Source: Akkermansiaceae bacterium (GTDB lineage: Bacteria; Verrucomicrobiota; Verrucomicrobiia; Verrucomicrobiales; Akkermansiaceae). Taken from it: a DNA stretch of 64,000 bases. The stretch covers positions 41,024-105,023 of the forward strand of contig SUVN01000003.1 of NCBI GenBank assembly GCA_015061985.1, written 5' to 3'. The notes under the pieces were generated by a model. That model searched no databases, was not told the origin of the DNA, and saw nothing but the letters and a program-made list of their open reading frames with translations. Both the position numbers and the translations under genes were made by a program. Position 1 is the first letter of the stretch. Each line of letters opens with the position of its first letter. Positions 1-64,000 of the stretch are shown piece after piece.

Positions 1-672
1 AGCGAGCGGAGCTTCCGGCTGCTTGTACCGGAACTGAACGTGGATGCCGGCAGCGTCAACATCATCATCGGTCGCAGCGGGTGCGGCAAATCCACCCTGC
101 TGGACATGCTGGGCATCATCTCCCGCCCGGATTCGGCACACTCCTACCGCATCCGCCGCAACCCGTGTCAGTGGTTTGATGCCCTGCATGCCACCGCGCG
201 GGAGGCAGAACACCTGCGCCGCACACAGCTGGGCTACATCCTGCAGACGGGAGGGCTTCTCCCCTTTCTGAACGTAGAGGATAACGTCTCTCTGCCCCGG
301 TGGCTCTGCGGCAGCCCCCGGGACGGCATCCGCGAGCTGATGGAGAGGCTGGAAATCGCCGGGCTGAGCCGCCAGTACCCGGCACAGCTGAGCACCGGGC
401 AGCGGCAGCGCGTCGCCATTGCCCGGGCTCTGGCTGCGGGGCCCCGCATTGTGCTGGCAGATGAACCGACCGGAGCGCTGGATCCGGAATCTGCCGGCAT
501 TGTCAGGGAGCTGTTGCTGGAGAGTGCGCGGGAAAGCAACGTGGCGGTTCTCATCGTCACGCATGATGCAGAATTGTTCCGCAACGCCGCTGACCGCATA
601 TACGGATTTGATATCAGGGTGGAAGGCACCTGCGTCACCTCCACCCTCCGCCGCGAAAGCATCACTCTATGA
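1..672 (+). CDS. ABC transporter ATP-binding protein, MacB/LolD-like (5' end cut by window edge)
   Basis: The reading frame is open from nt 1. Motifs: Walker A GRSGCGKST; LLPFLNVEDNVSLP (typical of the MacB/LolD group); ABC signature LSTGQRQRVAIARAL; Walker B IVLADEPTGALD; H-loop VTHD. The stop overlaps the next start in ATGA (669-672). Confidence 0.9.
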   Translation, partial: SERSFRLLVPELNVDAGSVNIIIGRSGCGKSTLLDMLGIISRPDSAHSYRIRRNPCQWFDALHATAREAEHLRRTQLGYILQTGGLLPFLNVEDNVSLPRWLCGSPRDGIRELMERLEIAGLSRQYPAQLSTGQRQRVAIARALAAGPRIVLADEPTGALDPESAGIVRELLLESARESNVAVLIVTHDAELFRNAADRIYGFDIRVEGTCVTSTLRRESITL

Positions 673-2426
673 GTCTTTGTCTGGTACTGAAACTGGTCCG
701 GCAACAGCTGCGGCATGAATGGCTCGCCGCAGCCTGTCTCTGCATCGCCATGGCCGCAGCCCTGGTACCGGTGCTGATGATACTGGGGCTGAAGGAAGGC
801 ACCGTGCAGACCATGCGGCAGCGTCTGGCGGCAGATCCCGCCAATCTGGAAGTCCGCATGCCGATTTCCACCCACATCAGCTCTCAGGAGGTGGAGAGTA
901 TCAGCGCACTGCCCGGGGCAGGATTCTGCATTCCGTCCACACGCATTCTGGCCACCTCTGCCCATCTGGTCACGCCCGGCGGCAGTGAGGAGGTCAACCT
1001 CATTCCCACCGGGGCGGGTGACCCACTGCTGGCGCGGCATTCTCTCCCCATTCCGGGAGCCGGTGAAATTGTCCTAGGCTCCGCCACTGCAGAAAAGCTC
1101 GCTCTGAAGGTAGGTGGGGAGATGCGGCTGCGGCGCGGACGCATGGAAAGCGGGCGCACCCACTACTCTGAGCTTCCCTGCCGGGTCATCGGCATCCTGC
1201 CGGACAGCAGCGGGGTCGGCGCTCAGGTCTTCGTGCCGCTCTCACTCGTCATCGCCGTGGAAGAATATGCCGAGGGGGCTCGGCAATCACTCTCTGCAGA
1301 GGGAGAGCGTGGACTCACGCCCCCGGCCCCGGTCTACCACGGCATGTGGCTCAACAAACCGGCGCTGAAAGACAGCACACCGGATTACGTCTGGAACCGC
1401 GCCTGCCCCTTCATGGAACAGCGCCCCGCCACAGAGGACGAAATCCGCCGCAGCCTCGCGCCGCAGGGGGCAGTCCTCTTCTTCAACACCGCCCAGCACA
1501 AATCGGCGGATAAACTCCGCCGCGCCTACCAATTGGCCGCACAGAACCGGGCAGAGTTCAGCCTGTGGAATCCCCCCGTCACCGCCACCCGGCAGACAAA
1601 TGAAAACACCGCAGATTTCACCATAGACTGCCTCCCCGAACCGCTCAACCTCCACGCTGCCGCCCCGGCACTGCAAATACGCTGCGGCAATGCCGCCGAT
1701 GCCGGCACCCACACCCTGCTGCTGGCAGGCGGGAAAGGAAGCGTGCGCGTGGAAGCAGTGACAGACACCACTCTGCCGCCCGGCGCCTGGGCAGCCCCCG
1801 CCTCTGTGCTGGGTGTACTGCACGCCATCATCCAACGCGGGCTTTTCTGGAGCGAGGAACAGGGCGGCCTGACACAGCCGCACCGCTCCTTCTCCCGCGT
1901 CCGACTCTACGCCCGCGGGCTGGATGATGTGGAGCCGCTGGTACAGCAGCTCACCACCCGCGGCTACCACGCAGAGGGCAACATTGCCGGCATACGCCGT
2001 GTGCAGGAGCTCAACGCACGGCTGGAGGTACTCTTCACCCTGCTGGCCGGCATCTGCGTGGCAGGGGCCGCCGGTTCCCTGGCACTCAACCTCTTCAACG
2101 GGGCGCTCAAGCGCCGCCGCGACTACGCCATCCTGTCCACACTCGGGTTCTCCCGCATTACCCTCACCTGCTTTCCCATCTGTGAGTCTCTCATACTCAC
2201 CCTGAGCTCCATTCTGCTCAGCTTCACGCTCTTTCACGGACTGGCACACACCATCAGCGTGCTCTTTGCGGCAGAAATAGAGACAGGCGAAAACCTCTGC
2301 TACCTCTCCCCGGCAAACCACTTCCTGATACTGGCCTGCGGCATCGGCATTGCTCTGCCCGCAGCCATCTGCGCGGCCGTCACCGTCCTGCGCACCCAGC
2401 CCTCTACCGCTATCCGCGACATGTAA
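669..2426 (+). CDS. ABC transporter permease, FtsX/MacB-type with a very large extracytoplasmic domain
   Basis: One N-terminal TM helix (LAAACLCIAMAAALVPVLMILGL) is followed by a ~400-aa non-membrane segment. Three C-terminal TM helices then follow, preceded by RRRDYAILSTLGFSR, giving the 1+3 TM FtsX-domain topology. Translationally coupled to the upstream ATPase. Confidence 0.8.
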   Translation: MSLCLVLKLVRQQLRHEWLAAACLCIAMAAALVPVLMILGLKEGTVQTMRQRLAADPANLEVRMPISTHISSQEVESISALPGAGFCIPSTRILATSAHLVTPGGSEEVNLIPTGAGDPLLARHSLPIPGAGEIVLGSATAEKLALKVGGEMRLRRGRMESGRTHYSELPCRVIGILPDSSGVGAQVFVPLSLVIAVEEYAEGARQSLSAEGERGLTPPAPVYHGMWLNKPALKDSTPDYVWNRACPFMEQRPATEDEIRRSLAPQGAVLFFNTAQHKSADKLRRAYQLAAQNRAEFSLWNPPVTATRQTNENTADFTIDCLPEPLNLHAAAPALQIRCGNAADAGTHTLLLAGGKGSVRVEAVTDTTLPPGAWAAPASVLGVLHAIIQRGLFWSEEQGGLTQPHRSFSRVRLYARGLDDVEPLVQQLTTRGYHAEGNIAGIRRVQELNARLEVLFTLLAGICVAGAAGSLALNLFNGALKRRRDYAILSTLGFSRITLTCFPICESLILTLSSILLSFTLFHGLAHTISVLFAAEIETGENLCYLSPANHFLILACGIGIALPAAICAAVTVLRTQPSTAIRDM

Positions 2427-2449
2427 TTCAACCCACACTCCTCCCCACC

Positions 2450-4033
2450 ATGACTAAAGCCTCCCTTCTTGCGCTCTCTCTGCTTGTCTGCTCTGCCGCC
2501 GCACAGGACGGCACACCCGCCGCACCGCCCATGGAGCTCCTGCTGCCGCAGGGGCAGAAAATGGTCTTCATCCCCGTAGAGATTTCTGATAACCCGAACA
2601 TCTTTGCCTACCGCAGCTTCAATGCCGGCAGCGGTGACTACACCAACGAACCCGTCACCCGCGTCAACCTGGCCGGCACCGCCTTCAACGGCAAAAAATG
2701 GTACATCCCCTTCTGCGAGACAGAGGTCACCCGCGCCCAGTACGCCGCCGTCATGAGCGAACCCATGCCCCCGGAAAAAGAAGCCAACCTGCCCAAGGTC
2801 AACATCTCCGTGACCGATGCGCAGAACTTCCTCACCCGCCTCAACAAACTCATGGCCGGCAGTGAGGAGTTCGCCGGCGCCCTCATCCCCTACCGCAATG
2901 AAAAGACCCACTCTTTCTTCTTCCGGCTTCCCTCCCCCGTGGAGTGGGAATTCGCCGCCCGCGGCGGGGTGAATGTGGATGAAGGCACCTTTGACGCCGC
3001 CACCCCCTACCCCTCCAATGCCATCTCCCGCTACGAGGTCACCTTCACCGGCTCTCGCCACGTGGCCGCTCGCCCCGTCAAAGGCAGCCGCAAGCCCAAC
3101 CCCGTCGGCCTCTACGACATGCTCGGCAACGTCTCTGAGCTGGCCAGCCCCATCTACTACTTCGACAGCAGCCTCGGCCGCTCCGGCGGCATCCTCACCT
3201 GCGGCGGCAACTTCCGCACAGAAAAAGCCACCCTCCACTCCTCTGACCGCTCGGAGTGCGTCCCCTACCGCGAAGACGGCTCCGAGTTCCGCAGCGAGCT
3301 GGTTGGCTTCCGTCCCGTGCTCGGCTCCGTCATCCGCCACCGCGAAATGTCCATGCAGGCCTTCTCCGACCAGTGGAAGGAATACGAGGAACTCCGCACC
3401 CCGCCGCCCCCCGTAGAGGCTGCCGGCGCTACCACAGAGGTCTGCCTGGAAGACCTGGCGCAGCAGGCTGAGGCGGAAAATGCCTGCCTCCGCAGCCGCG
3501 TGGAAGAGCTGGAAGCCGCCGCCCTCACCGCAGACACGGAAATGAAAGACAAGCTCGCCGCCATCCGCAAGCAGAGCACCGTGGTGGAAGCACAGCTCAA
3601 GCAATCACTCGCCCTTGTCCGCAAGAGCGAACAACTCAAGGCAGATGCCGCCCTCACCATGCTCAGCACCTCTGCCGCACACCTCTCCTACTACCTCAAA
3701 GCAGAGGCAGACCTCACCTCCCTTCTGGAACGCGAGGATACGGATGATGCCGCACGCGCCCTCATCCAACCCAAGCTGGAGCAATTCCGCTCCAACATCG
3801 CCGGTGCACGTCTCCACCTCTTCAAAGGCTGCAAACTCCTGGCAGATGTCCCCGCCGATATCGCGGATGCAGAGCTGAACCGCCACCTCTCCGAGCTCGC
3901 CGCCAAAGAACCCCGCCAGCAAGCAGCCCTCCGCCACGCCGCCGACTTCTTCTCCCAATACCGCGCCGCCGCCCAATTCCCGGATCCCTCGCAGCTCCTG
4001 CTCAACCTCCGCAACCTCTCCCCTGCCCAATAA
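2450..4033 (+). CDS. Exported FGE/SUMF1-fold (formylglycine-generating enzyme family) domain protein with a long C-terminal coiled coil
   Basis: Signal peptide MTKASLLALSLLVCSAAAQ. Family motifs: RLPSPVEWEFAARGG, NPVGLYDMLGNVSELA, CGGNFR, VGFRPVLG. The C-terminal ~200 aa is heptad-like and rich in E, A, L and K. Confidence 0.8.
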   Translation: MTKASLLALSLLVCSAAAQDGTPAAPPMELLLPQGQKMVFIPVEISDNPNIFAYRSFNAGSGDYTNEPVTRVNLAGTAFNGKKWYIPFCETEVTRAQYAAVMSEPMPPEKEANLPKVNISVTDAQNFLTRLNKLMAGSEEFAGALIPYRNEKTHSFFFRLPSPVEWEFAARGGVNVDEGTFDAATPYPSNAISRYEVTFTGSRHVAARPVKGSRKPNPVGLYDMLGNVSELASPIYYFDSSLGRSGGILTCGGNFRTEKATLHSSDRSECVPYREDGSEFRSELVGFRPVLGSVIRHREMSMQAFSDQWKEYEELRTPPPPVEAAGATTEVCLEDLAQQAEAENACLRSRVEELEAAALTADTEMKDKLAAIRKQSTVVEAQLKQSLALVRKSEQLKADAALTMLSTSAAHLSYYLKAEADLTSLLEREDTDDAARALIQPKLEQFRSNIAGARLHLFKGCKLLADVPADIADAELNRHLSELAAKEPRQQAALRHAADFFSQYRAAAQFPDPSQLLLNLRNLSPAQ

Positions 4034-4063
4034 TCTCCCCATCCCCTCTCCCACCCATCCGCC

Positions 4064-5413
4064 ATGAAAGCTCTCTCCTTCCTCCTCCCCGCTCTCTGGG
4101 CGCTCTGCTCCCTCACACAACCGGTGTCGGCTCAAAGCAATAGCACCCCCAGCACAGGGATTCTTACGGAAGATGAATATCATCAGAATAAAAAAAATAA
4201 AAGACTTGCTGCCTTACAGTTTAATGTCAACTTAAATGCTTGGAAGGCTATAATCGGCAAAAGCACAGATAACTCAATTACAACAATAACACAAACAGAT
4301 GCAAACCAGTATCTGAAAGATGAATTATTTAACAACGGCTTGCTGGATGATGTAAAAAATTTACGTTGTTGGCATAAAGACAAAGACACTTGGGATACCA
4401 TCCTGAGTAACAGAGCAATTATTCTGCGCACAACAGGTTCAGATCCTAACAACCCAAGCTTTGTCGCTGCATCAACATGTGACCGCATAAAAAAAACCTT
4501 TTTAGACTGTTTAGCTAATCAGAATCCCTTCAAAAATGAAGACATAGATTTTAATCAAATTTTAACCGTCAATGTGACCAAAATGGCACAAAAAAAGCGC
4601 GGGTGTTTTAATATTGGCAACAATCAGGATGGCGGTCTCAAATCTTCTGATGCCAGTCTTCGAACAACCCTTGTGCACGAAATGGGGCATCAGTATGTTT
4701 TAGCTAACTATCCGGATTTGCATAGGCATCATAGTGATCCAAACCAAAGCGACCCGAAACTCGTAGATAAACTGGTCATAATGTGCCAGGAAGCGTTTGC
4801 CGTCTATACTGAATACAGATACTTGCAGCAATTGGCAAAAAAAGGAGAAATAGCAAACTTCAACTTTAAGGATTTTTTGGATGACGCCTATTCAAATGCC
4901 AAAGCAGTTAAAGCAGGAAATAAATACACATCACTATATGGTGTAGACCTGGCTTACATGTATTATTTCCTGTGCGGATTGGATTGGGATGGGGAACCGG
5001 ACGAATCGGGCTGTCCGCCACTATACTACTTGAAACTTGAAAAAATTGCAAATCTGTGCAATAAAATAAGAAATAATAATTTAGATATTTCTGACATAGT
5101 AGACATCAAGATTAAGGATTTTCCTTTACCGATTGAACTATTAAAAGATTACATGCCGGATAAGACAAAAAAAAAGTTAAAGATTACGTCTACCTTATCC
5201 CGCACTAACCGCATTTTACAATTAAACAATCAATTGGCGGCCAAGTACAAAATTGATGATTTTGCAGATTTACAAACCATTGCCGCAAAAACGCCAACAA
5301 ATAAGACAGTTGACCAGTATCGAGCAGAATATAAAAAAGTCAGTCCCGACATACGCAAGCAAACATTTCAGGTGATGCTGGAGTACTTATCCGCCAATCA
5401 GTATATGAAATAA
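4064..5413 (+). CDS. Exported hypothetical protein with a HEXXH motif (putative zinc metallopeptidase), AT-rich body
   Basis: Signal peptide MKALSFLLPALWALCSLTQPVSAQ. Single zinc-binding-type motif TLVHEMGHQY. The rest of the protein matches no family I recognise. Coding G+C falls abruptly after ~nt 4165. Confidence 0.55.
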   Translation: MKALSFLLPALWALCSLTQPVSAQSNSTPSTGILTEDEYHQNKKNKRLAALQFNVNLNAWKAIIGKSTDNSITTITQTDANQYLKDELFNNGLLDDVKNLRCWHKDKDTWDTILSNRAIILRTTGSDPNNPSFVAASTCDRIKKTFLDCLANQNPFKNEDIDFNQILTVNVTKMAQKKRGCFNIGNNQDGGLKSSDASLRTTLVHEMGHQYVLANYPDLHRHHSDPNQSDPKLVDKLVIMCQEAFAVYTEYRYLQQLAKKGEIANFNFKDFLDDAYSNAKAVKAGNKYTSLYGVDLAYMYYFLCGLDWDGEPDESGCPPLYYLKLEKIANLCNKIRNNNLDISDIVDIKIKDFPLPIELLKDYMPDKTKKKLKITSTLSRTNRILQLNNQLAAKYKIDDFADLQTIAAKTPTNKTVDQYRAEYKKVSPDIRKQTFQVMLEYLSANQYMK

Positions 5414-5448
5414 CGAACGGGCAATAAGGGCAAAACATATTCTCGGCC

Positions 5449-7071
5449 ATGAAAACATTTATCAGAAGCATCATGATAGCCGTCTGCGGGCTAACAGCCG
5501 GCATCACAGAAAATGCAAGCGGACAGGTACAGCTGTACCCATCACAATTTGCGGAGCTGAATGCAGAAAGTTTCCTGCGATGGACGCATGGGAAGGTGGC
5601 TTCGGAACTGGCGGCCATGTATGATGGGCTGGAAAAGATATGGGAAGATCCGCAATTGGGCTACAATCTGAAGCAGATGCTGGTAAACACGAAATGGCAA
5701 TGGAAAAGTGCCGCAGCTTTCAATCAAAAGCTTTTTGCTCCGGGCAGATCTTTTTGCTATGTGTATCCGCAGGAATATGCAGTGCATGCCGCCAACAGGG
5801 AAGCACTGGAAGCGCTGCTGAAGCTCCCGGAGGGAGAGAAAATAAACCGCGAGACCTCCGCATTGCTCAGCGAAATATGCCGAGCCAACGGGGAATATGT
5901 CATCTGTCATTTGTTCGGGGATTTCAGACAATACTGGAGTGAAGAAGAACGGGAGAAGAGAGGGAAGCAGGAGACGGAACACCACTTGTACGATGCGGCG
6001 GGGCGGGTCAACCCGGTGGCGCTCTACGGCTTATACACGGAACACATGATGCTGCGGCGGGTCGGGCAGGAATCCCGGGGATTCCATGAATGGGTGAAAA
6101 CCCGGGCTGACCGGGACGGCGAGTTCCAAAAGCTGGCGGATGAAGCAGTCGCCTACTACCCGCAGGAGGAAGAAGCTCTCATGAAAATGCTGTCGATGGA
6201 AGCCTCATGGTCTGCCATCTGGTGCATGGCACGGGATGGCATCATGGCGGGGCTGAAAAAAGAGAGCCGCGGCAGCAACAAGCTCAACCGAGTCAACAAA
6301 CACATCAGGCAGTTGAATTTCGAGCAGCTGCCGAAACCGCAGGCGGACTATATTCAGGCCAAATATGACATGAGCAAGGTGGCGGAGGGGTTGGAGATTC
6401 CGTCAGACAAGCAGGATGTCGTGCAGCGGCTGGCGGGAAAAATCACCCCTCCGGCCAATGCAACGGCGCAGCGCGCCAACCGCGCCGAGCTGGAGAGACA
6501 GAAGAGATTGCTCTACATTTGCGATATTTATCGGCAGTTCCTTGAGATAAAAGACGATGTGGAGGCGTGGCGGTTAAATCAGGATCCGGATACATACGAA
6601 TACCATACCGATGAGCGCACCCGCAAGCTGATTAATGCAACCTATTTTGAAATGCTCTTAATCATGACGGAACAGGGGGAGGAGTACATAGATCTTGCTT
6701 CCAAAATCACCAATCAGGCAACAGGTGAGACACTGACCGGAGAGCTGAGCGAAATTGCCAAAGCCATGAATACCACCGGGTTCTTCATTAAAATGCTGGT
6801 TCATACATTCCACGACATTTTAATAACGGATAAAGCTGACCCGAAATTGGTAGCCGAAAATCGGGATCTGGTATTGCGCACCATGAAAGTAGGTATCACC
6901 CTGGAGCAAATACGCCAGAGATTTGTACAACATAATTATTACAATTCTGAACGATTGCGGTACATGTACTTTGTTGATCACAAGCTCAGGGAAAACTGGG
7001 ATGTCCTTTCCCTGTACGCTATAGGTGCCGCCATTGAGGCAGCCAGACAAGAAGGCATGCGTCATTACTAA
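5449..7071 (+). CDS. Exported hypothetical protein (540 aa)
   Basis: Long uninterrupted ORF with signal peptide MKTFIRSIMIAVCGLTAGITENASG. It starts 35 nt after the previous stop, on the same strand. No motif recognised. Confidence 0.65.
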   Translation: MKTFIRSIMIAVCGLTAGITENASGQVQLYPSQFAELNAESFLRWTHGKVASELAAMYDGLEKIWEDPQLGYNLKQMLVNTKWQWKSAAAFNQKLFAPGRSFCYVYPQEYAVHAANREALEALLKLPEGEKINRETSALLSEICRANGEYVICHLFGDFRQYWSEEEREKRGKQETEHHLYDAAGRVNPVALYGLYTEHMMLRRVGQESRGFHEWVKTRADRDGEFQKLADEAVAYYPQEEEALMKMLSMEASWSAIWCMARDGIMAGLKKESRGSNKLNRVNKHIRQLNFEQLPKPQADYIQAKYDMSKVAEGLEIPSDKQDVVQRLAGKITPPANATAQRANRAELERQKRLLYICDIYRQFLEIKDDVEAWRLNQDPDTYEYHTDERTRKLINATYFEMLLIMTEQGEEYIDLASKITNQATGETLTGELSEIAKAMNTTGFFIKMLVHTFHDILITDKADPKLVAENRDLVLRTMKVGITLEQIRQRFVQHNYYNSERLRYMYFVDHKLRENWDVLSLYAIGAAIEAARQEGMRHY

Positions 7072-7097
7072 CCATTTATCCTGAATACACAAACAAC

Positions 7098-7943
7098 ATG
7101 AACAATCTGTACAAAATAACATTCGCAGTACTGCCGGCGGTGGTTGGTCTGCCGCTGACAGCGGAAGCCGCACCCACGGAAGCCGAGAAGAAAGAGATTG
7201 ATGCCGCCAAACAGAGGGATGATGCCCTCCTGCCGGTTGCCAAGGAACGCATCACCCGTGTGCTGATGGATGCCGGCGTCATCAGCCCCGAACGCGGGCA
7301 GGCCATCATTGATGCCCCGGTAGAAAACTCCGGGCGGAGCAATATACGCGTCCGCTATGAAGAGGAGCTGAAGTTCCTGACCTCAGCCGCACATCTGGTG
7401 AGCCTGCGGCAGGAAAACAGTAAAAAGAAAGACCCGGACACCGCAGCTGCACTTGAATATGTGGAAGAGGTAGCCAAAGCCATCGGCACGGCGGACTTAC
7501 TGCTGCGCCTTGACAGCGACGGAAGTAATATCCGCACCATGACGGTCGACGCATGGGAGAACTGCGTACGGGTTTCCATGCTGAATCTGATGTTCAACAA
7601 GAATATCGATTACGACACGGCAGTGAGAAAATATGATGTAGCCGGGATTCTTCGGTATGCACTCTGGGACGAGCAGAAAAAGGTGTTCCGCTTCAATGGA
7701 AAACTTTTTGCTGCGGATTACGACCTGGATTCGCCGGAGGAGGAAGAGGGCTCCCCTGCCCCCACGGCGGATACTCCCATCACCTCCCCGTCTGCCGCCG
7801 GTGCTGAGCCGACGGGACAAACAACACCTCTTCGGGTTTACAACCCACCCAAAATGACAGAAGAAGAGCGGGAGAAAGCCAATTCTCACGGCATTGACGA
7901 GATTATGAAAGAGTGGAAAAAGCAGGGAATTCTCAAATTTTAA
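7098..7943 (+). CDS. Exported hypothetical protein; paralogue of the N-terminal domain of the next gene
   Basis: Signal peptide (LPAVVGLPLTAEAAP). About 190 aa align by eye with residues after the signal peptide of the 7976-11167 product, for example GVISPERGQAIIDAPVENSGRSNIRVRYE versus GVITPERGKAITEAAVKNSGKSNIRVKYE. A Pro/Ser/Thr-rich linker follows, then a short C-terminal tail. Confidence 0.7.
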   Translation: MNNLYKITFAVLPAVVGLPLTAEAAPTEAEKKEIDAAKQRDDALLPVAKERITRVLMDAGVISPERGQAIIDAPVENSGRSNIRVRYEEELKFLTSAAHLVSLRQENSKKKDPDTAAALEYVEEVAKAIGTADLLLRLDSDGSNIRTMTVDAWENCVRVSMLNLMFNKNIDYDTAVRKYDVAGILRYALWDEQKKVFRFNGKLFAADYDLDSPEEEEGSPAPTADTPITSPSAAGAEPTGQTTPLRVYNPPKMTEEEREKANSHGIDEIMKEWKKQGILKF

Positions 7944-7975
7944 CACATTTTCACCGACAACCACAAACAACTGAT

Positions 7976-10900
7976 ATGAAACCAACACTCGGAAAACTGA
8001 AATGGCTGATAGTGGCGGCGGCGTTTGCGCTACCGCTCACGGTAACGGCGGCCCCGACACAAAACGACCGGGCGGCCGAAGCCATGCTGGAAGCCGCCAA
8101 AAAGAAGGATGACACCATGCTGGCCACGTGCCGGAATCGCGTGGTCAACATGCTGGTAGAGACCGGCGTTATCACCCCCGAACGCGGCAAGGCAATCACA
8201 GAGGCCGCCGTGAAAAACTCCGGCAAGAGCAACATACGCGTGAAGTATGAGGACGGGAAACTCGTCTTTCTGACCTCTGCCGCCCACCTTGTCCGGCTGC
8301 AGCAGGAGACCAGCAAAGCGGAAAATCCGGATGCCGCCTTTGCCGAAAAGTATGTGGAGGCGGTAAGCAAGTCAATCGGCACGGCGGATATGCTGCTGCG
8401 GATGGGCGACCATTTGTCGAACATCAACAATGCAACCCTCGGCGGGTGGGAGGACTGTATCTGGATTGCCGTGCAGAACCTGATGCTGCAGAAAAACATC
8501 GACCGGGATACGGCGATGAAGACGGACAAGATCCCCTTTATCCGCAACTACATCAGCTGGGATGAGGAACTGAAGATATTCCGTCTCAAGGAAAAGGAGT
8601 TTGCCAAAGATGCCGGGCTGAATATACCGCCGGATGCCCCCCAACCCGCCCCGGGCGGTGCTGGTAAGCCGACGGGTACCGGCGCCGGAGCTACCACCCC
8701 TTCCCCGGATCCGCAGACACCGGAAACAAATCCTGACGATCCCTACGCCGACAAATTCCCCGGCATTTCACCCGAAATCCGCAAGTTCTGGTACAATCTG
8801 AAGCCGCTGGAAAACAAGGAGGACACCACGGGATTCCACAACACGGTCAAGGCCATCAGCCGCCATCTGCAACCGACCATCACCCTGACGCCGGGGAATT
8901 CCTATGAAGCTATCCCCTTTGAACAACTCACCAAAGAACAGTCCCGTGAGGGTAAGAACTGGTACCGGGGAGCCACGGCAAAAGCACGCATCAGCCCGGA
9001 ATATGTCCGCTTTTACCATGAGGTGATTGTGCCCAAATACGGTGCATTCATGAAAGCGCTGAGTACGGAAGTCGCAGTACACCGCGTCAAAGGAACGGTA
9101 AAATGCGGCCGCCGTGACAGGATTTACAGCATTAGTTACAAAACACCCAAGGATTTCAAAAATACGGGTTCGTGGCTTTCTTTCCTGACACCGGATAACC
9201 CTGAAGCTGTGTTCAGTAAAAAAGCGGGAGATACCGTCGATATGACGATGACGGTGTACTATGTGCCGGATATTTTTTCTGATTACTACACCAAACCGGG
9301 AGATTTCAAGTGTCATATCTATGCCAATCTCTACGATGCAGAAGGCAAGGCCATTGGTTTTACGCAAAATTACTTTGCCGGAAACAATTTGTTCTGGATG
9401 GAAAAAGGCTATGCAGAAGAACTCAGCTTTAGCAATATCTGTCTGAAAGATTCCGCCAAGGTTGCCGGGACGGAGTTTGATTTTATCAGCGGTGCAGAGA
9501 AAGCACGCCGAGCAAAAGCAGGCGAAAATCCGACCGCAGAACCGGCCGAGGACGGGCTCGAAATCGAACAGCCGGAAATTGCAGATGAGGGCACCTACGC
9601 CGGAATCCCCCGAAGCATGCAGGAATTCTGGGAAAATGTGGAGCTGCCGGAAAGCAAACAGGATCTGAATTGGTTCAAAAAGTTTACGGAAGATGTAGAT
9701 AAATATACGCAGCCTCAGTTTATTATCAAATACGCCAATCCTTACAAACAAGTGGCTTTTGAACGTTTGAATTCCAGCGAGGCAGAGTGCAGCCCCTACT
9801 GGTTTGCAGATGCAACGGCCACGCTCGAAATCAGTCCGGAATATGCCCGTTTCTACCACGAGGTGATTATCCCGAAATATGACGAGGTACTTTCCTTCTT
9901 CGCAACAAACAGATATGAAAGCCAAGCACAGGGAAAACTGAATGACGGCAAGTTGCAGTTCGACTTTGCCGATAGATACAAAGGCTTCTGGCTTTACCTC
10001 GCTGATGTGGATGATCCGGAAGCGCTCTTAAAGGCGAACGCGGGTGATATGGTAAAGGTCAACATAACAACCTACATCCTCCCCGAAGCATTCCGCTCAT
10101 CCTTCCAGAGTTCCGGCAGCAAAAGTATCGAGTGCTATGCCCATGCGGTAGATATTTCCGGGCAGAAGATTCGCACTTCCCGCGAAGGGTTCTATGCGCA
10201 CTGGGAGTGGCTCATCAAAAAGATACGAGTGCGTCTCAACTTTGACGCCTTCTACATCGTGAAGACGGAAAGCGGAGAACCGCAACAGGAATATGCCAAG
10301 ACAATAGTCACGCTGCGGGATGAGTATGACACCTTCGGTCAACCGCGCCCGGAGCCGTCTGCCCCGATTTCGGAGAAAGCCGGGTATCTTGGCGAAATTA
10401 TCGGAGGCATCTTTGTCAGTCTCTGGTTCCTGAGTATCCCCTACATGGTCTGGATTCTGTACTGTGAAAAGAAACGCGCATGGAAAATGCTGGAGCTGCC
10501 GGAGGATTACACGGCACCGGAAAGCCCAGTGTTCGAAATAGAGGGCTTGCGGAGCGAGTTTGACGCCATCCGCGACATCTGGTTCAACCTGGAGACCTCA
10601 GAAATAGAGGGTGAATTGTACTACCGCTTCATTCAGAAGAAAGAAATAGACGCATGCTACAAGGCGCTGGAGCCATTCAAGAGCATGACGGATCTGAGCA
10701 ATGATGAAAAATATGTGCTCAATGAAGTGGGCGCGGCTCTGAACAATGCGCAGAAACGCGTGCTGGGCTGCGGGATGAAGCAGTTTGTCATCATCTGTCT
10801 TCTCTGTGGTGTCGCCGGGCTTATGACCATGTTCATGACCTGGATTATACCGTTTGTGTATTATTTGTCCATGAAGACACCGGTGTATAAGGCGGCCAAT

Positions 10901-11167
10901 GATGAACCATGGTATCTGGCAATTATGCACCGTCTGCTCTACGCGCTCGGCATCGGCATGTTTATAGCAGCAGCACAAACGGCCAGAGGAGATTTCGATC
11001 CCGTTTATGTAGACAAACGCGGCAACTTGTATACGAATCTTGATGATAAACCCACAGGCTGTTTTATTGCCATCATGTGGCTGATGCTGGCACTTTTCCT
11101 TGCTCCGCTCCTTATCATGGCACAGTGCCTGATACATTTCATCCGCAACTATATCAGCAACCGATAA
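7976..11167 (+). CDS. Large exported/membrane hypothetical protein: paralogous N-domain, two ~230-aa tandem repeats, C-terminal polytopic membrane region
   Basis: Start chosen at ATG 7976 (MKPTLGKLKWLIVAAAFALPLTVTAAP, a signal peptide), because the longer ORF from 7913 overlaps the upstream gene. Internal repeats lie at ~8755-9480 and ~9590-10260 (ISPEYVRFYHEVIVPKY versus ISPEYARFYHEVIIPKY). At least four hydrophobic helices occur after nt ~10380. Confidence 0.7.
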   Translation: MKPTLGKLKWLIVAAAFALPLTVTAAPTQNDRAAEAMLEAAKKKDDTMLATCRNRVVNMLVETGVITPERGKAITEAAVKNSGKSNIRVKYEDGKLVFLTSAAHLVRLQQETSKAENPDAAFAEKYVEAVSKSIGTADMLLRMGDHLSNINNATLGGWEDCIWIAVQNLMLQKNIDRDTAMKTDKIPFIRNYISWDEELKIFRLKEKEFAKDAGLNIPPDAPQPAPGGAGKPTGTGAGATTPSPDPQTPETNPDDPYADKFPGISPEIRKFWYNLKPLENKEDTTGFHNTVKAISRHLQPTITLTPGNSYEAIPFEQLTKEQSREGKNWYRGATAKARISPEYVRFYHEVIVPKYGAFMKALSTEVAVHRVKGTVKCGRRDRIYSISYKTPKDFKNTGSWLSFLTPDNPEAVFSKKAGDTVDMTMTVYYVPDIFSDYYTKPGDFKCHIYANLYDAEGKAIGFTQNYFAGNNLFWMEKGYAEELSFSNICLKDSAKVAGTEFDFISGAEKARRAKAGENPTAEPAEDGLEIEQPEIADEGTYAGIPRSMQEFWENVELPESKQDLNWFKKFTEDVDKYTQPQFIIKYANPYKQVAFERLNSSEAECSPYWFADATATLEISPEYARFYHEVIIPKYDEVLSFFATNRYESQAQGKLNDGKLQFDFADRYKGFWLYLADVDDPEALLKANAGDMVKVNITTYILPEAFRSSFQSSGSKSIECYAHAVDISGQKIRTSREGFYAHWEWLIKKIRVRLNFDAFYIVKTESGEPQQEYAKTIVTLRDEYDTFGQPRPEPSAPISEKAGYLGEIIGGIFVSLWFLSIPYMVWILYCEKKRAWKMLELPEDYTAPESPVFEIEGLRSEFDAIRDIWFNLETSEIEGELYYRFIQKKEIDACYKALEPFKSMTDLSNDEKYVLNEVGAALNNAQKRVLGCGMKQFVIICLLCGVAGLMTMFMTWIIPFVYYLSMKTPVYKAANDEPWYLAIMHRLLYALGIGMFIAAAQTARGDFDPVYVDKRGNLYTNLDDKPTGCFIAIMWLMLALFLAPLLIMAQCLIHFIRNYISNR

Positions 11168-11199
11168 ATTAAACCCAACAACAATCAAACTCAATCACA

Positions 11200-11829
11200 A
11201 TGACCAATACAATCAAATGGAGTGTGGGAGGAGGAGCAGGTCTGCTGCTCCTCCTGGGAGGCCTGGCCGTGTTCTATCCTGAAAAAACGGCCGAAGCAAA
11301 ACAATCCATTGAGGCCGCCGGGGCCGTCGCGGTGGATAAAATCATCGCCTCCATGGAGGAACGGGTAGGCAAAACCCGCGTGGCGCTGGAACACTATAAA
11401 ACCGCCTACAAGGCCAAGCGAGAATCTCTGGTGCAGCTTAAAACCCTGCACTCAGAGGCCAAACGCAAGGCGGCAGAAGCAACCGCCCGCGCCGCCGAGC
11501 TGAGAGTCGGCGGCAAGGAGGCGGCAGCGGCAGCCAAGGAGGCGGAAAAAGCCATGTTTGAGGAACAGGCAGTCAAACTGGCGGATTCTGCAGCCAAAGC
11601 GGAAGCAGCCTACAAGGAGTTTGACCTGTTTTTCAAGCGAAAGAAAGTGGAGCTGGACACGCTGAGTGCCAAAACGGAAATGCTCAAGGGTGAGCTGACG
11701 GCGCTGAGCGGCGGAGACGCCGGTTTTGCCATGAAGCGGGCTCGCGAACTGGAGGAAGAAGTGAAGAAGACCTGCAGCCGCCTGGATGCGGAGCTGCAGG
11801 TGCAGCAGCTTGATAATGAAATGGAATAA
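11200..11829 (+). CDS. Membrane-anchored coiled-coil protein (possible PspA/IM30-like)
   Basis: N-terminal TM helix (GGGAGLLLLLGGLAVFY) followed by ~170 aa of A/E/K-rich heptad-like sequence. The DKIIASMEERV...ALEHYKTAY segment aligns with the next protein. The PspA resemblance is by eye only. Confidence 0.5.
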   Translation: MTNTIKWSVGGGAGLLLLLGGLAVFYPEKTAEAKQSIEAAGAVAVDKIIASMEERVGKTRVALEHYKTAYKAKRESLVQLKTLHSEAKRKAAEATARAAELRVGGKEAAAAAKEAEKAMFEEQAVKLADSAAKAEAAYKEFDLFFKRKKVELDTLSAKTEMLKGELTALSGGDAGFAMKRARELEEEVKKTCSRLDAELQVQQLDNEME

Positions 11830-11846
11830 AACAGAACTATCACGAC

Positions 11847-12449
11847 ATGCTGAAAAAAATCATCATCTATAGCATAGCGGCGCTTCTCTTGCTGTTTGTC
11901 GGCACGATTATCTGCTCTGCGGAGTACAGGTCAGATGTCAAAATTCTCTGGTACTCGTTTGTGGGGGACAAAATCTCACGCATGGAGGCTCAGGTGGATC
12001 AGGGTACTCTGGCACTGGCGCGTTATGACCAGGCATATAACACAGCCTACAATAAGCTGACAGCCCTGATGGGGGCACAGGCAGATGCCGGGGTCGGAGT
12101 CAGACGCTTCCGGGAAGCCGCTGAAGCACAGCGGCAGGAAGGAAGGGAAGATCTGGCGCTCCGCAGTGAAGAGCAGGCCGCCTTTTTTGAATCCAAACAG
12201 GAGGCCGTTAAAAACAGCATCGAAAAACGCAAGACCAAACTGGAGGAACTCAAGAAGATTCGCGAGCGCGCCTATCAGGATGTCCGCTTTGCCCGCCAGC
12301 GCATTGCCATGATGCAGACGATGCGGGATTCACTGGATGATGCCGGGATGCAGGATGTGCTGGATAAGGCGGAGCAGAACGTGGCCAATCTGCAAAGCAA
12401 CTGTAACCGGCTGAATGCGGAGATTGATGTTCTGCTGATGCTGGACTGA
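11847..12449 (+). CDS. Membrane-anchored coiled-coil protein, paralogue of the 11200-11829 product (possible PspA/IM30-like)
   Basis: N-terminal TM helix (IIIYSIAALLLLFVGTIICS). DKISRMEAQVDQGTLALARYDQAY parallels the upstream protein. The GREDLALRSEEQ and RQRIAMMQTMRDSLDD segments are reminiscent of PspA helices. Confidence 0.5.
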   Translation: MLKKIIIYSIAALLLLFVGTIICSAEYRSDVKILWYSFVGDKISRMEAQVDQGTLALARYDQAYNTAYNKLTALMGAQADAGVGVRRFREAAEAQRQEGREDLALRSEEQAAFFESKQEAVKNSIEKRKTKLEELKKIRERAYQDVRFARQRIAMMQTMRDSLDDAGMQDVLDKAEQNVANLQSNCNRLNAEIDVLLMLD

Positions 12450-12471
12450 ACTGCCCGGATTCCTACATGCC

Positions 12472-13137
12472 ATGACACTCATCGAAAACGAATTCTGGAA
12501 TGCGGTCTTAGTACTGTTCGTGCTCTGCGCAGTTGTTGCCGCTATTTTGCGGGGAATTTATTTCCACATCAAGTCCGGTCAGGTAGTCGGGCCGGCGGAA
12601 GATGAATACCGCGACAAGGGCAACCACAGTTGCTCCATGGGCTGTGCCTTAGGTGCTATCTTTCTGTTTGTCAACCTGGGGGGCATACTGATGCTGACCG
12701 GCCCCATCCTTTTTCTGGGAGCAGATAAGGAGCGGGAACGCCGGGAAAAGGAAGCGGCTGTTGACATCAATCCGCTGACACAGGGTCCCGTCTCCATACT
12801 GGCAAAGGAAAAGCCCATGCTGTACGAGCACTATTGCGAACTGGGGCGGGTGATTGACTCTATCGAGGCTCTCCGCCTGGAGGAGGAAGCCGCACGTGCC
12901 AATATGAGTAACCGGGATGCCCGGAACAGACTAAGCAAAAATATTGCCGGGTACAAAGCCGCACTGAAACGGTATGGCGAACTCAGAAAAAATGTCGAAA
13001 CACAGGCAGGTTATCTGTATTTTGCCAGATTCTTCTCCAATCTGGGCAGGCGCTTCAATGAAGAAGACCTGCTGAAGGACTTGAGCAAAACGGAACAGGA
13101 GCTTAAACAGGAGCTGCTCAACCGACCGAATAAGTAA
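12472..13137 (+). CDS. Membrane protein with two TM helices and a C-terminal coiled coil
   Basis: Hydrophobic segments FWNAVLVLFVLCAVVAAILRGIYF and ALGAIFLFVNLGGILMLTGPILFLGA, followed by charged helical sequence. It starts 22 nt after the previous stop. Confidence 0.6.
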   Translation: MTLIENEFWNAVLVLFVLCAVVAAILRGIYFHIKSGQVVGPAEDEYRDKGNHSCSMGCALGAIFLFVNLGGILMLTGPILFLGADKERERREKEAAVDINPLTQGPVSILAKEKPMLYEHYCELGRVIDSIEALRLEEEAARANMSNRDARNRLSKNIAGYKAALKRYGELRKNVETQAGYLYFARFFSNLGRRFNEEDLLKDLSKTEQELKQELLNRPNK

Positions 13138-13171
13138 GCGAGAAATATACTCAAACTGATTAATTAATCTC

Positions 13172-13711
13172 ATGAAAGGATGGTTTCTTTTGTCCTGCGT
13201 TCTCTTTGTGCCGACAGCCGGCTATTATTTCCTCACCAAAGGGGACGAAGATGCGAAATACAAAGCACTGCCGGATGCGGATGTATTCGTTACCAGTATT
13301 GAATTAGAGGATTTCGAGGAGTTCCTCTCATCGGGTAATGAGCTGGCAGAAAATGCCTACATCAGCAAGCTTCCGTACCCCGGTATTCGGGAAAAAGCAG
13401 GTGAACTCAGAGAGCGCTACAACCGCAGAGCTCAGATGATTCGTATCATTGACACCCGCAAGCGCGAATTCAGCTCCAAAAAGTTGATTAACCGTGACGT
13501 TGTGAATCGCGTCAACCGTAATCTTCAGGAGGAGAAAAAGAAAAATGCAGTCGTAAAGCAGCATTATGAAAAAATAATCAGCTTTGCAGAAATGCATGAA
13601 GCGGAAGCTCTTATTTCAAGGAACTCGGCCACAATGCAAAACAGGGTCAAAGAGTTGGAAAAAGAAAATGAGGCGCTGCTCAAAACGCTGGATGCTCCGC
13701 TGAACTTCTGA
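13172..13711 (+). CDS. Membrane-anchored coiled-coil protein
   Basis: N-terminal TM helix (GWFLLSCVLFVPTAGYYFL) followed by a K/E/R-rich helical region. Last gene of the co-directional block. Confidence 0.6.
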   Translation: MKGWFLLSCVLFVPTAGYYFLTKGDEDAKYKALPDADVFVTSIELEDFEEFLSSGNELAENAYISKLPYPGIREKAGELRERYNRRAQMIRIIDTRKREFSSKKLINRDVVNRVNRNLQEEKKKNAVVKQHYEKIISFAEMHEAEALISRNSATMQNRVKELEKENEALLKTLDAPLNF

Positions 13712-13738
13712 ACCTGCGCAACATGTGCGTTCATGCCC

Positions 13739-13775
13739 TCACCCCCGTTTCGCCGGAATGGCGGAGCGGGGGTGA
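13739..13775. terminator. GC-rich hairpin between convergent genes (putative terminator)
   Basis: tcacccccg (13739-13747) pairs with cgggggtga (13767-13775). It lies between the end of the 13172-13711 gene and the end of pdxH. There is no clean U-run on either strand. Confidence 0.45.
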
Positions 13776-13785
13776 TGATGTTGTA

Positions 13786-14424
13786 TCAGGGCTGCAGGCG
13801 CTCAATGCTCCAGGTGGAGTCGGGCTGCAGGGTGTACATGAAGCGGTCATGCACGCGGCCGGGGCCGCCCTGCCAGAACTCCACATGGTGCGGGACGATG
13901 CGGAAGCCGCCCCAGAAATCCGGCAGGGGTACCTGCCCTTCCGAGAATTTGTGCTTCAGCTCCTGCAATTTCATCATCAGCAGTTTGCGGGTGGAGATAA
14001 CCTGGCTCTGGTGCGATACCCAGGCACCCAGCTGGCTCTCACGCGGTCGGGAAAGGAAGTATTTGAGGGTTTCAGCGCGCGAGATTTTCTCTGCGCGGCC
14101 ATAGACGATAATCTGGCGCTCCAGAGTGACCCAGGGGAGCAGCATGCATATCTCCGGGTTGGCCTCCAGCTCACGTGCTTTGCGGCTGGTATAGTTGGTG
14201 AAGAAGACGTAACCGCGGTCATCATAATACTTGAGCAGCACCGTGCGCAGGGAGGGACGACCCTCCGGGGTGGCGGTGGCGATGCTGATGGCGTTCGGCT
14301 CCGGAATGCCGGCTTCCAGCGCCTGTTTGAACCAACGGTCAAACTGGACGAAGGGCGAGTCCGCCAAATCCCGCCGATGCAACGTGTCCTTGAGGTATTC
14401 TTCTCTGAATGCAGATAAGTCCAT
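13786..14424 (-). CDS. pdxH: Pyridoxamine 5'-phosphate oxidase
   Basis: 212 aa. NAISIATATPEGRPSLRTVLLK, YVFFTNYTSRK, LGAWVSHQSQVI, and the C-terminal HVEFWQGGPGRVHDRF...ERLQP motif typical of PdxH. Confidence 0.9.
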   Translation of the reverse strand: MDLSAFREEYLKDTLHRRDLADSPFVQFDRWFKQALEAGIPEPNAISIATATPEGRPSLRTVLLKYYDDRGYVFFTNYTSRKARELEANPEICMLLPWVTLERQIIVYGRAEKISRAETLKYFLSRPRESQLGAWVSHQSQVISTRKLLMMKLQELKHKFSEGQVPLPDFWGGFRIVPHHVEFWQGGPGRVHDRFMYTLQPDSTWSIERLQP

Positions 14425-14503
14425 GCCCGCACTATACCACCTCTACCCCGCTTCCGCAAGTCAAAGACTTGCTCATTCAGCTAAATTGTGCTAGAATCCG
14501 CAC

Positions 14504-15481
14504 ATGGCTCTGCCGGATTTCAGCATCTTTCCCTTGTACCTGGCTCCCATGGCGGGAGTTACTGACCCCATCTTCCGCACGCTCTGCAAGGAGGAAGGGG
14601 CCGATGTCATGGTGACGGAGTTTGTCTCCTCCGAGGGTGTGTTGCAGGCGTGGGAACGCAACCGGCGCTATGTGGAGTTTGCGGAGGAGCACCGCCCGCT
14701 GGGCATTCAGATTTTCGGCTCCGTCCCGGAGCACATGGCGCAGGCCGCACGCATCATCACGGATGCCATGCACCCGGATTTTCTGGATATCAACGCCGGA
14801 TGCCCTGTGCCGAAAGTGGTGGGCAAGAATGGGGGCTCTTCCCTGCTGAAAGATTTGCCGCTGCTGCAGCGCATTGCCGCTGCCGTGGTGCAGGAGCTGG
14901 GCAACGACTGCCCCGTGACGGTCAAAATCCGCATCGGCTGGGATGCGGAGCATGTCTGCGCGCTCGAAGCTGCCCGACGGCTTCAGGATGCCGGGGTACA
15001 GGCGCTGGCCATCCACGGCCGCACCCGCTCCCAGCAATACGGGGGAAAGGCTGACTGGGATATCATTGATGCCTGCGCCCGCAGCGTTGGCATACCCGTC
15101 ATCGGTAATGGGGATATCTGCACCCCGCAGGATGTGCAACGCGCCCGCGAATCAACGGCGGTAGCGGGCGTGATGATTGGGCGCGCCGCCATGAATGCCC
15201 CCTGGCTCTTCCGACAGGCGAGAGAATATCTGACCACCGGCATCATCCCGGAGGCTCCCGCACCCGCGCAACGCATCGCCTTCATGCTGCGCCACACGCG
15301 CCTGGCCATCGACAGCGGGCACTATGGCGAGGAGCTTGTCACCATGCGCGCCATGAGGGCACGGCTGCTGGCCTATGCCAAGGGTATACCCGGCACCAAG
15401 CCGCTGCGTCCCCGGCTCTCCCGCGTAGCTTCGTATGCAGAGCTGGCGGATATTCTGGGCGAAACGGGAATCTGTTTCTGA
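14504..15481 (+). CDS. dus: tRNA-dihydrouridine synthase
   Basis: LAPMAGVTDPIFRTLC, FLDINAGCPVPKV, AIHGRTR, IPVIGNGDI: the Dus-family FMN/TIM-barrel motifs. Confidence 0.9.
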   Translation: MALPDFSIFPLYLAPMAGVTDPIFRTLCKEEGADVMVTEFVSSEGVLQAWERNRRYVEFAEEHRPLGIQIFGSVPEHMAQAARIITDAMHPDFLDINAGCPVPKVVGKNGGSSLLKDLPLLQRIAAAVVQELGNDCPVTVKIRIGWDAEHVCALEAARRLQDAGVQALAIHGRTRSQQYGGKADWDIIDACARSVGIPVIGNGDICTPQDVQRARESTAVAGVMIGRAAMNAPWLFRQAREYLTTGIIPEAPAPAQRIAFMLRHTRLAIDSGHYGEELVTMRAMRARLLAYAKGIPGTKPLRPRLSRVASYAELADILGETGICF

Positions 15482-15490
15482 TGGACAGAC

Positions 15491-16282
15491 TCAGAGAATA
15501 TCGCGGAATTTGGAGGCCGTCTCGCGGAACTGGAGGAAGCTGGTCAGGTGCTCATTCTCCAGCAGAGTGACAAAGCGTCCTTCTTTCACCAGGGTGCGCA
15601 ATCCATGGTCACCGAACAACTGTAGGAATCGCGAGGGTTGGGGGATTCCCCTCTGCGCCAGCTGGGCATTGTAGAAGGCGGTGTAGGTGGGCTCATCCAG
15701 CGTGCATCCGAATGCCACCAGACAGGCGAGGTTGGTCTGCTCCCGGTTTTCCATCAAATCAATGGCTGATACCCAGGCGGTCCAGGGATGCTGCCGCAGA
15801 GCCTCGCATGCCTGTGTGCTCCAGGGCAGCGTCGGGAGGGCAGCGCCGTTAATCTGCGCTTCTGCCAGCTCGTGATAATGGCGGATTTTAGCAATACTTC
15901 CATAGTAGGAAAGCCCCATCACCCCGACCCAGAGCATCAGGAAGCTCATCAGAATAGTGGTCAGCACGCCGCCGGCGCTCAGCTTCTTCTTCCAGGAGAA
16001 TAACTGCGTAAACCAGGAGATGATGTGAAAGAAGAGCAACAGAATGAAAATGGCCGCGCCCCAGGCCAGCACCTGCACCATCCAGGGCTGAGGCGTGTCC
16101 GTAACAAAGGCCAGATAGGTGAAACCGTTACGTTGCAGGAACATCCACGCCGCCACGGCACAGATGACGGCCGTGGCCAGCACAATCATCCTGATAACAC
16201 CCTTGAAAATCACAAAGAACAGGATGGAAAGCAAGATGACTCCCAGGACAATCAGCAATGCGTGGTTCTGTAGCAGTTCCAT
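15491..16282 (-). CDS. Integral membrane hypothetical protein
   Basis: About five N-terminal hydrophobic helices followed by a soluble C-terminal part. It starts 6 nt downstream of the cytochrome gene stop, so it is probably co-transcribed. Confidence 0.6.
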   Translation of the reverse strand: MELLQNHALLIVLGVILLSILFFVIFKGVIRMIVLATAVICAVAAWMFLQRNGFTYLAFVTDTPQPWMVQVLAWGAAIFILLLFFHIISWFTQLFSWKKKLSAGGVLTTILMSFLMLWVGVMGLSYYGSIAKIRHYHELAEAQINGAALPTLPWSTQACEALRQHPWTAWVSAIDLMENREQTNLACLVAFGCTLDEPTYTAFYNAQLAQRGIPQPSRFLQLFGDHGLRTLVKEGRFVTLLENEHLTSFLQFRETASKFRDIL

Positions 16283-16288
16283 AAAAAT

Positions 16289-18316
16289 TTATCGTTGTTG
16301 CATCTGTTGGTTCAGCATTTTCAGGGTTTCTGCGGCAGCAGCATGCGTCGGCTGCAACCGAACAGACTTCTCCAGCGCCCGGCGCCCTGCCTCCGGCATT
16401 CCCACCTCCACCAGCAGGATACCCAGGCGGTACTGAGCCTCTGCATTATCCGGTGCCGCAGCCGTGCAGGCCAGCATCTGCTGCAGTGCTTCCCGCAACC
16501 TGTTCTGCTGAGCCAGGAATACGGCATAATCCATGCGGGCCACAGCCGATGTAGCATCCAGCTCAATAGCGCGGAGATACTGCTTCTCTGCCTCCGCGCG
16601 TCTGCCCTCTGCCGCCGCCAGCATGGCCAGCTGCATGGCACCGGGCGGCTGTTCGCTCTGCAAGGCAGCCGTTTCTTTCATTTCACGCAGGACGGATTGC
16701 CCCTCAGGCATGCGTGTCACACGGGGGAAGAGCCGCCAGCCGGCCGCATGGCGCACCACCCGGGCATCATCCCGCAGCAAAGGCACAAGCTCTGCCGGAG
16801 GTAACAGCTGTACGGCGACAGCCCTGACCAGCGGGTCACTATCCTGAGCGGCGAGCCGCGCCGTTTCCCTCACTTCCGGGGTCAGGGGGTACTGAGCCAT
16901 GAGCCCCAGCAGAGTGGCGCGCCAGGCACTCACCTCCTCTGCCTCATATGCTTTCAGCAACTGTTCCGCACTGCCCCTGCCCTGCATGGCTGCCCCGGCG
17001 GCACGGAAGCGGAAGCGGTACTTCTCCATCCGCTTACCATAGCGTTTCTCCAGATAGTCAGCCGCCCATTGATGGTCTTTGTCCCTGTGGCAATCCAGGC
17101 AGGGATCCGGCACACCCAGCTCCATACTCATGCGCGGATCAGGCCAGTGCAGAGCATGATCGCGGCGGCCATCGCGCCCCATGTAGGTCATCTCCGGCAT
17201 GTGGCAATCCACGCAGCGGTTCTCATGTCCGCCGCAGAGCGCATTACGCTTCACCTGCGGGGCAAGCACGCCGTTCACCACCTTATTCTCTGCGTGGCAT
17301 TGGAGGCAGAGGCGGTCGTTCTCCATGGACTCCGTCAGCCCCCCGGTGTGCGGATTGTGGCAATCGTAGCAGGTCACCCCGGTATTCCCCATACGGCTGA
17401 GCCGGAAACTTGTCTCGCAGTAATCTTCCTCACGCTGTAAACCGTTGGGGTAAAACACTCCCGGAACGGAAGGCAGCTCCAGCCGATAATGGTCATCGAA
17501 GCGGTCGCCGATGGTGAATCGGTCTGTCAGCTCCTCTCGGCGGGCATGGCAGGAGGCGCAGTTGTCATCATGCTGCTGCGGAGTCAGGGCGCGGTCTTCC
17601 CTGCTGACCATGCAACCGTCATCCGCCGGATGCTCTGCCACACGGTGGCACTGCACGCAGGTAACTCCCGGCTCGCTCCAGGTGGAGGCATACTGATTCT
17701 TTTCCGCATCATAATTCTTGCGGAATCCGCTCATGTGGCACCAGGCACACTGCGAGTTCCAGTTCATGCCCCGCCCCTGCCAGTGGCCCCATTCACCGGG
17801 CTTGCGCTCCGCACCGCCGGAAGCCTGCTGCAGCGCATCATCACGAAACACGTCAAACCATTCTTTCTTCTGCACATCCCATGCAGCGCTGGGAGTCTGC
17901 AACCCACCGTCCGGCCAACGCACCAGATACTGCTCCAGCGGCGTGGTACCGACCACGGAATCCACGGCATACACCTTCCCGCTTCGCACATCACGAATCT
18001 GCGGATTGCCCTGCGCGTCCTTCTCCATGCTCAGGTCCATGCCGTGTGCGGTTATGCGGCGACCGTCAAACGCCGCCGCATCCTCCGTGCGTAGCTTTCG
18101 CCAGGCCCAGGCATGGTGGCTGCCGGCCCATTCGTCATACTCTTTGCGGTGGCAGGCAGCACATTGCAACGAAATGGGTATGGCCGTCTCATCCCAATGA
18201 GCAGATGATGCCGCAGGAGCAGCAGAGGGAGACCCGGCCACGCCCACAAAAGCAGCCGTCAGCCCAACCAGAGACAAAACTATTCCCAACGTTCGCACGG
18301 CAGCATGATACCACAT
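16289..18316 (-). CDS. Multiheme (8 x CXXCH) c-type cytochrome fused to HEAT-like and TPR repeats
   Basis: N-terminal signal/anchor (LGIVLSLVGLTAAFVGVAG). Heme motifs: CAACH, CAWCH, CVQCH, CASCH, CYDCH, CLQCH, CVDCH, CLDCH. The C-terminus has DSDPLVRAVAVQLL / DDARVVRHAA (HEAT-like) and TPR-like AEKQYLRAIELD...AEAQYRLGILL. Confidence 0.85.
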   Translation of the reverse strand: MWYHAAVRTLGIVLSLVGLTAAFVGVAGSPSAAPAASSAHWDETAIPISLQCAACHRKEYDEWAGSHHAWAWRKLRTEDAAAFDGRRITAHGMDLSMEKDAQGNPQIRDVRSGKVYAVDSVVGTTPLEQYLVRWPDGGLQTPSAAWDVQKKEWFDVFRDDALQQASGGAERKPGEWGHWQGRGMNWNSQCAWCHMSGFRKNYDAEKNQYASTWSEPGVTCVQCHRVAEHPADDGCMVSREDRALTPQQHDDNCASCHARREELTDRFTIGDRFDDHYRLELPSVPGVFYPNGLQREEDYCETSFRLSRMGNTGVTCYDCHNPHTGGLTESMENDRLCLQCHAENKVVNGVLAPQVKRNALCGGHENRCVDCHMPEMTYMGRDGRRDHALHWPDPRMSMELGVPDPCLDCHRDKDHQWAADYLEKRYGKRMEKYRFRFRAAGAAMQGRGSAEQLLKAYEAEEVSAWRATLLGLMAQYPLTPEVRETARLAAQDSDPLVRAVAVQLLPPAELVPLLRDDARVVRHAAGWRLFPRVTRMPEGQSVLREMKETAALQSEQPPGAMQLAMLAAAEGRRAEAEKQYLRAIELDATSAVARMDYAVFLAQQNRLREALQQMLACTAAAPDNAEAQYRLGILLVEVGMPEAGRRALEKSVRLQPTHAAAAETLKMLNQQMQQR

Positions 18317-18334
18317 TCTCCGGCATTTGACAAA

Positions 18335-18376
18335 CGGAAAAACGACCTGCTACCGGAGGTCGGCAAGCAGGTCGTT
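18335..18376 (-). terminator. Rho-independent terminator of the S41 peptidase gene
   Basis: An 11-bp stem, aacgacctgct (18341-18351) / agcaggtcgtt (18366-18376). On the minus strand it is followed by TTTTTCC (plus-strand ggaaaaa at 18335-18341). Confidence 0.75.
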
Positions 18377-18401
18377 ATCTGAATAAATTGAAACAGAGCT
18401 A

Positions 18402-20630
18402 TCAGCGCAGGTCAATCATATCCTTGACGATATGCAGGCCCTCGCGCAGCACGGGATCCAGATTGGAGGGGTACTCCGGTGTCTCCACGAGTTCCTCCTC
18501 CGGGTCCTCCACTTCGTCCATGAACTCGGTCTTATCCTCCTTGGAAGCAATGGGAAGGGTTGCGGCCTTCACGTCCGAGAGGTTCAGGCGATAGATGACC
18601 ATATTCTTCGCATCCTCTGCCGCCATTTGCTCATAGCGCACCTTGCGTTCCTCATCAATACGCTTCTTGCGGGCAAGGAGAGCCTCATTTTCCTCCTCGC
18701 GAACCTTCTTGTTGAGGGAAACGCTGTTTTTCTTCTGGCGCTCATCTGCGCGAACGGCATCCTCCTGCATGTACTGCAAATCCGGATCCTTTGCCACACG
18801 GGCTGCACTGCGACCCAACAGGGACGGCAGGATGCGGGCAATGCGCGTATTCATCACGTAGCCACCGGCGCGGGGAATCTCATCGTAGGGCAAGGCATAA
18901 TCCTGCTCACCCTCGGAAATACGCAGCCCCGTGGTGGCTGTCGGCAACACGATGTCGCTGGGAACACCGCGCAGCTGGGTGGAAGCACCACCCACACGGT
19001 AGAACTTCTGGGTGGTCACCTTTATCATGCCGCAGCCCTCGCGGGAGGAGAAATAAGGCATGTAGTCCGCCAGCCCTCGCGGCACCTGCACGGTACCCTT
19101 ACCGTACGTGGCTTCATCACCGGCCACAATTGCACGACCATAATCCACCATGGCACCGGCAAAAATCTCAGAGGCAGAGGCGCTCAGCTTGTTGATGAGC
19201 ACCACCAGCTCGCCACGGAATATCGGACGACCGCTCACAGTCAAACGCTCGACGTGGCCGCGGGAGTCCTTCACCTGCACTACGGGACCGGCCCCGGTAA
19301 AGAAGCCTACCATTTTGCGCACCTCATCCAGAGAGCCGCCGCCGTTAAAACGGAGGTCCAGCACGATACCTTCCACGCCCTCCATCATCATGCGGCGCAG
19401 AATACGCTTTACATCGGCCGCACAGTGAACATCCCCATCGTCCAGATCCACGTAGAACGAGGGCAGCGTCAGCACGCCCAGGCAATACTTGCGCGGCTGT
19501 CCATTCGCATCCGGAGCCGTCAGGTGAATCACACGACCGCTGGCCAGTTCCTCCGACATGGGGATTTCATCGCGCACAATGGAAACGATGCGCTCGTTGC
19601 CGCCCTCTGCATCCAGCACGCGAAGCTTCACCTGCTGGCCTTTCTTGCCACGGATGAGGTCTACCACCTTATCGATGCTCAGGAACATGATATCAGTCCA
19701 GTTCTCATCTCCATCCTTGGCCACGGCCACGATGCGGTCACCCAGATGAAGCTGCCCGCACTTGGCGGCAGGTCCGCCCTTCACTATACCTTCAATGACG
19801 GTGGAACCATCATCATCAGACTTGAGGCGTGCACCGATACCCACGATGGAGGCCTTAATCATGTCCTTGAAGCGCTGCTCCTCGCGAGCACCCATGTAAT
19901 CGCTGTGCGGGTCGTACACATGAGCCACAGCATTGAGCAGGTAGGACACCATATCCTCTCGGTCGGCCTCCTGGATATCGTTGCGCATGCGCTTCAGACG
20001 AGCCAGCAGCTTCTCCACAATGGGCTTCTCCTTGGCGTTGGGATCGGGTTTCCCCTTTTCTGCCGCCAGCTTGGCCACATTTTCGCGACGGATAACCTCA
20101 GAAAGCAGCATATCCTCCACCTGATCACGCCACACCTGCTCCAGCTCGGCAGCATTGGCCGAGCGCGGCAGCTTGCGCCGTGTGCGAGCCGTTGTGCGCT
20201 CCGAATCAAAGGCGGGCAATGCCTTCTCATACTGCCGCAGCAGCTTTTCTGCAAAAGAAATGCGTGCCAGTGCCCGTTCGCTGTAAAAGGAGTACAATTC
20301 TTCTGCCAGACGAGCCGTCTGATTGGCCAGCAGATAATCACCGAAGCTGGTGGCATAGCGCTCACGCAGCTGCTGCACCTCATCCTCACTCAGGAACAAA
20401 TGCTGAGGGTCCTGCGTCTGCACATAGCATTCCAGAAACTTGGCATACTGCTCCTGGCTGAACCGCTCCCGGGAAAAATGTGCATTCTGCAGCACCAGAG
20501 AAAATTGCTTACCTATCAAATCATAGTCAGGCTCAGCCTGAACCGGTGACGGCGCTGCGGCAACGGCCGCGATTGCCAGCGCACCGACAACCCGCACCCC
20601 TCTCATCCATTGTTGAAAACTCTTCTTCAT
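18402..20630 (-). CDS. Carboxy-terminal processing (tail-specific) peptidase, family S41
   Basis: Start taken at MKKSFQQW (ATG at 20630), with a signal peptide. PDZ-like GIGARL...IEGIVKGGPAAKCGQLHLGDRIVAV. S41 core DLRFNGGGSLDEV, NKLSASASEIFAGA, GDEATYGKGTVQ. Confidence 0.9.
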   Translation of the reverse strand: MKKSFQQWMRGVRVVGALAIAAVAAAPSPVQAEPDYDLIGKQFSLVLQNAHFSRERFSQEQYAKFLECYVQTQDPQHLFLSEDEVQQLRERYATSFGDYLLANQTARLAEELYSFYSERALARISFAEKLLRQYEKALPAFDSERTTARTRRKLPRSANAAELEQVWRDQVEDMLLSEVIRRENVAKLAAEKGKPDPNAKEKPIVEKLLARLKRMRNDIQEADREDMVSYLLNAVAHVYDPHSDYMGAREEQRFKDMIKASIVGIGARLKSDDDGSTVIEGIVKGGPAAKCGQLHLGDRIVAVAKDGDENWTDIMFLSIDKVVDLIRGKKGQQVKLRVLDAEGGNERIVSIVRDEIPMSEELASGRVIHLTAPDANGQPRKYCLGVLTLPSFYVDLDDGDVHCAADVKRILRRMMMEGVEGIVLDLRFNGGGSLDEVRKMVGFFTGAGPVVQVKDSRGHVERLTVSGRPIFRGELVVLINKLSASASEIFAGAMVDYGRAIVAGDEATYGKGTVQVPRGLADYMPYFSSREGCGMIKVTTQKFYRVGGASTQLRGVPSDIVLPTATTGLRISEGEQDYALPYDEIPRAGGYVMNTRIARILPSLLGRSAARVAKDPDLQYMQEDAVRADERQKKNSVSLNKKVREEENEALLARKKRIDEERKVRYEQMAAEDAKNMVIYRLNLSDVKAATLPIASKEDKTEFMDEVEDPEEELVETPEYPSNLDPVLREGLHIVKDMIDLR

Positions 20631-20763
20631 ATCGTTAGATTTCCGGCATCGCACACGCACCTGAGCCAAGCGATGCATATCCTACTTTGACTACGTATCA
20701 GACACCCCGCATCTGTCATCTTATTTGAATCATGACACACGCCACCGGGATTGTCACCCGGAA

Positions 20764-20805
20764 TCAGAAATCACCGGCAACTCCTCAGAGTGCACCGGTG
20801 ATTTC
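20764..20805 (-). terminator. Hairpin downstream of the OrfA-like gene (possible terminator)
   Basis: An 11-bp stem, gaaatcaccgg (20767-20777) / ccggtgatttc (20795-20805). It lies ~25 nt past the stop at 20831. The U-tract is weak. Confidence 0.4.
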
Positions 20806-20830
20806 CGTTCGCCGGCCGGAGCCGCGAAGT

Positions 20831-21244
20831 TTAAGCCTTGCGGGAACCGCGCTTGGCGCGCTTCTTCACCAGCTTGCAGCCCATGGCGGCAGACATGGCA
20901 TTGACACCCTGTTCCAGAGTTGCCAAACGCTCGCTAACTTCCTTGAGCTTGTTCTCAGCCTTGGTGGCACGGGTTCTGGCGCGACGAAGCTCGGACTTTG
21001 CAGCACGTGCATCCTCCTTGACGGCGGCTTTCGGCTCCGAGGACTTGCGTCGCCCGGGAGTGGCGTTCTCAAAGCGCTTGAGAATGGCCTCTTCTGCCTG
21101 CTTCTTCCAGAGAGAAATCAGTGTGGGCACGATATTTTTTTCCGCAGCCACTTTCTGAATGGTATTATCACGACCCTTCTGAAGGATGCGCAATACTATC
21201 TCTGCCTTTTCCTTTGCCGTATATGTTGCGTGTTTCTTAGCCAT
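20831..21244 (-). CDS. Small HTH plus coiled-coil protein resembling IS3-family transposase OrfA (solo, no DDE OrfB nearby)
   Basis: YTAKEKAEIVLRILQKGRDNTIQKVAAEKNIVPTLISLWKKQ fits the OrfA/Transposase_8 HTH pattern, and a basic coiled coil follows. No catalytic transposase ORF or terminal repeats are seen nearby. Confidence 0.45.
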   Translation of the reverse strand: MAKKHATYTAKEKAEIVLRILQKGRDNTIQKVAAEKNIVPTLISLWKKQAEEAILKRFENATPGRRKSSEPKAAVKEDARAAKSELRRARTRATKAENKLKEVSERLATLEQGVNAMSAAMGCKLVKKRAKRGSRKA

Positions 21245-21635
21245 AAAAAAGTTGTTGTTAATCTTCTTTTACTCTTTTTGCTCTCACATTGCAAGCAAGA
21301 AAGATATTTTTCCTCCATTTCTGACTCATTTTATCACATTTTTGTGTCATTTGCTGAAAAACAAGCCATTTATGCACACCAAAATGCATAATTTCATTCC
21401 ACATATTTTCATTAGATGAGAGTATGTTTCTCCAACGATTCTCATTATCTCCCTCCCTTTTCCCGAAAGAAAAAAATCAGCAATCCATCTGACGCAACGA
21501 GACATCCGATTGATTCTATGCATTGATATAAAACAACAAACGTAGAACAAACTCCAACTTATCCGGTCAACAGACAACTCCCTCAACGCAAATCTCGACA
21601 GTCTGTCGCTACAGAGCACTTTTTTTGAAACCGAA

Positions 21636-21667
21636 ACAAAAAAGCCTGTAGTCAAGAGACTACAGGC
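21636..21667 (-). terminator. Rho-independent terminator of the 21695-23020 gene
   Basis: A 10-bp stem, gcctgtagtc (21644-21653) / gactacaggc (21658-21667), with loop aaga. The minus strand continues with a TTTTTT run (plus-strand A-run 21638-21643). Confidence 0.75.
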
Positions 21668-21694
21668 AAAAAGAGAAAAAAGAGTCGAATCCTT

Positions 21695-23020
21695 TTATTT
21701 CTTTCTGATGATGACGCGCCCGTGACTGTTGCCACCATTTTCAATGCGCACATGCAGAGTCACATCATCCCCCTTGGGTATGGTAACGTTGTACACATTG
21801 TCCATGGAATCATCATCTTTCTGCGCCGAACGAGCGCGGGAACTGAGACGGCGCGGTCCTTTCTGCCTGGGGTCAACTTCTTCTTTTTTGGGTAGCTGAA
21901 CCACGCATGTGTGTTCATCACCGCCAATCCTCTTACCGCCCTTGTGAACTTCCACGCCGAGGATGCGCAAATCCGCACCACCGGTCTTGACAAAAGTCAC
22001 CGTGTAGCGCCCCGGGTTACTGATGGGGACACGTCCGATAATCTGCACCAGCCCGCCTCCGGGAGGCAGGCAGAGGGGGCTCCACCCGGTTTCATAGTCA
22101 ATCTGCCCACCCCAGATACGTTCCACCACCACGGAGGAGCGCCCGAAGAGGGAATCAGGCTTGAGTTCTCGCATCTTCCTTGCCAGTTCGCGGATTTTGG
22201 CGCGGTCATCATACTGCCCCTCCTTATGCAGTTTACCAATCATGATAGCATACATGGACTGGCGCTGTTCCGGTTGCCAGAATGGCTGCTCCAGCATCTT
22301 TTCCATATCGGCTATCGTTTCCGCCAATGTCTTTTCGCTGTATGCCTCAGCTTTGGCACTGGGTTCATAGGTGAGGACAGAGGCGGCACCGGTACTGTTC
22401 TGCGGGTCAGCAGCCTTGATCGCCTCCACAATTTTTTCCGGACGGTTCAGTCCCGGAATCAATGCTGCCTCCAGCAGCAATTTGGCTTTCTCCGCACCCT
22501 GCGCAGCATCTGCCCGGGTCATAATCTCATCTCTCTTGTGCTTACCGTCTATGGCACTCTTCACCTTGGCCGCCACTTCTTCCGGGGTACCTCTCTGTAC
22601 GACAGCTCCGTTGATGGTGGCATAGTTGATACCGTTCTTATCAAACAGTAACAACCCCGGATATGATTCCGAACTGAACACATGCGGCAGAGGAAGAGCC
22701 CCCCATTTGATACCCTGATCCATCTTCTGCTCATCATTCGGCAGCTGGTAGAACGGAGCCGGCCACATGGCCGCATCACCGGCCGCTTCTTTCACCGCCG
22801 CAGATTCCATATGCTTTTTGCACACTTGCAAGCCGGTGGGGTCCCAGTTGGCACCATAGGCAAAAACGATGTAACCGTTTTTGCCGGCAGCCTTAGAGCC
22901 TTCTTCGTAATTTTTGACAATCGTGGCAGCAGACAGGGGCTGCACCACCAGCAAGGCAGTCACCGCCAGCATCGATATTGTAATCCTGTTCATCATCTGA
23001 AATATATAGGTGGTATTCAT
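21695..23020 (-). CDS. Exported hypothetical protein (N-terminal thioredoxin-fold-like region possible)
   Basis: Signal peptide (ISMLAVTALLVVQPLSAA). Alternative starts exist at 22996/22993. It begins 3 nt after the upstream gene stop. No catalytic motif recognised. Confidence 0.6.
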   Translation of the reverse strand: MNTTYIFQMMNRITISMLAVTALLVVQPLSAATIVKNYEEGSKAAGKNGYIVFAYGANWDPTGLQVCKKHMESAAVKEAAGDAAMWPAPFYQLPNDEQKMDQGIKWGALPLPHVFSSESYPGLLLFDKNGINYATINGAVVQRGTPEEVAAKVKSAIDGKHKRDEIMTRADAAQGAEKAKLLLEAALIPGLNRPEKIVEAIKAADPQNSTGAASVLTYEPSAKAEAYSEKTLAETIADMEKMLEQPFWQPEQRQSMYAIMIGKLHKEGQYDDRAKIRELARKMRELKPDSLFGRSSVVVERIWGGQIDYETGWSPLCLPPGGGLVQIIGRVPISNPGRYTVTFVKTGGADLRILGVEVHKGGKRIGGDEHTCVVQLPKKEEVDPRQKGPRRLSSRARSAQKDDDSMDNVYNVTIPKGDDVTLHVRIENGGNSHGRVIIRKK

Positions 23021-23023
23021 GAT

Positions 23024-25582
23024 TTATGCGGCCGGACGACCATATACATAGATAGCGTTAATCTGCAGCGGGGTATTGCCGCCCTTGCGCAGCACACGGA
23101 TGAATTTACACTTACTCTCCGAGCTGCCGAAATCGGCGGTACTGATGCTTCCGGTGCATTCACCCAGCGGGCTTCCCACCGTCTGCCAGGAGCCTTCTTT
23201 GCCGCTTTCCGAGACCTGAATCACCATATCCCGGCGGTCTGCAGTCTTATCCTCCGGCCCGATGATAATCACGCCGGATACGAAAGCATCCCTCTGAAGC
23301 ATCACACCCACCCAGGGGTTGGATTCTGCCGCCGTCACGATATTACCGCCGCAGCCTTCCAACACGCCCCAGTGTCCGGCGGGCGTATCAGCCTCTCCGT
23401 AGCTTCCGGCGAACACGAGCCCACCCTGAGACATGACAGCCCCCCGCAGCGGCTGGTGCGGCGGCATTTCTCCGCTGAGCATATCCTTGGCATCAGCCAT
23501 ATCACGCCCCATGGACTGGAACGCATCCAGATTAAACGTGCTTTCTGCCGCCAGCAGCATCTTATTCTGCATCGCGTCACCATCCGGGCCGGAGGGAATG
23601 TGGCTGAAATACGCCGTGAGCTGCTTGATTCTCTCCGTCATCACCCCTTTATGCATCGCGTTGAGCTCATTCATCCAATCCAGCACGCGTGTGGGCAGAA
23701 CCGGCTTGGCTGACACGGCGGAATAGATGGATGCAAAGAGATAACAGGCCCGGTCAGGATCCAGCTTATCCACCTTCTGCTCCTTTTTCTTGTCACCCTC
23801 TCCAATAGTCACCGTGACCTGCGGCTGCACCGCATCCTTCTCCAGAAGCCTCATCTGGCGGTCAGCCATGACGCCCACTTCCCACCGGGCGGGGCCTTCG
23901 TCATACATAGAGCTCCAGAAGAGGTGAATACACTGCTTGATTTCGTCTTTGGAAATAGAGGTTTTCGCCAGATTATCATAGACCTGTCTCTGCAGAAAAT
24001 CTGCGGCAACTTCCGGATAGCGTGTTGCCAGTAATTTGCAGACATCATCGTGCAGCTGCCTCCAGAGCTCTTTGTCAGAGGGATAATTCTCTTTCAGATA
24101 GCGGGAGCAAGCAAACCATGCATCCAGATTCAACGGCTGAGCACTAATGGCATGGAAGTAACATTTCAATGCTTCTTTCTTGCGATTACGCTCCCCATAG
24201 ATGCGCCCCAACGCCAGATAGGTGTAAGAAACATCATTATCCTGTGCATCACTCTCTTCCAGCAGTTCTGTCATCATATGCAGTGTGGTGAAGCGGTAAT
24301 TGCCACGCCACGGTGTCCAGTGCAGCCCGTGTTGCCAGAACACGGAATAGGCCGGAGTCCACTCCCCGTTTACACGCAGAATAAAAGCGCAGTGCCCGGG
24401 CTCACCCATGGTGAATGCAGGAACACCATGCGCCGTTGCTGCATAGGCACCGAAGTGTGACAGCCCACCGCATACGCCGCCCACCTCATAGGTGAATTGG
24501 TGGTGATTGCTGTCAAACAAGCCGTTGTACGGATTGCGGTAATCTGCCCCGTGCACGCTCTGCCCATAGGGATTCCACAGCTTGTAGCCACAGCGCCAGC
24601 AGCACCCGGAAAAACGCTCAATGGGGATACGCACATTGTCCTGCACCCACTCAAAGCTGGCAGGCAGACCGGCAGAGGCATTGCCGAAGCCGTCCGAACA
24701 CTTACTACCGCAGCAGATACGCAACTGCCAGAACGGCAGCGTATCAAACACGACATTCAGCTTCCGCTCCTTCCACTTGCGGATATAGTAATCCGCTCTG
24801 TCCATGGCCTTACCATACTCCCAGCAATCGCGTGCAAACTCCAGTCCGGTTGCGGTGGCAATATCCCGCACCATTCGGTTTTTGTAAAAATCCGGGTGCC
24901 GCTCTGCCACACCCTGCATCACGGCCAGCACACGCCCGGGATTGCTGCAATCCCCACTGAATACGACCTGATACATCCAATCCAGATCTGTCGACAGCGC
25001 CTCCAGGAGTTTCTTACCGTTCTTGTACGCAGCAAATTCTTCCAGCGTCCAGGGTAGGTTCTGATGATCTTCCAGATACGCCAGTTCCTTCTTGATATCC
25101 TCAACCTTTTTTTTCTGAACCTCTCGCTCCTCCTTTGCGCCTTTGGGCAAATCTTCCAGAATACTCTCCTGCACCTGCATGTCCAGGTCACGATTGGTAT
25201 GCTTCCCGGCAGCAGCCCTTTTAGAGTTTTCTATCGCCTCACTGTGCGTATTGTGAACAGCCTGCCATGCCATCATCCACTGCGCCAGCAACAGACGATT
25301 CGCGGGTTTTTCCACAAACTTCTGCACGTTATCGGGCTCGGGGCTCTTTACTCTTTCCGTAAGCGCAGCCCCCAAACGCTTCAGCGACGCTTCCGGATTC
25401 TTCCAATTTTCTGCCATTTTGCGGTTCACGTAGCCCTCGGCTTCCGAGGCCGCAGCCTTCTTACTGTCGGCAGATTTCTTATCGGTTTCGGGAGTCGGGA
25501 CATCTGCCTGCACTACTGCGGGTAACATGCCGAAAGCTACGGCAAGTCCGGCTACACAGGAAAACGGTTGACCAAGTTTCAT
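23024..25582 (-). CDS. Exported protein with a transglutaminase-like Cys-His core and a C-terminal F5/8 type C (discoidin)-like domain
   Basis: Signal peptide MKLGQPFSCVAGLAVAFGMLPAVVQA. GGVCGGLSHFGAYAATAHGVPAFTMGEPGHCAF matches the transglutaminase-core pattern (G-x-C...G-[IV]-P-A...H). The C-terminal FIRVLRKGGNTPLQINAIYVYG resembles the last strands of a discoidin domain. Confidence 0.5.
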   Translation of the reverse strand: MKLGQPFSCVAGLAVAFGMLPAVVQADVPTPETDKKSADSKKAAASEAEGYVNRKMAENWKNPEASLKRLGAALTERVKSPEPDNVQKFVEKPANRLLLAQWMMAWQAVHNTHSEAIENSKRAAAGKHTNRDLDMQVQESILEDLPKGAKEEREVQKKKVEDIKKELAYLEDHQNLPWTLEEFAAYKNGKKLLEALSTDLDWMYQVVFSGDCSNPGRVLAVMQGVAERHPDFYKNRMVRDIATATGLEFARDCWEYGKAMDRADYYIRKWKERKLNVVFDTLPFWQLRICCGSKCSDGFGNASAGLPASFEWVQDNVRIPIERFSGCCWRCGYKLWNPYGQSVHGADYRNPYNGLFDSNHHQFTYEVGGVCGGLSHFGAYAATAHGVPAFTMGEPGHCAFILRVNGEWTPAYSVFWQHGLHWTPWRGNYRFTTLHMMTELLEESDAQDNDVSYTYLALGRIYGERNRKKEALKCYFHAISAQPLNLDAWFACSRYLKENYPSDKELWRQLHDDVCKLLATRYPEVAADFLQRQVYDNLAKTSISKDEIKQCIHLFWSSMYDEGPARWEVGVMADRQMRLLEKDAVQPQVTVTIGEGDKKKEQKVDKLDPDRACYLFASIYSAVSAKPVLPTRVLDWMNELNAMHKGVMTERIKQLTAYFSHIPSGPDGDAMQNKMLLAAESTFNLDAFQSMGRDMADAKDMLSGEMPPHQPLRGAVMSQGGLVFAGSYGEADTPAGHWGVLEGCGGNIVTAAESNPWVGVMLQRDAFVSGVIIIGPEDKTADRRDMVIQVSESGKEGSWQTVGSPLGECTGSISTADFGSSESKCKFIRVLRKGGNTPLQINAIYVYGRPAA

Positions 25583-25615
25583 GATGATGAATCGTTTTTG
25601 AAATTGTTGATAAAA

Positions 25616-26638
25616 TTAACGGCGACGCGGGGTTCTTCTGCGCTGCGGACTACCCAGCATATCTGCAGAGGTAGATGTCCCCAGCCGTATGCTCTTTTCA
25701 CGATTTTTGCGGATATCACTATTTATCTTGCTGCGCACCGCCACCACGATGATGATGAGCAATACCAGCAAAGCCCCGCCATACATCATCAGGGTGTCTT
25801 CGGTCAGCCCCAGTTGCTCAGCAAATGACTTCTCCTTAACCTTCTTCTTTTTCTTCTTGGCAGTAGAAGCCACCGCCTTCTCCGGCTTCTCCTCAGGCGT
25901 ATCGATGATGGGATCCTCCGGTGTCTCCTCTGCCGGTTCTTCCGCCTTCACCGTATTCACGGCAATGGGCTCAGCATCATCCCCGGAGTCCTCCGCACGC
26001 TTACGGGCAGCCGCTGCCGCCTTCGCCAACTCTGCCTTGTTGGGGGTGAAGAAAATCTTGCTTTCCTCTTCCATGAGCTTGCGACTATCCGTCACCGACT
26101 GAGATGTCGCAAAAGAACTGCCCATGGCATCATCCACCGCCATCTCCCGCAGCAGCAGGCGGCTCTCCTTCGGAGCATTCGGGTATACCGTGATACGGCG
26201 GCACTTCCCATTGGACGCTTCCTCATAGAACGCAAAACCTTTTCCCACCTTCACCGCGCGGGCTCCGGCCACGCCGATTTTTTCTTTTTTATCCTCCGGC
26301 ACCTTTGCCCAGGAGATTTTATTCTTACCGGTCATGGTGGTCAGCAACTTCATACCGACCTCCTCCTCCACCGGTTTGCGGAACTCCATCACCATACTCA
26401 ACAGCTTACCCTTCTTCGGGTCAAAATCCAGCAGCAGGCGGCTGTTCGCATCCGGGTTCCACGCGCGGCGTACGGAACCATCCTCCAGCACACGGTAGGT
26501 ATAGTCTTTTGTCAGGTAGTCGTCCGCATCCTGCCGTGTCATGGTCGGGGACAGCACCTCCAGCTCCAGCGCAGCAGCCGGAAACGCAGTCAACAGGGCT
26601 ACCAGCGGAAATATACAGGAAAATAATCTGGGTAACAT
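25616..26638 (-). CDS. Exported hypothetical protein with a C-terminal TM anchor
   Basis: Signal peptide MLPRLFSCIFPLVALLTAFPAAA. An acidic/Lys-rich linker is followed by a TM segment (GGALLVLLIIIVVAV). First gene of a three-gene minus-strand unit. Confidence 0.6.
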   Translation of the reverse strand: MLPRLFSCIFPLVALLTAFPAAALELEVLSPTMTRQDADDYLTKDYTYRVLEDGSVRRAWNPDANSRLLLDFDPKKGKLLSMVMEFRKPVEEEVGMKLLTTMTGKNKISWAKVPEDKKEKIGVAGARAVKVGKGFAFYEEASNGKCRRITVYPNAPKESRLLLREMAVDDAMGSSFATSQSVTDSRKLMEEESKIFFTPNKAELAKAAAAARKRAEDSGDDAEPIAVNTVKAEEPAEETPEDPIIDTPEEKPEKAVASTAKKKKKKVKEKSFAEQLGLTEDTLMMYGGALLVLLIIIVVAVRSKINSDIRKNREKSIRLGTSTSADMLGSPQRRRTPRRR

Positions 26639-26833
26639 GTTGTCTCTATGCTATCACCTATGATACCTGAACACAAGCATATTTCCCTCAGACGAAATCA
26701 TTTTCCGTTTTTTCTATTTATCCACAGGAATTGCAGAACAAAAGGGCACGCATCCATGCCACTGCCATTACGGAACGTATGCCCCCCGGCATGGAACAGG
26801 CTCACTACATTCTTATAGCAGCTGTGTCGCAGC

Positions 26834-27301
26834 TCAGCGACCGCGGCTGAGGAGTTGCGTGAGCTCGAACTGGAATGCCTGCAACTCTTCCTGCGTGGGC
26901 GTGCCGCTCAGGTCGTTCCATGCAAAGCGTCCCATCTGGTCAATCATCCATGCCCCACGCGTACCGGAGGGGAACTCCACCTTACCGGAAATCAGGGCAC
27001 CGGGGAGCTGCAGGTCATCCAGCGTCACCTTCGGTGCGCCGGGAACCGCTGCTGCATCGGCTGCCGACTTGGGTTCATCCTCGGTCGGTTTCGGGGCAGC
27101 AGGTTTTTCGGGAGCTTTTGCAGGAGCAGATGCGGCGGCTATCTCAATACCATGGTCAAGCAACAGGAAGCGGACATCCATGTAGGTGAGATGTACCCCA
27201 CACTCCGTCACCAGTTTCTTCTGGATGCCGTTGAGGTCGATTCCCTCAGATGCCCAGACGCGCACCTTATCCAATTGTTCTTCCGTTACCTTTGAGCTCA
27301 T
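26834..27301 (-). CDS. Hypothetical protein (155 aa)
   Basis: ORF with start taken at MSSKVTEEQ (ATG 27301). It has an Ala/Pro-rich central linker. No motif recognised. Confidence 0.5.
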   Translation of the reverse strand: MSSKVTEEQLDKVRVWASEGIDLNGIQKKLVTECGVHLTYMDVRFLLLDHGIEIAAASAPAKAPEKPAAPKPTEDEPKSAADAAAVPGAPKVTLDDLQLPGALISGKVEFPSGTRGAWMIDQMGRFAWNDLSGTPTQEELQAFQFELTQLLSRGR

Positions 27302-27544
27302 GCCGCCATCATACCCCCTGCTCTGCTTCCCTGCAAGCGGCAATCGTGGCTTACCCACCTAATTTTTCCGAAATCCACAGGATTAGAAACTTTCTTAATG
27401 TTTGTTTTAACTAACATTAAACACAACAGGGCATACAAGGATTTTCGGCAGACGGAGAACACTTTAGGCTTGAACTTTACAAGTGAAAGGTGTTTAATAT
27501 CCCCGCGCGATAATGGCCGGAGGTGGCCTCGAATATAACCGGTT

Positions 27545-28789
27545 ATGAAGACAACAAAGATTTTACAAGTGCCTGATACATCAGCCACAGCGGTGGACTA
27601 TCTGAAGAACGATGCCGAAGACCAGGGCGAACTGGTATCCCTGAACATGGGACCGTCACACCCTGCCACACACGGCGTACTTCGCTTAAAGTTAGTGATT
27701 GACGGTGAGGAGATTGTGTCCTGCGATCCCGTCATTGGCTACCTGCACCGCGGCATGGAAAAGATTGCCGAGAACTGCCATTACAACCAGTTTGTGACCT
27801 ACACGGACCGCATGGACTACCTGGCTCCGATGAGCAACAACATCGCCTACGCCTGCGCGGTGGAGAAGCTGATGGGCTGGGAGCTGCCGGAACGCGGCCA
27901 GGCCATCCGCGTGTTGTGCTGCGAGCTTTCCCGCATCTCCTCCTGCTTCCTGGGCACGGGCGTGTATGCCATGGACACCGGCGCCATGACCGCTTTCCTG
28001 TATGCATTCGAGGAGAAGGAGCGCGTCCACAACATCTACGAGCAGATTTGCGGTGCCCGCTTCACCTCCAGCTACACCCGCATCGGCGGCATGACCCGCG
28101 ATTTGCCGAAGGGAATCGAGAAACAGATACTTGCTTTCTGCGACAGCGCCCTGCGCACCGTGGATGAGATGGAAAAGCTGCTGCTGCACAACAAGGTATT
28201 CATCGACCGACTGGTCGGCGTGGGTGTCATCACCAAGGAGATGGCCCTGCAGAACGGCATGACCGGCAACAACCTGCGCGCCAGCGGCATCCGGCGCGAC
28301 CTGCGCAAAACCAACCCCTATCTGGGCTACGAGCAGTATGAATTCGACATTCCCGTGGCAGAGGAAGGCGACTGCTACGCCCGCTTCCAGGTGCGCATGG
28401 AAGAAATCCGCCAGTCCGTCCGCATCATACGCCAGGTACTGGCCAAGCTGCCCGGCGGCCCCATCTGGGTGCAGAACGACAAGGGCATCCTGCCCAACAA
28501 ACAGGCTGCCATGGAGGGCATGGAGGAACTCATCCGCCAGTTCATGGTCAGCACAGAGTGCGTGAACGCCCCGGTCGGTCAGGTCTACTTTGCCGCCGAA
28601 AACCCGAAGGGCGAGCTGGGCTTCTTCCTGGATTCCAAGGGCGGCGGTATTGCCAACCGCCTGAAGATGCGCAGCCCCTCCTACTGCACCCTTTCCATCC
28701 TGCCGGAGCTGCTGCCGGGTCACCTGGTCAGTGACGTACCCGCCATTCTGGGCTCCTTCGACTTCGTGCAGGGCGAATGCGACCGCTAA
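27545..28789 (+). CDS. nuoD: NADH-quinone oxidoreductase subunit D
   Basis: NMGPSHPATHGVLRL, GYLHRGMEK, RMDYLAP and the C-terminal GECDR: canonical NuoD/49-kDa subunit motifs. Confidence 0.95.
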   Translation: MKTTKILQVPDTSATAVDYLKNDAEDQGELVSLNMGPSHPATHGVLRLKLVIDGEEIVSCDPVIGYLHRGMEKIAENCHYNQFVTYTDRMDYLAPMSNNIAYACAVEKLMGWELPERGQAIRVLCCELSRISSCFLGTGVYAMDTGAMTAFLYAFEEKERVHNIYEQICGARFTSSYTRIGGMTRDLPKGIEKQILAFCDSALRTVDEMEKLLLHNKVFIDRLVGVGVITKEMALQNGMTGNNLRASGIRRDLRKTNPYLGYEQYEFDIPVAEEGDCYARFQVRMEEIRQSVRIIRQVLAKLPGGPIWVQNDKGILPNKQAAMEGMEELIRQFMVSTECVNAPVGQVYFAAENPKGELGFFLDSKGGGIANRLKMRSPSYCTLSILPELLPGHLVSDVPAILGSFDFVQGECDR

Positions 28790-28820
28790 CACCTTTCAAA
28801 GACAACACTTCTGAACACAC

Positions 28821-29402
28821 ATGTCTGAACAACCCAATGCGATTGACGCCCTGACGGCGGCCAAGCCTTCTCCCGGTGAGAAGTACTTCCCCAAGTTCCA
28901 GGTTACAGAGGAGCTGACGGCTGAGGCCGCCAAGCTGGTGGCTCTGTACCCGGAGGGCAAGGAACAGTCTGCCGTGCTGCCCATCATCCACATGATTCAG
29001 GAAAAGCACGGCTACATCTGCCCGGAGGCCATGCCCTGGATTGCGGAAATGTGCAAGAGCACACCCATCCATGTGGCCGGCGTGGTCACTTTCTATCCCG
29101 GCATCCACACGACCTGCCCCGGCAAGTACCATTTCCGCGTGTGCCGCACCATCGCCTGTGCGCTTTCCGGCGGCGAGGAGCTGCTGGCCTACATCTGCGG
29201 CAAGATTGGCGTGAATCCCGCCGAGCTCACCGATGAACACCCGATGGCCGTGAGCCCGGATGGCCTGTGGAGCATCGAACCGGTGGAGTGCCTGGCCAAC
29301 TGCGGATTCGGCCCCAACGTAATGATTAACGAAACGCTGTATTCTCAGGTCACGCCGAAGATGATTGACAAGCTGATCAGCGAATACAGCAAGAAAGACT
29401 AA
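28821..29402 (+). CDS. nuoE: NADH-quinone oxidoreductase subunit E
   Basis: 2Fe-2S ligand pattern VCRTIACALSG...VECLANCGFGP, with size and position typical of NuoE. Confidence 0.9.
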   Translation: MSEQPNAIDALTAAKPSPGEKYFPKFQVTEELTAEAAKLVALYPEGKEQSAVLPIIHMIQEKHGYICPEAMPWIAEMCKSTPIHVAGVVTFYPGIHTTCPGKYHFRVCRTIACALSGGEELLAYICGKIGVNPAELTDEHPMAVSPDGLWSIEPVECLANCGFGPNVMINETLYSQVTPKMIDKLISEYSKKD

Positions 29403-29418
29403 CCCCCCTCTGCGAAAC

Positions 29419-30828
29419 ATGAGCGAAATCACCTACATTCGCGGTCGCGAACCGCACCCGCGTGAAACGCGTCGCATTTTCCGTAACATTGACCGCGAGG
29501 GATACAATCCTTCCATCAAATGCTTCATGGAGGACGGCGGCTATGAGACGCTGAAGAAGGCCATCAAGATGGAGCCTGCCGATGTCATCAACGAAGTGAA
29601 GAAGAGCGGGCTGCGCGGTCGCGGCGGTGCCGGTTTCCCCACCGGCGTGAAGTGGACTTTCATTCCCAAGGGCAACACCAAGCCCGTCTACCTGGTCTGC
29701 AACTGCGACGAATCCGAGCCCGGCACCTTCAAGGATCGCTTTGTGGTGCACCAGGACCCGCACCAGCTGCTGGAGGGCATGATTATCGCCTGCTATGCCG
29801 TGCAGGCTCACTTTGGTGTCATCTACATGCGCGAAGAGTTCCCGGAGGCTGCCAAAATCATGCAGAACGCCATTGAGGAAGCCAAGAAGAAGAAATTCCT
29901 GGGCAAGAACATCCTCAAGAGCGGCTTTGACCTGGAAATCATCGTCCACCGCGGTGCCGGTGCCTATATCTGCGGTGAAGAAACCGGCCTCATCAACTCC
30001 ATTGAGGGTCTGCGCCCCTATCCGCGCATCAAACCGCCCTTCTTCCCCGCCGCCATCGGTCTGTATGGCTGCCCGACTATCGTGAACAACGTGGAATCTC
30101 TCTGCCAGGTACGCCAGGTGCTCATGCGCGGCGGCGAGGCCTATGCCGCAGAGGGTGCGCAGCGCTCCCCCGGCACCCGCATCATCGGCGTGTCCGGCGA
30201 TGTGCGCCGCCCGGGCTACTATGAAATCATTTCCGGCTCCATCACCTACGGAGAGCTGCTGTACGACATCTGCGGCGGCCCGAAGCGCGGTCGCAAGTTC
30301 AAGGCCATCATCCCCGGCGGTGCCTCTGCCAAGGTGATGCGCTGTGACGAAGTGCTCAAGGATCGCAACCCGGACGGCACCGTGCGCGAGATGAGCGTGT
30401 TCGACATCCCGCTGGATCTGGACTCCATCGCCAAATTCGGCTCCATGAGCGGTTCCGGCGGTGTGATTGTGATGGATGATTCCCGCAGCATGCCCAAGGT
30501 GCTCAACAACCTCAACCGCTTCTTCGCCTGGGAGTCCTGCGGTCAGTGCTCCCCCTGCCGCGAAGGCAACCCGTGGATGCTCAAGCTCTCCACCCGTATC
30601 TGCGAGGGCAAGGGCTCTCCTGAGGATGTGGATTTGCTCAAGTCCGTGGCAGACAACATCTGCGGTCGCACCGTCTGTGCTTTCGGTGAGGCCTGCTCCT
30701 GGCCCACCCAGGCATTCACCACCAAGTTCCGGGAAGAGTTCCTGGCGCTCACCAAGCCCATCAACGCCCTCAAGGCTCACTCCCCGGAGACGGCCGAGGC
30801 CCGCAAGTACCTGATTCGCGAAGACTAA
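29419..30828 (+). CDS. nuoF: NADH-quinone oxidoreductase subunit F
   Basis: GLRGRGGAGFPTGVKW (FMN site), CNCDESEPGTFKDR, and the 4Fe-4S motif ESCGQCSPCREG. Confidence 0.95.
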   Translation: MSEITYIRGREPHPRETRRIFRNIDREGYNPSIKCFMEDGGYETLKKAIKMEPADVINEVKKSGLRGRGGAGFPTGVKWTFIPKGNTKPVYLVCNCDESEPGTFKDRFVVHQDPHQLLEGMIIACYAVQAHFGVIYMREEFPEAAKIMQNAIEEAKKKKFLGKNILKSGFDLEIIVHRGAGAYICGEETGLINSIEGLRPYPRIKPPFFPAAIGLYGCPTIVNNVESLCQVRQVLMRGGEAYAAEGAQRSPGTRIIGVSGDVRRPGYYEIISGSITYGELLYDICGGPKRGRKFKAIIPGGASAKVMRCDEVLKDRNPDGTVREMSVFDIPLDLDSIAKFGSMSGSGGVIVMDDSRSMPKVLNNLNRFFAWESCGQCSPCREGNPWMLKLSTRICEGKGSPEDVDLLKSVADNICGRTVCAFGEACSWPTQAFTTKFREEFLALTKPINALKAHSPETAEARKYLIRED

Positions 30829-30846
30829 ACCTCTCTCTTTACCTAC

Positions 30847-32580
30847 ATGAGCTCTATTCCCGCAATACTGCCGAAGGACGCCGCCGCCGCAGAAGGCAAG
30901 GTGAACGTCCAGATTAACGGCACCTGGTATCGATTCCCCAAGGGCACCCGCATCGTGGATGCCTGTAACTCCGTGGGTGCGCACGTGCCCACCTTCTGCT
31001 ATCACCCGAAGCTCTCCGTGGTGGGTTCCTGCCGCATGTGCCTGGTGGAACAGGGCATGCCCCCGCGCCTGGCGCCCGGTGCCGCCCCCACCTATGATGA
31101 AAACGGCTACCAGCCCATCTCCTGGATGCCCCGCGCCGTCATCGCCTGCGCCAACACCGTGGCAGAGAATATGGGTATCCGCACCAACAGCAAGATGACC
31201 GAAGAGGCTCGCAAGGGCGTGCTGGAGTTCCTGCTGACCAACCACCCGCTGGACTGCCCCATCTGTGACCAGGCCGGCGAGTGCAAGCTTCAGGAATACA
31301 CCGCCGACTACGGTCGCGGCACCCACCGCTTCACCGAGGCCAAGACCAAGAAGGGCAAGAACCTGCCCATCGGCCCGCGCGTGAATCTGGACCAGGAGCG
31401 CTGCGTGCTGTGCCGCCGCTGCGTTCGCTTCATGAAGGAAATCGTGGGCGAGGAAGTGCTGGGCGTCGTGAACCGCGGCACCCACAACGCCATTTCCTGC
31501 TACCCCGGCACCACGCTGGACAGCAATTACTCCATGAACACCGTGGACCTCTGCCCCGTTGGTGCGCTCACCAGCAAGGACTTCCGCTTCCAGATGCGCG
31601 TCTGGTTCCTGAAGAGCACGCCGACCATCGACGTGAACTGCGGCACCGGCACCAACATCAACATCTGGACGCGCGAGAGCAAGGTGTACCGCATTACCCC
31701 GCGTCAGAATGACGAGGTGAACAGCTGCTGGATGCCCGACAGCCACCGCTTGAATTACAAGTACATCAATGCCCCGGAGCGTATCCTTTCCCCGCTGGTC
31801 AAGACCGATGCCAAGGCACCGCAGCGCCCCACCACCTGGGACTCTGCCCTCAACCTCGTGGTCGAGCAGCTGCACAAGTGTGCCCCCACGGAGACAGCCA
31901 TTGTGGCCTCTGCCCGCATGACCAATGAAGAGCTCTACATGGTGCGCGCTCTGGCTCGCCAGCTCGGTATCACGAAGCTCGACATCGTTTCCCGCAAGGG
32001 TGCGGGCGATAACATGCTGGTGAGCGAAGACCGTAACCCGAACACCAACGGCGTGAAGATGATTCTGGGCAAGACCGGCACCGGTCTGAACGCCATCCGC
32101 CGCGGCGTGCGCAACGGCACCGTCCGCTTCGTCATTGCGCTGGGTGAGGATTTGACCTCCCCGGAGGCCGGCTTCACGAAGGAGGATTTGGAAGGGCTGG
32201 ATTACCTGCTGACCATCCACCACAGCGAGAACGAAACCACCCGCATGTCCGACGTGGTGCTGCCCGGTGTGACCTTCGCAGAGAAATACGGTACCATGAT
32301 CAACGTGGCAGGCCGTATCCAGCGACTGAACAAGGCCATCGAGCCGATGGGCGAGGCGCACTCCGACTGGGCCATCTTCCGCGATGTGTCTGAGCGTCTG
32401 GGTTGCGACTGCGTGAAAGTGATTGCCTGCCCCACACCGATGATGGTGCTGGAGGAAATGGCACAGGAGTTCGAGCCGATGAAGGGTCTCACCTGGGGCA
32501 ACATCGGCAACGAGGGCAAGGTGATTCTGAACACCGGTGTCACCATCCCCCTCATTGAGCGGACAAAAGCGAAGAACTAA
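30847..32580 (+). CDS. nuoG: NADH-quinone oxidoreductase subunit G (short form, 577 aa)
   Basis: CYHPKLSVVGSCRMCLVE (2Fe-2S), HPLDCPICDQAGECKLQ, CVLCRRCVRF and CPVGALT clusters. The molybdopterin-like C-terminal part is shorter than in E. coli NuoG. Confidence 0.9.
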   Translation: MSSIPAILPKDAAAAEGKVNVQINGTWYRFPKGTRIVDACNSVGAHVPTFCYHPKLSVVGSCRMCLVEQGMPPRLAPGAAPTYDENGYQPISWMPRAVIACANTVAENMGIRTNSKMTEEARKGVLEFLLTNHPLDCPICDQAGECKLQEYTADYGRGTHRFTEAKTKKGKNLPIGPRVNLDQERCVLCRRCVRFMKEIVGEEVLGVVNRGTHNAISCYPGTTLDSNYSMNTVDLCPVGALTSKDFRFQMRVWFLKSTPTIDVNCGTGTNINIWTRESKVYRITPRQNDEVNSCWMPDSHRLNYKYINAPERILSPLVKTDAKAPQRPTTWDSALNLVVEQLHKCAPTETAIVASARMTNEELYMVRALARQLGITKLDIVSRKGAGDNMLVSEDRNPNTNGVKMILGKTGTGLNAIRRGVRNGTVRFVIALGEDLTSPEAGFTKEDLEGLDYLLTIHHSENETTRMSDVVLPGVTFAEKYGTMINVAGRIQRLNKAIEPMGEAHSDWAIFRDVSERLGCDCVKVIACPTPMMVLEEMAQEFEPMKGLTWGNIGNEGKVILNTGVTIPLIERTKAKN

Positions 32581-32609
32581 TCTCAACACCAACGTAATAT
32601 AAACCTGAT

Positions 32610-33875
32610 ATGATGGACGCTATCTTAAATTGGTGCGACAACCTGCTGGAAAACGACATCTGGTTCTACCTGATTACCACAGTAATCAAGTTGGTGCTGA
32701 TGTTCGCCGTGATTCTGGCATTCGTTGTCCTTTCCGTGTGGATTGAGCGCCGAGTGGCCGGCTGGATTCAGGACCGTCCCGGTCCCAACCGCGCCGGCAT
32801 TCCGCTGACGCTCTTCAAGCGCTACGGCAGCAAGGAGAAGCAGCCGCTCAAGAACGTGCTGCACTACTTCGGTATCCCGGAGACCTGCTGGATTGCCAAG
32901 CTCTGCACCTGGCTGAAGCTCGACCGCGACATCCCGACTTTCGGTCTGATGCAGCCCTGTCTGGACGGCGGCAAGCTCTTCCTCAAGCAGGAAAACACCC
33001 CCTCCTACGTGCGTAAGATTTATTTCATCATCGCTCCCATGCTGGTGCTGGGGCCGCCCATGGTGGCAGCAGCGGTGGTGCCTTTCGCCTCCTCTGCCTC
33101 CACCTGCTGGGGTGATATCAACATGGTGGTGGCCAACATCGGCATCGGCCCGCTGTGGATTTTCGCCATCTCCGGGCTCTCCGTGTACGGTATCACCATG
33201 GCCGGCTGGTCCTCCAACTCCAAGTTCCCGTTCCTGGGCGGTCTGCGCGCCACGGCTCAGCTCATCTCCTACGAGGTGGCCATGGGGCTTTCCATCATCC
33301 CGCTGCTGATGATGTTCGGCACGCTCAACATGCAGGACATCGTGAGCAACCAGGCCGCCAACGGCTGGACGCTGCTGCCGCTCTGGGGTGAGGGTCTGAG
33401 CCTCCAGCGCTGGGTCATGATGGTGCCGATGGCTCTCAGCTTCATCATCTTTGTGACCTGCGTCTTTGCAGAGGCCAACCGTACGCCCTTCGATATGGCA
33501 GAGTGTGAAACCGACCTCGTGGGCGGTTACCACACGGAATACTCCTCCATGAAGTTCGCCTCATTCTTCATGGGTGAATACGCCGCCATGGTCATCGGCT
33601 CCGCGCTGGTGGTCACCCTCTTCCTGGGTGGCTGGTCCATCGGCTTCGGTGCGGATGAAGCGCTCCACGCCTGGTGCGACTGGGTGGCCGTCATCTGCCA
33701 GTTCCTCATGTTCATCATCAAGCTGCTGGCCTTCATCTTCTTCTTTGTGTGGGTGCGCTGGACACTGCCGCGCTTCCGCTGGGACCAGGTGATGAAGCTG
33801 GGTTGGCTCGTCTTCCTGGAGCTGGCCGTAGCCAACATCTTCCTGACTGCCGCCGTACTGTATTTCATCAAGTAA
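32610..33875 (+). CDS. nuoH: NADH-quinone oxidoreductase subunit H (with insertion in the TM1-TM2 loop)
   Basis: ERRVAGWIQDRPGPNR, GWSSNSKFPFLGGLRATAQLISYEV, AEANRTPFDMAECETDLVGGYHTEYSS, and FFFVWVRWTLPRFRWDQ. Confidence 0.95.
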   Translation: MMDAILNWCDNLLENDIWFYLITTVIKLVLMFAVILAFVVLSVWIERRVAGWIQDRPGPNRAGIPLTLFKRYGSKEKQPLKNVLHYFGIPETCWIAKLCTWLKLDRDIPTFGLMQPCLDGGKLFLKQENTPSYVRKIYFIIAPMLVLGPPMVAAAVVPFASSASTCWGDINMVVANIGIGPLWIFAISGLSVYGITMAGWSSNSKFPFLGGLRATAQLISYEVAMGLSIIPLLMMFGTLNMQDIVSNQAANGWTLLPLWGEGLSLQRWVMMVPMALSFIIFVTCVFAEANRTPFDMAECETDLVGGYHTEYSSMKFASFFMGEYAAMVIGSALVVTLFLGGWSIGFGADEALHAWCDWVAVICQFLMFIIKLLAFIFFFVWVRWTLPRFRWDQVMKLGWLVFLELAVANIFLTAAVLYFIK

Positions 33876-33890
33876 CCCCTTACACTCATC

Positions 33891-34457
33891 ATGTCTTACA
33901 TCAAAATCAAACGGCCCAAGTTCTCCATCCTGGACAAGGTCTACGTGGTGGAGCTCGTGAAGGGGCTCTGCATCACCTTCAAGCACCTGGTGCTTTCCCT
34001 CCTGGGCAAAACCCCGGCCAAGAAAGAATTCAACGGCAAGGGCGTGGGCGCCTGTATGCCCTTCCCCGAACAGCGCTGGGATGACCGCCTGCCCGAATAC
34101 TACCGCGGCGCTCCCACGCTGGTGCGCGGCGAGGACGGACGCGAGCGCTGCGTTTCCTGCCAGCTCTGCGAGTTCATCTGCCCGGCACGCGCCATCACCG
34201 TGACCCCCGGTGAGGTTTCCCCGGACAGCGGCTGTCAGAAACAGGAAAAAGCTCCCAAGGAGTTCGAGATTGACATGCTGCGCTGCATCTACTGCGGCAT
34301 GTGCCAGGAAGTCTGCCCGGAGCAGGCCATCTTCCTCTCCAAGGAATACCTCATCACCATGACCGATCGCAAGAACGCCGTCCGCAACAAGGAGACGCTC
34401 TACCGCCTGGGCGGCACGCGCAAGGGTCTGGTCAACAAGTGGAACCAATACAAATAA
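33891..34457 (+). CDS. nuoI: NADH-quinone oxidoreductase subunit I
   Basis: Two ferredoxin-type 4Fe-4S motifs, CVSCQLCEFICP and CIYCGMCQEVCP. Confidence 0.95.
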   Translation: MSYIKIKRPKFSILDKVYVVELVKGLCITFKHLVLSLLGKTPAKKEFNGKGVGACMPFPEQRWDDRLPEYYRGAPTLVRGEDGRERCVSCQLCEFICPARAITVTPGEVSPDSGCQKQEKAPKEFEIDMLRCIYCGMCQEVCPEQAIFLSKEYLITMTDRKNAVRNKETLYRLGGTRKGLVNKWNQYK

Positions 34458-34466
34458 TATACCGCC

Positions 34467-35144
34467 ATGTTTGAATCCGCCATTTGTCAGATTATCTTTT
34501 ACGTGTTTGCGGCACTGGCTGCCCTGTGCGCCATCGGCGTCGTGGCTTTCCGCAACCCCGTGGCATCGGCCATGAACATGGCTCTGAGCTTCGGCTTCAC
34601 CGCCGCCATCCTCTTCGGCATGGGGGCTCAGTTCCTGGGCATTGTCCAGCTCATCGTCTATGCAGGCGCCATTCTGGTGCTCTTCCTCTTCGTCGTGATG
34701 ATGCTCGACGTGAAGGCTGAGGAGCATTCCGGGCTGATGCCCATGGTGGTGGGCGTTGTCGTTGCCTCCGTCTTCGCCGGAATCGTCACGCACGTGGCTC
34801 TGCACCTGCCGGGCGCACAGGACGGTGCCTGCCCGGTCATCACCGCCTGCGAGAACATCGATGCCCTGGCCGTGACCGATGAAGCCAAGGCAGAGAAGCC
34901 CGTCATCAGCTCCACCGGATTCGGCGGTTCCCTGCCGCAGCTGGACAGCAAGGCTGCCAATCTGGCCGCCAACCCGGGCATGAGCCCCGAGGCCGCTGCC
35001 GCCGCCACCGGGTATCCGGACATCAAGCTGCTGGGCAAGACCCTGTTCTCTCAGTACAACATTGCCTTTGTCATTCTGAGCTTTGCCCTGCTTTCCGGCA
35101 CGGTGGGCGCGGTTGCTCTGGCCCGCAAGATTCGCAAAGACTAA
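34467..35144 (+). CDS. nuoJ: NADH-quinone oxidoreductase subunit J
   Basis: Hydrophobic N-terminal helices (IVQLIVYAGAILVLFLFVVMML), followed by a long loop and a final TM. Its position lies between nuoI and nuoK. Confidence 0.85.
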   Translation: MFESAICQIIFYVFAALAALCAIGVVAFRNPVASAMNMALSFGFTAAILFGMGAQFLGIVQLIVYAGAILVLFLFVVMMLDVKAEEHSGLMPMVVGVVVASVFAGIVTHVALHLPGAQDGACPVITACENIDALAVTDEAKAEKPVISSTGFGGSLPQLDSKAANLAANPGMSPEAAAAATGYPDIKLLGKTLFSQYNIAFVILSFALLSGTVGAVALARKIRKD

Positions 35145-35162
35145 CCCCTTTCACACACACCC

Positions 35163-35483
35163 ATGACAATTCCGTTAGCACATTACCTGATTTTCTCAGG
35201 CATCCTGTTCTCCATCGGGCTGGCCGGGGTACTCATCCGCAAAAACATCCTCGTGGTGTTCATGTGTCTGGAGATGATGCTCAGCGCGGCCAACGTCTCG
35301 CTGGTGGCCTTCTCCCGCGCTCAGGGTACAGAAGGCATCCCGGTTTACGATGCACAGGTACTCTCCCTCTTCATCGTGGCCATTGCCGCGGCTGAAGTCT
35401 CCATTGGTCTGGCACTCATCGTGGCCATGTTCCGCGCCCGCCGCACGGTGGACAGCACCGCCCTCAACACACTCAAAGACTAA
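35163..35483 (+). CDS. nuoK: NADH-quinone oxidoreductase subunit K
   Basis: 106-aa three-TM protein with LEMMLSAANVSLVAFS and AAAEVSIGLALIV. Confidence 0.9.
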   Translation: MTIPLAHYLIFSGILFSIGLAGVLIRKNILVVFMCLEMMLSAANVSLVAFSRAQGTEGIPVYDAQVLSLFIVAIAAAEVSIGLALIVAMFRARRTVDSTALNTLKD

Positions 35484-35501
35484 CCCCACAGCAATACAGA
35501 T

Positions 35502-37337
35502 ATGATACAGAATCTTCCCTGGCTCTTCCTCGTACTGCCGCTGCTGGTGGCAGCCATTGACTGGGTGGTCTTCCACAAGTGCCCCAAGACGGCCGCCACG
35601 CTCTCCATCCTGTCCGCGCTGGGCACATTTGCCCTGTGTGTTGCCTACCTCTCCGGCTGGCAGACCGGCACGCCGGACATCTACACCTGGATGCCCATGG
35701 ACGCGGGAACGCTGTCTCTGCACCTGGGTCTGACCATGGATGCGCTGGCCATGCGCATGATGCTGGTAGTGACCGGTATCGGCCTGCTGGTTCACATCTT
35801 CTCCATCGGTTACATGAAGGGCGACAGCTCCAACCTGAGCCGCTACTTTGCCGGGCTGAGCATCTTCATGTTCAGCATGAGCACCATCGTGCTGGCTGAC
35901 AACCTGGCCATGACCTTCATCGGCTGGGAAATGGTGGGCTTCTCGTCCTACCTGCTCATCGGCCACTGGTTCCACAAGGCCAGCGCCGCCGATGCCGCCA
36001 AGAAGGCATTCATCACCAACCGCGTGGGCGACTTCGGCTTCCTGCTGGGTATCCTGCTCACCCTCGGCGTGTTCGGCACCCTCACCTTTGCCAACATGGG
36101 TACCGCCGCTGCCGGCGTGAATCCCTGCCTGCTGACGGTGACCGTCATCTGCCTCTTCTGCGGTGCCATCGGTAAGTCCGCCCAGTTCCCGCTGCATGTG
36201 TGGCTGCCGGACGCCATGGAAGGCCCCACGCCCGTATCCGCCCTCATCCACGCCGCCACCATGGTGGCCGCCGGTGTGTACATGATGGTGCGGCTGCAAA
36301 TCAGCATGGGTACCGGTGCCTTCACGGAGACCGCCTGCATGGTTATCGCCACCGTGGGTGCCATCACCGCTGTGATGGCCGCCATCATCGCCACCCAGCA
36401 GGACGACATCAAGCGCGTGCTTGCCTACTCCACCCTGTCCCAGCTGGGCTACATGGTCATGGCCGTGGGTCTGCTGGCCGGTGAAGCCGCCATGTTCCAC
36501 CTGTACACGCACGCCTGGTTCAAGGCGCTGCTCTTCCTGGGTGCCGGTGCCGTCATCGTGTGCTGCCACCACGAGCAGGATATCTGGAAGATGGGAGGGC
36601 TGGCACGTCGCATGCCCGTGACCGTGCTCTGCTTCCTCATGGGCACCTTCGCCCTCATCGCCGTCCCCGGATTCTCCGGCTTCTTCTCCAAGGAAGCCAT
36701 CCTCGATGCCGCCATTGTCAACCACCCCACATTCTTCTGGATTGGAGCCGGCGTGGCTGCCATCACCACCTTCTACATGGCTCGCCTCTGCCTGGTAGCC
36801 TTCTTCGGCCCGGCACGCGCTCATGGTGCGGAAGAGGCACGCGAGGCCTCCCCGACCATGCTGCTGCCCCTGCTGCTGCTGGCCGTCATGGCCATCATCT
36901 CCGGCTACGGATTTGTGGCTGACTACCTGGTGCCGGCTGAGGGCTTCACGGCTCCCGGCTTCCACTTCGGCTTCACCTTCTACGTGAGCCTGGGTGCGCT
37001 GGTACTGGGTCTGCTGGCCGCCATCGTAGTCTACGGCTTCGGCAAACGCAGCGCTGATCCGCTGAGCAACAACTTCATCTCCACCGCCCTCCGCAAGCGT
37101 CTCTACATCGATGCCATCTACGATAAGGGACTGGTGGGCGGCCTGCAGCAGTGCGGTGCTCACATCATCGAGTTCATCGACTCCGCCCTCATCCGCGGGC
37201 TGCTGGTACAGGGTCTCGCCTGGCTGGTGGGACGCATCGGCATCATGCTCAGCTGGATACAATGCGGCTCGCTGCGCGCCTATTCCTGCGTGGCAGGTCT
37301 GGGTATCCTCATCATCATCGTTCTCATCGCCCTCTAA
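35502..37337 (+). CDS. nuoL: NADH-quinone oxidoreductase subunit L
   Basis: Antiporter-like subunit: GWEMVGFSSYLLIGHW, KSAQFPLHVWLPDAMEGPTPVSALIHAATMV, and the C-terminal extension typical of NuoL. Confidence 0.95.
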   Translation: MIQNLPWLFLVLPLLVAAIDWVVFHKCPKTAATLSILSALGTFALCVAYLSGWQTGTPDIYTWMPMDAGTLSLHLGLTMDALAMRMMLVVTGIGLLVHIFSIGYMKGDSSNLSRYFAGLSIFMFSMSTIVLADNLAMTFIGWEMVGFSSYLLIGHWFHKASAADAAKKAFITNRVGDFGFLLGILLTLGVFGTLTFANMGTAAAGVNPCLLTVTVICLFCGAIGKSAQFPLHVWLPDAMEGPTPVSALIHAATMVAAGVYMMVRLQISMGTGAFTETACMVIATVGAITAVMAAIIATQQDDIKRVLAYSTLSQLGYMVMAVGLLAGEAAMFHLYTHAWFKALLFLGAGAVIVCCHHEQDIWKMGGLARRMPVTVLCFLMGTFALIAVPGFSGFFSKEAILDAAIVNHPTFFWIGAGVAAITTFYMARLCLVAFFGPARAHGAEEAREASPTMLLPLLLLAVMAIISGYGFVADYLVPAEGFTAPGFHFGFTFYVSLGALVLGLLAAIVVYGFGKRSADPLSNNFISTALRKRLYIDAIYDKGLVGGLQQCGAHIIEFIDSALIRGLLVQGLAWLVGRIGIMLSWIQCGSLRAYSCVAGLGILIIIVLIAL

Positions 37338-37358
37338 CACTAACCTGATATCACAATC

Positions 37359-38951
37359 ATGCTTATCTGGCTTATTCTCGTACCTGTGATTGCCGCAGCC
37401 CTCATCGGCCTGCTCCGCACGCCGGGTCGCCTCACCGCGATAACGGCTGCAGCCATCATGCTTGTATTGGGCGTGGGAGCCATCATTGCTTCCCTCCTCT
37501 GCCCCGCTTGCAGTGCTGCCTGTCTCTCCACTTTCTGCGGAGAGCCCATCCAGTTCACTCTGGCTTTGCCGCTCAGCAAAATCATGGTGTTGCTGTCTGT
37601 GCTGGTGACCTTTGCCGCCGTTGTCGGCATGAAAGCCCCGAACAAGGATGCCGAGCGCAGCTGGGCCATCTCCGCGCTGCTGCTGTCTGCCGGTGCTCTG
37701 GGCGCCTTCATGTCCGACAACATCATCGCCTTCTACGGCTTCCATGAGCTCGCCCTCATCCCCACTTTCATCATGATTGGCTGCTATGGCCGCGGTGACC
37801 GCCGCACCATCGCCTGGACCGCCACGGTGTATCTGGGGCTGGCTTCCATGGTGCTGCTGGCGGGTCTGCTGCTGCTCTGCACGCAGATGCACGCCTGGAC
37901 CTTCACCGATCTGGCAACGTCTGTGGCATCCGGCATCATGCCCACCACACCCTGCCTGATTGCCGGCCTGCTGATAGTGGGTTTCGGCACGCTGGTGTCA
38001 CTCTTCCCCTTCCACACCTGGGCAGCCCCGGCCTACGCCAGCGCCCCCACCCCCATCAGCATGCTGCATGCGGGTGTGCTCAAGAAGTTCGGTCTGTACG
38101 GCCTCTTCACACTGGCGGCTGCATTCGGCCCGAAGTGCGGGGAGCTCTTCGGCAGCTGGAACAACCTGCTGCTGTTGCTGCTGCTGGGCAACATCCTGTG
38201 GGTGGGTTACGTGACCGTCTCCCAGACGCGTCTGGACGACATGCTCGGTAACTCCTCCGTCATGCACATGGGTTACATCTTCCTGGCCTTCGCCGCTTTC
38301 GTGGCAGCCAAGGGGGACAACATGCTGGCCTACTCCGGTGCTGCGGTGCTGATGCTGGCACACGGTCTGACCATTGCCATGCTCTTCCTGCTCACCGGGC
38401 AGATTGAGAGCCAGACCCGTACGCTGGAGCTCGACTCCATGGGCGGGCTTGCCCGCAAGCTGCCGCTGCTGGGCTTCCTGTTCGGGCTTGCCGGCATGGC
38501 CTCCATCGGTCTGCCGCTGCTGGCCAACTTCGCCGGTGAATACACCGTCTTCGTCTCCTGCTTCGAGAACTGGCAGCCTGGTGCAGCAGCCGCCACCGCC
38601 GGGTGTGATGTGCTCACCTGCTGCATCAACTGGCTGCAGGGGCTGCCCTGGGGCATCGGCTGCGTGTTCGCCTGGATTTTCGGCGGCATCACCTGCGCGC
38701 TCAACGCCATTGCCGCCCTCTTCGGCGGTCTGGGTGCCGTGCAGCTGACGCTGGTCTTCGCCCTGTGGGGGCTGGTCATCAGCGCCATTTACATGCTGCG
38801 CGCCTTCCGCAACATCTTCGAGAGCGAAGTCGGCCACACTTCCGAACGCGCCACAAAGCTGAGCGTCACGGACATCATCTCAGCCGGATTCCTGGCTGTC
38901 TTCATCGTGCTGTTCGGCATCGCCCCGCAGCTGCTCATGAACCTCATCTGA
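37359..38951 (+). CDS. nuoM: NADH-quinone oxidoreductase subunit M
   Basis: Antiporter-like subunit: FPFHTWAAPAYASAPTPISMLHAGVLKK. Its position lies between nuoL and nuoN. Confidence 0.9.
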   Translation: MLIWLILVPVIAAALIGLLRTPGRLTAITAAAIMLVLGVGAIIASLLCPACSAACLSTFCGEPIQFTLALPLSKIMVLLSVLVTFAAVVGMKAPNKDAERSWAISALLLSAGALGAFMSDNIIAFYGFHELALIPTFIMIGCYGRGDRRTIAWTATVYLGLASMVLLAGLLLLCTQMHAWTFTDLATSVASGIMPTTPCLIAGLLIVGFGTLVSLFPFHTWAAPAYASAPTPISMLHAGVLKKFGLYGLFTLAAAFGPKCGELFGSWNNLLLLLLLGNILWVGYVTVSQTRLDDMLGNSSVMHMGYIFLAFAAFVAAKGDNMLAYSGAAVLMLAHGLTIAMLFLLTGQIESQTRTLELDSMGGLARKLPLLGFLFGLAGMASIGLPLLANFAGEYTVFVSCFENWQPGAAAATAGCDVLTCCINWLQGLPWGIGCVFAWIFGGITCALNAIAALFGGLGAVQLTLVFALWGLVISAIYMLRAFRNIFESEVGHTSERATKLSVTDIISAGFLAVFIVLFGIAPQLLMNLI

Positions 38952-38970
38952 ACCATCACCCGATAACGAT

Positions 38971-40434
38971 ATGAACGACATTGCAACATACTGCTCGGCA
39001 ACCTACACCTGGGGTCAGTTCACGCCGGCCTTCATCCTCATCGGGATTGCTGCGGTTCTGCTCATGGCAGACACCTTCATCAAGGCTCTTCCCAAGCGCG
39101 CCTACGCCCTCACGGCGGCTATCGGTGCGCTGCTGGTAGCCTGTCTCACCGTCAACGGTGAGCACACCAATGCCTACAGCTTCCTGGCATGCCTTGCCAC
39201 GGGGCTGAGCATTCTGGTGGCCTTCGATTACACCAAGGTCAGCTGCGCCTCCATCGCAGGCGGCAGCAACGACGAGGGCACGGGCGAATTCTATGCCCTG
39301 CCGCTGGTGGCCTGTGCCGGCATCCTCTGCCTCACGCAGGCTGCCGACCTCATCATGGTCTTTGTGAGCCTGGAGGTGGTCACGCTGACCTCCTATGTGC
39401 TGGCCGGATACTTCCGCCGCAATCAGGGTTCCATCGAGGCCGGTATCAAGTACCTGGTGCTGGGTGCCATGAGCACGGGCATCCTCGTGTTCGGTGCGGC
39501 CTGGTACTTCGGCATGAGCGGCACCTTCATTCTGGACTCCGCCGTGGTGCTTGACACCCTGCGCGGCGGCAGCGTTGCCTCCGGCACGGTTGCCATCGGC
39601 TTCCTGATGGCCGTGGCTCTGCTCTTCCTCGGTGCGTTCTTCAAGGTCGGTGCAGCCCCCATGCACGTCTGGATTCCCGATGTGTACCAGGGTGCTCCCA
39701 CCCCCACCACCACCTTCCTGGCCGTTGCCTCCAAGACCGCCGGCTTTGCCCTGCTCTGCGCGCTGGTAGTACCTTTCCGTGATCTGGCTATCCCGGGAGT
39801 ACCCGTGGCAGATATGCTGGTATGCGTCTTCGGCATCGTGGCAGCTGCCACCCTGCTGATTGGTAACCTCGGTGCCCTTTTCCAGAGCAACGCCAAGCGA
39901 CTGCTGGGTTACTCCTCCATCGGTCAGGCCGGTTTCATTCTGGTGTTCTTCGTGAACCTCAGCGGCCCGGTGGAAGCTCTCACCTTCCAGTACCTGACGG
40001 CCTACACGCTGGCCACCGTGGCGGCCTTCTTTGCCATCGCCATGGTACGCACCCAGCGCGAGAGTGAGGAAATCTCTGCCTTCCGCGGACTGGGCAAGAC
40101 CAACCCTCGCACGGCTTTCCTCATCGTCGTCAGCTTCGCCTCTCTGGCCGGTGTTCCGCTGACCATGGGCTTCATGGTGAAGATGGCCTCGTTCATCTCT
40201 CTGGTGGCCGCCATGCAGTCGTGGAGCTGCCTGATATGGCTGCTGCCCGTCATGGTGATTACAGCAGCGGCCGGCTTCTACTATTACTTCAAGATTATCC
40301 GCGCCATGTACTGGGAGAAACCCCAGGCAGAGGATAAGCCGCTCTGCGTGCCCTTCTGCACGGCCTGTGTGATGACCGCCTGCGCCATTGCCCTCATTGT
40401 GCTGGGCACCTGGCCGCTCATCACTGCGTTCTGA
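38971..40434 (+). CDS. nuoN: NADH-quinone oxidoreductase subunit N
   Basis: Antiporter-like subunit: GAAPMHVWIPDVYQGAPTPTTTFLAVASK and LLGYSSIGQAGF. Last gene before a strong terminator. Confidence 0.9.
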   Translation: MNDIATYCSATYTWGQFTPAFILIGIAAVLLMADTFIKALPKRAYALTAAIGALLVACLTVNGEHTNAYSFLACLATGLSILVAFDYTKVSCASIAGGSNDEGTGEFYALPLVACAGILCLTQAADLIMVFVSLEVVTLTSYVLAGYFRRNQGSIEAGIKYLVLGAMSTGILVFGAAWYFGMSGTFILDSAVVLDTLRGGSVASGTVAIGFLMAVALLFLGAFFKVGAAPMHVWIPDVYQGAPTPTTTFLAVASKTAGFALLCALVVPFRDLAIPGVPVADMLVCVFGIVAAATLLIGNLGALFQSNAKRLLGYSSIGQAGFILVFFVNLSGPVEALTFQYLTAYTLATVAAFFAIAMVRTQRESEEISAFRGLGKTNPRTAFLIVVSFASLAGVPLTMGFMVKMASFISLVAAMQSWSCLIWLLPVMVITAAAGFYYYFKIIRAMYWEKPQAEDKPLCVPFCTACVMTACAIALIVLGTWPLITAF

Positions 40435-40464
40435 TAAGAGGAAGAACCTGTACCGCTCTCTGCT

Positions 40465-40498
40465 CCCCGCCGTATACCGAATACGGCGGGGATTTTTT
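40465..40498 (+). terminator. Rho-independent terminator of the nuo operon
   Basis: An 11-bp stem, ccccgccgtat (40465-40475) / atacggcgggg (40481-40491), with a 5-nt loop, followed by ATTTTTT. Confidence 0.9.
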
Positions 40499-40532
40499 CT
40501 AACGCCCCCCCGACCGGAGCGTCGCATACCTT

Positions 40533-40994
40533 ATGCGCAAATTACTTCTCCTCATCGGCATTTCATTGCTTACGGCCTTTATCGGCACCTGCATGGCCGA
40601 ATGGCTCACGTTCGATGCCTACGCCGCAGAAGTGGCAAGCCGCGGCATCACCCATGCCGAATTTGTGGAAAAACCCACGTTCCTTGAGCAGGCTCTTGTT
40701 TCCCTGCCCTGGGGACTGGCGCTCGCCATGTTGGCTCAATGGCTGCTCTTCACCCCGCAGAAGCGGCTCCTGCGCAACCTGAGCCGCTGGCTGGCACTCA
40801 TCAGCCCGCTCATGGCTCTGGAGGGCTTATTTCTGCACGAGGACATCCTGCGCTCCCTGCTGCACATGGATGGACCGTTTAATTTCTCCCATGCCCTTTT
40901 CTGCGGCATTACCCTGACCGCCCCCCTTGCTCTGGGCATCCTGATTCCCTTTATTCTGTTCTCCTTTTTACCGACTTCCGCTCATCGGCCTTAA
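40533..40994 (+). CDS. Small integral membrane hypothetical protein
   Basis: 153-aa ORF with ~4 hydrophobic segments. It starts after the nuo terminator, so it is a separate transcription unit. Confidence 0.5.
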   Translation: MRKLLLLIGISLLTAFIGTCMAEWLTFDAYAAEVASRGITHAEFVEKPTFLEQALVSLPWGLALAMLAQWLLFTPQKRLLRNLSRWLALISPLMALEGLFLHEDILRSLLHMDGPFNFSHALFCGITLTAPLALGILIPFILFSFLPTSAHRP

Positions 40995-41260
40995 ACTCAG
41001 TGCATCCACCGCTGTCAGCGCCGTCAGCATCCAGCTACTACGCAGAAACGCACCCTCTACCTTTCCTATTGAATTCCACATGCTGATATTCTAAATCACT
41101 GCATTTGCAATAACAAGCCAAACCTCTTATACGACTCCATTGTCGGCCATCCCTTTCTCTTTTATAGAAAAATATAAGGTAATATAGCACAATATAAGGA
41201 TTTTTCATTATATACCATTATATTTTCCTTAATTTACACAATACTTCGCTCTCAGAGCAC

Positions 41261-41295
41261 GAAAAAGAGCTGCCGAACCTTGCGGAACGGCAGCC
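41261..41295 (-). terminator. Rho-independent terminator of guaB
   Basis: Stem gctgccg (41269-41275) / cggcagc (41288-41294). The minus strand continues TCTTTTTC (plus-strand gaaaaaga at 41261-41268). Confidence 0.65.
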
Positions 41296-41322
41296 CGAGC
41301 GGAAAAAAGTATTGCCGGAGGA

Positions 41323-42777
41323 TTAGCGGGTGTAGTTACCCGGGTCCTGCGTGATGGTGACATCGTGCGGGTGGCTTTCCTGAAGACCACCGGCAGTAAT
41401 GCGAACGAAGCGGGCGTGCTCGCGGAGCTCCTGAAGGCTCTTGGCACCCAGATAGCCCATACCGGAGCGCAGGCCGCCCACCAGCTGGAAGATAACGTCT
41501 GCCAGCATACCCTTGTAGGGCACACGGGCTTCCACGCCCTCAGCCACGAGCTTACCGCTGCCGTTCTGACCGTAGCGGTCGCCGGAGCCGGCACGCATGG
41601 CGCCCAGAGAGCCCATGCCGCGGTAGGTCTTGAAGTTACGACCCTGATAGTGCACGACCGCACCGGGGCTTTCCTCACAACCGGCCAGCATACCGCCCAT
41701 CATGATGAGGTCGGCACCGGCAGCAAGAGCCTTCACCGCATCACCGGAGTAGCGGATACCGCCGTCGGCAATCACGGTGACACCGGCCGGACGAGCCACC
41801 TTGGCCACCTCCTGAATGGCGGAGAACTGGGGCATGCCCACACCGGAAATGATACGGGTGGTGCAGATGGAGCCGGGCCCCACACCCACCTTGATGGCGC
41901 TGGCACCGGCAGAAATGAGGTCACGGGCACCGTCCTGAGTCACCACATTACCGGCAACGACAGGTTTGCCCAGCTCGCGGAGCTTCTCAATCACATGCAG
42001 CACGCGGCTCGTGTGACCGGTGGCGGCATCGATGAACAGAGCATCGGCACCGGCATCCACCACGGCCTGAGCGCGAGCCATGAACTCCGGACCGGGGCCC
42101 ACGGCAGCACCGCAGCGCAGACGACCCATATCATCCTTCGTGGATTCCTGGAAAGCCTCGCGCTTGCGGATATCCGTATCGGTAATCAGGCCGACCAAGC
42201 ATCCGTCTTCATCGATGAGCGGCAGCTTCTCGATGCGGTTGGAATAAAGAATCTTGCGGGCTTCCTCCTGCGTGGTGGCGCGAGTGCCGGTGATGAGACG
42301 GCTCATGGGAGTCATCACATCTGCCACCGTCAGTTTATCCAGGTCATGCCCGTCCACCACACGCATATCGCGGCCGGTGATGATACCCACCAGCAGGTTC
42401 CCCTCCGCCACCACGGGCAGGCCGGAGAAACCATGGTCAAGCATGATACCCTTCACGCGGCTGAGACTCATATCGCTCGTCACGGTGAGGGGCTTCGTGA
42501 TGACGGCGTTTTCAAAACGCTTCACCTTGGCCACCATGGCGGCCTGGTCATCAATGCGGTTGTTACGGTGAATGACGCCAAGGCCGCCTTCACGTGCCAT
42601 GGCAATGGCCATGTCCACCTCCGTCACCGTATCCATAGGGGCGGAAAGGATGGGCAGGCGAAGAGGAAAACCCTCACAAAGCTGAGAACAGGGATCGGCC
42701 TCGCCGGGAAGAATCGTGCTCAGGCAAGGAAGCAGGAGCACGTCGTCAAATGTAAGTCCAAGCTGAATTTCTGCCAT
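41323..42777 (-). CDS. guaB: Inosine-5'-monophosphate dehydrogenase
   Basis: Start taken at [17 protein letters not shown] (ATG 42777). A CBS pair is present. Catalytic loop [21 protein letters not shown], and [10 protein letters not shown]. Confidence 0.95.
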
Positions 42778-42820
42778 AGCGGAGACTACTACGCCGCCGC
42801 CCATTTTGCAAGCCTAATCT

Positions 42821-42843
42821 GCACAAATCGCCTGTTTTTTTGC
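42821..42843 (+). repeat. Left copy of a 23-nt direct repeat flanking the ATPase gene
   Basis: gcacaaatcgcctgtttttttgc recurs at 44155-44178, with one extra T, in the same orientation. Confidence 0.85.
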
Positions 42844-42921
42844 TGCACCCTCCGAATCTATATACAAATATATACCTCATTGCATATATTTTCAAATAAT
42901 CAAGGTATTCCCACCGGAATA

Positions 42922-44091
42922 TCAGAACGGTTCTCGGCGGCGCAGGAAGTCACCAAAGAGGGGTACGCTGAAGGTTAAATAGCCATGACGCATACTGTAA
43001 ATCATACCTTTACGAATCAAATTTGCGCGCATGAGCGTAATGGAGGTGGGGCGCACTCCCAACACGCGAGCAATGTCCGCACTGCGGCACTCATCAGCAC
43101 CCAGTTCGGCCATAGCACGCACAAAGCGTTTTTCTCCATCTGTCAGGCGATCATATCTCACCCGAAAAAATTCCCGGTCCAGATTTGCAACAACCAGAGG
43201 TTCTGCGCGGCGGGCATCCCGTAGCGTCAGTCGCGAGTCTACCGCCAGATTCCACACCTGCGCTCCCCATTCCTGCAGGAAGTAAGGATAACCGGCTGTT
43301 CTCTCATAGATAAACTGCACCGCTTCCTGTTCAATCTCTGCACCTTCATTGAACACCGGGCTCTCCAGCGCCTGAAAGCTGTCTTCCCTGCTGAGACGGT
43401 CAATCACCGGATACGAAAACAGGCGCTCAGCATACGACTTCGCCTCCCCGGCCAAGCGCGGCAGTGTCGGTAATCCGGCGGCAATCAACACCAGGGGAGC
43501 AAGTTTCTGTTGCAGCTGATGCATGGCATAAATCAACGCATGCAACTCCTCCTCCTCCAGCAACTGAATCTCATCAATCAGCAGCGCTATACCGGTTCCC
43601 CGAGCCGCTGCAGCCTCCGCAGCAGCCAGAAAAAGAGCAGGCATGTCCATGCCCAAATCCCCGGAATCCGCCAGCCCGGGTATCGTTTCCACCCCAATGC
43701 CTATATCCCCGATATTCACGCGTATGGAGCGGATGAAATTGCGTAACGCAGAAAGAGCCCGCCGCACGGCAGCATGCGTCCCTGCCAGTGCGTCCAACTC
43801 ATACAGCAACTGCCGCAGGGGCAAGGCCAGAGAATCTGCCAGCGTCCGGCTTTCGCGTATTTCCAGTTTGATAACCTGATACCCCTCTTTTTTTGCCATC
43901 TGCTCTATCCGATTCAGCAGCACCGTCTTCCCCACGCCTCTCAACCCGGTCATCAGCATACTTTGAGCCGCACGCCCCCGCAAGCTCCGAGCCAACAGTA
44001 CACGAGCCTGCTCCAGCACATCATTTCGACCGACCAACGCCGGCGGCGGACACCCGGCGCCGGGCGAAAAGGGATTCATAATCGGGTCCAT
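42922..44091 (-). CDS. Orphan AAA/STAND-like ATPase with C-terminal winged-helix-like domain
   Basis: Walker [14 protein letters not shown] and Walker [11 protein letters not shown]. The C-terminus [43 protein letters not shown] looks like a wHTH. An alternative start exists at 44079 (MNPFSPG). Confidence 0.7.
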
Positions 44092-44098
44092 GCACCCA

Positions 44099-44144
44099 TT
44101 CTATTTTGAAATATATACAATGTCAAATATATTTCAAAATAGAA
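44099..44144. promoter_or_regulatory. Perfect 18-bp inverted repeat (10-nt spacer) at the 5' end of the ATPase gene; candidate operator
   Basis: ttctattttgaaatatat (44099-44116) is the exact reverse complement of atatatttcaaaatagaa (44127-44144). It lies immediately upstream of the ATPase start. Confidence 0.6.
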
Positions 44145-44154
44145 CCTCCGATTG

Positions 44155-44178
44155 GCACAAATCGCCTGTTTTTTTTGC
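44155..44178 (+). repeat. Right copy of the direct repeat flanking the ATPase gene
   Basis: gcacaaatcgcctgttttttttgc; compare 42821-42843. Confidence 0.85.
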
Positions 44179-44284
44179 ATCCACCGCGCTATCAGCTCTT
44201 TTTAGCTTGCTTTTACGCGTGCAGGGTGTATACTCCGCGCGTATTTTAATCAAGTTTCGTCAAATAACAACGCTACGGCATACC

Positions 44285-47002
<2,718 letters not shown>

Positions 47003-47011
47003 TATCGCGCC

Positions 47012-47518
47012 ATGAAAAGCATCGACATCAACACGCTGGACATCTCTGCCCCGAAACTCATCGGAAAGCAGTGGATGCTCATCACTGCCGGAACGCCGGA
47101 CAACTTCAACACCATGACAGCCAGCTGGGGTGGCATCGGCTTCCTCTGGAACCGCCCGGTGGCCTACGTCTTCGTGCGCACCAACCGCCACACCGCCGGA
47201 TTCATGAACGAGCAGAAGAAATTCACCCTTTCGTTCATGCCGGAGAGCTACCGACAGGATTTAATCTACTGCGGTCGCAACTCCGGGCGGGACGTGGACA
47301 AGATGGCCAACACCTCGCTCAAACCCATGACCACCGCCGCCGGCAACGTGGCCTTTGAGGACGCAGAGCTGGTGCTGGAATGCCGCACCATGTTCCAAAC
47401 CACGCTGAAGGAAGCAGACTTCCTTGATTTCTCTGAAGTCGCGCCCCAGTGGTACGATGAGAACAACCCCATGCACGTCCTCTACATCGCAGAGATTACC
47501 GATACACTCGTGCCATAA
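47012..47518 (+). CDS. Flavin reductase-like (FMN-binding split-barrel) protein
   Basis: 168 aa. NTMTASWGGIGFLWNRPVAYVFVR fits the flavin-reductase/flavoredoxin domain pattern. Confidence 0.65.
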   Translation: MKSIDINTLDISAPKLIGKQWMLITAGTPDNFNTMTASWGGIGFLWNRPVAYVFVRTNRHTAGFMNEQKKFTLSFMPESYRQDLIYCGRNSGRDVDKMANTSLKPMTTAAGNVAFEDAELVLECRTMFQTTLKEADFLDFSEVAPQWYDENNPMHVLYIAEITDTLVP

Positions 47519-47547
47519 TTCTTTCAGAATATCACGACGAACAATAA

Positions 47548-47617
47548 GGGAGGGGCATTCACAAATACCCCTCCCTTTCTTTTTGGTGGGGAGAGCTCTG
47601 TTCTCCCCACCAAAAAA
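47548..47617. terminator. Two tandem hairpins between convergent genes
   Basis: Hairpin 1: gggagggg (47548-47555) / cccctccc (47568-47575), followed by TTTCTTTTTT, which is canonical for the plus strand. Hairpin 2: ggtggggaga (47585-47594) / tctccccacc (47602-47611), followed by AAAAAA; its role for the minus-strand GH84 gene is less canonical. Confidence 0.65.
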
Positions 47618-47706
47618 CGTGAATTGATTACCCGGCGACTTCACCGGCTCGTTCCCGCCCGCACAACGACAGTCGGAGGGCAGGCAGGAACAAGCATATG
47701 GGCGAC

Positions 47707-50601
47707 TCAGCGGAAAATGACCTCATACACGCGCGTGCCGGGCTGGCGGGTTGATTCCAGCGTCACGGTGTCAGTACCCGGGTTCAACTCAAAGGTCATG
47801 AGCCCGTCGATACGCCCGGAGGGCGTGGCGTTGCTGACAGTACAGTCGGCGGTTGTGATGACGGAGAGGCGGGTAGCACCTGCGGGAACTTTCAAGTCTA
47901 CGCGGAGAGCCTGTTTGCCGCAGTTGAATGCGCTGGAGATATCGCCGTCCGTCAGGCTGTGCACGTCCGTATCCGGAGCCACATACGGCAGTTTCAGCGC
48001 AAAGGAATTGAGGCGAATTTCTCTGGATTGACTGCTGGCATTGAGCAGACGCACAGAACGGATTCCGGCGGTGGGCATGTCTTTCTCATCGATGTAGAAC
48101 ACCTTCTCGTATATCTGTTGCAAGCGCGGTGTGACCACCGTACCGTCTTCCAGCGTAAGCTCCAGTTTGCACCAGGAGCCGAGCGACGCATCATCCATAT
48201 TCATGCTGAAAGACTTGGCATACACCGGAATGGGCAAATTGAGGCTCAGGTAGCTGCCCGGTTCAGCCTTGGCCACTTCCATCTTTCGGCTCAGACCAAT
48301 AGTGGTTTCATCATTATAGGCATAGATGCCGGTGAGCCCTTGCATGGAGGTAGCCAACAGCGCGGACAACGGACGATTTACCGTGAATTCACAGATGGAA
48401 AGCGACTTACCCTCCGTGGGTTGGACAATACGGTATCGCACCATTCGCGCCATGACCGGCTCAGCGCGACGATCCACTGTCACCTTGGGGCCGTAACTTA
48501 ACTCACCCAGCGGATTCCATGTCTGACCGTCGACAGAGTATTCCATCTGTCCGGACAGGGGTACCCGGGTGCGGTGGGAATTCCCCCCCATGCGCAGATT
48601 GATGGTACTGACGGGGGTGAGTTCCCCCAAATCGAGGCAGTACCAATCACCCGCCTGCTGCGGTTGTCCTGATTCCCAGAGGGAGTTGAGGTTGCCGTCA
48701 CTCACGTTGGCGGCGTTCACAGTGGCATCCCCGCCCTGACAGCTGAATGACGGCAGCATGGTGCGGATGTTGCGTCCCGCCAGCTCGGACAGGATGGCAG
48801 CGTTCACATAGTTGAACACGGAACGAAGCGCCGGGGTCACGGCATAAGAACCCACCTGCACATCCTGCACCTGCACCACCGCATTATCCTGCCAGGCATC
48901 ACGATACAGCAGTGCCATCTCGTTGAGCGAATCCACCACATGCAGAGCGGTACTCAAGCGCTCCTGCAAGCGATCAGCACGCATAGCGCGGATAGCTTCC
49001 ACCCCGGCCTGTCCGGTCAAGGCAAAGGCGCGCAGCCAGGGGGCTATTTCATTCTGCAGCGCCTGCATCCCACGCGCCTGAATCAGATTATACCCGGCTG
49101 CTGCAATTTCCGCAAATTGCTCACTCATGGCGGCCGCCGTTTCGGGAGTGGGTACACCGGTCGCCAGTTCCGACCGGAAACGGGTGACCAGCGGAAGAAG
49201 AGATTGCGATTCTTCCCGGGCATACCCGTGCCCATTGGGCAGCAGGTCTGCATTGTGCTCACAGAAAACCTGCATAGCCTCCGCACACTGCGGATAGAGA
49301 CGGCGAATGCCCTCACGCCACGTCGGCTCAGAATCAAAGGAAGGGATATTCCAAGTGTAGGCTGCCACCCCGAAAAGTCCCACTTTGTTAGCCTCTGCAC
49401 GCTCCATGGGGTTGGCGACAAAACCGCTCATCTCCCCCTCCATACCCGGGGTCTGATCCAGACCGTAGGTACGCCCCATGGAGAGGCGGGAGGGTTTCAT
49501 ATCGTTGCAGGGCCAGTTCCACCAGATGAAGGTGGGGCGTCCCGTGTGACCGTTCACCCACTTCTGACCTTCCAGAGTGATATCATTCACCACAGTGTTG
49601 CCCGTCCACATGATATGAATGCTTTTGTCAAGCCCTTTGCCCAGTGTTTCCAAATCAGGAACATTGGCCCAGCTCTTGTTGTAACCGGTGGGGCACATGA
49701 TGAGCTCCTGATTCACATCAGGGTGCTTGCGGATGAAATTCTCAAGTATGTAGTTGCAGAGCTGCACCTGACGGGAGGCCTTACCGATTTCGCCGAAAGA
49801 ATCATCCACCAGCACGGCAAAATCGCGCACGCCCAGATCATACATCCACTGCAGCTTGGCGCACAGACCGTCCAGCTGGTTGCGCCCCTCATTCTCCTCC
49901 CACTTCACTGTGTTGGCCGGGTGGATAGCCCAGACAAAGCGGACATGGTTTCTGCGGGCATGCTGCACCAGCGCCGCCAGCTCATGAGCCTTTTCCTTCG
50001 GATATGGCTCATAGCAGCCCTTGCCGTGGTGGAGAGGGTCATCCTTGGGCGCGTAAATGTAGATATTCATCTTATTGCGCCCGTAAAAATCAAAGAGCGA
50101 GCGGCGTCCCTCATAGCTCCACGGGATGCCGTAGTAGCCTTCTACTGCACCACGGTAACGCAGACTGGGCCAGTCCACCACCGTACCGGTGGGCAACTCA
50201 CCCAGCGTGGCTATCTGCTCCATGGTCAGGTTGGGGAATGGGTCTTTCTGCGCATTACGGGAACCCGGCACGCCGATGAGCATCTGCGAAAGCGTCTGGC
50301 GAGCATAAAACACGCCCGTCTCATCATTGGCGAGCACTTGTACAGCCCCCTCCGGGGTGATTTGGATGGCATAAGCACCTTCCACTCCGACGGGGATACG
50401 CCCCCACAGTCCATCCGTAGCTTCAGGGGTGCGAATCTGCACGGAAACAGAACCGGCTTTCACCGTCTGTTGGGCAGAAACCTCATACTGCTGCGGAGCG
50501 GGGAACACCGGGCAGCTTTGTTCTTCAGTCGCCGTGGCAACCAAAGCCGGCACGGCTGCCAATGCGGCAGCCACTGTCATTGCTTTGCCTGTTGTCATCA
50601 T
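47707..50601 (-). CDS. Glycoside hydrolase family 84 beta-N-acetylglucosaminidase (O-GlcNAcase-like) with C-terminal carbohydrate-binding/discoidin-like modules
   Basis: Signal peptide. GYYGIPWSYEGRRSLFDFYGRNKMNIYIYAPKDDPLHH, VRFVWAIHP, and the adjacent Asp pair in DFAVLVDDSF match the GH84 catalytic region. The later LNSLWESG...DWYCLDLG resembles an F5/8-C type module. Confidence 0.85.
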   Translation of the reverse strand: MMTTGKAMTVAAALAAVPALVATATEEQSCPVFPAPQQYEVSAQQTVKAGSVSVQIRTPEATDGLWGRIPVGVEGAYAIQITPEGAVQVLANDETGVFYARQTLSQMLIGVPGSRNAQKDPFPNLTMEQIATLGELPTGTVVDWPSLRYRGAVEGYYGIPWSYEGRRSLFDFYGRNKMNIYIYAPKDDPLHHGKGCYEPYPKEKAHELAALVQHARRNHVRFVWAIHPANTVKWEENEGRNQLDGLCAKLQWMYDLGVRDFAVLVDDSFGEIGKASRQVQLCNYILENFIRKHPDVNQELIMCPTGYNKSWANVPDLETLGKGLDKSIHIMWTGNTVVNDITLEGQKWVNGHTGRPTFIWWNWPCNDMKPSRLSMGRTYGLDQTPGMEGEMSGFVANPMERAEANKVGLFGVAAYTWNIPSFDSEPTWREGIRRLYPQCAEAMQVFCEHNADLLPNGHGYAREESQSLLPLVTRFRSELATGVPTPETAAAMSEQFAEIAAAGYNLIQARGMQALQNEIAPWLRAFALTGQAGVEAIRAMRADRLQERLSTALHVVDSLNEMALLYRDAWQDNAVVQVQDVQVGSYAVTPALRSVFNYVNAAILSELAGRNIRTMLPSFSCQGGDATVNAANVSDGNLNSLWESGQPQQAGDWYCLDLGELTPVSTINLRMGGNSHRTRVPLSGQMEYSVDGQTWNPLGELSYGPKVTVDRRAEPVMARMVRYRIVQPTEGKSLSICEFTVNRPLSALLATSMQGLTGIYAYNDETTIGLSRKMEVAKAEPGSYLSLNLPIPVYAKSFSMNMDDASLGSWCKLELTLEDGTVVTPRLQQIYEKVFYIDEKDMPTAGIRSVRLLNASSQSREIRLNSFALKLPYVAPDTDVHSLTDGDISSAFNCGKQALRVDLKVPAGATRLSVITTADCTVSNATPSGRIDGLMTFELNPGTDTVTLESTRQPGTRVYEVIFR

Positions 50602-51275
50602 AAACTCAATATCAGGGGAAGTAATTCTTCAAATCGGGTCAACCGCCAATCAGGATTCAGAGCCAGGCAGGCGGCCTCCTCCTGCGCCGCCGTGGAAGCC
50701 CAGGCCGCATTGATGATGCGGACACCCACGCGGTGGCTCAGCTCAATGTCCGAGGGCGCATCACCCACATACACCAGTTCATCCGGGCGCAGATTCCACT
50801 CCTGCATGACCTCTTGCAGCCGCTCGTGCTTGCAGTTGTGTGTGGCCAGTCCGAATCCGCGCCATTCCACGAACTCATCCAAGCCATAATAACGTATGGT
50901 CGGATTACCCGTAAAATGTTCCTTACCGCTGATGATACCTATGCGGATACCCGCTGCTCTGATTGCCCGCAGCATCTCCACCGCACCGTCAAAGGGAGCG
51001 GGTGCCAGCGTGGGGTGCAGGCGCTCATAAACCTCCACAAAGCGGCTAATCGGCAGCTCCGGATCATCCGGTGACATGCCCAACAGCCCGGCCAGCACGC
51101 CGCTGTCATTCAGCCCGAAAAAGCTGACGACTTCCTCCGCTGTAGGCTTGGGATGCCCCAGCTCCTCCACACAGGTGCGGTACGCCTCCACACACAGCGG
51201 GAGCGTATCACCCAGTGTACCATCCATATCGAATAAGACTGCCTTGAGCATATCTGTTGCGCGGTAAAGACTCAT
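50598..51275 (-). CDS. HAD-superfamily hydrolase (phosphatase-like)
   Basis: AVLFDMDGTLGDT (motif I), ISGK (motif II/III region), and VYVGDAPSDIE (motif IV). A likely alternative start is at 51251 (MLKAVLFD). The stop overlaps the GH84 start (ATGA). Confidence 0.85.
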   Translation of the reverse strand: MSLYRATDMLKAVLFDMDGTLGDTLPLCVEAYRTCVEELGHPKPTAEEVVSFFGLNDSGVLAGLLGMSPDDPELPISRFVEVYERLHPTLAPAPFDGAVEMLRAIRAAGIRIGIISGKEHFTGNPTIRYYGLDEFVEWRGFGLATHNCKHERLQEVMQEWNLRPDELVYVGDAPSDIELSHRVGVRIINAAWASTAAQEEAACLALNPDWRLTRFEELLPLILSL

Positions 51276-51436
51276 CCTACCATAGAACCGAACCTATGGC
51301 AAGATATTAATAGATACGCAGCAACTCCACTGTTTCTTTCAATCCCGCCGATTTATCCTTCCTGTTCAGTTTTTCTGCTTGTCCTGAGGGCAGGAACATA
51401 GTAGACTGCCGGAAGCGCAAAAAAAAACGTTGACCC

Positions 51437-53992
51437 ATGCGAAATAATCTGTTTCTGATTTCGATGATGGCGGCAGTCGCCGTGAGCGGGAATGCTACTG
51501 CGGTAGAATATCCCGGCACGGCTCCCGGTAAAGCGTCGGCTGCACAGAAGGGCTCTACGTACAGCCTGAGCAACAATCTCATATCCGCTGATTTTGGATG
51601 GAAAGACGGCGGGGTTACCTTCGGCGGGCTGAAAGCGGCTGACGGCACTCCGTTGGTGGAGGGCGGCGGCCCGGTGTTCCTCATTCAACTGGCAGACGGC
51701 AGCAAATTAAGCTCCACCGACATGACAGCAGAAACACCGCAGGTGAAAGAGCTGAGCGCCGACAAGCAATCGCTGTGCATCGCCGAACAGGTGCCGGGCA
51801 AGGCCATTTCCGCCACTTTCACCGCACCGGATGCCTCATTCAGAGTGGAGTGGCAGGCCGTGCTGCGCGACGGATCACACTATCTGCGCCAGGAATATAC
51901 CCTGAAGGCCAAGGACAAGCCCGTCCCCTTCAACACCATCACCCCCTTGCAGGTCATTCCGGCAGAGGCTGCCGGGATTCCCTCCATCTCCGGCAATACG
52001 ACCCATGGCACTGTGGCTGTAACAAACAAGCTGTTCATGGGACTGGAGACCCCCATGGCCGCTATGTCTGTGGGACAACACGGGGCAGCACGGGAAGATG
52101 CCTGGAGCGCGGAAAGCTGGACGCCGAAGATGTTCGGCAGCGTGTTTGCCGTGCCGGAAAGCTTCCACCCGGTGTACGGTAACCGCTATGAAGCCAAAGT
52201 CGGCCCCACTGTGCGCGATTTGCTGATGGCGGAAGGCCCCGTGAACTTCCTGGAGCCCGGCTCCTGCGAAATTGACTTTGAATATGAGCGCGGCAACCAC
52301 CGTCTCAACATCGTGGATGTGCAACTGGTCACCACCTCCGGACAGGTGCTCAGCGAGGATATTCATCCCGGCTACACCGGGCACAAGTCTGAGAATGCCG
52401 AATACCGGGTGACTGTTCCCGTGGCCGGCACCTACCACCTGCGCTACTGGGTAGAGAAAAAGACCGAGCCCGTCACCAGCAGCGGGCGTATCTCCCTTTC
52501 CCTGCCCATGGGCAACCCGGAGGAAAGCGCCGCCCCGGTTCCGGAGGATATGGTGCGCGGCAACTGGGTGCGCAAAGCCAAGCTCACACCGGAATCCCCC
52601 TGGAAGGTCAGCTCTGTGATAGGGCTGTTTGCCCCCGGGCAGCAGCGCCGCTCCTTCCTGGCCTACCTCGAGCGAGAGAAGCCCGTCCCCTACCGCACCA
52701 TGGTGCATTACAACGACTGGTATGAAATCGGCATCACCCGCCATGACTTCAAGGACCCGCTCAAGCGCACCACGGAAAAAATATCGCTGGATGTCATCAA
52801 GACATGGAAACGAGAGCTGTTCGACAAGCGCGGGGTGAAGCTTGATGCCTACATCATGGACGATGGCTGGGATGATTTCAACAGTCTGTGGGACTTCCAT
52901 ATCGGCTTCCCCAATGGCTTTGCGGAAATCAACAAGGTGGCCGCCTCCATGGATTGCGGGCTTGGCACCTGGCTGGGGCCCGTGGGGGGCTACGGTGCCT
53001 CCAAGCGCATGCGCATCGCCTATTGGAACAAGGTGCATCCGCACAACCGCATCGCCAACTTTGAGCTCTCCAATCCGGTGTATTTCAACGCCTTCGTGGA
53101 TCGCTGCAAGGATATGGTGAAGAATTACGACATGCGCTACTTCAAGTTCGACGGCATCTCCACCAAGTTCCACGCCAAAGGACCGGGCGCATTGGAGGAT
53201 GCAGAGGGAATCCTGCGCGTGCTGGCCGCCCTGCGCGAGGCTCGCCCGGACATTTACCTCAACACCACGGTGGGCACCTGGGCCAGTCCGTTCTGGTTCC
53301 TGCATGCGGACTCCATCTGGCGTCAGGAGAACGATTTCGACCAAATCGGCAATGTGGGAGATGCCCGCGACCGCTGGATTACCTACCGTGACCGTCTTGT
53401 GCACGAGGTCTATGTGGAGGGGGCGCCGCTCTGCCCCATCAATGCCATCATGACCCACGGCACCATCATCACCCACAATGGCCCGCCCCGCGTCATGAGC
53501 ACAGCCCCCGCCAACTGTGTCAAGGAAATGCGTACCGCCTTCACCTGCGGCTCCGGCTTGCAGGAAGTGTACGCCGACTCCGTCATTCTGGCACAGGAAA
53601 ACGGTCGCCTGTGGGATGAACTGGCAAGCTGTATCGCCTGGATTCGCCGCAATGCAGATGTGCTGGCAGATACCCACTGGGTAGGCGGCAATCCCTGGAA
53701 CAAGCAGACCCGCGACGGCGATATCTACGGCTGGGCTTCCTGGAACAAGGAAAAATGCACGCTTTCCCTGCGTAATTCTTCCGGGAAGGTGAAGACGCTC
53801 AAGGGCACACTGCGCAGCATTCTGGATGTGCCGCCCGGCGTGACGGGCACCGTCATTCTGCGCAGCAGCTTCGATGACCAGACTCGGCTTCCCATCATGG
53901 ATAAAGCCATTGATGTGGATACACCCATCGAAATAACGCTGCAACCCTTCGATGTGGTCGCCATGGAAGGCACCTGCGAAATCAAAGGCTGA
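51437..53992 (+). CDS. Exported putative glycoside hydrolase, clan GH-D-like (alpha-galactosidase / alpha-N-acetylgalactosaminidase-like core)
   Basis: Signal peptide. AYIMDDGWDDFNSLWDF...FPNGF and MRYFKFDGI resemble the DDGW and K-x-D nucleophile motifs of GH27/GH36-type TIM barrels. The N-terminal ~400 aa is uncharacterised. Confidence 0.45.
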   Translation: MRNNLFLISMMAAVAVSGNATAVEYPGTAPGKASAAQKGSTYSLSNNLISADFGWKDGGVTFGGLKAADGTPLVEGGGPVFLIQLADGSKLSSTDMTAETPQVKELSADKQSLCIAEQVPGKAISATFTAPDASFRVEWQAVLRDGSHYLRQEYTLKAKDKPVPFNTITPLQVIPAEAAGIPSISGNTTHGTVAVTNKLFMGLETPMAAMSVGQHGAAREDAWSAESWTPKMFGSVFAVPESFHPVYGNRYEAKVGPTVRDLLMAEGPVNFLEPGSCEIDFEYERGNHRLNIVDVQLVTTSGQVLSEDIHPGYTGHKSENAEYRVTVPVAGTYHLRYWVEKKTEPVTSSGRISLSLPMGNPEESAAPVPEDMVRGNWVRKAKLTPESPWKVSSVIGLFAPGQQRRSFLAYLEREKPVPYRTMVHYNDWYEIGITRHDFKDPLKRTTEKISLDVIKTWKRELFDKRGVKLDAYIMDDGWDDFNSLWDFHIGFPNGFAEINKVAASMDCGLGTWLGPVGGYGASKRMRIAYWNKVHPHNRIANFELSNPVYFNAFVDRCKDMVKNYDMRYFKFDGISTKFHAKGPGALEDAEGILRVLAALREARPDIYLNTTVGTWASPFWFLHADSIWRQENDFDQIGNVGDARDRWITYRDRLVHEVYVEGAPLCPINAIMTHGTIITHNGPPRVMSTAPANCVKEMRTAFTCGSGLQEVYADSVILAQENGRLWDELASCIAWIRRNADVLADTHWVGGNPWNKQTRDGDIYGWASWNKEKCTLSLRNSSGKVKTLKGTLRSILDVPPGVTGTVILRSSFDDQTRLPIMDKAIDVDTPIEITLQPFDVVAMEGTCEIKG

Positions 53993-54050
53993 AAACACGA
54001 AGGGCGATTGAGGCAACTCTTTCGCCCTTCTTCCACTATTCCCATACCAC

Positions 54051-55166
54051 ATGACGAGCTCCAGAATCACCGGCATTGATGCCCTGCGCGGACTGGATAT
54101 GCTCCTGCTCTGCGGCGGCGCGAGCGTGCTGAATCTCCTGTTGGCGTATACAGGCGGGGCTCCGGATTGGCTCATGCGGCAGTTCCGGCATGCAGAGTGG
54201 GGCGGAGCTTTCACCTGCTGGGATCTGGTCATGCCGCTCTTCATCTTCATCACCGGAGCAAGCATGCCCTTCGCCTTCGCCAAGTACCGAGAGAAAGGAG
54301 GCCCGCGCTGGCGGCGCAGCACCACCCGGCGCGTTCTGCGGCGCGTAGCCCTTCTCTTTGTGTTGGGCATGCTGGTACAAGGGAATCTGGCAAGCGCCAA
54401 CCCGGCGCAGATGAGTCTTTTCTGCAACACACTGCAAGCCATTGCAGAAGGCTACCTCATCGCTGCCGCCGTCCTCCTGTTCTGCAAGCTGCGCGGACAA
54501 ATCGTCGTCTGTCTGGTCTGTCTCGTCAGTTACTGGGCGCTGCTGCGCTTTGTTCCCTATGCCGGAAATCCGGGCGGGCTCTTCCTGCCGGATAACAACC
54601 TGGCCGGCCATATTGACCGCCTCCTGCAGGGCGCATGGCACGACGGCACGCCCTACAGCTGGATTCTCACCTCGCTCTCCTTCGGGGCGCTCACCCTCAT
54701 GGGCAGCATCTGCGGCAGCCTCATCCTCGCCCGCCGCGGACTTCACACCGTCGGGCTCATGTGCATCATCGGGCTTGCCTGCCTGCTCTCTGCCCTGCTG
54801 CTGGAGGCCGATACTCCTCTCATCAAGCATATCTACACCACCACCGCCGTCCTGTGGAGCGGCGGCTGGTGCGTGCTCCTGCTCGCCCTCTTCCACCTGC
54901 TCTTCGACTGCTGCGGCTCGCGACTCGCCGCCCTCGCCTTCCCCCTGCAGGTCATCGGCTGCAACGCCCTGTTGGCCTACCTGCTCACCGAAATCCACGG
55001 CCCGGGCGGCCACAGCATCTGGCAAAGCGCCGTCCACCCCCTCATTTACGGTCTGGCCGAACAAGGAGGCCCCGCCGCAGATCTCGTCCGCGCCACCCTC
55101 AGCCTCCTGCTCCTCTGGCTCACCCTCCTCTTCCTCTACCGCCACAGAGCCTTCCTCAAAGCCTGA
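54051..55166 (+). CDS. Polytopic membrane protein, HGSNAT/DUF5009-like acyltransferase family
   Basis: N-terminal RITGIDALRGLDMLLL motif followed by ~10 hydrophobic helices, as in heparan-alpha-glucosaminide N-acetyltransferase-like proteins. Confidence 0.55.
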   Translation: MTSSRITGIDALRGLDMLLLCGGASVLNLLLAYTGGAPDWLMRQFRHAEWGGAFTCWDLVMPLFIFITGASMPFAFAKYREKGGPRWRRSTTRRVLRRVALLFVLGMLVQGNLASANPAQMSLFCNTLQAIAEGYLIAAAVLLFCKLRGQIVVCLVCLVSYWALLRFVPYAGNPGGLFLPDNNLAGHIDRLLQGAWHDGTPYSWILTSLSFGALTLMGSICGSLILARRGLHTVGLMCIIGLACLLSALLLEADTPLIKHIYTTTAVLWSGGWCVLLLALFHLLFDCCGSRLAALAFPLQVIGCNALLAYLLTEIHGPGGHSIWQSAVHPLIYGLAEQGGPAADLVRATLSLLLLWLTLLFLYRHRAFLKA

Positions 55167-55241
55167 TTGCGAGCAGGCATCTTTCCCTGTGCCGGAGTTA
55201 AGAGCACGCGAAACATCCTAACGGGCAGTATCACGCCTCAT

Positions 55242-55404
55242 CAGCATTTTGAATGCTGTAGCAAGTCCAAAAGTCAGATTTTATTGAAAATAATCCTCTT
55301 TTGCAGAAAATTTTCAGAAGATTTAGGAAAAATCTTCAGTTTTTGATGTTCTTTACCCCTTTGACTTTCGGGGGGTATCATAGGCTACAGCATTCAAAAT
55401 GCAG
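55242..55404 (+). repeat. ~163-nt element bounded by CAGCATT-N3-AATGCTG-type palindromes, upstream of PEP-CTERM gene 1
   Basis: cagcattttgaatgctg (55242-55258, perfect 7-3-7 palindrome) and cagcattcaaaatgcag (55388-55404, one mismatch). The 19-nt termini gcattttgaatgctgtagc / gctacagcattcaaaatgc are exact reverse complements. The interior aligns with the 59151-59315 element. Confidence 0.85.
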
Positions 55405-55516
55405 TATAATGACCCTGGCTTAATTGGTGTAAACATCTCTTCAACCCAACACACGAAAAAAAGGGGGGCTTCCGCACAATTACAGCTTAACTCTGAACAA
55501 TCTAATCATAATAGCG

Positions 55517-56101
55517 ATGAAGAAAACTTTTTTTACTCTTTTGGCGCTCAGCGGCGTAGCTATGGCGAGTGAACCGATGCAACAGGATTACAGTTCGTCT
55601 ATCACTCTCGACTATGGCTGGATGCTTGAATTCGAGATTACCACTAATACGTTGAGCGCAGAAGCCACACACGTGTTTTTCAAAGCTCAGGGAAATTATG
55701 GTGGCCCCGGTGCCTATGTAAGCAACTCTATAATCGGGTTAACCGATAATAACACAATCAATGGCATGAATGCCAGCGGTACTCTCAATCTTACCTTGGG
55801 CACGACGTATCGCATGTCCTTTGATAAAGGAACCGGCATTCTGTATCTGGCGGACACCACGACCAGCAATTATATAACAGCAGATTGGGCCGAATTTACT
55901 GCATATGCAAATATGTGGCAATCGAGCTTTTACGAGAGCAACGATGTTACAGTCACAGCCGGTAAAGTATACGACATGAACGGCATTACCGGCGAATCAT
56001 TCAAGAACTACGCCACGGCTGTTTCTGTCCCGGAGCCCACTACAGCTACGCTGAGCCTGCTGGCTCTGGCCGGTCTGACTGCCCGCCGACGTCGCAAATA
56101 A
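55517..56101 (+). CDS. PEP-CTERM sorting-domain protein (194 aa)
   Basis: Signal peptide MKKTFFTLLALSGVAMA. C-terminal VPEPTTATLSLLALAGLTARRRRK, i.e. PEP motif, TM helix and Arg cluster. Confidence 0.85.
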   Translation: MKKTFFTLLALSGVAMASEPMQQDYSSSITLDYGWMLEFEITTNTLSAEATHVFFKAQGNYGGPGAYVSNSIIGLTDNNTINGMNASGTLNLTLGTTYRMSFDKGTGILYLADTTTSNYITADWAEFTAYANMWQSSFYESNDVTVTAGKVYDMNGITGESFKNYATAVSVPEPTTATLSLLALAGLTARRRRK

Positions 56102-56125
56102 GTCTGAGCACTTTCCATTTCAAAA

Positions 56126-56163
56126 GCCGCTGCTCTTATCATGGGGCAGCGGCCTTTTCTTTT
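56126..56163 (+). terminator. Rho-independent terminator of PEP-CTERM gene 1
   Basis: An 8-bp stem, gccgctgc (56126-56133) / gcagcggc (56146-56153), followed by CTTTTCTTTT. It is homologous to the terminator at 57101-57134. Confidence 0.8.
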
Positions 56164-56271
56164 GATACAAGCCCACAAGTGCGAACTCTCATTCTTTTCC
56201 GAATCTGCCTAAATTGGCGACCTTCTCCGAAACATTTATCATCGGCTGCACACGTCAGCAATTTCGCTTCC

Positions 56272-56925
56272 TCAATTTCCGAGTTGCTCCAACGCCGCGC
56301 GAGCCTCCTCATGTCCCTGAGCGGCGGCTTTGCCGTACCAGACACGGGCAGTTGCCGCATCCTGCTCCACGCCCTCGCCTTCCTCATAACAACAGGCAAG
56401 ATTGTACTGCGCATTCGCCTGCCCTTGCTCTGCGGCGGCACGGTACCACCTCACCGCCTCCCGGCTGCTCTGCGGTACACCTTTGCCGAAATCGTAACAG
56501 ACTCCCAAATAGAACTGAGCCTCGGCAAGCCCCTGTTCAGCCGCCTTGCGATACCAGCGGAAAGCCTGAGCCTCATCCTTAGGGAGAATGCCTCCCTCCC
56601 CATACAACGAAGCCACGAGGAGCTGCGCACGCGCATCCCCACGCGCCGCCGCACAACGCCACAAAGCCATCGCCGCTTTCAGCGCTTTCTCATCCTGTGC
56701 AACGCGCCCGTAAGAGAACAAATTGCCTGACATTTCCATCATCGCAGCAGGGCTTCCCAGACGGGCAGACCATTCCGGCACAACATCAGGATGAGCCATC
56801 ACCACCGGCGCATGAGTCTTCGTGACCTTGTGCAGCTCAATCTTCCCGCTACCCACCAGTGCCACCGCCAGCGCAACGAGGCAGCACACCCCCACCATCA
56901 CTCTCCGTTCACGATTCAATTTCAT
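56272..56925 (-). CDS. Sel1-repeat (TPR-like) protein
   Basis: Start taken at MKLNRERR (ATG 56925), with an N-terminal anchor. It has four or more Sel1 units, e.g. AQFYLGVCYDFGKGVPQSSREAVRWYRAAAEQG and AQYNLACCYEEGEGVEQDAATARVWYGKAAAQG. Confidence 0.85.
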   Translation of the reverse strand: MKLNRERRVMVGVCCLVALAVALVGSGKIELHKVTKTHAPVVMAHPDVVPEWSARLGSPAAMMEMSGNLFSYGRVAQDEKALKAAMALWRCAAARGDARAQLLVASLYGEGGILPKDEAQAFRWYRKAAEQGLAEAQFYLGVCYDFGKGVPQSSREAVRWYRAAAEQGQANAQYNLACCYEEGEGVEQDAATARVWYGKAAAQGHEEARAALEQLGN

Positions 56926-56974
56926 AGAGTCACTTTTGTTGTTCACAGCAACTATACCCTTATCCGGCTGTCCT

Positions 56975-57066
56975 GACAACAAAAATCCCCGCACAACCCG
57001 ATAAATTCGAGCGAGCGCGGGGAGAAGAGGAAACCCTATTGGAGTCCCTACCCGTTGCAGGCAATC
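56975..57066 (+). repeat. Copy A of a ~90-bp direct repeat (terminator-like hairpin plus flanks)
   Basis: gacaacaaaaatccccgcacaacccgataaattcgagcgagcgcggggagaag...cccgttgcaggcaat aligns by eye with 59351-59440. Confidence 0.75.
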
Positions 57067-57100
57067 TTGCTAATCATTACAATCACCACCACTATCACAG

Positions 57101-57134
57101 GAAAAAAACCGCTGCCCCATAAGAGAACAGCGGC
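57101..57134 (-). terminator. Rho-independent terminator of PEP-CTERM gene 2
   Basis: Minus strand reads aaaaaagccgctgttctcttatggggcagcggttttttt. The stem is ccgctg / cagcgg, followed by a T7 run. Confidence 0.65.
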
Positions 57135-57223
57135 TTTTTTGCAGTAACGGAAAAGAGAGGGCATCGACAAGCCTGCGCCCGCAGACTCAGCGTCGCAGTA
57201 GTCGGCTCCCGTCTCCGCGCGCT

Positions 57224-59098
57224 TTACTTTCTCCTGCGGCGGAGGGTAAAGGCTACCAGACCCACCAGACCCAGCATGGAGGAAGTCGGCTCCGGAACAG
57301 CGGCTATACCCAGCGTGACATCGCCATTGGCGTTGTACTGCATCACGGCAGTGCCGGTGCTGTTGCCCTCTGCATCCAACAGTGTGACCTCATAGCCGGA
57401 GTAGGAATCTTCCCGCGCACCGGTGAAGAGCACCACCTCGGAGATATCAGCATCGCCCAGAGTCAGTGCAATGCTGCTGTTGCCGGTGAACACCACATCA
57501 TATTCTCCCAAATTAATCGTGTAATCTGCATCGGCGAAAATCAGTTCAGCATCGCCGGCCAGCATCATATCACCGGTCATGGTAAAATCACCACCCACCA
57601 GAATATCACCGCCCGTGGCGCTGATTCCGGCAATTTCGCTGCCTGCTTCTGCCACCAGCTTGCCGTCGGTCATGTTGACAGAAGCGTTGATAGTACCGCT
57701 GTTGACCAGCTCACCATCGGTGATGTTGATGCTTTCCCCTTCGGCGCTCTGAGCAAGGGAAACCACGCCGTTAATGGTGCCGTTGTTGGCAAACACGCCG
57801 CCCGAGATGGTCAGACCATTCACTACCAGCGTCTTGTCTTTTGCTACGGTAATCTCAGCCTTTTCGCTCTGGGTGAGGGTATTGACCGACACATCCTCAT
57901 TGAGGTTGAGCTTGCTCTCGCCGCTGACCTTCACGGTGTCGGCAGTCAGCGCGCCATTGACGTTGACGGTACCGGCACCGGACTGGTCAAGATTGTAGGT
58001 GGTGTTATTGCTTTCGAACGTTGTCTGGTCTAAGGCATAATTCGTGGGCAATGCTCCGGTTAATGCGGTATCATGACCACCGCCGATGTTGATGACACCG
58101 TTACCCGTTTGATTCAGAGAGATGGTGCTCTCCTGCTTAAAGTTGCTGCCATAGGCAAGGTGAATTAATCCATCCCCGCTTTGATTGAACACGATGTTTT
58201 GGGTGCCGCTTATTTGGGCTCTTCCCAGTTTGCCGATAACGAGCGTGGCGGAATCTGCGCTTTGGGTAAAGGTTGTAGTACCGGAGCCCTGCATGCAAAC
58301 AGTATCACGCAACACCGTTGCTCCGGCGTTATCTTCCTGCGTAATGGTGGCACCGGCTATCAGATTCACAGCACCATATACGTTCATGGTGCCGCCTGTT
58401 TGCGTCATTGAGAAACTACTATTGCCGAAAGCAGTCATGGTGCCTCGATAACTATCAATTCCCTCTATATCATCGCCGACATATCCGAAGGAAAGAGAAC
58501 CACCACTGATAGTCAGACTGTTTTGGATATATGAGTATTTGTAGCCACCATGGAAGACGCTACCTTGGTTACAACCGATGGTGCCGGTCGATACCGTACC
58601 TCCGGTTACAACCAAATCGGCGGCTGTAATTTTTGTTGCTGTAAGGCTGCCTCCGTTTACGGTAATCCCCGTGGCCTCAATCCCCTGGTAACTGGAATCA
58701 TTAAACTTGCCTCCCAATACAACCTTGCCATTGCCTTGCACTGTAACGTTGCCATGAACATGCAGATCCGGTGTCCTGGCAGAATCTGTTGGCGTTACCC
58801 ACTCCCAGTTATCAACGAAAGAACCTACATTATCGACGTGGCCTGTGGATTCGCCTGAATCACCGATGACTAAATCACCGTACCAATTATATTTCCGAGT
58901 ATCATATCCTTCATAGTAAAAAACATCAAGATAAGTATTACCGGCATTGTCCGTTTGGACTTTAGTTTCATCAAGTAGTGTACTATGCTGCACCCCTGAT
59001 GAAGGATCCCATTTTTCAGGCCCATCTGCGCCCATGGTCGGAAGGGCGAGGGCGGACATGACTGCTATACTGAGTAGTTTTGGTAAATGTAATTTCAT
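57224..59098 (-). CDS. PEP-CTERM sorting-domain protein, large beta-helix-like repeat protein (~625 aa)
   Basis: Start taken at MKLHLPKLLSIAVMSALALPTMGA (ATG 59098). It has G/T/N/S-rich repetitive beta-strand-like sequence. C-terminal VPEPTSSMLGLVGLVAFTLRRRRK. Confidence 0.85.
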   Translation of the reverse strand: MKLHLPKLLSIAVMSALALPTMGADGPEKWDPSSGVQHSTLLDETKVQTDNAGNTYLDVFYYEGYDTRKYNWYGDLVIGDSGESTGHVDNVGSFVDNWEWVTPTDSARTPDLHVHGNVTVQGNGKVVLGGKFNDSSYQGIEATGITVNGGSLTATKITAADLVVTGGTVSTGTIGCNQGSVFHGGYKYSYIQNSLTISGGSLSFGYVGDDIEGIDSYRGTMTAFGNSSFSMTQTGGTMNVYGAVNLIAGATITQEDNAGATVLRDTVCMQGSGTTTFTQSADSATLVIGKLGRAQISGTQNIVFNQSGDGLIHLAYGSNFKQESTISLNQTGNGVINIGGGHDTALTGALPTNYALDQTTFESNNTTYNLDQSGAGTVNVNGALTADTVKVSGESKLNLNEDVSVNTLTQSEKAEITVAKDKTLVVNGLTISGGVFANNGTINGVVSLAQSAEGESINITDGELVNSGTINASVNMTDGKLVAEAGSEIAGISATGGDILVGGDFTMTGDMMLAGDAELIFADADYTINLGEYDVVFTGNSSIALTLGDADISEVVLFTGAREDSYSGYEVTLLDAEGNSTGTAVMQYNANGDVTLGIAAVPEPTSSMLGLVGLVAFTLRRRRK

Positions 59099-59150
59099 GG
59101 TTTTATAGTTGTTCGTTTTGCGTGGTGCCGATTGGTCACCACGCACAATA

Positions 59151-59315
59151 TACAGCATTCACAATGCTGTAGTTATGTAAAATTCGGAAGAATCAAAGGG
59201 TTAGATTTCCAACTGTGACGGGATAACGTTTGTTTCATGGCTTCCTTGCAGAATAAAAGCTCATTATTTTCAGTAATTTCCAACTTTTAGACTTGCTACA
59301 GCATTGTGAATGCTG
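59151..59315 (-). repeat. ~165-nt element bounded by CAGCATT-N3-AATGCTG palindromes, upstream of PEP-CTERM gene 2 (homologue of 55242-55404)
   Basis: tacagcattcacaatgctgta (59151-59171, perfect 9-3-9 palindrome) and cagcattgtgaatgctg (59299-59315, perfect 7-3-7). The reverse complement begins cagcattcacaatgctgtagcaagtctaaaagt..., compared with cagcattttgaatgctgtagcaagtccaaaagt... in element 1. Confidence 0.85.
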
Positions 59316-59350
59316 ATATCTTCCTTTTTTCTGAGCCACCGGCATAGAAC

Positions 59351-59440
59351 GACAACAAAAACCCGCGCAACCCGATAATTCCGGGGAGCGCGGGGAGAAG
59401 GAGAAGCGGTGTTGTTATCCTTATCTGTTGCGGGCAATTG
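59351..59440 (+). repeat. Copy B of the ~90-bp direct repeat; contains the RND-operon terminator and overlaps the last codons of the RND gene
   Basis: gacaacaaaaacccgcgcaacccgataattccggggagcgcggggagaag...tctgttgcgggcaat. The hairpin cccgcgc (59362-59368) / gcgcggg (59388-59394) is followed on the minus strand by TTTTTG. Confidence 0.75.
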
Positions 59441-62400
59441 TATTGATGCGGCGCAGGCGCAGGCGGGCGGCAGTCCAGTCGCGCATGCGGGCAAAGATGG
59501 AGTAGAGCGGCGGCACCATGAAGATACCGAACACCGTTGCCAGCAGCATGCCGAAGAAGGTCGTCACGCCGATTTCCACACGGCTGGCGGCACCGGAGCC
59601 GGTGGCTACCACCATCGGGAATACACCGAAGAGGAAGGAAATCGCCGTCATGAGCACGGCGCGGAAACGCTGGCGCGCACCGTTGATGGCAGCCGTCTGG
59701 ATGCGGGTTCCGTTCTCATGGTCTTCCTTGCTGAACTCCACCATGAGGATGGCGTTCTTGGCCGCCAGACCGATGAGCATCAGGATACCCAGCTGCACAT
59801 AGATGGACATGGACAGCCCGAAGAGCTGGGCACCCATGAGTGCGCCCATGGTGGCCACGGTCACGGAGAGCATGACCGGCACCGGCGTGGTCCAGCTCTC
59901 ATACTGCGCTACCAGGAAGAGGTAGGCGAAGATGACAGCCATGGCGATGAGCGGAGCGAGTTTACCCTCATTCTGCCGCTCCTGGTAGGAGAGGTCTTTC
60001 CACTCTGCGCCCCAGATGAGGTCGCGCCCGGCAGCGCGTTCTTCTTTGTTAATCTCAGCAATGGTGTCCTCAATGAACTTCATGACCTGACCGGAGCCGA
60101 CACCCTCCTTACTCTGCACGGTGACGTTGGCACTCATGTACTGGTTGAAGCGCTCGTAGTACGCCGGGCCCATGCGGTAGGAGAGCGTGCAGAGAGCAGA
60201 GAGCGGCACCATTTCTCCCTTGGTGTTACGCACCATCTGGTTGAGGATATCATCTGCCGTGCGGCGGTCGCGGGTGTTACCCTGAATCATCACCTTGAAG
60301 TTGAAGCCGTTCAGAGTGAAGTCATTCACGTAGGATGAGGCCATCACGCTCTGCAGGGTGCTGAAGATGGTATTGACCGGGACGTTGAGCGACTGGGCTT
60401 TCTGGCGGTTCACCTCCAGGAAAATCTGGGGGTTTTCCGCGTTGTACTCACTGCGCACCATGGAAACGAGGTCTGTGCGAGCCTGCAGGCGGGACTGCAT
60501 TTCCTTGACCATGTTGCCCAGCAACAGCGGCGTGGCATCATCCCCGGAAACCGTCAGCACCAGAGATATACCGCCGGTGATACCCAGGCCCTGAATAGCG
60601 GGCGGGGTCACGGCCATGATAGAGGCCTGGGGAATATCCGCACAGGCTTTGTTGATGGCGGCGGCAATGGCGGTGTTGCTCAGCTCCGGCGTGGTGCGTT
60701 CTTCCCATGGCTTGAGCAGCACAATCATCATGCCGTTGCTCTCACCGGAACCGGAGGCAAAGCTGTAGCCGCTCTGGGTGGTAATCATGTCGATACCGGG
60801 AATCTTCAGCACGCGCTCCTCAATCTGGCGCATCACCTTATCCGTGCGCTGCTTGGCGGTGGCGGTTCCCTCCATGTTCACCATGACAAAGAGCGCGCCC
60901 TTATCCTCTGTGGGGATGAAGGAGCTGTTAATCATCTTCGGGGAGATGAGGGAAAGGAAATCCAGCCCCTTGTCCTGCTGTTTCTGCGCGGCTTTCATCC
61001 TGGCAGCCATGGCGGCGGCCGGGTCGGAGGGGGCAGCCGGTGTCGGGCGGAAGATGTCATTCCACCATGCCGGAGCCCCGGTGAAGTACACATAGTTACC
61101 CCCGATAATCAGCAGTATCATCAGCACGGTAAGCCAGGCATTGTTCACCAGCACGGAAGCCCCTTTCAGGTAGATGGCGCGGGACTTCTCCAAGAACCAG
61201 TTAAAGGGCACAAACAGAACACTCAGGCGGCTCTGCCTTGCTCCGGCCGGACGCAGGATGAGCGCGCAGAGTGCCGGGGACAGCGTGAGGGCGTTCAGCG
61301 TAGAGATGCAGAGTGCCACACACATGGTCACGGAGAACTGCGTGTAAATCACACCCACCATACCACCGTAGAAGGCGATGGGCACATACACGGCCAGCGT
61401 CACCAGAGTGGTGGCAATTACCGCACCGGTAATCTGCTTCATGCTCTTGATGGTGGCTTCCTTCGGGCTGAGCTTCTCCTCCTGAATGATACGCATCACG
61501 TTCTCCACCACCACGATGGCATCATCCACCAGTGAACCAATCACCAGAATGAGGCCGAACATGGTCAGTACGTTGATGGTATAGCCCAGCGGGTACATAA
61601 TCATGAATGCACCCAGCAGCGAGACCGGAATGGCCAGAGAGGGAATGAGCGTGGCGCGCCAATCCTGCAGGAAGAGGTAGGTCACCAGAATCACCAGGAA
61701 GAGAGCCAACGCGAGCGTGATGCCGATTTCCTCCATGGTGGCGGAAATCGCCTGGGTCGGGTCATAGCCCATGCGCCAGTCCATGCCGTCCGGGAAGTTC
61801 TTCTCAATCTCCTTCATGCAGTCCTGGAGCGCGCCCACGGTGGCAACGGCGTTCGCATCGTTGTTGCGGAACACAATCATACCTACGGAATCCTTGCCGT
61901 TCACGCGGCTGTAACCGGAATTCCGCTCCGCACCCAGCTCGATGGTGGCTACATCCTTGAGCATGGTCACATGGCCGTCCAGACCACGCTTGACGATGAT
62001 ATTGCCGAACTCCTCCACGGTCTTGAGTCGCCCGGTGGCCGTCACCTTGAACGTGGCGTAGGACTCCTCGTCCTCCGAGCCTACGGAACCGGCCGCGGCC
62101 TGGATATTCTGCTCATTGATGGCGGATTTGATGTCGGCAGGGGTGATATTGAGGGCACTCATGCGGGTGGTATTCATCCACACGCGCATGGCGTAGTTGC
62201 GGCTGGGGATGATATCCGCGCTGGAGATACCGTCCACCTGGCACACACGGTCTTTCACGTTCATGCGTACCCAGTTGGAGAGCTCCAGGATGCTCATCTT
62301 GTTCTCATCGCAGCTGAAGTTAAGGAAGCAGAGCATATCGCCCGAGCGCTTGCGGACGTTGTAACCGGTCTGCTTGATTTCCGCCGGCAGCTTGGATTCC

Positions 62401-62744
62401 ACGGCCTTGATGGCGTTGGAGACGTTCACCATGGCCATGTCATCATTGGTACCGGAGGCGAAAATGAGGGTGAGCGAGTAGGAGCCGTTGTTGGCACAGG
62501 AGGAGTAGAAATACTCCAGGTCATCCATACCGATGAGCTGTTCCTCCACGGGGGCGGCCACCACCTGCGCCAATTCTTCCGCACTGGCTCCGGCGTAGGT
62601 CATGCGCACCGATATCGTGGGCGGCGACACCTCCGGGTATTCCGACACCGGCATGAGCGACAGGCAGATAAGACCCGCCAGCATCATCACGATGGAGACA
62701 ACAAAGGCAAACTTGGGACGGTGAATGAAAAATTCGGAAAACAT
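59421..62744 (-). CDS. RND-family efflux transporter permease (AcrB/HAE1-like)
   Basis: 1107 aa. N-terminal MFSEFFIHRPKFAFVVSIVMMLAG, 12-TM architecture with two large periplasmic loops, and LVIGSLVDDAIVVVEN in TM4. Confidence 0.95.
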   Translation of the reverse strand: MFSEFFIHRPKFAFVVSIVMMLAGLICLSLMPVSEYPEVSPPTISVRMTYAGASAEELAQVVAAPVEEQLIGMDDLEYFYSSCANNGSYSLTLIFASGTNDDMAMVNVSNAIKAVESKLPAEIKQTGYNVRKRSGDMLCFLNFSCDENKMSILELSNWVRMNVKDRVCQVDGISSADIIPSRNYAMRVWMNTTRMSALNITPADIKSAINEQNIQAAAGSVGSEDEESYATFKVTATGRLKTVEEFGNIIVKRGLDGHVTMLKDVATIELGAERNSGYSRVNGKDSVGMIVFRNNDANAVATVGALQDCMKEIEKNFPDGMDWRMGYDPTQAISATMEEIGITLALALFLVILVTYLFLQDWRATLIPSLAIPVSLLGAFMIMYPLGYTINVLTMFGLILVIGSLVDDAIVVVENVMRIIQEEKLSPKEATIKSMKQITGAVIATTLVTLAVYVPIAFYGGMVGVIYTQFSVTMCVALCISTLNALTLSPALCALILRPAGARQSRLSVLFVPFNWFLEKSRAIYLKGASVLVNNAWLTVLMILLIIGGNYVYFTGAPAWWNDIFRPTPAAPSDPAAAMAARMKAAQKQQDKGLDFLSLISPKMINSSFIPTEDKGALFVMVNMEGTATAKQRTDKVMRQIEERVLKIPGIDMITTQSGYSFASGSGESNGMMIVLLKPWEERTTPELSNTAIAAAINKACADIPQASIMAVTPPAIQGLGITGGISLVLTVSGDDATPLLLGNMVKEMQSRLQARTDLVSMVRSEYNAENPQIFLEVNRQKAQSLNVPVNTIFSTLQSVMASSYVNDFTLNGFNFKVMIQGNTRDRRTADDILNQMVRNTKGEMVPLSALCTLSYRMGPAYYERFNQYMSANVTVQSKEGVGSGQVMKFIEDTIAEINKEERAAGRDLIWGAEWKDLSYQERQNEGKLAPLIAMAVIFAYLFLVAQYESWTTPVPVMLSVTVATMGALMGAQLFGLSMSIYVQLGILMLIGLAAKNAILMVEFSKEDHENGTRIQTAAINGARQRFRAVLMTAISFLFGVFPMVVATGSGAASRVEIGVTTFFGMLLATVFGIFMVPPLYSIFARMRDWTAARLRLRRINTIARNR

Positions 62745-62759
62745 AGTCGTCGTGAAAGG

Positions 62760-64000
62760 TTATTCGGGTTGGACAGGAGTTCCCTCGCTCAGAGAGGCCA
62801 GGTTGTTGATGATGACTTTCTCACCGGGAGTCAGACCGTGGTGAATGGCGGTGCGCCCATCCTCGGTCGTGCCGCCGCAGATGACCTGCCGACGGCGGGC
62901 ATGCCCGTCTTCCTCCACAAATACGTAGTGCCCGGCGGTATCCACCAGCACGGCCTCCGCCGGCACGGCGGGTACTTTGAACTCCGGCTTGCGTTTCACG
63001 CGGATGGTGACCACGCCGCCCGGGCTCAGCCGACCGTCCTTGTTGTCAAAGAACGCCCAGATGTTCTGGGTATCGGTGGCGGTGCGGATGATATTATCAC
63101 AGAAGCAGACGTGTCCCTTTTCTCCGTACACGTTACCGGAAGCGGTCACCAGCGAAATTTCCGCTTCTTTCATCAGTTTCTCCACGTTGCCGAAGGCGGA
63201 GAGAATGCGGTTCTCACTCATGGAGAAGCGCACATAGATGGGGCTGATTTGCACCAGAGAAGCCAGCGGGGACTTGGTATCAGTGATATAGTTGCCGCCG
63301 GAAAAATTCACGCGACCGATGCGGGCATCCATGCCGGCATGTATCGTGCAGCGGGAAAGGTCATCCAGCGCAATGGTAAAGTCCGCCACGGCAGCCAGAC
63401 GCGCCGCCTGCAAATCATCAAAGGTAGCCTGAGCACTCTCCACTTCATCCTTGCTGGTGGCATTTCTGTCCAGCAGGTATTTCTGGCGGTTGAGCTTCAC
63501 CAGCGCATCTTGAATGCGGACATCGAGCTGCGCTATTTCGGATTTTCGGACATCTACCAGCGCTTGATAACGGGTGGGATCGATGCGGAAAAGCACATCC
63601 CCCTTCTTCACCATATCACCCTCTTTGAACTGGGGCTCTGCCAGCAAACCCTGCACCAGCGGGCGCAGCTCCACCGTATTGATGGCTTCTGTGCGTGCAC
63701 CCTGACAGATGATGACCGTGGGGTCTTCCATCTCGCTCACCGTGTCTGTTTTGACCATGACCACCGGTTCGGATTCCGGTGCCTCGGGCTGCTGGGTTTC
63801 TGCTGCCGGTTTCACGGTTTCCACCGGGATAACCGTACCGCCCACGCGCGTCTTGTGAGCACCGTCGGCAATCACCATTTCCCCGGGCTGCAAGCCTTCG
63901 TAGATGGATTGCAGGCGCCCCTGAATCGGCCCGGCGATGACATTGCGGCGCGAAACCACATTCTTATCATCCACCACGTGGACAAAGGCACCATCGGCAT
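62760..64000 (-). CDS. RND efflux periplasmic adaptor (MFP), 5' end beyond window; contains the C-terminal part of one MFP module fused in frame to a complete second module
   Basis: The frame is open to nt 64000. Lipoyl/hairpin motifs: FKEGDMVKKGDVLFRIDPTRYQA...RCTIHAGMDARIGRV. The C-terminal LTPGEKVIINNLASLSEGTPVQ is paralleled upstream by LQPGEMVIADGAHKTRVGGTVIPV. Confidence 0.85.
   Translation of the reverse strand, partial: ADGAFVHVVDDKNVVSRRNVIAGPIQGRLQSIYEGLQPGEMVIADGAHKTRVGGTVIPVETVKPAAETQQPEAPESEPVVMVKTDTVSEMEDPTVIICQGARTEAINTVELRPLVQGLLAEPQFKEGDMVKKGDVLFRIDPTRYQALVDVRKSEIAQLDVRIQDALVKLNRQKYLLDRNATSKDEVESAQATFDDLQAARLAAVADFTIALDDLSRCTIHAGMDARIGRVNFSGGNYITDTKSPLASLVQISPIYVRFSMSENRILSAFGNVEKLMKEAEISLVTASGNVYGEKGHVCFCDNIIRTATDTQNIWAFFDNKDGRLSPGGVVTIRVKRKPEFKVPAVPAEAVLVDTAGHYVFVEEDGHARRRQVICGGTTEDGRTAIHHGLTPGEKVIINNLASLSEGTPVQPE

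What the first reader, a model, noticed from the sequence alone, without database searches (positions are those of the whole stretch)
1..13711. Twelve-gene co-directional block: MacB-type ABC motor, FGE-fold protein and nine uncharacterised exported/membrane proteins; candidate undescribed envelope system
SEEN: All twelve ORFs are on the plus strand. Gaps are 17-35 nt, and the first two genes overlap in ATGA, so there is no room for internal promoters or terminators. The block ends at a GC-rich hairpin facing convergent pdxH. Every product after the ATPase has a signal peptide or an N-terminal TM helix. Apart from one HEXXH motif, none of the nine downstream proteins carries a motif I can assign to a known family. 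The set also contains internal paralogy: 7098/7976 share an N-domain, 7976 has tandem repeats, and 11200/11847 are paralogues. ESTABLISHED: MacB/FtsX-type ABC systems (MacAB-TolC, LolCDE, FtsEX) are mechanotransmitters. They use cytoplasmic ATP hydrolysis to drive work in the periplasm or outer membrane rather than classical transmembrane transport. FGE/SUMF1-fold proteins are used structurally in Bacteroidota gliding/T9SS (GldJ, GldK/PorK), which also depends on an ABC transporter (GldAFG). INFERENCE: The block may encode an ATP-driven, envelope-spanning assembly of scaffold, anchor and effector whose components are not described. CAVEAT: G+C falls from ~65-70 % in genes 1-3 to ~20-50 % from nt ~4165 onward. 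The operon may therefore be a composite of a resident ABC/FGE module and an acquired cargo block.
Basis: partly seen in the sequence, partly recalled or inferred. Interest (0 to 1): 0.8.

Follow-up and report, generated by a model that had tools for sequence, protein, structure and literature searches.

The report
Phase-variable Akkermansia envelope ABC operon
This gene block is real: it is the Akkermansia version of a widespread but experimentally unstudied cell-envelope gene cassette (vWA protein, ABC ATPase, FtsX-type permease, inactive FGE-like protein, coiled-coil lipoproteins), and here it also carries a fast-swapping protease module and sits behind an invertible on/off promoter.

Summary
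The block is real but was miscounted and is cut by the window edge. The window holds 11 co-directional genes, not 12. The operon has 14 genes and starts 3.8 kb upstream of the window.

Six genes form a conserved cassette: two coiled-coil lipoproteins, an SH3b+vWA protein, an ABC ATPase, a ~600-aa FtsX/LolC-like permease and an FGE-like/coiled-coil protein. I found the same cassette in about 77 non-redundant loci, including Verrucomicrobiota, Desulfobacter, Azospirillum and an Enterobacter plasmid. Elsewhere it usually also carries an S41/PDZ protease.

The only literature mention I found is a passing note in a 2026 preprint that such a cassette flanks srfABC. No function has been tested.

The eight downstream genes are Akkermansia-specific. 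The HEXXH gene (39% GC), the 540-aa gene and the 281-aa gene form a recombining hypervariable cassette. They are 33-45% identical between strains whose flanking genes are 91-97% identical, yet the HEXXH…E site is invariant.

Upstream lies a tyrosine recombinase and a 140-bp segment with perfect 21-bp inverted repeats that carry the published Akkermansia inverton motif. The segment is flipped in one of five assemblies.

Best reading: a phase-variable, ATP-driven periplasmic mechanotransmission machine that deploys variable effectors. The mechanism is inferred, not shown.

The parts
1..672 (+). g01, ABC ATPase of LolD/MacB/DevA/FtsE type. It is truncated by the window start; the full gene encodes 246 aa (L001 7483-8223). 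Upstream, outside the window, in L001 coordinates (L001 = window + 7551): tRNA-Ser 2374-2462; tyrosine recombinase 2508-3542 (-); inverton 3554-3735; f222-type lipoprotein 3767-4447; 116-aa coiled-coil lipoprotein 4463-4813; SH3b+vWA protein 4823-7465.
   Evidence: Pfam ABC_tran E = 1.8e-24. The best NCBIfam models are DevA, LolD, MacB and FtsE, all far below their cutoffs. Walker A GRSGCGKS, signature LSTGQ, Walker B LADEP and H-loop THD can be read in the translation. Upstream genes.
669..2426 (+). g02, FtsX/MacB/LolC-type permease, 585 aa: TM1, a periplasmic domain of about 400 aa, then three C-terminal TM helices. Its start overlaps the ATPase stop (ATGA).
   Evidence: Pfam MacB_PCD 30.9 bits and FtsX 30.4 bits, both above cutoff. 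Hydrophobic segments at 16-46, 448-480, 497-534 and 543-577. A PDB profile search gives weak LolC/LolE/YtrF/LolF matches. An exhaustive HMMER search gives 652 cluster representatives at E <= 1e-30, many matching over the full length.
2450..4033 (+). g03, secreted FGE-fold (C-type-lectin-like) domain (residues ~90-295) followed by a C-terminal coiled coil of about 200 aa. It lacks the catalytic Cys pair.
   Evidence: Pfam FGE-sulfatase E = 1.3e-18. PDB relatives are PorK/GldK, TvpA and FGE. The motif GGNFRTEKATL stands where FGE has GGSxxCxxxxC. The same Cys-less motif occurs in 39 of 39 family members scored.
4064..5413 (+). g04, secreted HEXXH…E zincin-like metallopeptidase, 449 aa. It is hypervariable and has the lowest G+C in the block (39%).
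   Evidence: H205, E206, H209 and E243 are invariant across 24 variants that fall to 20% identity. AF2 model: pLDDT 66, pTM 0.69. No PDB fold match at E < 0.001; the best non-significant matches are DPP III and M1 aminopeptidases. Identity is 45% to L010, 79% to L014 and undetectable in L015, while flanking genes are 85-99% identical.
5449..7071 (+). g05, secreted all-alpha protein, 540 aa, hypervariable. Conserved motifs: HHLYDxxGRxNP, YYP, EASWSAxW.
   Evidence: Only 6 homologous clusters were found. Alignment. Identity is 33% to L010 and 25% to L015. The AF2 model is poor (pLDDT 60, pTM 0.41). No PDB sequence or fold match.
7098..7943 (+). g06, secreted 281-aa protein, a paralogue of the g07 N-terminal domain. 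It is absent from the same site in L010.
   Evidence: 46% identity to g07 residues 5-242, E = 9e-65. L010 has no separate copy. A g06-like 301-aa protein follows the FGE gene in Akkermansiaceae SIG70 (L016).
7976..11167 (+). g07, 1063-aa membrane protein: signal peptide, g06-like domain, two repeats of ~190 aa, a TM helix near residues 803-830, and three or four C-terminal TM helices.
   Evidence: Repeat is 31% identical, E = 1e-31. Hydrophobic segments. Identity is 91% to L010 and 52% to L015. No family hits.
11200..11829 (+). g08, N-terminal TM helix plus coiled coil, 209 aa. Weakly resembles the f167 coiled-coil lipoprotein family.
   Evidence: f167 HMM E = 4e-4. The L011 orthologue scores E = 1.7e-6. 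Similarity between coiled coils may reflect composition rather than homology.
11847..12449 (+). g09, N-terminal TM helix plus coiled coil, 200 aa, a paralogue of g08.
   Evidence: 27% identity to g08, E = 1e-7. TM segment at residues 1-28.
12472..13137 (+). g10, 221-aa protein with two TM helices and a C-terminal coiled coil.
   Evidence: Hydrophobic segments at 3-35 and 53-84. No family hits.
13172..13711 (+). g11, 179-aa protein with an N-terminal TM or signal segment and a charged helical C-terminus. It is the last gene of the operon.
   Evidence: Conserved in L010 (93%), L015 (77%) and L011 (36%).
4000..7948 (.). Hypervariable, recombination-replaced cassette (g04-g05-g06). In more distant strains it extends to about window 10400.
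   Evidence: Nucleotide homology to L010 (same pdxH site) stops at window 4723 and resumes at 7948. Homology to L015 stops at 4000 and resumes weakly at 8739 and 10413. This region coincides with the G+C trough.
13739..13775 (+). Terminal G+C-rich hairpin (16-bp stem, 5-nt loop) between the operon and convergent pdxH.
   Evidence: Within the folded stretch 13705-13790: dG -43.7 kcal/mol, z = -5.0, and 0 of 200 shuffles fold as well.

Best explanation
The block is the distal 11 genes of a 14-gene Akkermansia operon. Its core is a conserved, multi-phylum envelope cassette: two coiled-coil lipoproteins, a secreted SH3b+vWA (MIDAS) protein, a LolD/MacB-like ATPase, a ~600-aa FtsX/LolC-like permease with a large periplasmic domain, and a secreted catalytically dead FGE-fold protein with a long coiled coil.

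I propose that it works like FtsEX-EnvC or MacB. Cytoplasmic ATP hydrolysis moves the periplasmic domain of the permease. That motion is passed to coiled-coil partners (the FGE-fold protein and the lipoproteins). These, together with the vWA scaffold, control or deploy a periplasmic or surface protease. The protease is an S41/PDZ enzyme in most lineages; in Akkermansia it is replaced by the hypervariable HEXXH…E zincin g04, accompanied by g05. g07-g11 serve as lineage-specific membrane anchors.

In this lineage, expression is switched on and off by an Akkermansia-type inverton next to a tyrosine recombinase. The effector module is exchanged by recombination. Both features point to a role at a contested interface with phage, competitors or host immunity.

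Shown: gene content, synteny, homology, hypervariability, and the inverted orientation in one assembly. Inferred: mechanotransmission, the protease as effector, ON/OFF regulation, and the biological role.
For: Operon architecture.

Cassette conservation. The exhaustive permease search gives 652 cluster representatives at E <= 1e-30. In 77 non-redundant loci, counted only where the contig is long enough to assess, the partner genes are present as follows: ABC 64/65, vWA 52/55, FGE 52/57, f222 lipoprotein 43/53, f167 lipoprotein 41/50, S41/PDZ 34/44. Named carriers are Azospirillum brasilense, Enterobacter sp. 638 plasmid pENTE01, Desulfobacter and Verrucomicrobiota.

Homology of the Akkermansia upstream genes. 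The 226-aa lipoprotein matches the f222 family at E = 3.6e-16. The vWA proteins are 26-59% identical over their full length. The vWA and SH3b domains are supported.

Component state. ATPase motifs are intact. The FGE fold lacks the Cys pair.

Effector module. The zincin site is invariant on a hypervariable background. Identities drop to 33-45% between flanks that are 91-97% identical, with sharp recombination breakpoints.

Switch. Perfect 21-bp inverted repeats flank 140 bp between the recombinase and the first gene. The segment is inverted in L014 relative to L001, L106, L108 and L110. The repeats contain the published Akkermansia inverton motif CGGATT..AATCCG, and Akkermansia is inverton-rich. 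A + strand promoter-like site (10 of 12 matches) exists only in the L001 orientation.

Established knowledge (from my own knowledge of the literature, not tested here): type VII ABC systems such as FtsEX-EnvC, FtsEX-PcsB, MacB and LolCDE transmit force to periplasmic partners, often through coiled coils.
Against: No experiment exists for any member of the cassette. No protein-protein contacts were modelled. No outer-membrane component was identified, so 'envelope-spanning' is unproven.

The replacement of the S41 protease by the zincin is an inference from presence/absence and gene neighbourhood (g04 follows the FGE gene directly, whereas S41 elsewhere lies three genes after it), not from homology.

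The promoter match is no better than chance for a region of this size (1 found against 0.9 expected). One flipped assembly among five different strains shows that inversion happened. It does not show ongoing switching.

Similarity among the coiled-coil proteins (g-2 and g08 against f167) is weak and may be compositional.

g04 and g05 have no significant fold match, and the g05 model is poor.
Confidence: 0.45

Rival explanations
1. A dedicated Lol-like lipoprotein sorter. The ATPase and a homodimeric LolF-type permease extract the operon's own lipoproteins (the f222 and f167 proteins, possibly g03 and g05) from the inner membrane and send them to the outer membrane or surface. There they assemble with the vWA protein. 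The ABC pair would be a trafficking device, not a regulator.
For: The best solved-structure relatives of the permease are LolC, LolE and LolF. The ATPase scores with LolD models. Two lipobox proteins are conserved cassette members. The 2026 preprint reads the srfABC-flanking permease as LolF-type by HHpred.
Against: Scores are far below the LolC/D/E family cutoffs: LolD 131 bits against a cutoff of 308, and permease E-values of only 3e-4 to 1e-2. The periplasmic domain of ~400 aa is about twice the size of LolC/E (size of LolC/E from my own knowledge). No LolA/LolB-like carrier was recognised in the operon. The cassette members without a lipobox (vWA, and FGE in most loci) are not explained.
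Confidence: 0.22
2. A MacB-type export or antagonism system. g04 (zincin) and g05 are polymorphic secreted toxins or effectors taken from the periplasm and expelled by the ABC/FtsX pump. They are aimed at competitors or host substrates such as mucins or IgA. The variable module is the cargo.
For: g04 and g05 are Sec-dependent, hypervariable, low in G+C and exchanged by recombination, while the catalytic site is conserved. In Enterobacterales the cassette adjoins srfBC, reported as parts of a toxin. From my own knowledge, MacB exports periplasmic enterotoxin STII. The ATPase also scores with bacteriocin-export models.
Against: No membrane-fusion protein, TolC or other outer-membrane conduit is present in the operon. 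No small immunity-like gene is paired with g04 or g05. The cassette is conserved in most lineages without g04 or g05, so export of these proteins cannot be its ancestral role.
Confidence: 0.15
3. A cell-wall remodelling regulator analogous to FtsEX-EnvC or NlpI-Prc/CtpA-LbcA. The cassette tunes peptidoglycan hydrolase levels through the S41 protease. The SH3b and vWA domains bind the sacculus.
For: The vWA protein carries a bacterial SH3 domain. The S41/PDZ C-terminal processing protease is a frequent member. PG_binding_1 proteins are encoded near the cassette in 6 loci. From my own knowledge, FtsEX systems regulate wall hydrolases through coiled-coil adaptors.
Against: No amidase, LytM, NlpC/P60 or transglycosylase was found in the cassette. 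A housekeeping wall function fits poorly with phase variation, plasmid carriage, patchy distribution and a hypervariable module.
Confidence: 0.1
4. A periplasmic sensing or defence system. The vWA and dead-FGE domains act as ligand sensors for an invader such as a phage component, predator or toxin, as in the MoxR-vWA ternary systems with FGS domains. The ABC ATPase replaces MoxR as the switch, and proteases act as effectors.
For: The vWA + FGS pairing is characteristic of the conflict systems described by Kaur et al. 2020. In other lineages the cassette is linked to a Ser/Thr kinase fusion with PP2C and FHA (L022), to FtsZl1 tubulin (L017) and to alpha-2-macroglobulin-like proteins. Phase variation and hypervariability fit a conflict role.
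Against: There are no PADLOC hits. The described ternary systems are cytoplasmic and depend on MoxR; that paper mentions no ABC or FtsX component. In Akkermansia the FGE domain is conserved (91-97% between strains), not diversified, and no diversity-generating retroelement was seen.
Confidence: 0.08

Closest known systems
The 'Lol-like ABC + vWA + SUMF1/EgtB/PvdO' cassette flanking srfABC in Haemophilus parainfluenzae and Xenorhabdus stockiae (bioRxiv 10.64898/2026.09.18.752743). I also saw it on Enterobacter sp. 638 plasmid pENTE01.
   Same: The gene order vWA - ABC ATPase - FtsX-type permease - FGE-like protein - f222 lipoprotein - f167 lipoprotein is the same, and all six are homologous by profile. 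L105 scores: vWA 412 bits, FtsX 381, FGE 256, f222 63, f167 56.
   Different: The gammaproteobacterial permease is short (393 aa against 585), and that cassette adjoins srfB/srfC. Akkermansia has no Srf homologues. In Akkermansia the lipoprotein pair sits upstream, and the operon adds eight lineage-specific genes, a hypervariable module and an inverton. The preprint assumes the FGE-like protein is a catalytic FGE. In the long-permease family scored here, including this operon, the FGE-like proteins lack the Cys pair; the srfABC-linked proteins were not scored.
FtsEX with coiled-coil partners (EnvC, PcsB, CwlO, RipC).
   Same: A separate FtsE-like ATPase and a four-TM FtsX-type permease with a periplasmic domain. 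A secreted partner combines a long coiled coil with a catalytically dead enzyme-fold domain (inactive LytM in EnvC, inactive FGE fold here). Presumed mechanotransmission.
   Different: The FtsE model scores 117 bits against a cutoff of 265. The periplasmic domain is far larger. No peptidoglycan hydrolase is present. The system is not linked to division genes, and it is phase-variable and patchily distributed.
MacAB-TolC and LolCDE/LolDF (type VII ABC transporters).
   Same: MacB_PCD and FtsX domains and topology. LolC/LolE/LolF are the nearest solved structures. The ATPase belongs to the LolD/MacB clade.
   Different: All scores are well below family cutoffs. There is no membrane-fusion protein, TolC or LolA/B. 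The partner set (vWA, FGE fold, coiled-coil lipoproteins, S41) is different.
GldJ and GldK/PorK of Bacteroidota gliding and T9SS.
   Same: A non-catalytic FGE-fold protein used in the envelope. PorK/GldK are among the nearest solved relatives of g03.
   Different: GldK scores 36 bits against a cutoff of 350, and GldJ 18 against 458. No other Gld/Por/Spr genes are present. The ABC partner is FtsX-type; from my own knowledge GldAFG is ABC-2 type. The phylum is Verrucomicrobiota.
MoxR-vWA ternary conflict systems with FGS effectors (Kaur et al. 2020) and FtsZl1-vWA operons (Makarova & Koonin 2010).
   Same: Co-occurrence of vWA (MIDAS) and FGE/FGS folds. Lineage-variable accessory modules. Occasional linkage to kinases, PP2C, FHA and FtsZl1.
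   Different: Those systems are cytoplasmic or membrane-proximal and are driven by MoxR AAA+ ATPases or GTPases. This cassette is periplasmic and driven by an ABC/FtsX pair, and neither paper describes such a component.
Akkermansia invertons, e.g. the cps1 capsule switch (mBio 2026, PMC13343947; Jiang et al. 2019).
   Same: The inverted repeats contain CGGATT..AATCCG. A short invertible segment (140 bp) lies immediately upstream of the first gene of a surface- or envelope-related operon. Both orientations are seen among assemblies.
   Different: It controls a different operon. A tyrosine recombinase gene is directly adjacent. Flipping within one population has not been shown here.

Membership tests
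Conserved vWA-ABC-FtsX-FGE cassette (unnamed; flanks srfABC in gammaproteobacteria) | Co-directional array: SH3b/vWA protein, ABC ATPase, FtsX-type permease, FGE-fold protein | tested here: met
   L001 4823-11584 carries all four in this order. HMM scores are 1025, 572, 627 and 733 bits. The same order is seen in 52-64 of 55-65 assessable non-redundant loci.
Conserved vWA-ABC-FtsX-FGE cassette | Two coiled-coil lipoproteins (f222 with a Gly-zipper, and f167) | tested here: inconclusive
   The 226-aa protein matches f222 at E = 3.6e-16 over its full length. The 116-aa protein and g08 match f167 or f222 only weakly (E = 1e-4 to 6e-2). Here the pair lies upstream of the vWA gene instead of after the FGE gene.
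Conserved vWA-ABC-FtsX-FGE cassette | S41/PDZ protease (present in 34 of 44 assessable loci) | tested here: not met
   No S41 hit in any Akkermansia locus. An unrelated HEXXH zincin follows the FGE gene instead.
MacB (MacAB-TolC) | Fused or paired MacB-type ATPase/permease scoring at family level, with a membrane-fusion protein and TolC partner | tested here: not met
   The MacB model NF007826 scores 126 bits against a cutoff of 966. No HlyD/MFP or OEP domain is present in the operon.
LolCDE / LolDF | Family-level match to LolC/E/F and LolD | tested here: not met
   LolD TIGR02211 scores 131 bits against a cutoff of 308. The permease has no NCBIfam LolC/E hit. The PDB profile search gives E = 3e-4 (LolC) to 1e-2 (LolE/LolF).
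LolCDE / LolDF | Extraction of lipoproteins from the inner membrane | not testable with these tools
   Needs biochemistry. Operon-encoded lipoproteins make it possible.
FtsEX-EnvC type regulators | FtsE/FtsX at family level, plus a coiled-coil partner that activates a peptidoglycan hydrolase | tested here: not met
   FtsE TIGR02673 scores 117 bits against a cutoff of 265. A coiled-coil partner exists (g03), but no hydrolase domain was found in the operon.
Catalytic formylglycine-generating enzyme | Active-site Cys pair (GGSxxC…C), recalled from human FGE | tested here: not met
   g03 reads GGNFRTEKATL at this position. 39 of 39 family motifs have no Cys. The Pfam match ends at profile position 194 of 255. 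The alignment to canonical FGE rests on my memory of the motif, not on a computed alignment of that segment.
GldJ/GldK (T9SS/gliding) | Equivalog-level match and co-occurrence with gld/por genes | tested here: not met
   GldK scores 36 bits against 350, and GldJ 18 against 458. No gld/por neighbours.
MoxR-vWA ternary conflict systems | MoxR AAA+ ATPase, vWA component and a third VMAP/iSTAND component | tested here: not met
   No AAA+/MoxR domain in the operon. The paper lists no ABC/FtsX variant.
Gluzincin-like metallopeptidase (g04) | HEXXH plus a downstream Glu ligand, conserved across homologues | tested here: met
   H205, E206, H209 and E243 are invariant in 24 sequences. No Pfam or MEROPS-type family could be assigned. 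Activity was not tested.
Akkermansia inverton (Jiang et al. 2019 class) | Inverted repeats with CGGATT..AATCCG flanking a short intergenic segment | tested here: met
   TACGGATTTATAACTCGTATG / CATACGAGTTATAAATCCGTA, 100% complementary, 140 nt apart. The motif is as quoted.
Akkermansia inverton (Jiang et al. 2019 class) | Both orientations present within one population | not testable with these tools
   Only between-assembly evidence is available: four assemblies in one orientation and one flipped. Reads are needed.
tRNA-integrated genomic island | Integrase next to a tRNA, with a direct repeat of the tRNA 3' end at the far boundary | tested here: not met
   The tRNA-Ser and recombinase are adjacent. 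No attR-like repeat was found in the locus or window. Homologous operons sit at other chromosomal sites without a recombinase.

The most novel reading that the evidence does not exclude
The vWA-ABC-FtsX-FGE-lipoprotein cassette is a new, widespread class of ATP-powered periplasmic machine. Its output module is swapped between lineages: S41 protease, SrfABC, kinase/PP2C/FHA, or Akkermansia g04-g11. In gut Akkermansia it is a phase-variable, antigenically or functionally diversifying surface-protease system. It would act on host mucus or immunoglobulins, or on competitors and phage. This would be a colonisation determinant comparable in logic to phase-variable capsules.
Probability: 0.3. Interest if true: 0.85.

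Novelty: new variant of a known kind. Interest (0 to 1): 0.72.

Why it matters
Type VII ABC systems (FtsEX, MacB, LolCDE) are the best-understood way bacteria carry cytoplasmic ATP energy into the periplasm. Here the same kind of motor is wired to a completely different partner set that is conserved across phyla: a vWA protein, a dead FGE fold, coiled-coil lipoproteins and a protease. Hundreds of sequence clusters exist and no experiment has been done on any of them.

In Akkermansia, a genus under development as a therapeutic, the system is placed under an invertible promoter. It also carries a protease module that differs sharply between otherwise near-identical strains. Strains, and cells within a strain, may therefore differ in an envelope or secreted activity relevant to mucus, immunity, phage or competition.

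The cassette also occurs in tractable hosts (Azospirillum brasilense, Enterobacter sp. 638), so the hypothesis can be tested directly. It also gives a context for the long-unexplained srfABC neighbourhood.

Tried and rejected
1. The word-indexed homology searches suggested that the permease and g05 are confined to Akkermansia. The exhaustive HMMER search overturned this for the permease. g04-g11 remain Akkermansia-only.

2. Genomic-island reading. The tRNA-Ser and integrase are adjacent, but no attR repeat was found. The recombinase is better explained as the invertase of the adjacent inverton.

3. PADLOC and PHROGs gave nothing significant for any of the ten gene products scanned (g02-g11).

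4. Structure route. The g04 AF2 model was moderate and the g05 model poor. Foldseek against the PDB returned no hit at E < 0.001 for either. PDB sequence-profile searches were empty for g04 and above E = 0.3 for g05.

It was redone with a 13-sequence subgroup.

Orientation data were obtained through the permease instead.

7. No inverton was found upstream of the L006-type Akkermansia locus, the Azospirillum locus or the available 5' end of L016.

8. No similarity was found between g04-g11 and SrfB/SrfC, the genes of the FtsZl1 neighbourhood, or other lineage-specific neighbours.

9. The taxonomy of most metagenomic loci could not be established.

10. The window has no tRNA, Rfam family or tandem repeat.

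Full report
OBSERVATION

Between window 1 and 13711 there are 11 large + strand ORFs, not 12. The gaps between them are -4, 23, 30, 35, 26, 32, 32, 17, 22 and 34 nt. The block ends at a 16-bp G+C-rich hairpin at 13739-13775 (dG -43.7 kcal/mol, z = -5.0). The hairpin faces convergent pdxH at 13786-14424.

The first ORF is an ABC ATPase cut by the window edge. The second carries MacB_PCD and FtsX domains. The third carries an FGE-sulfatase domain followed by a coiled coil. The eight remaining products have an N-terminal signal or TM segment. None has a significant hit in Pfam, NCBIfam, PADLOC or PHROGs.

G+C is 63-64% in genes 1-3, 39% in the HEXXH gene and 46-57% in the rest, against a background of 57.8%. 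The fall is real, but the '~20%' figure is not.

THE OPERON IS LARGER THAN THE WINDOW

An identical 111-kb metagenomic contig (L001; L001 coordinate = window + 7551) and a MAG labelled Akkermansia sp. (L014) show what lies upstream:
- tRNA-Ser(tga).
- A tyrosine recombinase on the minus strand.
- A 226-aa Gly-zipper/coiled-coil lipoprotein.
- A 116-aa coiled-coil lipoprotein.
- An 880-aa secreted protein with an (AEQEAKAK)n tract, an SH3b-like domain, a vWA domain with a DxSxS MIDAS motif, and a conserved C-terminal domain.
- The full 246-aa ATPase.

The operon therefore has 14 genes. The only promoter-like site on the + strand ahead of the operon lies just before its first gene. No convincing + strand terminator lies inside it.

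THE CORE IS A CONSERVED, MULTI-PHYLUM CASSETTE

Word-indexed searches suggested that the permease is restricted to Akkermansia. An exhaustive profile search instead found 652 cluster representatives at E <= 1e-30, many matching over the full ~600 aa.

Genomic contexts came from a Verrucomicrobiota MAG, a 5-Mb Desulfobacter genome and two unassigned contigs. A further 80 loci came from a metagenome scan. A 2-Mb Azospirillum brasilense replicon and Enterobacter sp. 638 plasmid pENTE01 were added from the plasmid collection.

The recurring gene order is:
- vWA protein (~720 aa)
- ABC ATPase (~252 aa)
- FtsX permease (~618 aa)
- FGE-fold/coiled-coil protein (~535 aa)
- f222 lipoprotein
- f167 lipoprotein
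- S41/PDZ protease (~380 aa)

Among 77 non-redundant loci, counting only those with enough flanking sequence, the genes are present as follows: ABC 64/65, vWA 52/55, FGE 52/57, f222 43/53, f167 41/50, S41 34/44.

The Akkermansia 226-aa lipoprotein is an f222 member (E = 3.6e-16). The vWA and FGE proteins are orthologous across phyla (26-59% and 27-40% identity). The Akkermansiaceae MAG SIG70 (L016) carries a shorter form: vWA-ABC-FtsX-FGE plus a g06-like protein, followed by unrelated genes (the contig starts inside the vWA gene, so anything further upstream is unseen).

STATE OF THE COMPONENTS

The ATPase has intact Walker A, signature, Walker B and H-loop motifs.

The FGE fold is confirmed. 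Its nearest solved relatives are PorK/GldK, the DGR variable protein TvpA and FGE. At the position of the catalytic Cys pair it reads GGNFRTEKATL, and the same Cys-less motif is found throughout the family (39 of 39). It is therefore a binding module, not an enzyme. The alignment of that segment to canonical FGE rests on my memory of the GGSxxC…C motif.

The vWA domain is supported by Pfam in 8 of 11 orthologues and by integrin beta I-like matches. An SH3b domain reaches the Pfam threshold in one orthologue.

THE DOWNSTREAM GENES ARE AKKERMANSIA-SPECIFIC, AND PART OF THEM IS HYPERVARIABLE

g04-g11 have no homologue in any non-Akkermansia locus.

L010 is a strain with the operon at the same pdxH site; its pdxH is 97% identical to the window's. 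Against L010, the flanking genes are 91-97% identical, but g04 is 45% identical, g05 is 33% identical and g06 is absent. Against L015, g04 is undetectable, g05 is 25% identical and g07 is 52% identical.

Nucleotide homology to L010 stops at window 4723 and resumes at 7948. Homology to L015 stops at 4000. These are cassette replacements by recombination, and they coincide with the G+C trough.

Despite this divergence, H205, E206, H209 and E243 of g04 are invariant across 24 variants. g04 is therefore a functional HEXXH…E zincin under diversification.

Structure prediction gave a moderate model for g04 and a poor one for g05. Neither has a significant PDB match.

AN INVERTIBLE PROMOTER

Perfect 21-bp inverted repeats (TACGGATTTATAACTCGTATG and its complement) flank 140 bp between the recombinase start codon and the first operon gene. 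The segment has the same orientation in four assemblies (L001, L106, L108, L110). It is inverted in L014, with the repeats intact.

The repeats contain CGGATT..AATCCG. This is the Akkermansia inverton motif of Jiang et al. 2019, as quoted in the 2026 study of the phase-variable cps1 capsule. A. muciniphila has about 32 invertons of that repeat group.

A + strand promoter-like site matching 10 of 12 positions spans the right repeat only in the L001 orientation. The window strain is therefore probably ON. A match of that quality is expected by chance in a region of this size, and population-level flipping has not been shown.

MECHANISM

What is established for type VII ABC systems is that ATP hydrolysis moves periplasmic domains and partner proteins, often through coiled coils. 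By that analogy, I propose the following chain. The ATPase/permease pair drives the coiled-coil FGE-fold protein and the lipoproteins. These, with the vWA scaffold, control or deploy a protease. The protease is S41/PDZ in most lineages and the unrelated zincin g04, with g05, in Akkermansia. g07-g11 act as membrane anchors.

The rival readings are:
- A dedicated Lol-like sorter for the operon's lipoproteins. This is the reading of the only paper that mentions the cassette.
- A MacB-like exporter of g04 and g05 as polymorphic effectors.
- A cell-wall regulator.
- A periplasmic sensing or defence system related in logic to the MoxR-vWA/FGS systems.

None of these is excluded. Phase variation, hypervariability, plasmid carriage and linkage to srfBC, kinase/PP2C/FHA or FtsZl1 in other lineages argue for a role at a contested interface and against a housekeeping function.

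NOVELTY

The motor type is known. The partner set is conserved, but I found no experimental characterisation of it. The Akkermansia elaboration (inverton, recombinase, hypervariable zincin cassette and eight private genes) is not described in anything I could find. I rate it a new variant of a known kind, with substantial interest.

Noticed in passing
L001 4844-5715 (window -2707 to -1836, upstream of the window): A 24-nt tandem repeat encoding (AEQEAKAK)n lies near the N-terminus of the vWA protein. Copy number differs between strains: gene products of 880, 820 and 704 aa, plus 610-aa gene calls with a gap before them in two assemblies (L106, L108). Several assemblies break here. It may be a length-variable spacer or stalk.
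   Followed up: partly
L106 112-312, L108 234-434, L110 158-358: In three assemblies a 66-aa HTH/MqsA-antitoxin-like gene lies just beyond the 3' end of the recombinase gene, where L001 and L014 have tRNA-Ser. The left boundary of the locus is therefore itself variable.
   Followed up: no
L017 287-3427: A 1046-aa FtsZl1-type tubulin-like protein (Pfam Tubulin_2), plus DUF1318 and ankyrin proteins, lie co-directionally upstream of the same cassette in an unassigned contig. This links the cassette to the FtsZl1-vWA operons of Makarova & Koonin 2010.
   Followed up: partly
L022 1710-9257: In one lineage the vWA protein carries an N-terminal Ser/Thr kinase domain and a TM helix. It is preceded by a PP2C phosphatase and two FHA proteins. 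This suggests transmembrane signalling coupled to the cassette.
   Followed up: no
L105 1-4355 (Enterobacter sp. 638 plasmid pENTE01, NC_009425): The cassette, with a short 393-aa permease, directly follows srfB and srfC on a conjugative IncFIB plasmid. A tyrosine recombinase gene lies about 2.3 kb downstream.
   Followed up: partly
L011 14730-15560: The Akkermansia operon variant next to carB ends with a 276-aa ankyrin-repeat protein that is absent from the window's version.
   Followed up: no
L045, L064, L067, L074; L053, L062: In some loci the FGE-fold gene lies upstream of the vWA gene, or about 8 kb downstream, instead of directly after the permease. In several loci large beta-rich proteins (CarboxypepD_reg, PPC, alpha-2-macroglobulin MG3-like) or PG_binding_1 proteins are encoded near the cassette.
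   Followed up: partly
window 1-64000: No tRNA gene, no Rfam family at gathering threshold, and no tandem repeat with score >= 60 anywhere in the window. The 21-bp inverton repeat does not occur in the window.
   Followed up: yes
window 7098-7943 against L010 9039-12230: g06 is missing at the same site in L010. There, g07 directly follows the g05 homologue. g06 therefore looks like a recent partial duplication of the g07 N-terminal domain, or a remnant of cassette exchange.
   Followed up: partly

What the first reader, a model, noticed from the sequence alone, without database searches (positions are those of the whole stretch)
55242..59315. Two homologous ~165-nt elements bounded by CAGCATT-N3-AATGCTG palindromes exactly 146 bp apart, each upstream of a PEP-CTERM gene
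SEEN: There are four copies of a 17-nt palindrome. They lie at 55242-55258 (perfect), 55388-55404 (one mismatch), 59153-59169 (perfect, extendable to 9-3-9) and 59299-59315 (perfect). In each pair the centre-to-centre distance is 146 bp (55250 to 55396, and 59161 to 59307). The outer ~19-21 nt of each pair are reverse complements of one another (gcattttgaatgctgtagc / gctacagcattcaaaatgc). The interiors are alignable when element 2 is reverse-complemented. Compare aagtccaaaagtcagattttattgaaaataat with aagtctaaaagttggaaattactgaaaataat at one end, and cccctttgactttcgg with accctttgattcttccg at the other; the middle is divergent. Both elements have the same orientation relative to the PEP-CTERM gene that follows them. 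They end 113 nt before the ATG at 55517 and 53 nt before the ATG at 59098. A further 8-bp hairpin (59120-59127 / 59137-59144) lies in the leader of gene 2. INFERENCE: One option is a conserved regulatory cassette in which two operators for a dimeric regulator, spaced ~14 helical turns apart, permit DNA looping over the promoter of PEP-CTERM cargo genes. A second is a MITE-like element with terminal inverted repeats that delivers a promoter. A third is a structured 5' leader RNA closed by a long-range 19-bp stem. I do not recognise this motif from described regulons.
Basis: partly seen in the sequence, partly recalled or inferred. Interest (0 to 1): 0.65.

Follow-up and report, generated by a model that had tools for sequence, protein, structure and literature searches.

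The report
Invertible promoter switches of PEP-CTERM genes
The two ~165-bp elements are DNA flip switches (invertons) of an uncultured gut Akkermansia that turn two surface-protein genes on or off by inverting a short promoter-bearing segment, a kind of switch already described for Akkermansia muciniphila.

Summary
In detail: four CAGCATT-N3-AATGCTG palindromes form two pairs 146 bp apart, each upstream of a PEP-CTERM gene. The pairs are the inverted repeats of invertons.

Evidence:
- Contigs from public gut metagenomes carry the interior of element 1 (55263-55383) in both orientations. Three samples hold both junction types.
- An orthologous locus carries the interior of element 2 inverted between collinear flanks (94.6% identity inverted, 55% direct).
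- In 57 of 60 pairs from Akkermansia genomes, the variable central triplets of the two repeats are reverse complements.
- Only one inner end carries a -35-like TTGCTA, and a TAnnnT -10 box sits outside the gene-proximal repeat. The 17-bp repeat is therefore the promoter spacer.
- Both window copies are in the predicted OFF state. Flipping would give TTGCTA-17-TATAAT and TTGCTA-17-TATATT.
- One RNA contig of gene 1 starts at 55422, just after the -10 box.

Invertons next to PEP-CTERM genes are published for A. muciniphila. This is a new member of that kind, with a different repeat sequence. A tyrosine recombinase gene that abuts repeat pairs of this family in related genomes is a candidate invertase; none lies in the window.

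The parts
55242..55262 (.). Inverton 1, gene-distal inverted repeat. Core palindrome is 55242-55258; the perfect arm is 55244-55262.
   Evidence: I4. Inversion joints map to 55262/55383 and 55263/55384, with 19 nt shared.
55263..55383 (.). Inverton 1, invertible interior (121 bp, 34-36% G+C).
   Evidence: On the strand opposite to its flanks in contigs of runs X7, X25 and X28. Both junction types are present in X3, X5 and X10.
55259..55264 (-). -35-like hexamer TTGCTA of inverton 1, now at the distal end and pointing away from gene 1 (predicted OFF).
   Evidence: Anchored logo cTTGCTA-[repeat]-TAnaaT. The hexamer is at exactly one inner end in 29 of 36 pairs and never at both. Predicted flipped form.
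55384..55404 (.). Inverton 1, gene-proximal inverted repeat (core 55388-55404, arm 55384-55402). It doubles as the 17-bp promoter spacer.
55405..55410 (+). -10 box TATAAT of gene 1, fixed outside the invertible segment.
   Evidence: TAnnnT abuts the gene-proximal repeat in 32 of 36 pairs. An RNA contig of run X26 (depth 122) starts at 55422.
55517..56101 (+). PEP-CTERM gene 1 (194 aa, with signal peptide).
   Evidence: Pfam PF07589, 22.2 bits against a cut-off of 20.7.
56126..56153 (+). Intrinsic terminator of gene 1. It is homologous to the stretch after gene 2.
   Evidence: I7, I10.
59153..59172 (.). Inverton 2, gene-proximal inverted repeat (core 59153-59169). It doubles as the promoter spacer.
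   Evidence: I3.
59173..59295 (.). Inverton 2, invertible interior (123 bp).
   Evidence: Orthologous locus L130 has collinear flanks (96% and 88% identity) and an inverted interior (94.6% inverted against 54.9% direct). L127 is 96.9% identical in the direct orientation.
59293..59298 (+). -35-like hexamer TTGCTA of inverton 2, now at the distal end and pointing away from gene 2 (predicted OFF).
   Evidence: In L130 the same hexamer abuts the gene-proximal repeat.
59296..59315 (.). Inverton 2, gene-distal inverted repeat (core 59299-59315).
   Evidence: I3.
59147..59152 (-). -10 box TATATT of gene 2, outside the invertible segment.
59116..59148 (-). Hairpin at the start of the gene 2 leader.
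   Evidence: I17. It is partly kept in 5 orthologues, with no compensatory change.
57224..59098 (-). PEP-CTERM gene 2 (624 aa from the ATG at 59098).
   Evidence: Pfam PF07589. Orthologues are 75-100% identical in Akkermansia MAGs.

Best explanation
Each element is an inverton, a phase-variation switch. A site-specific recombinase pairs the two 17-21-bp inverted repeats and inverts the 121-123-bp AT-rich segment between them.

The promoter is split:
- The -10 box (TATAAT / TATATT) is fixed outside the switch, next to the gene.
- The gene-proximal repeat is exactly the 17-bp spacer.
- The -35 hexamer (TTGCTA), with an A/T-rich upstream tract, sits at only one end of the invertible segment.

In one orientation the -35 abuts the gene-proximal repeat, giving TTGCTA-17-TAnnnT (ON). 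In the other it faces away (OFF). Both window copies are in the OFF orientation.

The switched genes encode PEP-CTERM (exosortase-sorted) secreted or surface proteins, so the cell population varies its surface. Where two PEP-CTERM genes diverge from one switch (L030, L064), flipping would toggle between them.

Shown: the repeats; inversion of element 1 in natural samples; opposite orientation of element 2 in an orthologue; the motif layout across about 36 loci; one RNA 5' end just after the -10 box.

Inferred: the ON/OFF assignment, the identity of the recombinase, and the biological role.
For: 1. Direct inversion of element 1.
- Contigs in runs X7 and X28 (DNA) and X25 (metatranscriptome) have 55263-55383 on the strand opposite to both flanks. 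The 'opposite strands' joints lie at 55262/55383 and 55263/55384 and share the 19-nt repeat.
- X3, X5 and X10 hold both junction types.
- X1 and X4 hold the window orientation.

2. Element 2.
- Orthologous locus L130 has the same synteny (RND pump, element, gene 2, Sel1 gene) and an inverted interior: 94.6% identity inverted against 54.9% direct. L127, L128, L129 and L131 match the window orientation.
- The same holds for an unrelated pair of loci, L059 and L108: flanks 94% and 76% identical, interior 93% inverted against 55% direct.

3. Central triplets of partner repeats are reverse complements in 57 of 60 pairs, against 3.4 expected with shuffled partners. L131 shows a compensatory change, AAC/GTT for CAC/GTG.

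4. Promoter layout.
- The logo is cTTGCTA-[CAGCATTnnnAATGCTG]-TAnaaT.
- The -35-like hexamer is at exactly one inner end in 29 of 36 pairs: 12 proximal, 17 distal, 0 both.
- A -10 box abuts the gene-proximal repeat in 32 of 36 pairs.

5. RNA. The X26 contig of gene 1 starts at 55422 at depth 122, with zero cover of the interior. In X25 the flipped form goes with expressed gene 1 (15.6 against 0-5 for the neighbours).

6. Distribution. 76 of the 118 loci that hold the repeat are Akkermansia-like, and there the sites come in pairs spaced 143-147 bp (32 pairs) or 122-124 bp (8 pairs). The other 42 loci hold single, chance-like sites. 52 of 56 PEP-CTERM ORFs in these loci have a site within 400 nt upstream.

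7. Literature. A. muciniphila has an inverton group with its own repeat and promoter motifs, enriched next to PEP-CTERM sorting-domain genes, and it flips in vivo (PMC11892184). A cps1 inverton has been verified by PCR (PMC13343947).
Against: - No inverted form of element 2 was seen in the runs laid on it. Four DNA runs each were laid at fine scale. X2, X4, X25, X26 and X28 show the window orientation, and X7 was not informative. Some strains carry changes in its repeats (59155 G>T, 59311 T>A), so it may flip rarely or be locked.
- The runs are held as assembler contigs, not raw reads, so orientation ratios are rough.
- The ON/OFF assignment rests on sigma-70 consensus logic and two RNA runs, not on a mapped TSS in both states.
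- The X25 RNA contig runs through the flipped interior to 55223. A TSS near 55417 does not explain this; read-through or DNA carry-over might.
- No recombinase gene lies in the 64-kb window.
- The repeat differs from the only sequence-level description I found of the A. muciniphila motif, CGGATT..AATCCG (PMC13343947), which is absent from the window and the 126 loci held at that point.
Confidence: 0.9

Rival explanations
1. Static cis-regulatory cassette. The two palindromes are operators of a dimeric transcription factor that loops about 146 bp of DNA over the promoter (GalR/LacI-type repression), with no DNA rearrangement.
For: Both sites are strongly conserved palindromes (about 2 bits at 14 positions). 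The proximal one lies exactly between the -35 and -10 boxes. Spacing is tightly constrained: 143-147 bp in 32 pairs and 122-124 bp in 8, a difference of about two helical turns.
Against: The interior is found inverted in natural samples and in orthologues. The central triplets covary between partner sites in 57 of 60 pairs, which an operator model does not require. The -35 is present at only one end. No regulator gene is linked in the window. A regulator that also binds the repeats is not excluded.
Confidence: 0.04
2. MITE-like mobile element whose terminal inverted repeats carry a promoter to new sites.
For: It has 19-21-bp terminal inverted repeats, a size of about 165 bp, many copies per genome (at least 6-8 loci in single MAGs) and low G+C. 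An 82-nt duplication flanks the inverton 2 plus gene 2 cassette (D1 and D7).
Against: There is no target-site duplication at either copy (flanks ..ctcat|CAGC...GCAG|tataat and ..aatata|CAGC...GCTG|atatct). Interiors are almost unalignable between copies, apart from the -35 end. The position is fixed relative to a -10 box and a start codon 52-133 nt away. The element is retained at the orthologous site in five related genomes. MITEs do not invert in place.
Confidence: 0.02
3. Structured 5' leader RNA closed by the long-range 19-20-bp stem, acting as a riboregulator of PEP-CTERM genes.
For: If transcribed, the arms would pair perfectly. The complementary central triplets look like covariation.
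Against: The RNA contig of gene 1 starts at 55422, downstream of both repeats, with zero RNA cover of the interior in that run. A -10 box follows the proximal repeat. There is no Rfam match. The interior is not conserved. Inversion explains the covariation.
Confidence: 0.01

Closest known systems
Akkermansia muciniphila intergenic invertons (Jiang et al. 2019 Science, as cited in PMC11892184; 'inverton group 138'; the cps1 inverton of PMC13343947)
   Same: Same genus. Short intergenic invertible segments are flanked by 17-bp palindrome-like inverted repeats (example 2092093-2092109 / 2092267-2092283). They carry their own promoter motif, are enriched next to PEP-CTERM sorting-domain and autotransporter-type genes, and both orientations are seen in gut samples.
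   Different: The repeat here is CAGCATT-N3-AATGCTG, while the motif quoted for A. muciniphila is CGGATT..AATCCG (PMC13343947). That motif is absent from the window and the 126 loci held at that point. The host is an uncultured species from goat and other gut and faecal metagenomes. I could not read Jiang et al., so I cannot say whether the split -35/-10 layout or the central-triplet rule is described there.
Bacteroides fragilis capsular-polysaccharide promoter invertons (Mpi serine recombinase; own knowledge)
   Same: Many short promoter-bearing invertible segments per genome (about 170-190 bp) are flanked by repeats of about 20 bp. They control surface structures in a gut commensal, with an invertase acting in trans from elsewhere.
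   Different: There the whole promoter lies inside the segment. Here only the -35/UP part is inside, the repeat is the spacer and the -10 is outside. The segments are shorter (121-123 bp). The candidate enzyme is a tyrosine recombinase, not a serine recombinase.
E. coli fimS switch (FimB/FimE tyrosine recombinases; own knowledge)
   Same: An invertible promoter for a surface structure, with tyrosine recombinase genes encoded next to the switch and short inverted repeats.
   Different: fimS is 314 bp with 9-bp repeats and carries a complete promoter. It is one switch per genome rather than a family.
Proteobacterial 'PEP-CTERM box' upstream of PEP-CTERM genes with the PrsK/PrsR sigma-54 system (Haft et al. 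2006 BMC Biol; own knowledge, not read here)
   Same: A shared cis element in the long intergenic regions upstream of single-gene PEP-CTERM operons.
   Different: That element is a static sigma-54 promoter or enhancer site. Here there is a sigma-70-like split promoter switched by DNA inversion.

Membership tests
Inverton (invertible promoter, phase variation) | Two inverted repeats flank a short segment | tested here: met
   The arms are 19 nt and 20 nt long and 100% complementary, 121-123 nt apart.
Inverton (invertible promoter, phase variation) | Both orientations of the segment occur in nature, with unchanged flanks | tested here: met
   Element 1: flipped in X7, X25 and X28; both junction types in X3, X5 and X10; window form in X1 and X4. 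Element 2: shown only by an orthologue, L130, which is inverted relative to the window, L127-L129 and L131. It was not seen flipped in the runs laid on it.
Inverton (invertible promoter, phase variation) | The segment carries promoter function directed at a neighbouring gene | tested here: inconclusive
   A -35-like TTGCTA lies at one inner end only (29 of 36 pairs), and a -10 box lies outside the proximal repeat (32 of 36). One RNA 5' end is at 55422. There is no TSS map or reporter in both states.
Inverton (invertible promoter, phase variation) | A cognate site-specific recombinase | tested here: inconclusive
   None among 47 window ORFs. A PF00589 tyrosine recombinase abuts a repeat pair of this family in L052, L091 and L096, and clearly in L123, L124 and L126. 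L119-L122 have a degenerate pair and L125 has only one degenerate site. Its activity is untested.
A. muciniphila inverton group (Jiang 2019 / group 138) | Shares that group's repeat motif | tested here: not met
   The motif as quoted, CGGATT..AATCCG (PMC13343947), has no match in the window or in the 126 loci held at that point. The layout is alike (xxxATT-gap-AATxxx), but 2 of 6 half-site bases differ. The original logo was not available.
A. muciniphila inverton group (Jiang 2019 / group 138) | Lies next to PEP-CTERM or autotransporter-type surface protein genes in Akkermansia | tested here: met
   Pfam PEP-CTERM on both window genes. 52 of 56 PEP-CTERM ORFs in the loci have a repeat within 400 nt upstream. 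76 of 118 loci are Akkermansia-like.
Operator pair with repression loop (LacI/GalR type) | Sites are static, and their non-contacted central bases vary independently | tested here: not met
   The segment inverts. The central triplets are complementary in 57 of 60 pairs, against 3.4 expected.
MITE | Target-site duplication, and similar copies at unrelated insertion sites | tested here: not met
   No duplication at the ends. Interiors diverge. The register with the -10 box and start codon is fixed. The position is syntenic in orthologues.
Cis-regulatory RNA (leader or riboswitch) | The element is part of the transcript and has a conserved structure | tested here: not met
   The RNA contig begins at 55422, after the element. 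No Rfam family reaches its gathering score.

The most novel reading that the evidence does not exclude
These switches are 'split-promoter' invertons. The recombination site is itself the 17-bp promoter spacer, and only the -35/UP half of the promoter moves. One switch can then toggle reciprocally between two divergent surface-protein genes. The non-palindromic central triplet, matched within a pair but varied between loci, would set site polarity and limit cross-talk among the many switches of a genome. A dedicated Akkermansia tyrosine recombinase family, encoded directly beside a repeat pair of its own and often beside restriction-modification genes, would be the so far unassigned invertase. 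PMC11892184 found no invertase linked to the Akkermansia group.
Probability: 0.4. Interest if true: 0.5.

Novelty: new member of a known kind. Interest (0 to 1): 0.3.

Why it matters
Akkermansia is a prominent mucus-layer commensal and a probiotic candidate. Its invertons are reported to flip during gut colonisation, and one controls the capsule (PMC11892184, PMC13343947).

The same switch type, with a different repeat sequence, is spread over dozens of non-muciniphila Akkermansia genomes and governs PEP-CTERM cargo. Surface phase variation therefore looks like a genus-wide trait.

The split-promoter layout gives a simple rule for reading ON or OFF from an assembly. The recombinase found beside repeat pairs is a concrete candidate for the unknown invertase. 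For genome annotation, such palindrome pairs should be read as invertons rather than as operators or MITEs.

Tried and rejected
- Rfam scan of the whole window: no family at gathering score.
- Operator, MITE and RNA-leader readings: considered and rejected, see the rival explanations.
- Helical-phasing argument for looping. The spacings cluster at 143-147 and 122-124, but the pairs are homologous and so not independent. Longer spacings (131, 138, 155, 164-212, 262) are not clearly phased. Not pursued.
- Recombinase or regulator in the window: 47 ORFs scanned against Pfam, none found.
- Clustering of ORFs in the 76 Akkermansia-like loci for recurrent neighbours. Only the tyrosine recombinase (3 loci) stood out.
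- Flipped form of element 2 in read data: not seen in the runs laid on it.
- Metagenome scan for pairs of CGGATTNNNAATCCG, meant to fetch A. muciniphila-type invertons. The hits were mostly tRNA anticodon arms such as tRNA-Cys (GCA), and only 34 of 128 pairs had complementary centres.
- Jiang et al. 2019 could not be read.
- Leader hairpin of gene 2: five orthologues give no compensatory change, so there is no support beyond its presence.
- Central triplet as a strict per-genome address: not supported as absolute, since some MAGs reuse one triplet (CAA four to five times, CAG five times).

Full report
**Observation.** With up to two mismatches they are the only matches in the 64-kb window, against 0.54 expected by chance. 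At three mismatches the four extra hits are at chance level. Each pair is spaced 146 bp start to start. The pairs form perfect inverted repeats of 19 nt (55244-55262 / 55384-55402) and 20 nt (59153-59172 / 59296-59315). The two elements align once element 2 is reverse-complemented; the ends are conserved and the middle is divergent. They are AT-rich, 34-36% G+C against about 60% around them. Both downstream ORFs (55517-56101 on the + strand, 57224-59098 on the - strand) pass the Pfam PEP-CTERM threshold. The gaps to the start codons are 112 and 54 nt.

**Distribution.** Of these, 76 are Akkermansia, Akkermansiaceae or 'Verrucomicrobiales' MAGs or likely misbinned contigs. The other 42 are single sites in unrelated taxa, as chance predicts.
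- In the Akkermansia loci the sites come in pairs. Spacing is 143-147 bp in 32 pairs and 122-124 bp in 8, with a tail from 131 to 262.
- Of the 56 ORFs with a PEP-CTERM tail in these loci and the window, 52 have at least one site within 400 nt upstream, and most have two. The proximal site lies 52-133 nt from the ATG.
- The loci were selected for the repeat, not for the gene family, so this association is real.
- The window itself comes from an uncultured Akkermansia found in goat and other gut and faecal metagenomes.

**Anatomy.** I anchored all gene-associated sites on the palindrome and oriented them towards the gene. This gives the consensus cTTGCTA-[CAGCATTnnnAATGCTG]-TAnaaT. The palindrome is therefore exactly the 17-bp spacer of a sigma-70-like promoter, and the -10 box lies outside the repeat pair on the gene side.
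- A TAnnnT hexamer abuts the gene-proximal repeat in 32 of 36 pairs. It abuts the outer side of the distal repeat in only 8, and 6 of those belong to loci where a second PEP-CTERM gene diverges from the same element (L025, L030, L064).
- The -35-like hexamer is found at exactly one of the two inner ends in 29 of 36 pairs: 12 at the gene-proximal end, 17 at the distal end, never both.
- In both window elements it is at the distal end (55259-64 on the minus strand; 59293-98 on the plus strand).

**Inversion.** A literature search led to invertons, and the data bear this out.
1. The variable central triplets of the partner repeats are reverse complements in 57 of 60 pairs, against 3.4 expected for shuffled partners. 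L131 shows a compensatory double change.
2. Orthologous loci with collinear flanks carry inverted interiors.
   - L059 and L108: flanks 94% and 76% identical, interior 93% inverted against 55% direct.
   - Window element 2 and L130: flanks 96% and 88% identical, interior 94.6% inverted against 54.9% direct. L127 matches the window directly at 96.9%.
3. I laid public contigs on element 1.
   - Run X7 has a 1417-nt contig with 55263-55383 on the strand opposite to both flanks. The joints lie at 55262/55383 and 55263/55384 and share the 19-nt repeat.
   - X28 and the metatranscriptome X25 show the same.
   - X3, X5 and X10 contain both the window-type and the flipped junctions. For example, the loose end CTATGATACCC after 55262 is the reverse complement of 55373-83.
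   - X1 and X4 have the window form.
4. For element 2, no flipped junction was seen in the runs laid on it.

**Mechanism.** Flipping would place TTGCTA next to the proximal repeat. This gives gacttTTGGACTTGCTA-[17]-TATAAT for gene 1 and TTGCTA-[17]-TATATT for gene 2. Both window copies are thus in the predicted OFF state.
- RNA data agree as far as they go. In run X26 the gene 1 contig (depth 122, neighbours 10-27) starts at 55422, 12 nt after the -10 box, with no cover of the interior. In X25 the flipped form goes with expressed gene 1. Gene 2 (window orientation) is covered at low depth, apparently by read-through from the efflux-pump operon.
- One observation is unexplained: the X25 contig runs through the flipped interior to 55223.
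- The 7-3-7 repeat, with its non-palindromic and partner-matched centre, fits a recombinase core site whose crossover region must match between partners. This is an inference.
- The very short loop (121-123 bp) and the narrow length classes suggest that synapsis needs a bent, AT-rich segment. This is also an inference.

**Recombinase.** None of the 47 window ORFs scanned against Pfam is a recombinase or an obvious regulator. The window holds nuo genes, IMPDH, aconitase, a GH84 enzyme, an RND pump and similar genes.
- Among the Akkermansia loci, one protein family stands out: a tyrosine recombinase of 327-397 aa (PF00589). Its start codon lies within about 20 nt of a repeat pair of this same family in L052, L091 and L096.
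- It has 1482 relatives at E <= 1e-10, named Akkermansia tyrosine-type recombinases where named.
- In further loci fetched through these relatives, the gene is usually preceded by a recognisable repeat pair. The pair is clear in L123, L124 and L126, degenerate in L119-L122, and reduced to one degenerate site in L125.
- The gene often lies beside restriction-modification genes, as in L124, L125 and L126.
- It is a candidate invertase and is untested.

**Known or new.** Invertons of A. muciniphila, with their own repeat and promoter motifs, are published. They are enriched next to PEP-CTERM sorting-domain genes and flip over mouse generations (PMC11892184). A cps1 inverton has been verified by PCR and restriction digest (PMC13343947). 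Akkermansia has the highest number of intergenic invertons per genome in a long-read survey (PMC10028968).
- The present elements are therefore new members of a known kind.
- The repeat differs from the motif quoted for A. muciniphila (CGGATT..AATCCG), which is absent from the window and the 126 loci held at that point.
- My attempt to fetch A. muciniphila-type pairs from metagenomes was confounded by tRNA anticodon arms. Jiang et al. 2019 was not available. I cannot say whether the split-promoter layout, the central-triplet rule or the recombinase link are already described.
- PMC11892184 reports no invertase linked to the Akkermansia group.

**Verdict.** Confidence that these are invertons is 0.9: very high for element 1, and high for element 2 on comparative evidence only. 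Confidence in the ON/OFF assignment is about 0.7. Interest is modest, because the class is known.

Noticed in passing
window 56983-57065 and 59357-59438: An 82-nt direct repeat (74-81% identical). It consists of the last codons of the RND pump gene plus its hairpin and T-run on the minus strand. It lies on both sides of the inverton 2 plus gene 2 cassette, as if the cassette had been inserted or duplicated between the pump and the Sel1-repeat gene.
   Followed up: partly
window 56122-56158 and 57103-57138: The terminator of gene 1 and the stretch after gene 2 are homologous (inverted repeats I7 and I10). The cassettes therefore share their 5' switch, their C-terminal sorting signal and their 3' end, while the passenger domains differ.
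   Followed up: no
L052 5400-5640; L091 4462-4670; L096 5610-5820; L119-L126: A tyrosine recombinase gene (PF00589) starts within about 20 nt of a repeat pair of the same family (spacing 149-180 nt). In all three of L052, L091 and L096 the -35-like end faces the recombinase. In L124, L125 and L126 the gene sits beside restriction-modification genes.
   Followed up: partly
L030 1978-2140; L064 4182-4345; L025 3336-3543: A single inverton lies between two divergent PEP-CTERM genes, each with its own -10 box outside a repeat. One flip would switch expression from one gene to the other.
   Followed up: partly
L054 4462-4677; L078 7243-7458: Three repeat copies (164 nt plus 35 nt apart), with a TTGACT next to the inner copy. 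This may be a nested or two-step switch.
   Followed up: no
leaders in L003, L006, L059, L088, L101, L104, L108, L057, L086, L097: Many PEP-CTERM leaders share a conserved motif about 25-60 nt after the -10 box (..CAGGTATCTCAGCATCCCGACGCGCGTGGGAA..). Variants such as CTCATTGCGCAAGAG hint at a small stem (CCC/GGG changing to CTC/GAG). The motif is not present in the two window leaders.
   Followed up: no
window 59155, 59311 (runs X3, X10, X11); L129, L131: Strain variants carry single changes inside the repeats of inverton 2 (for example AATGATG), which may weaken or lock that switch.
   Followed up: no
window 55223-55383, run X25: A metatranscriptome contig of gene 1 continues through the flipped interior to 55223, although the TSS is expected near 55417. 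The cause may be read-through, a second start or DNA carry-over.
   Followed up: partly
window 7098-14418: A run of six same-strand ORFs (179-281 aa) behind a 1084-aa ORF. None has a Pfam match.
   Followed up: no
L133-L165 (metagenome loci): Pairs of CGGATTNNNAATCCG spaced about 91-94 or 140 nt apart are mostly anticodon arms of neighbouring tRNA genes in tRNA arrays. This is a trap for searches with that motif.
   Followed up: partly
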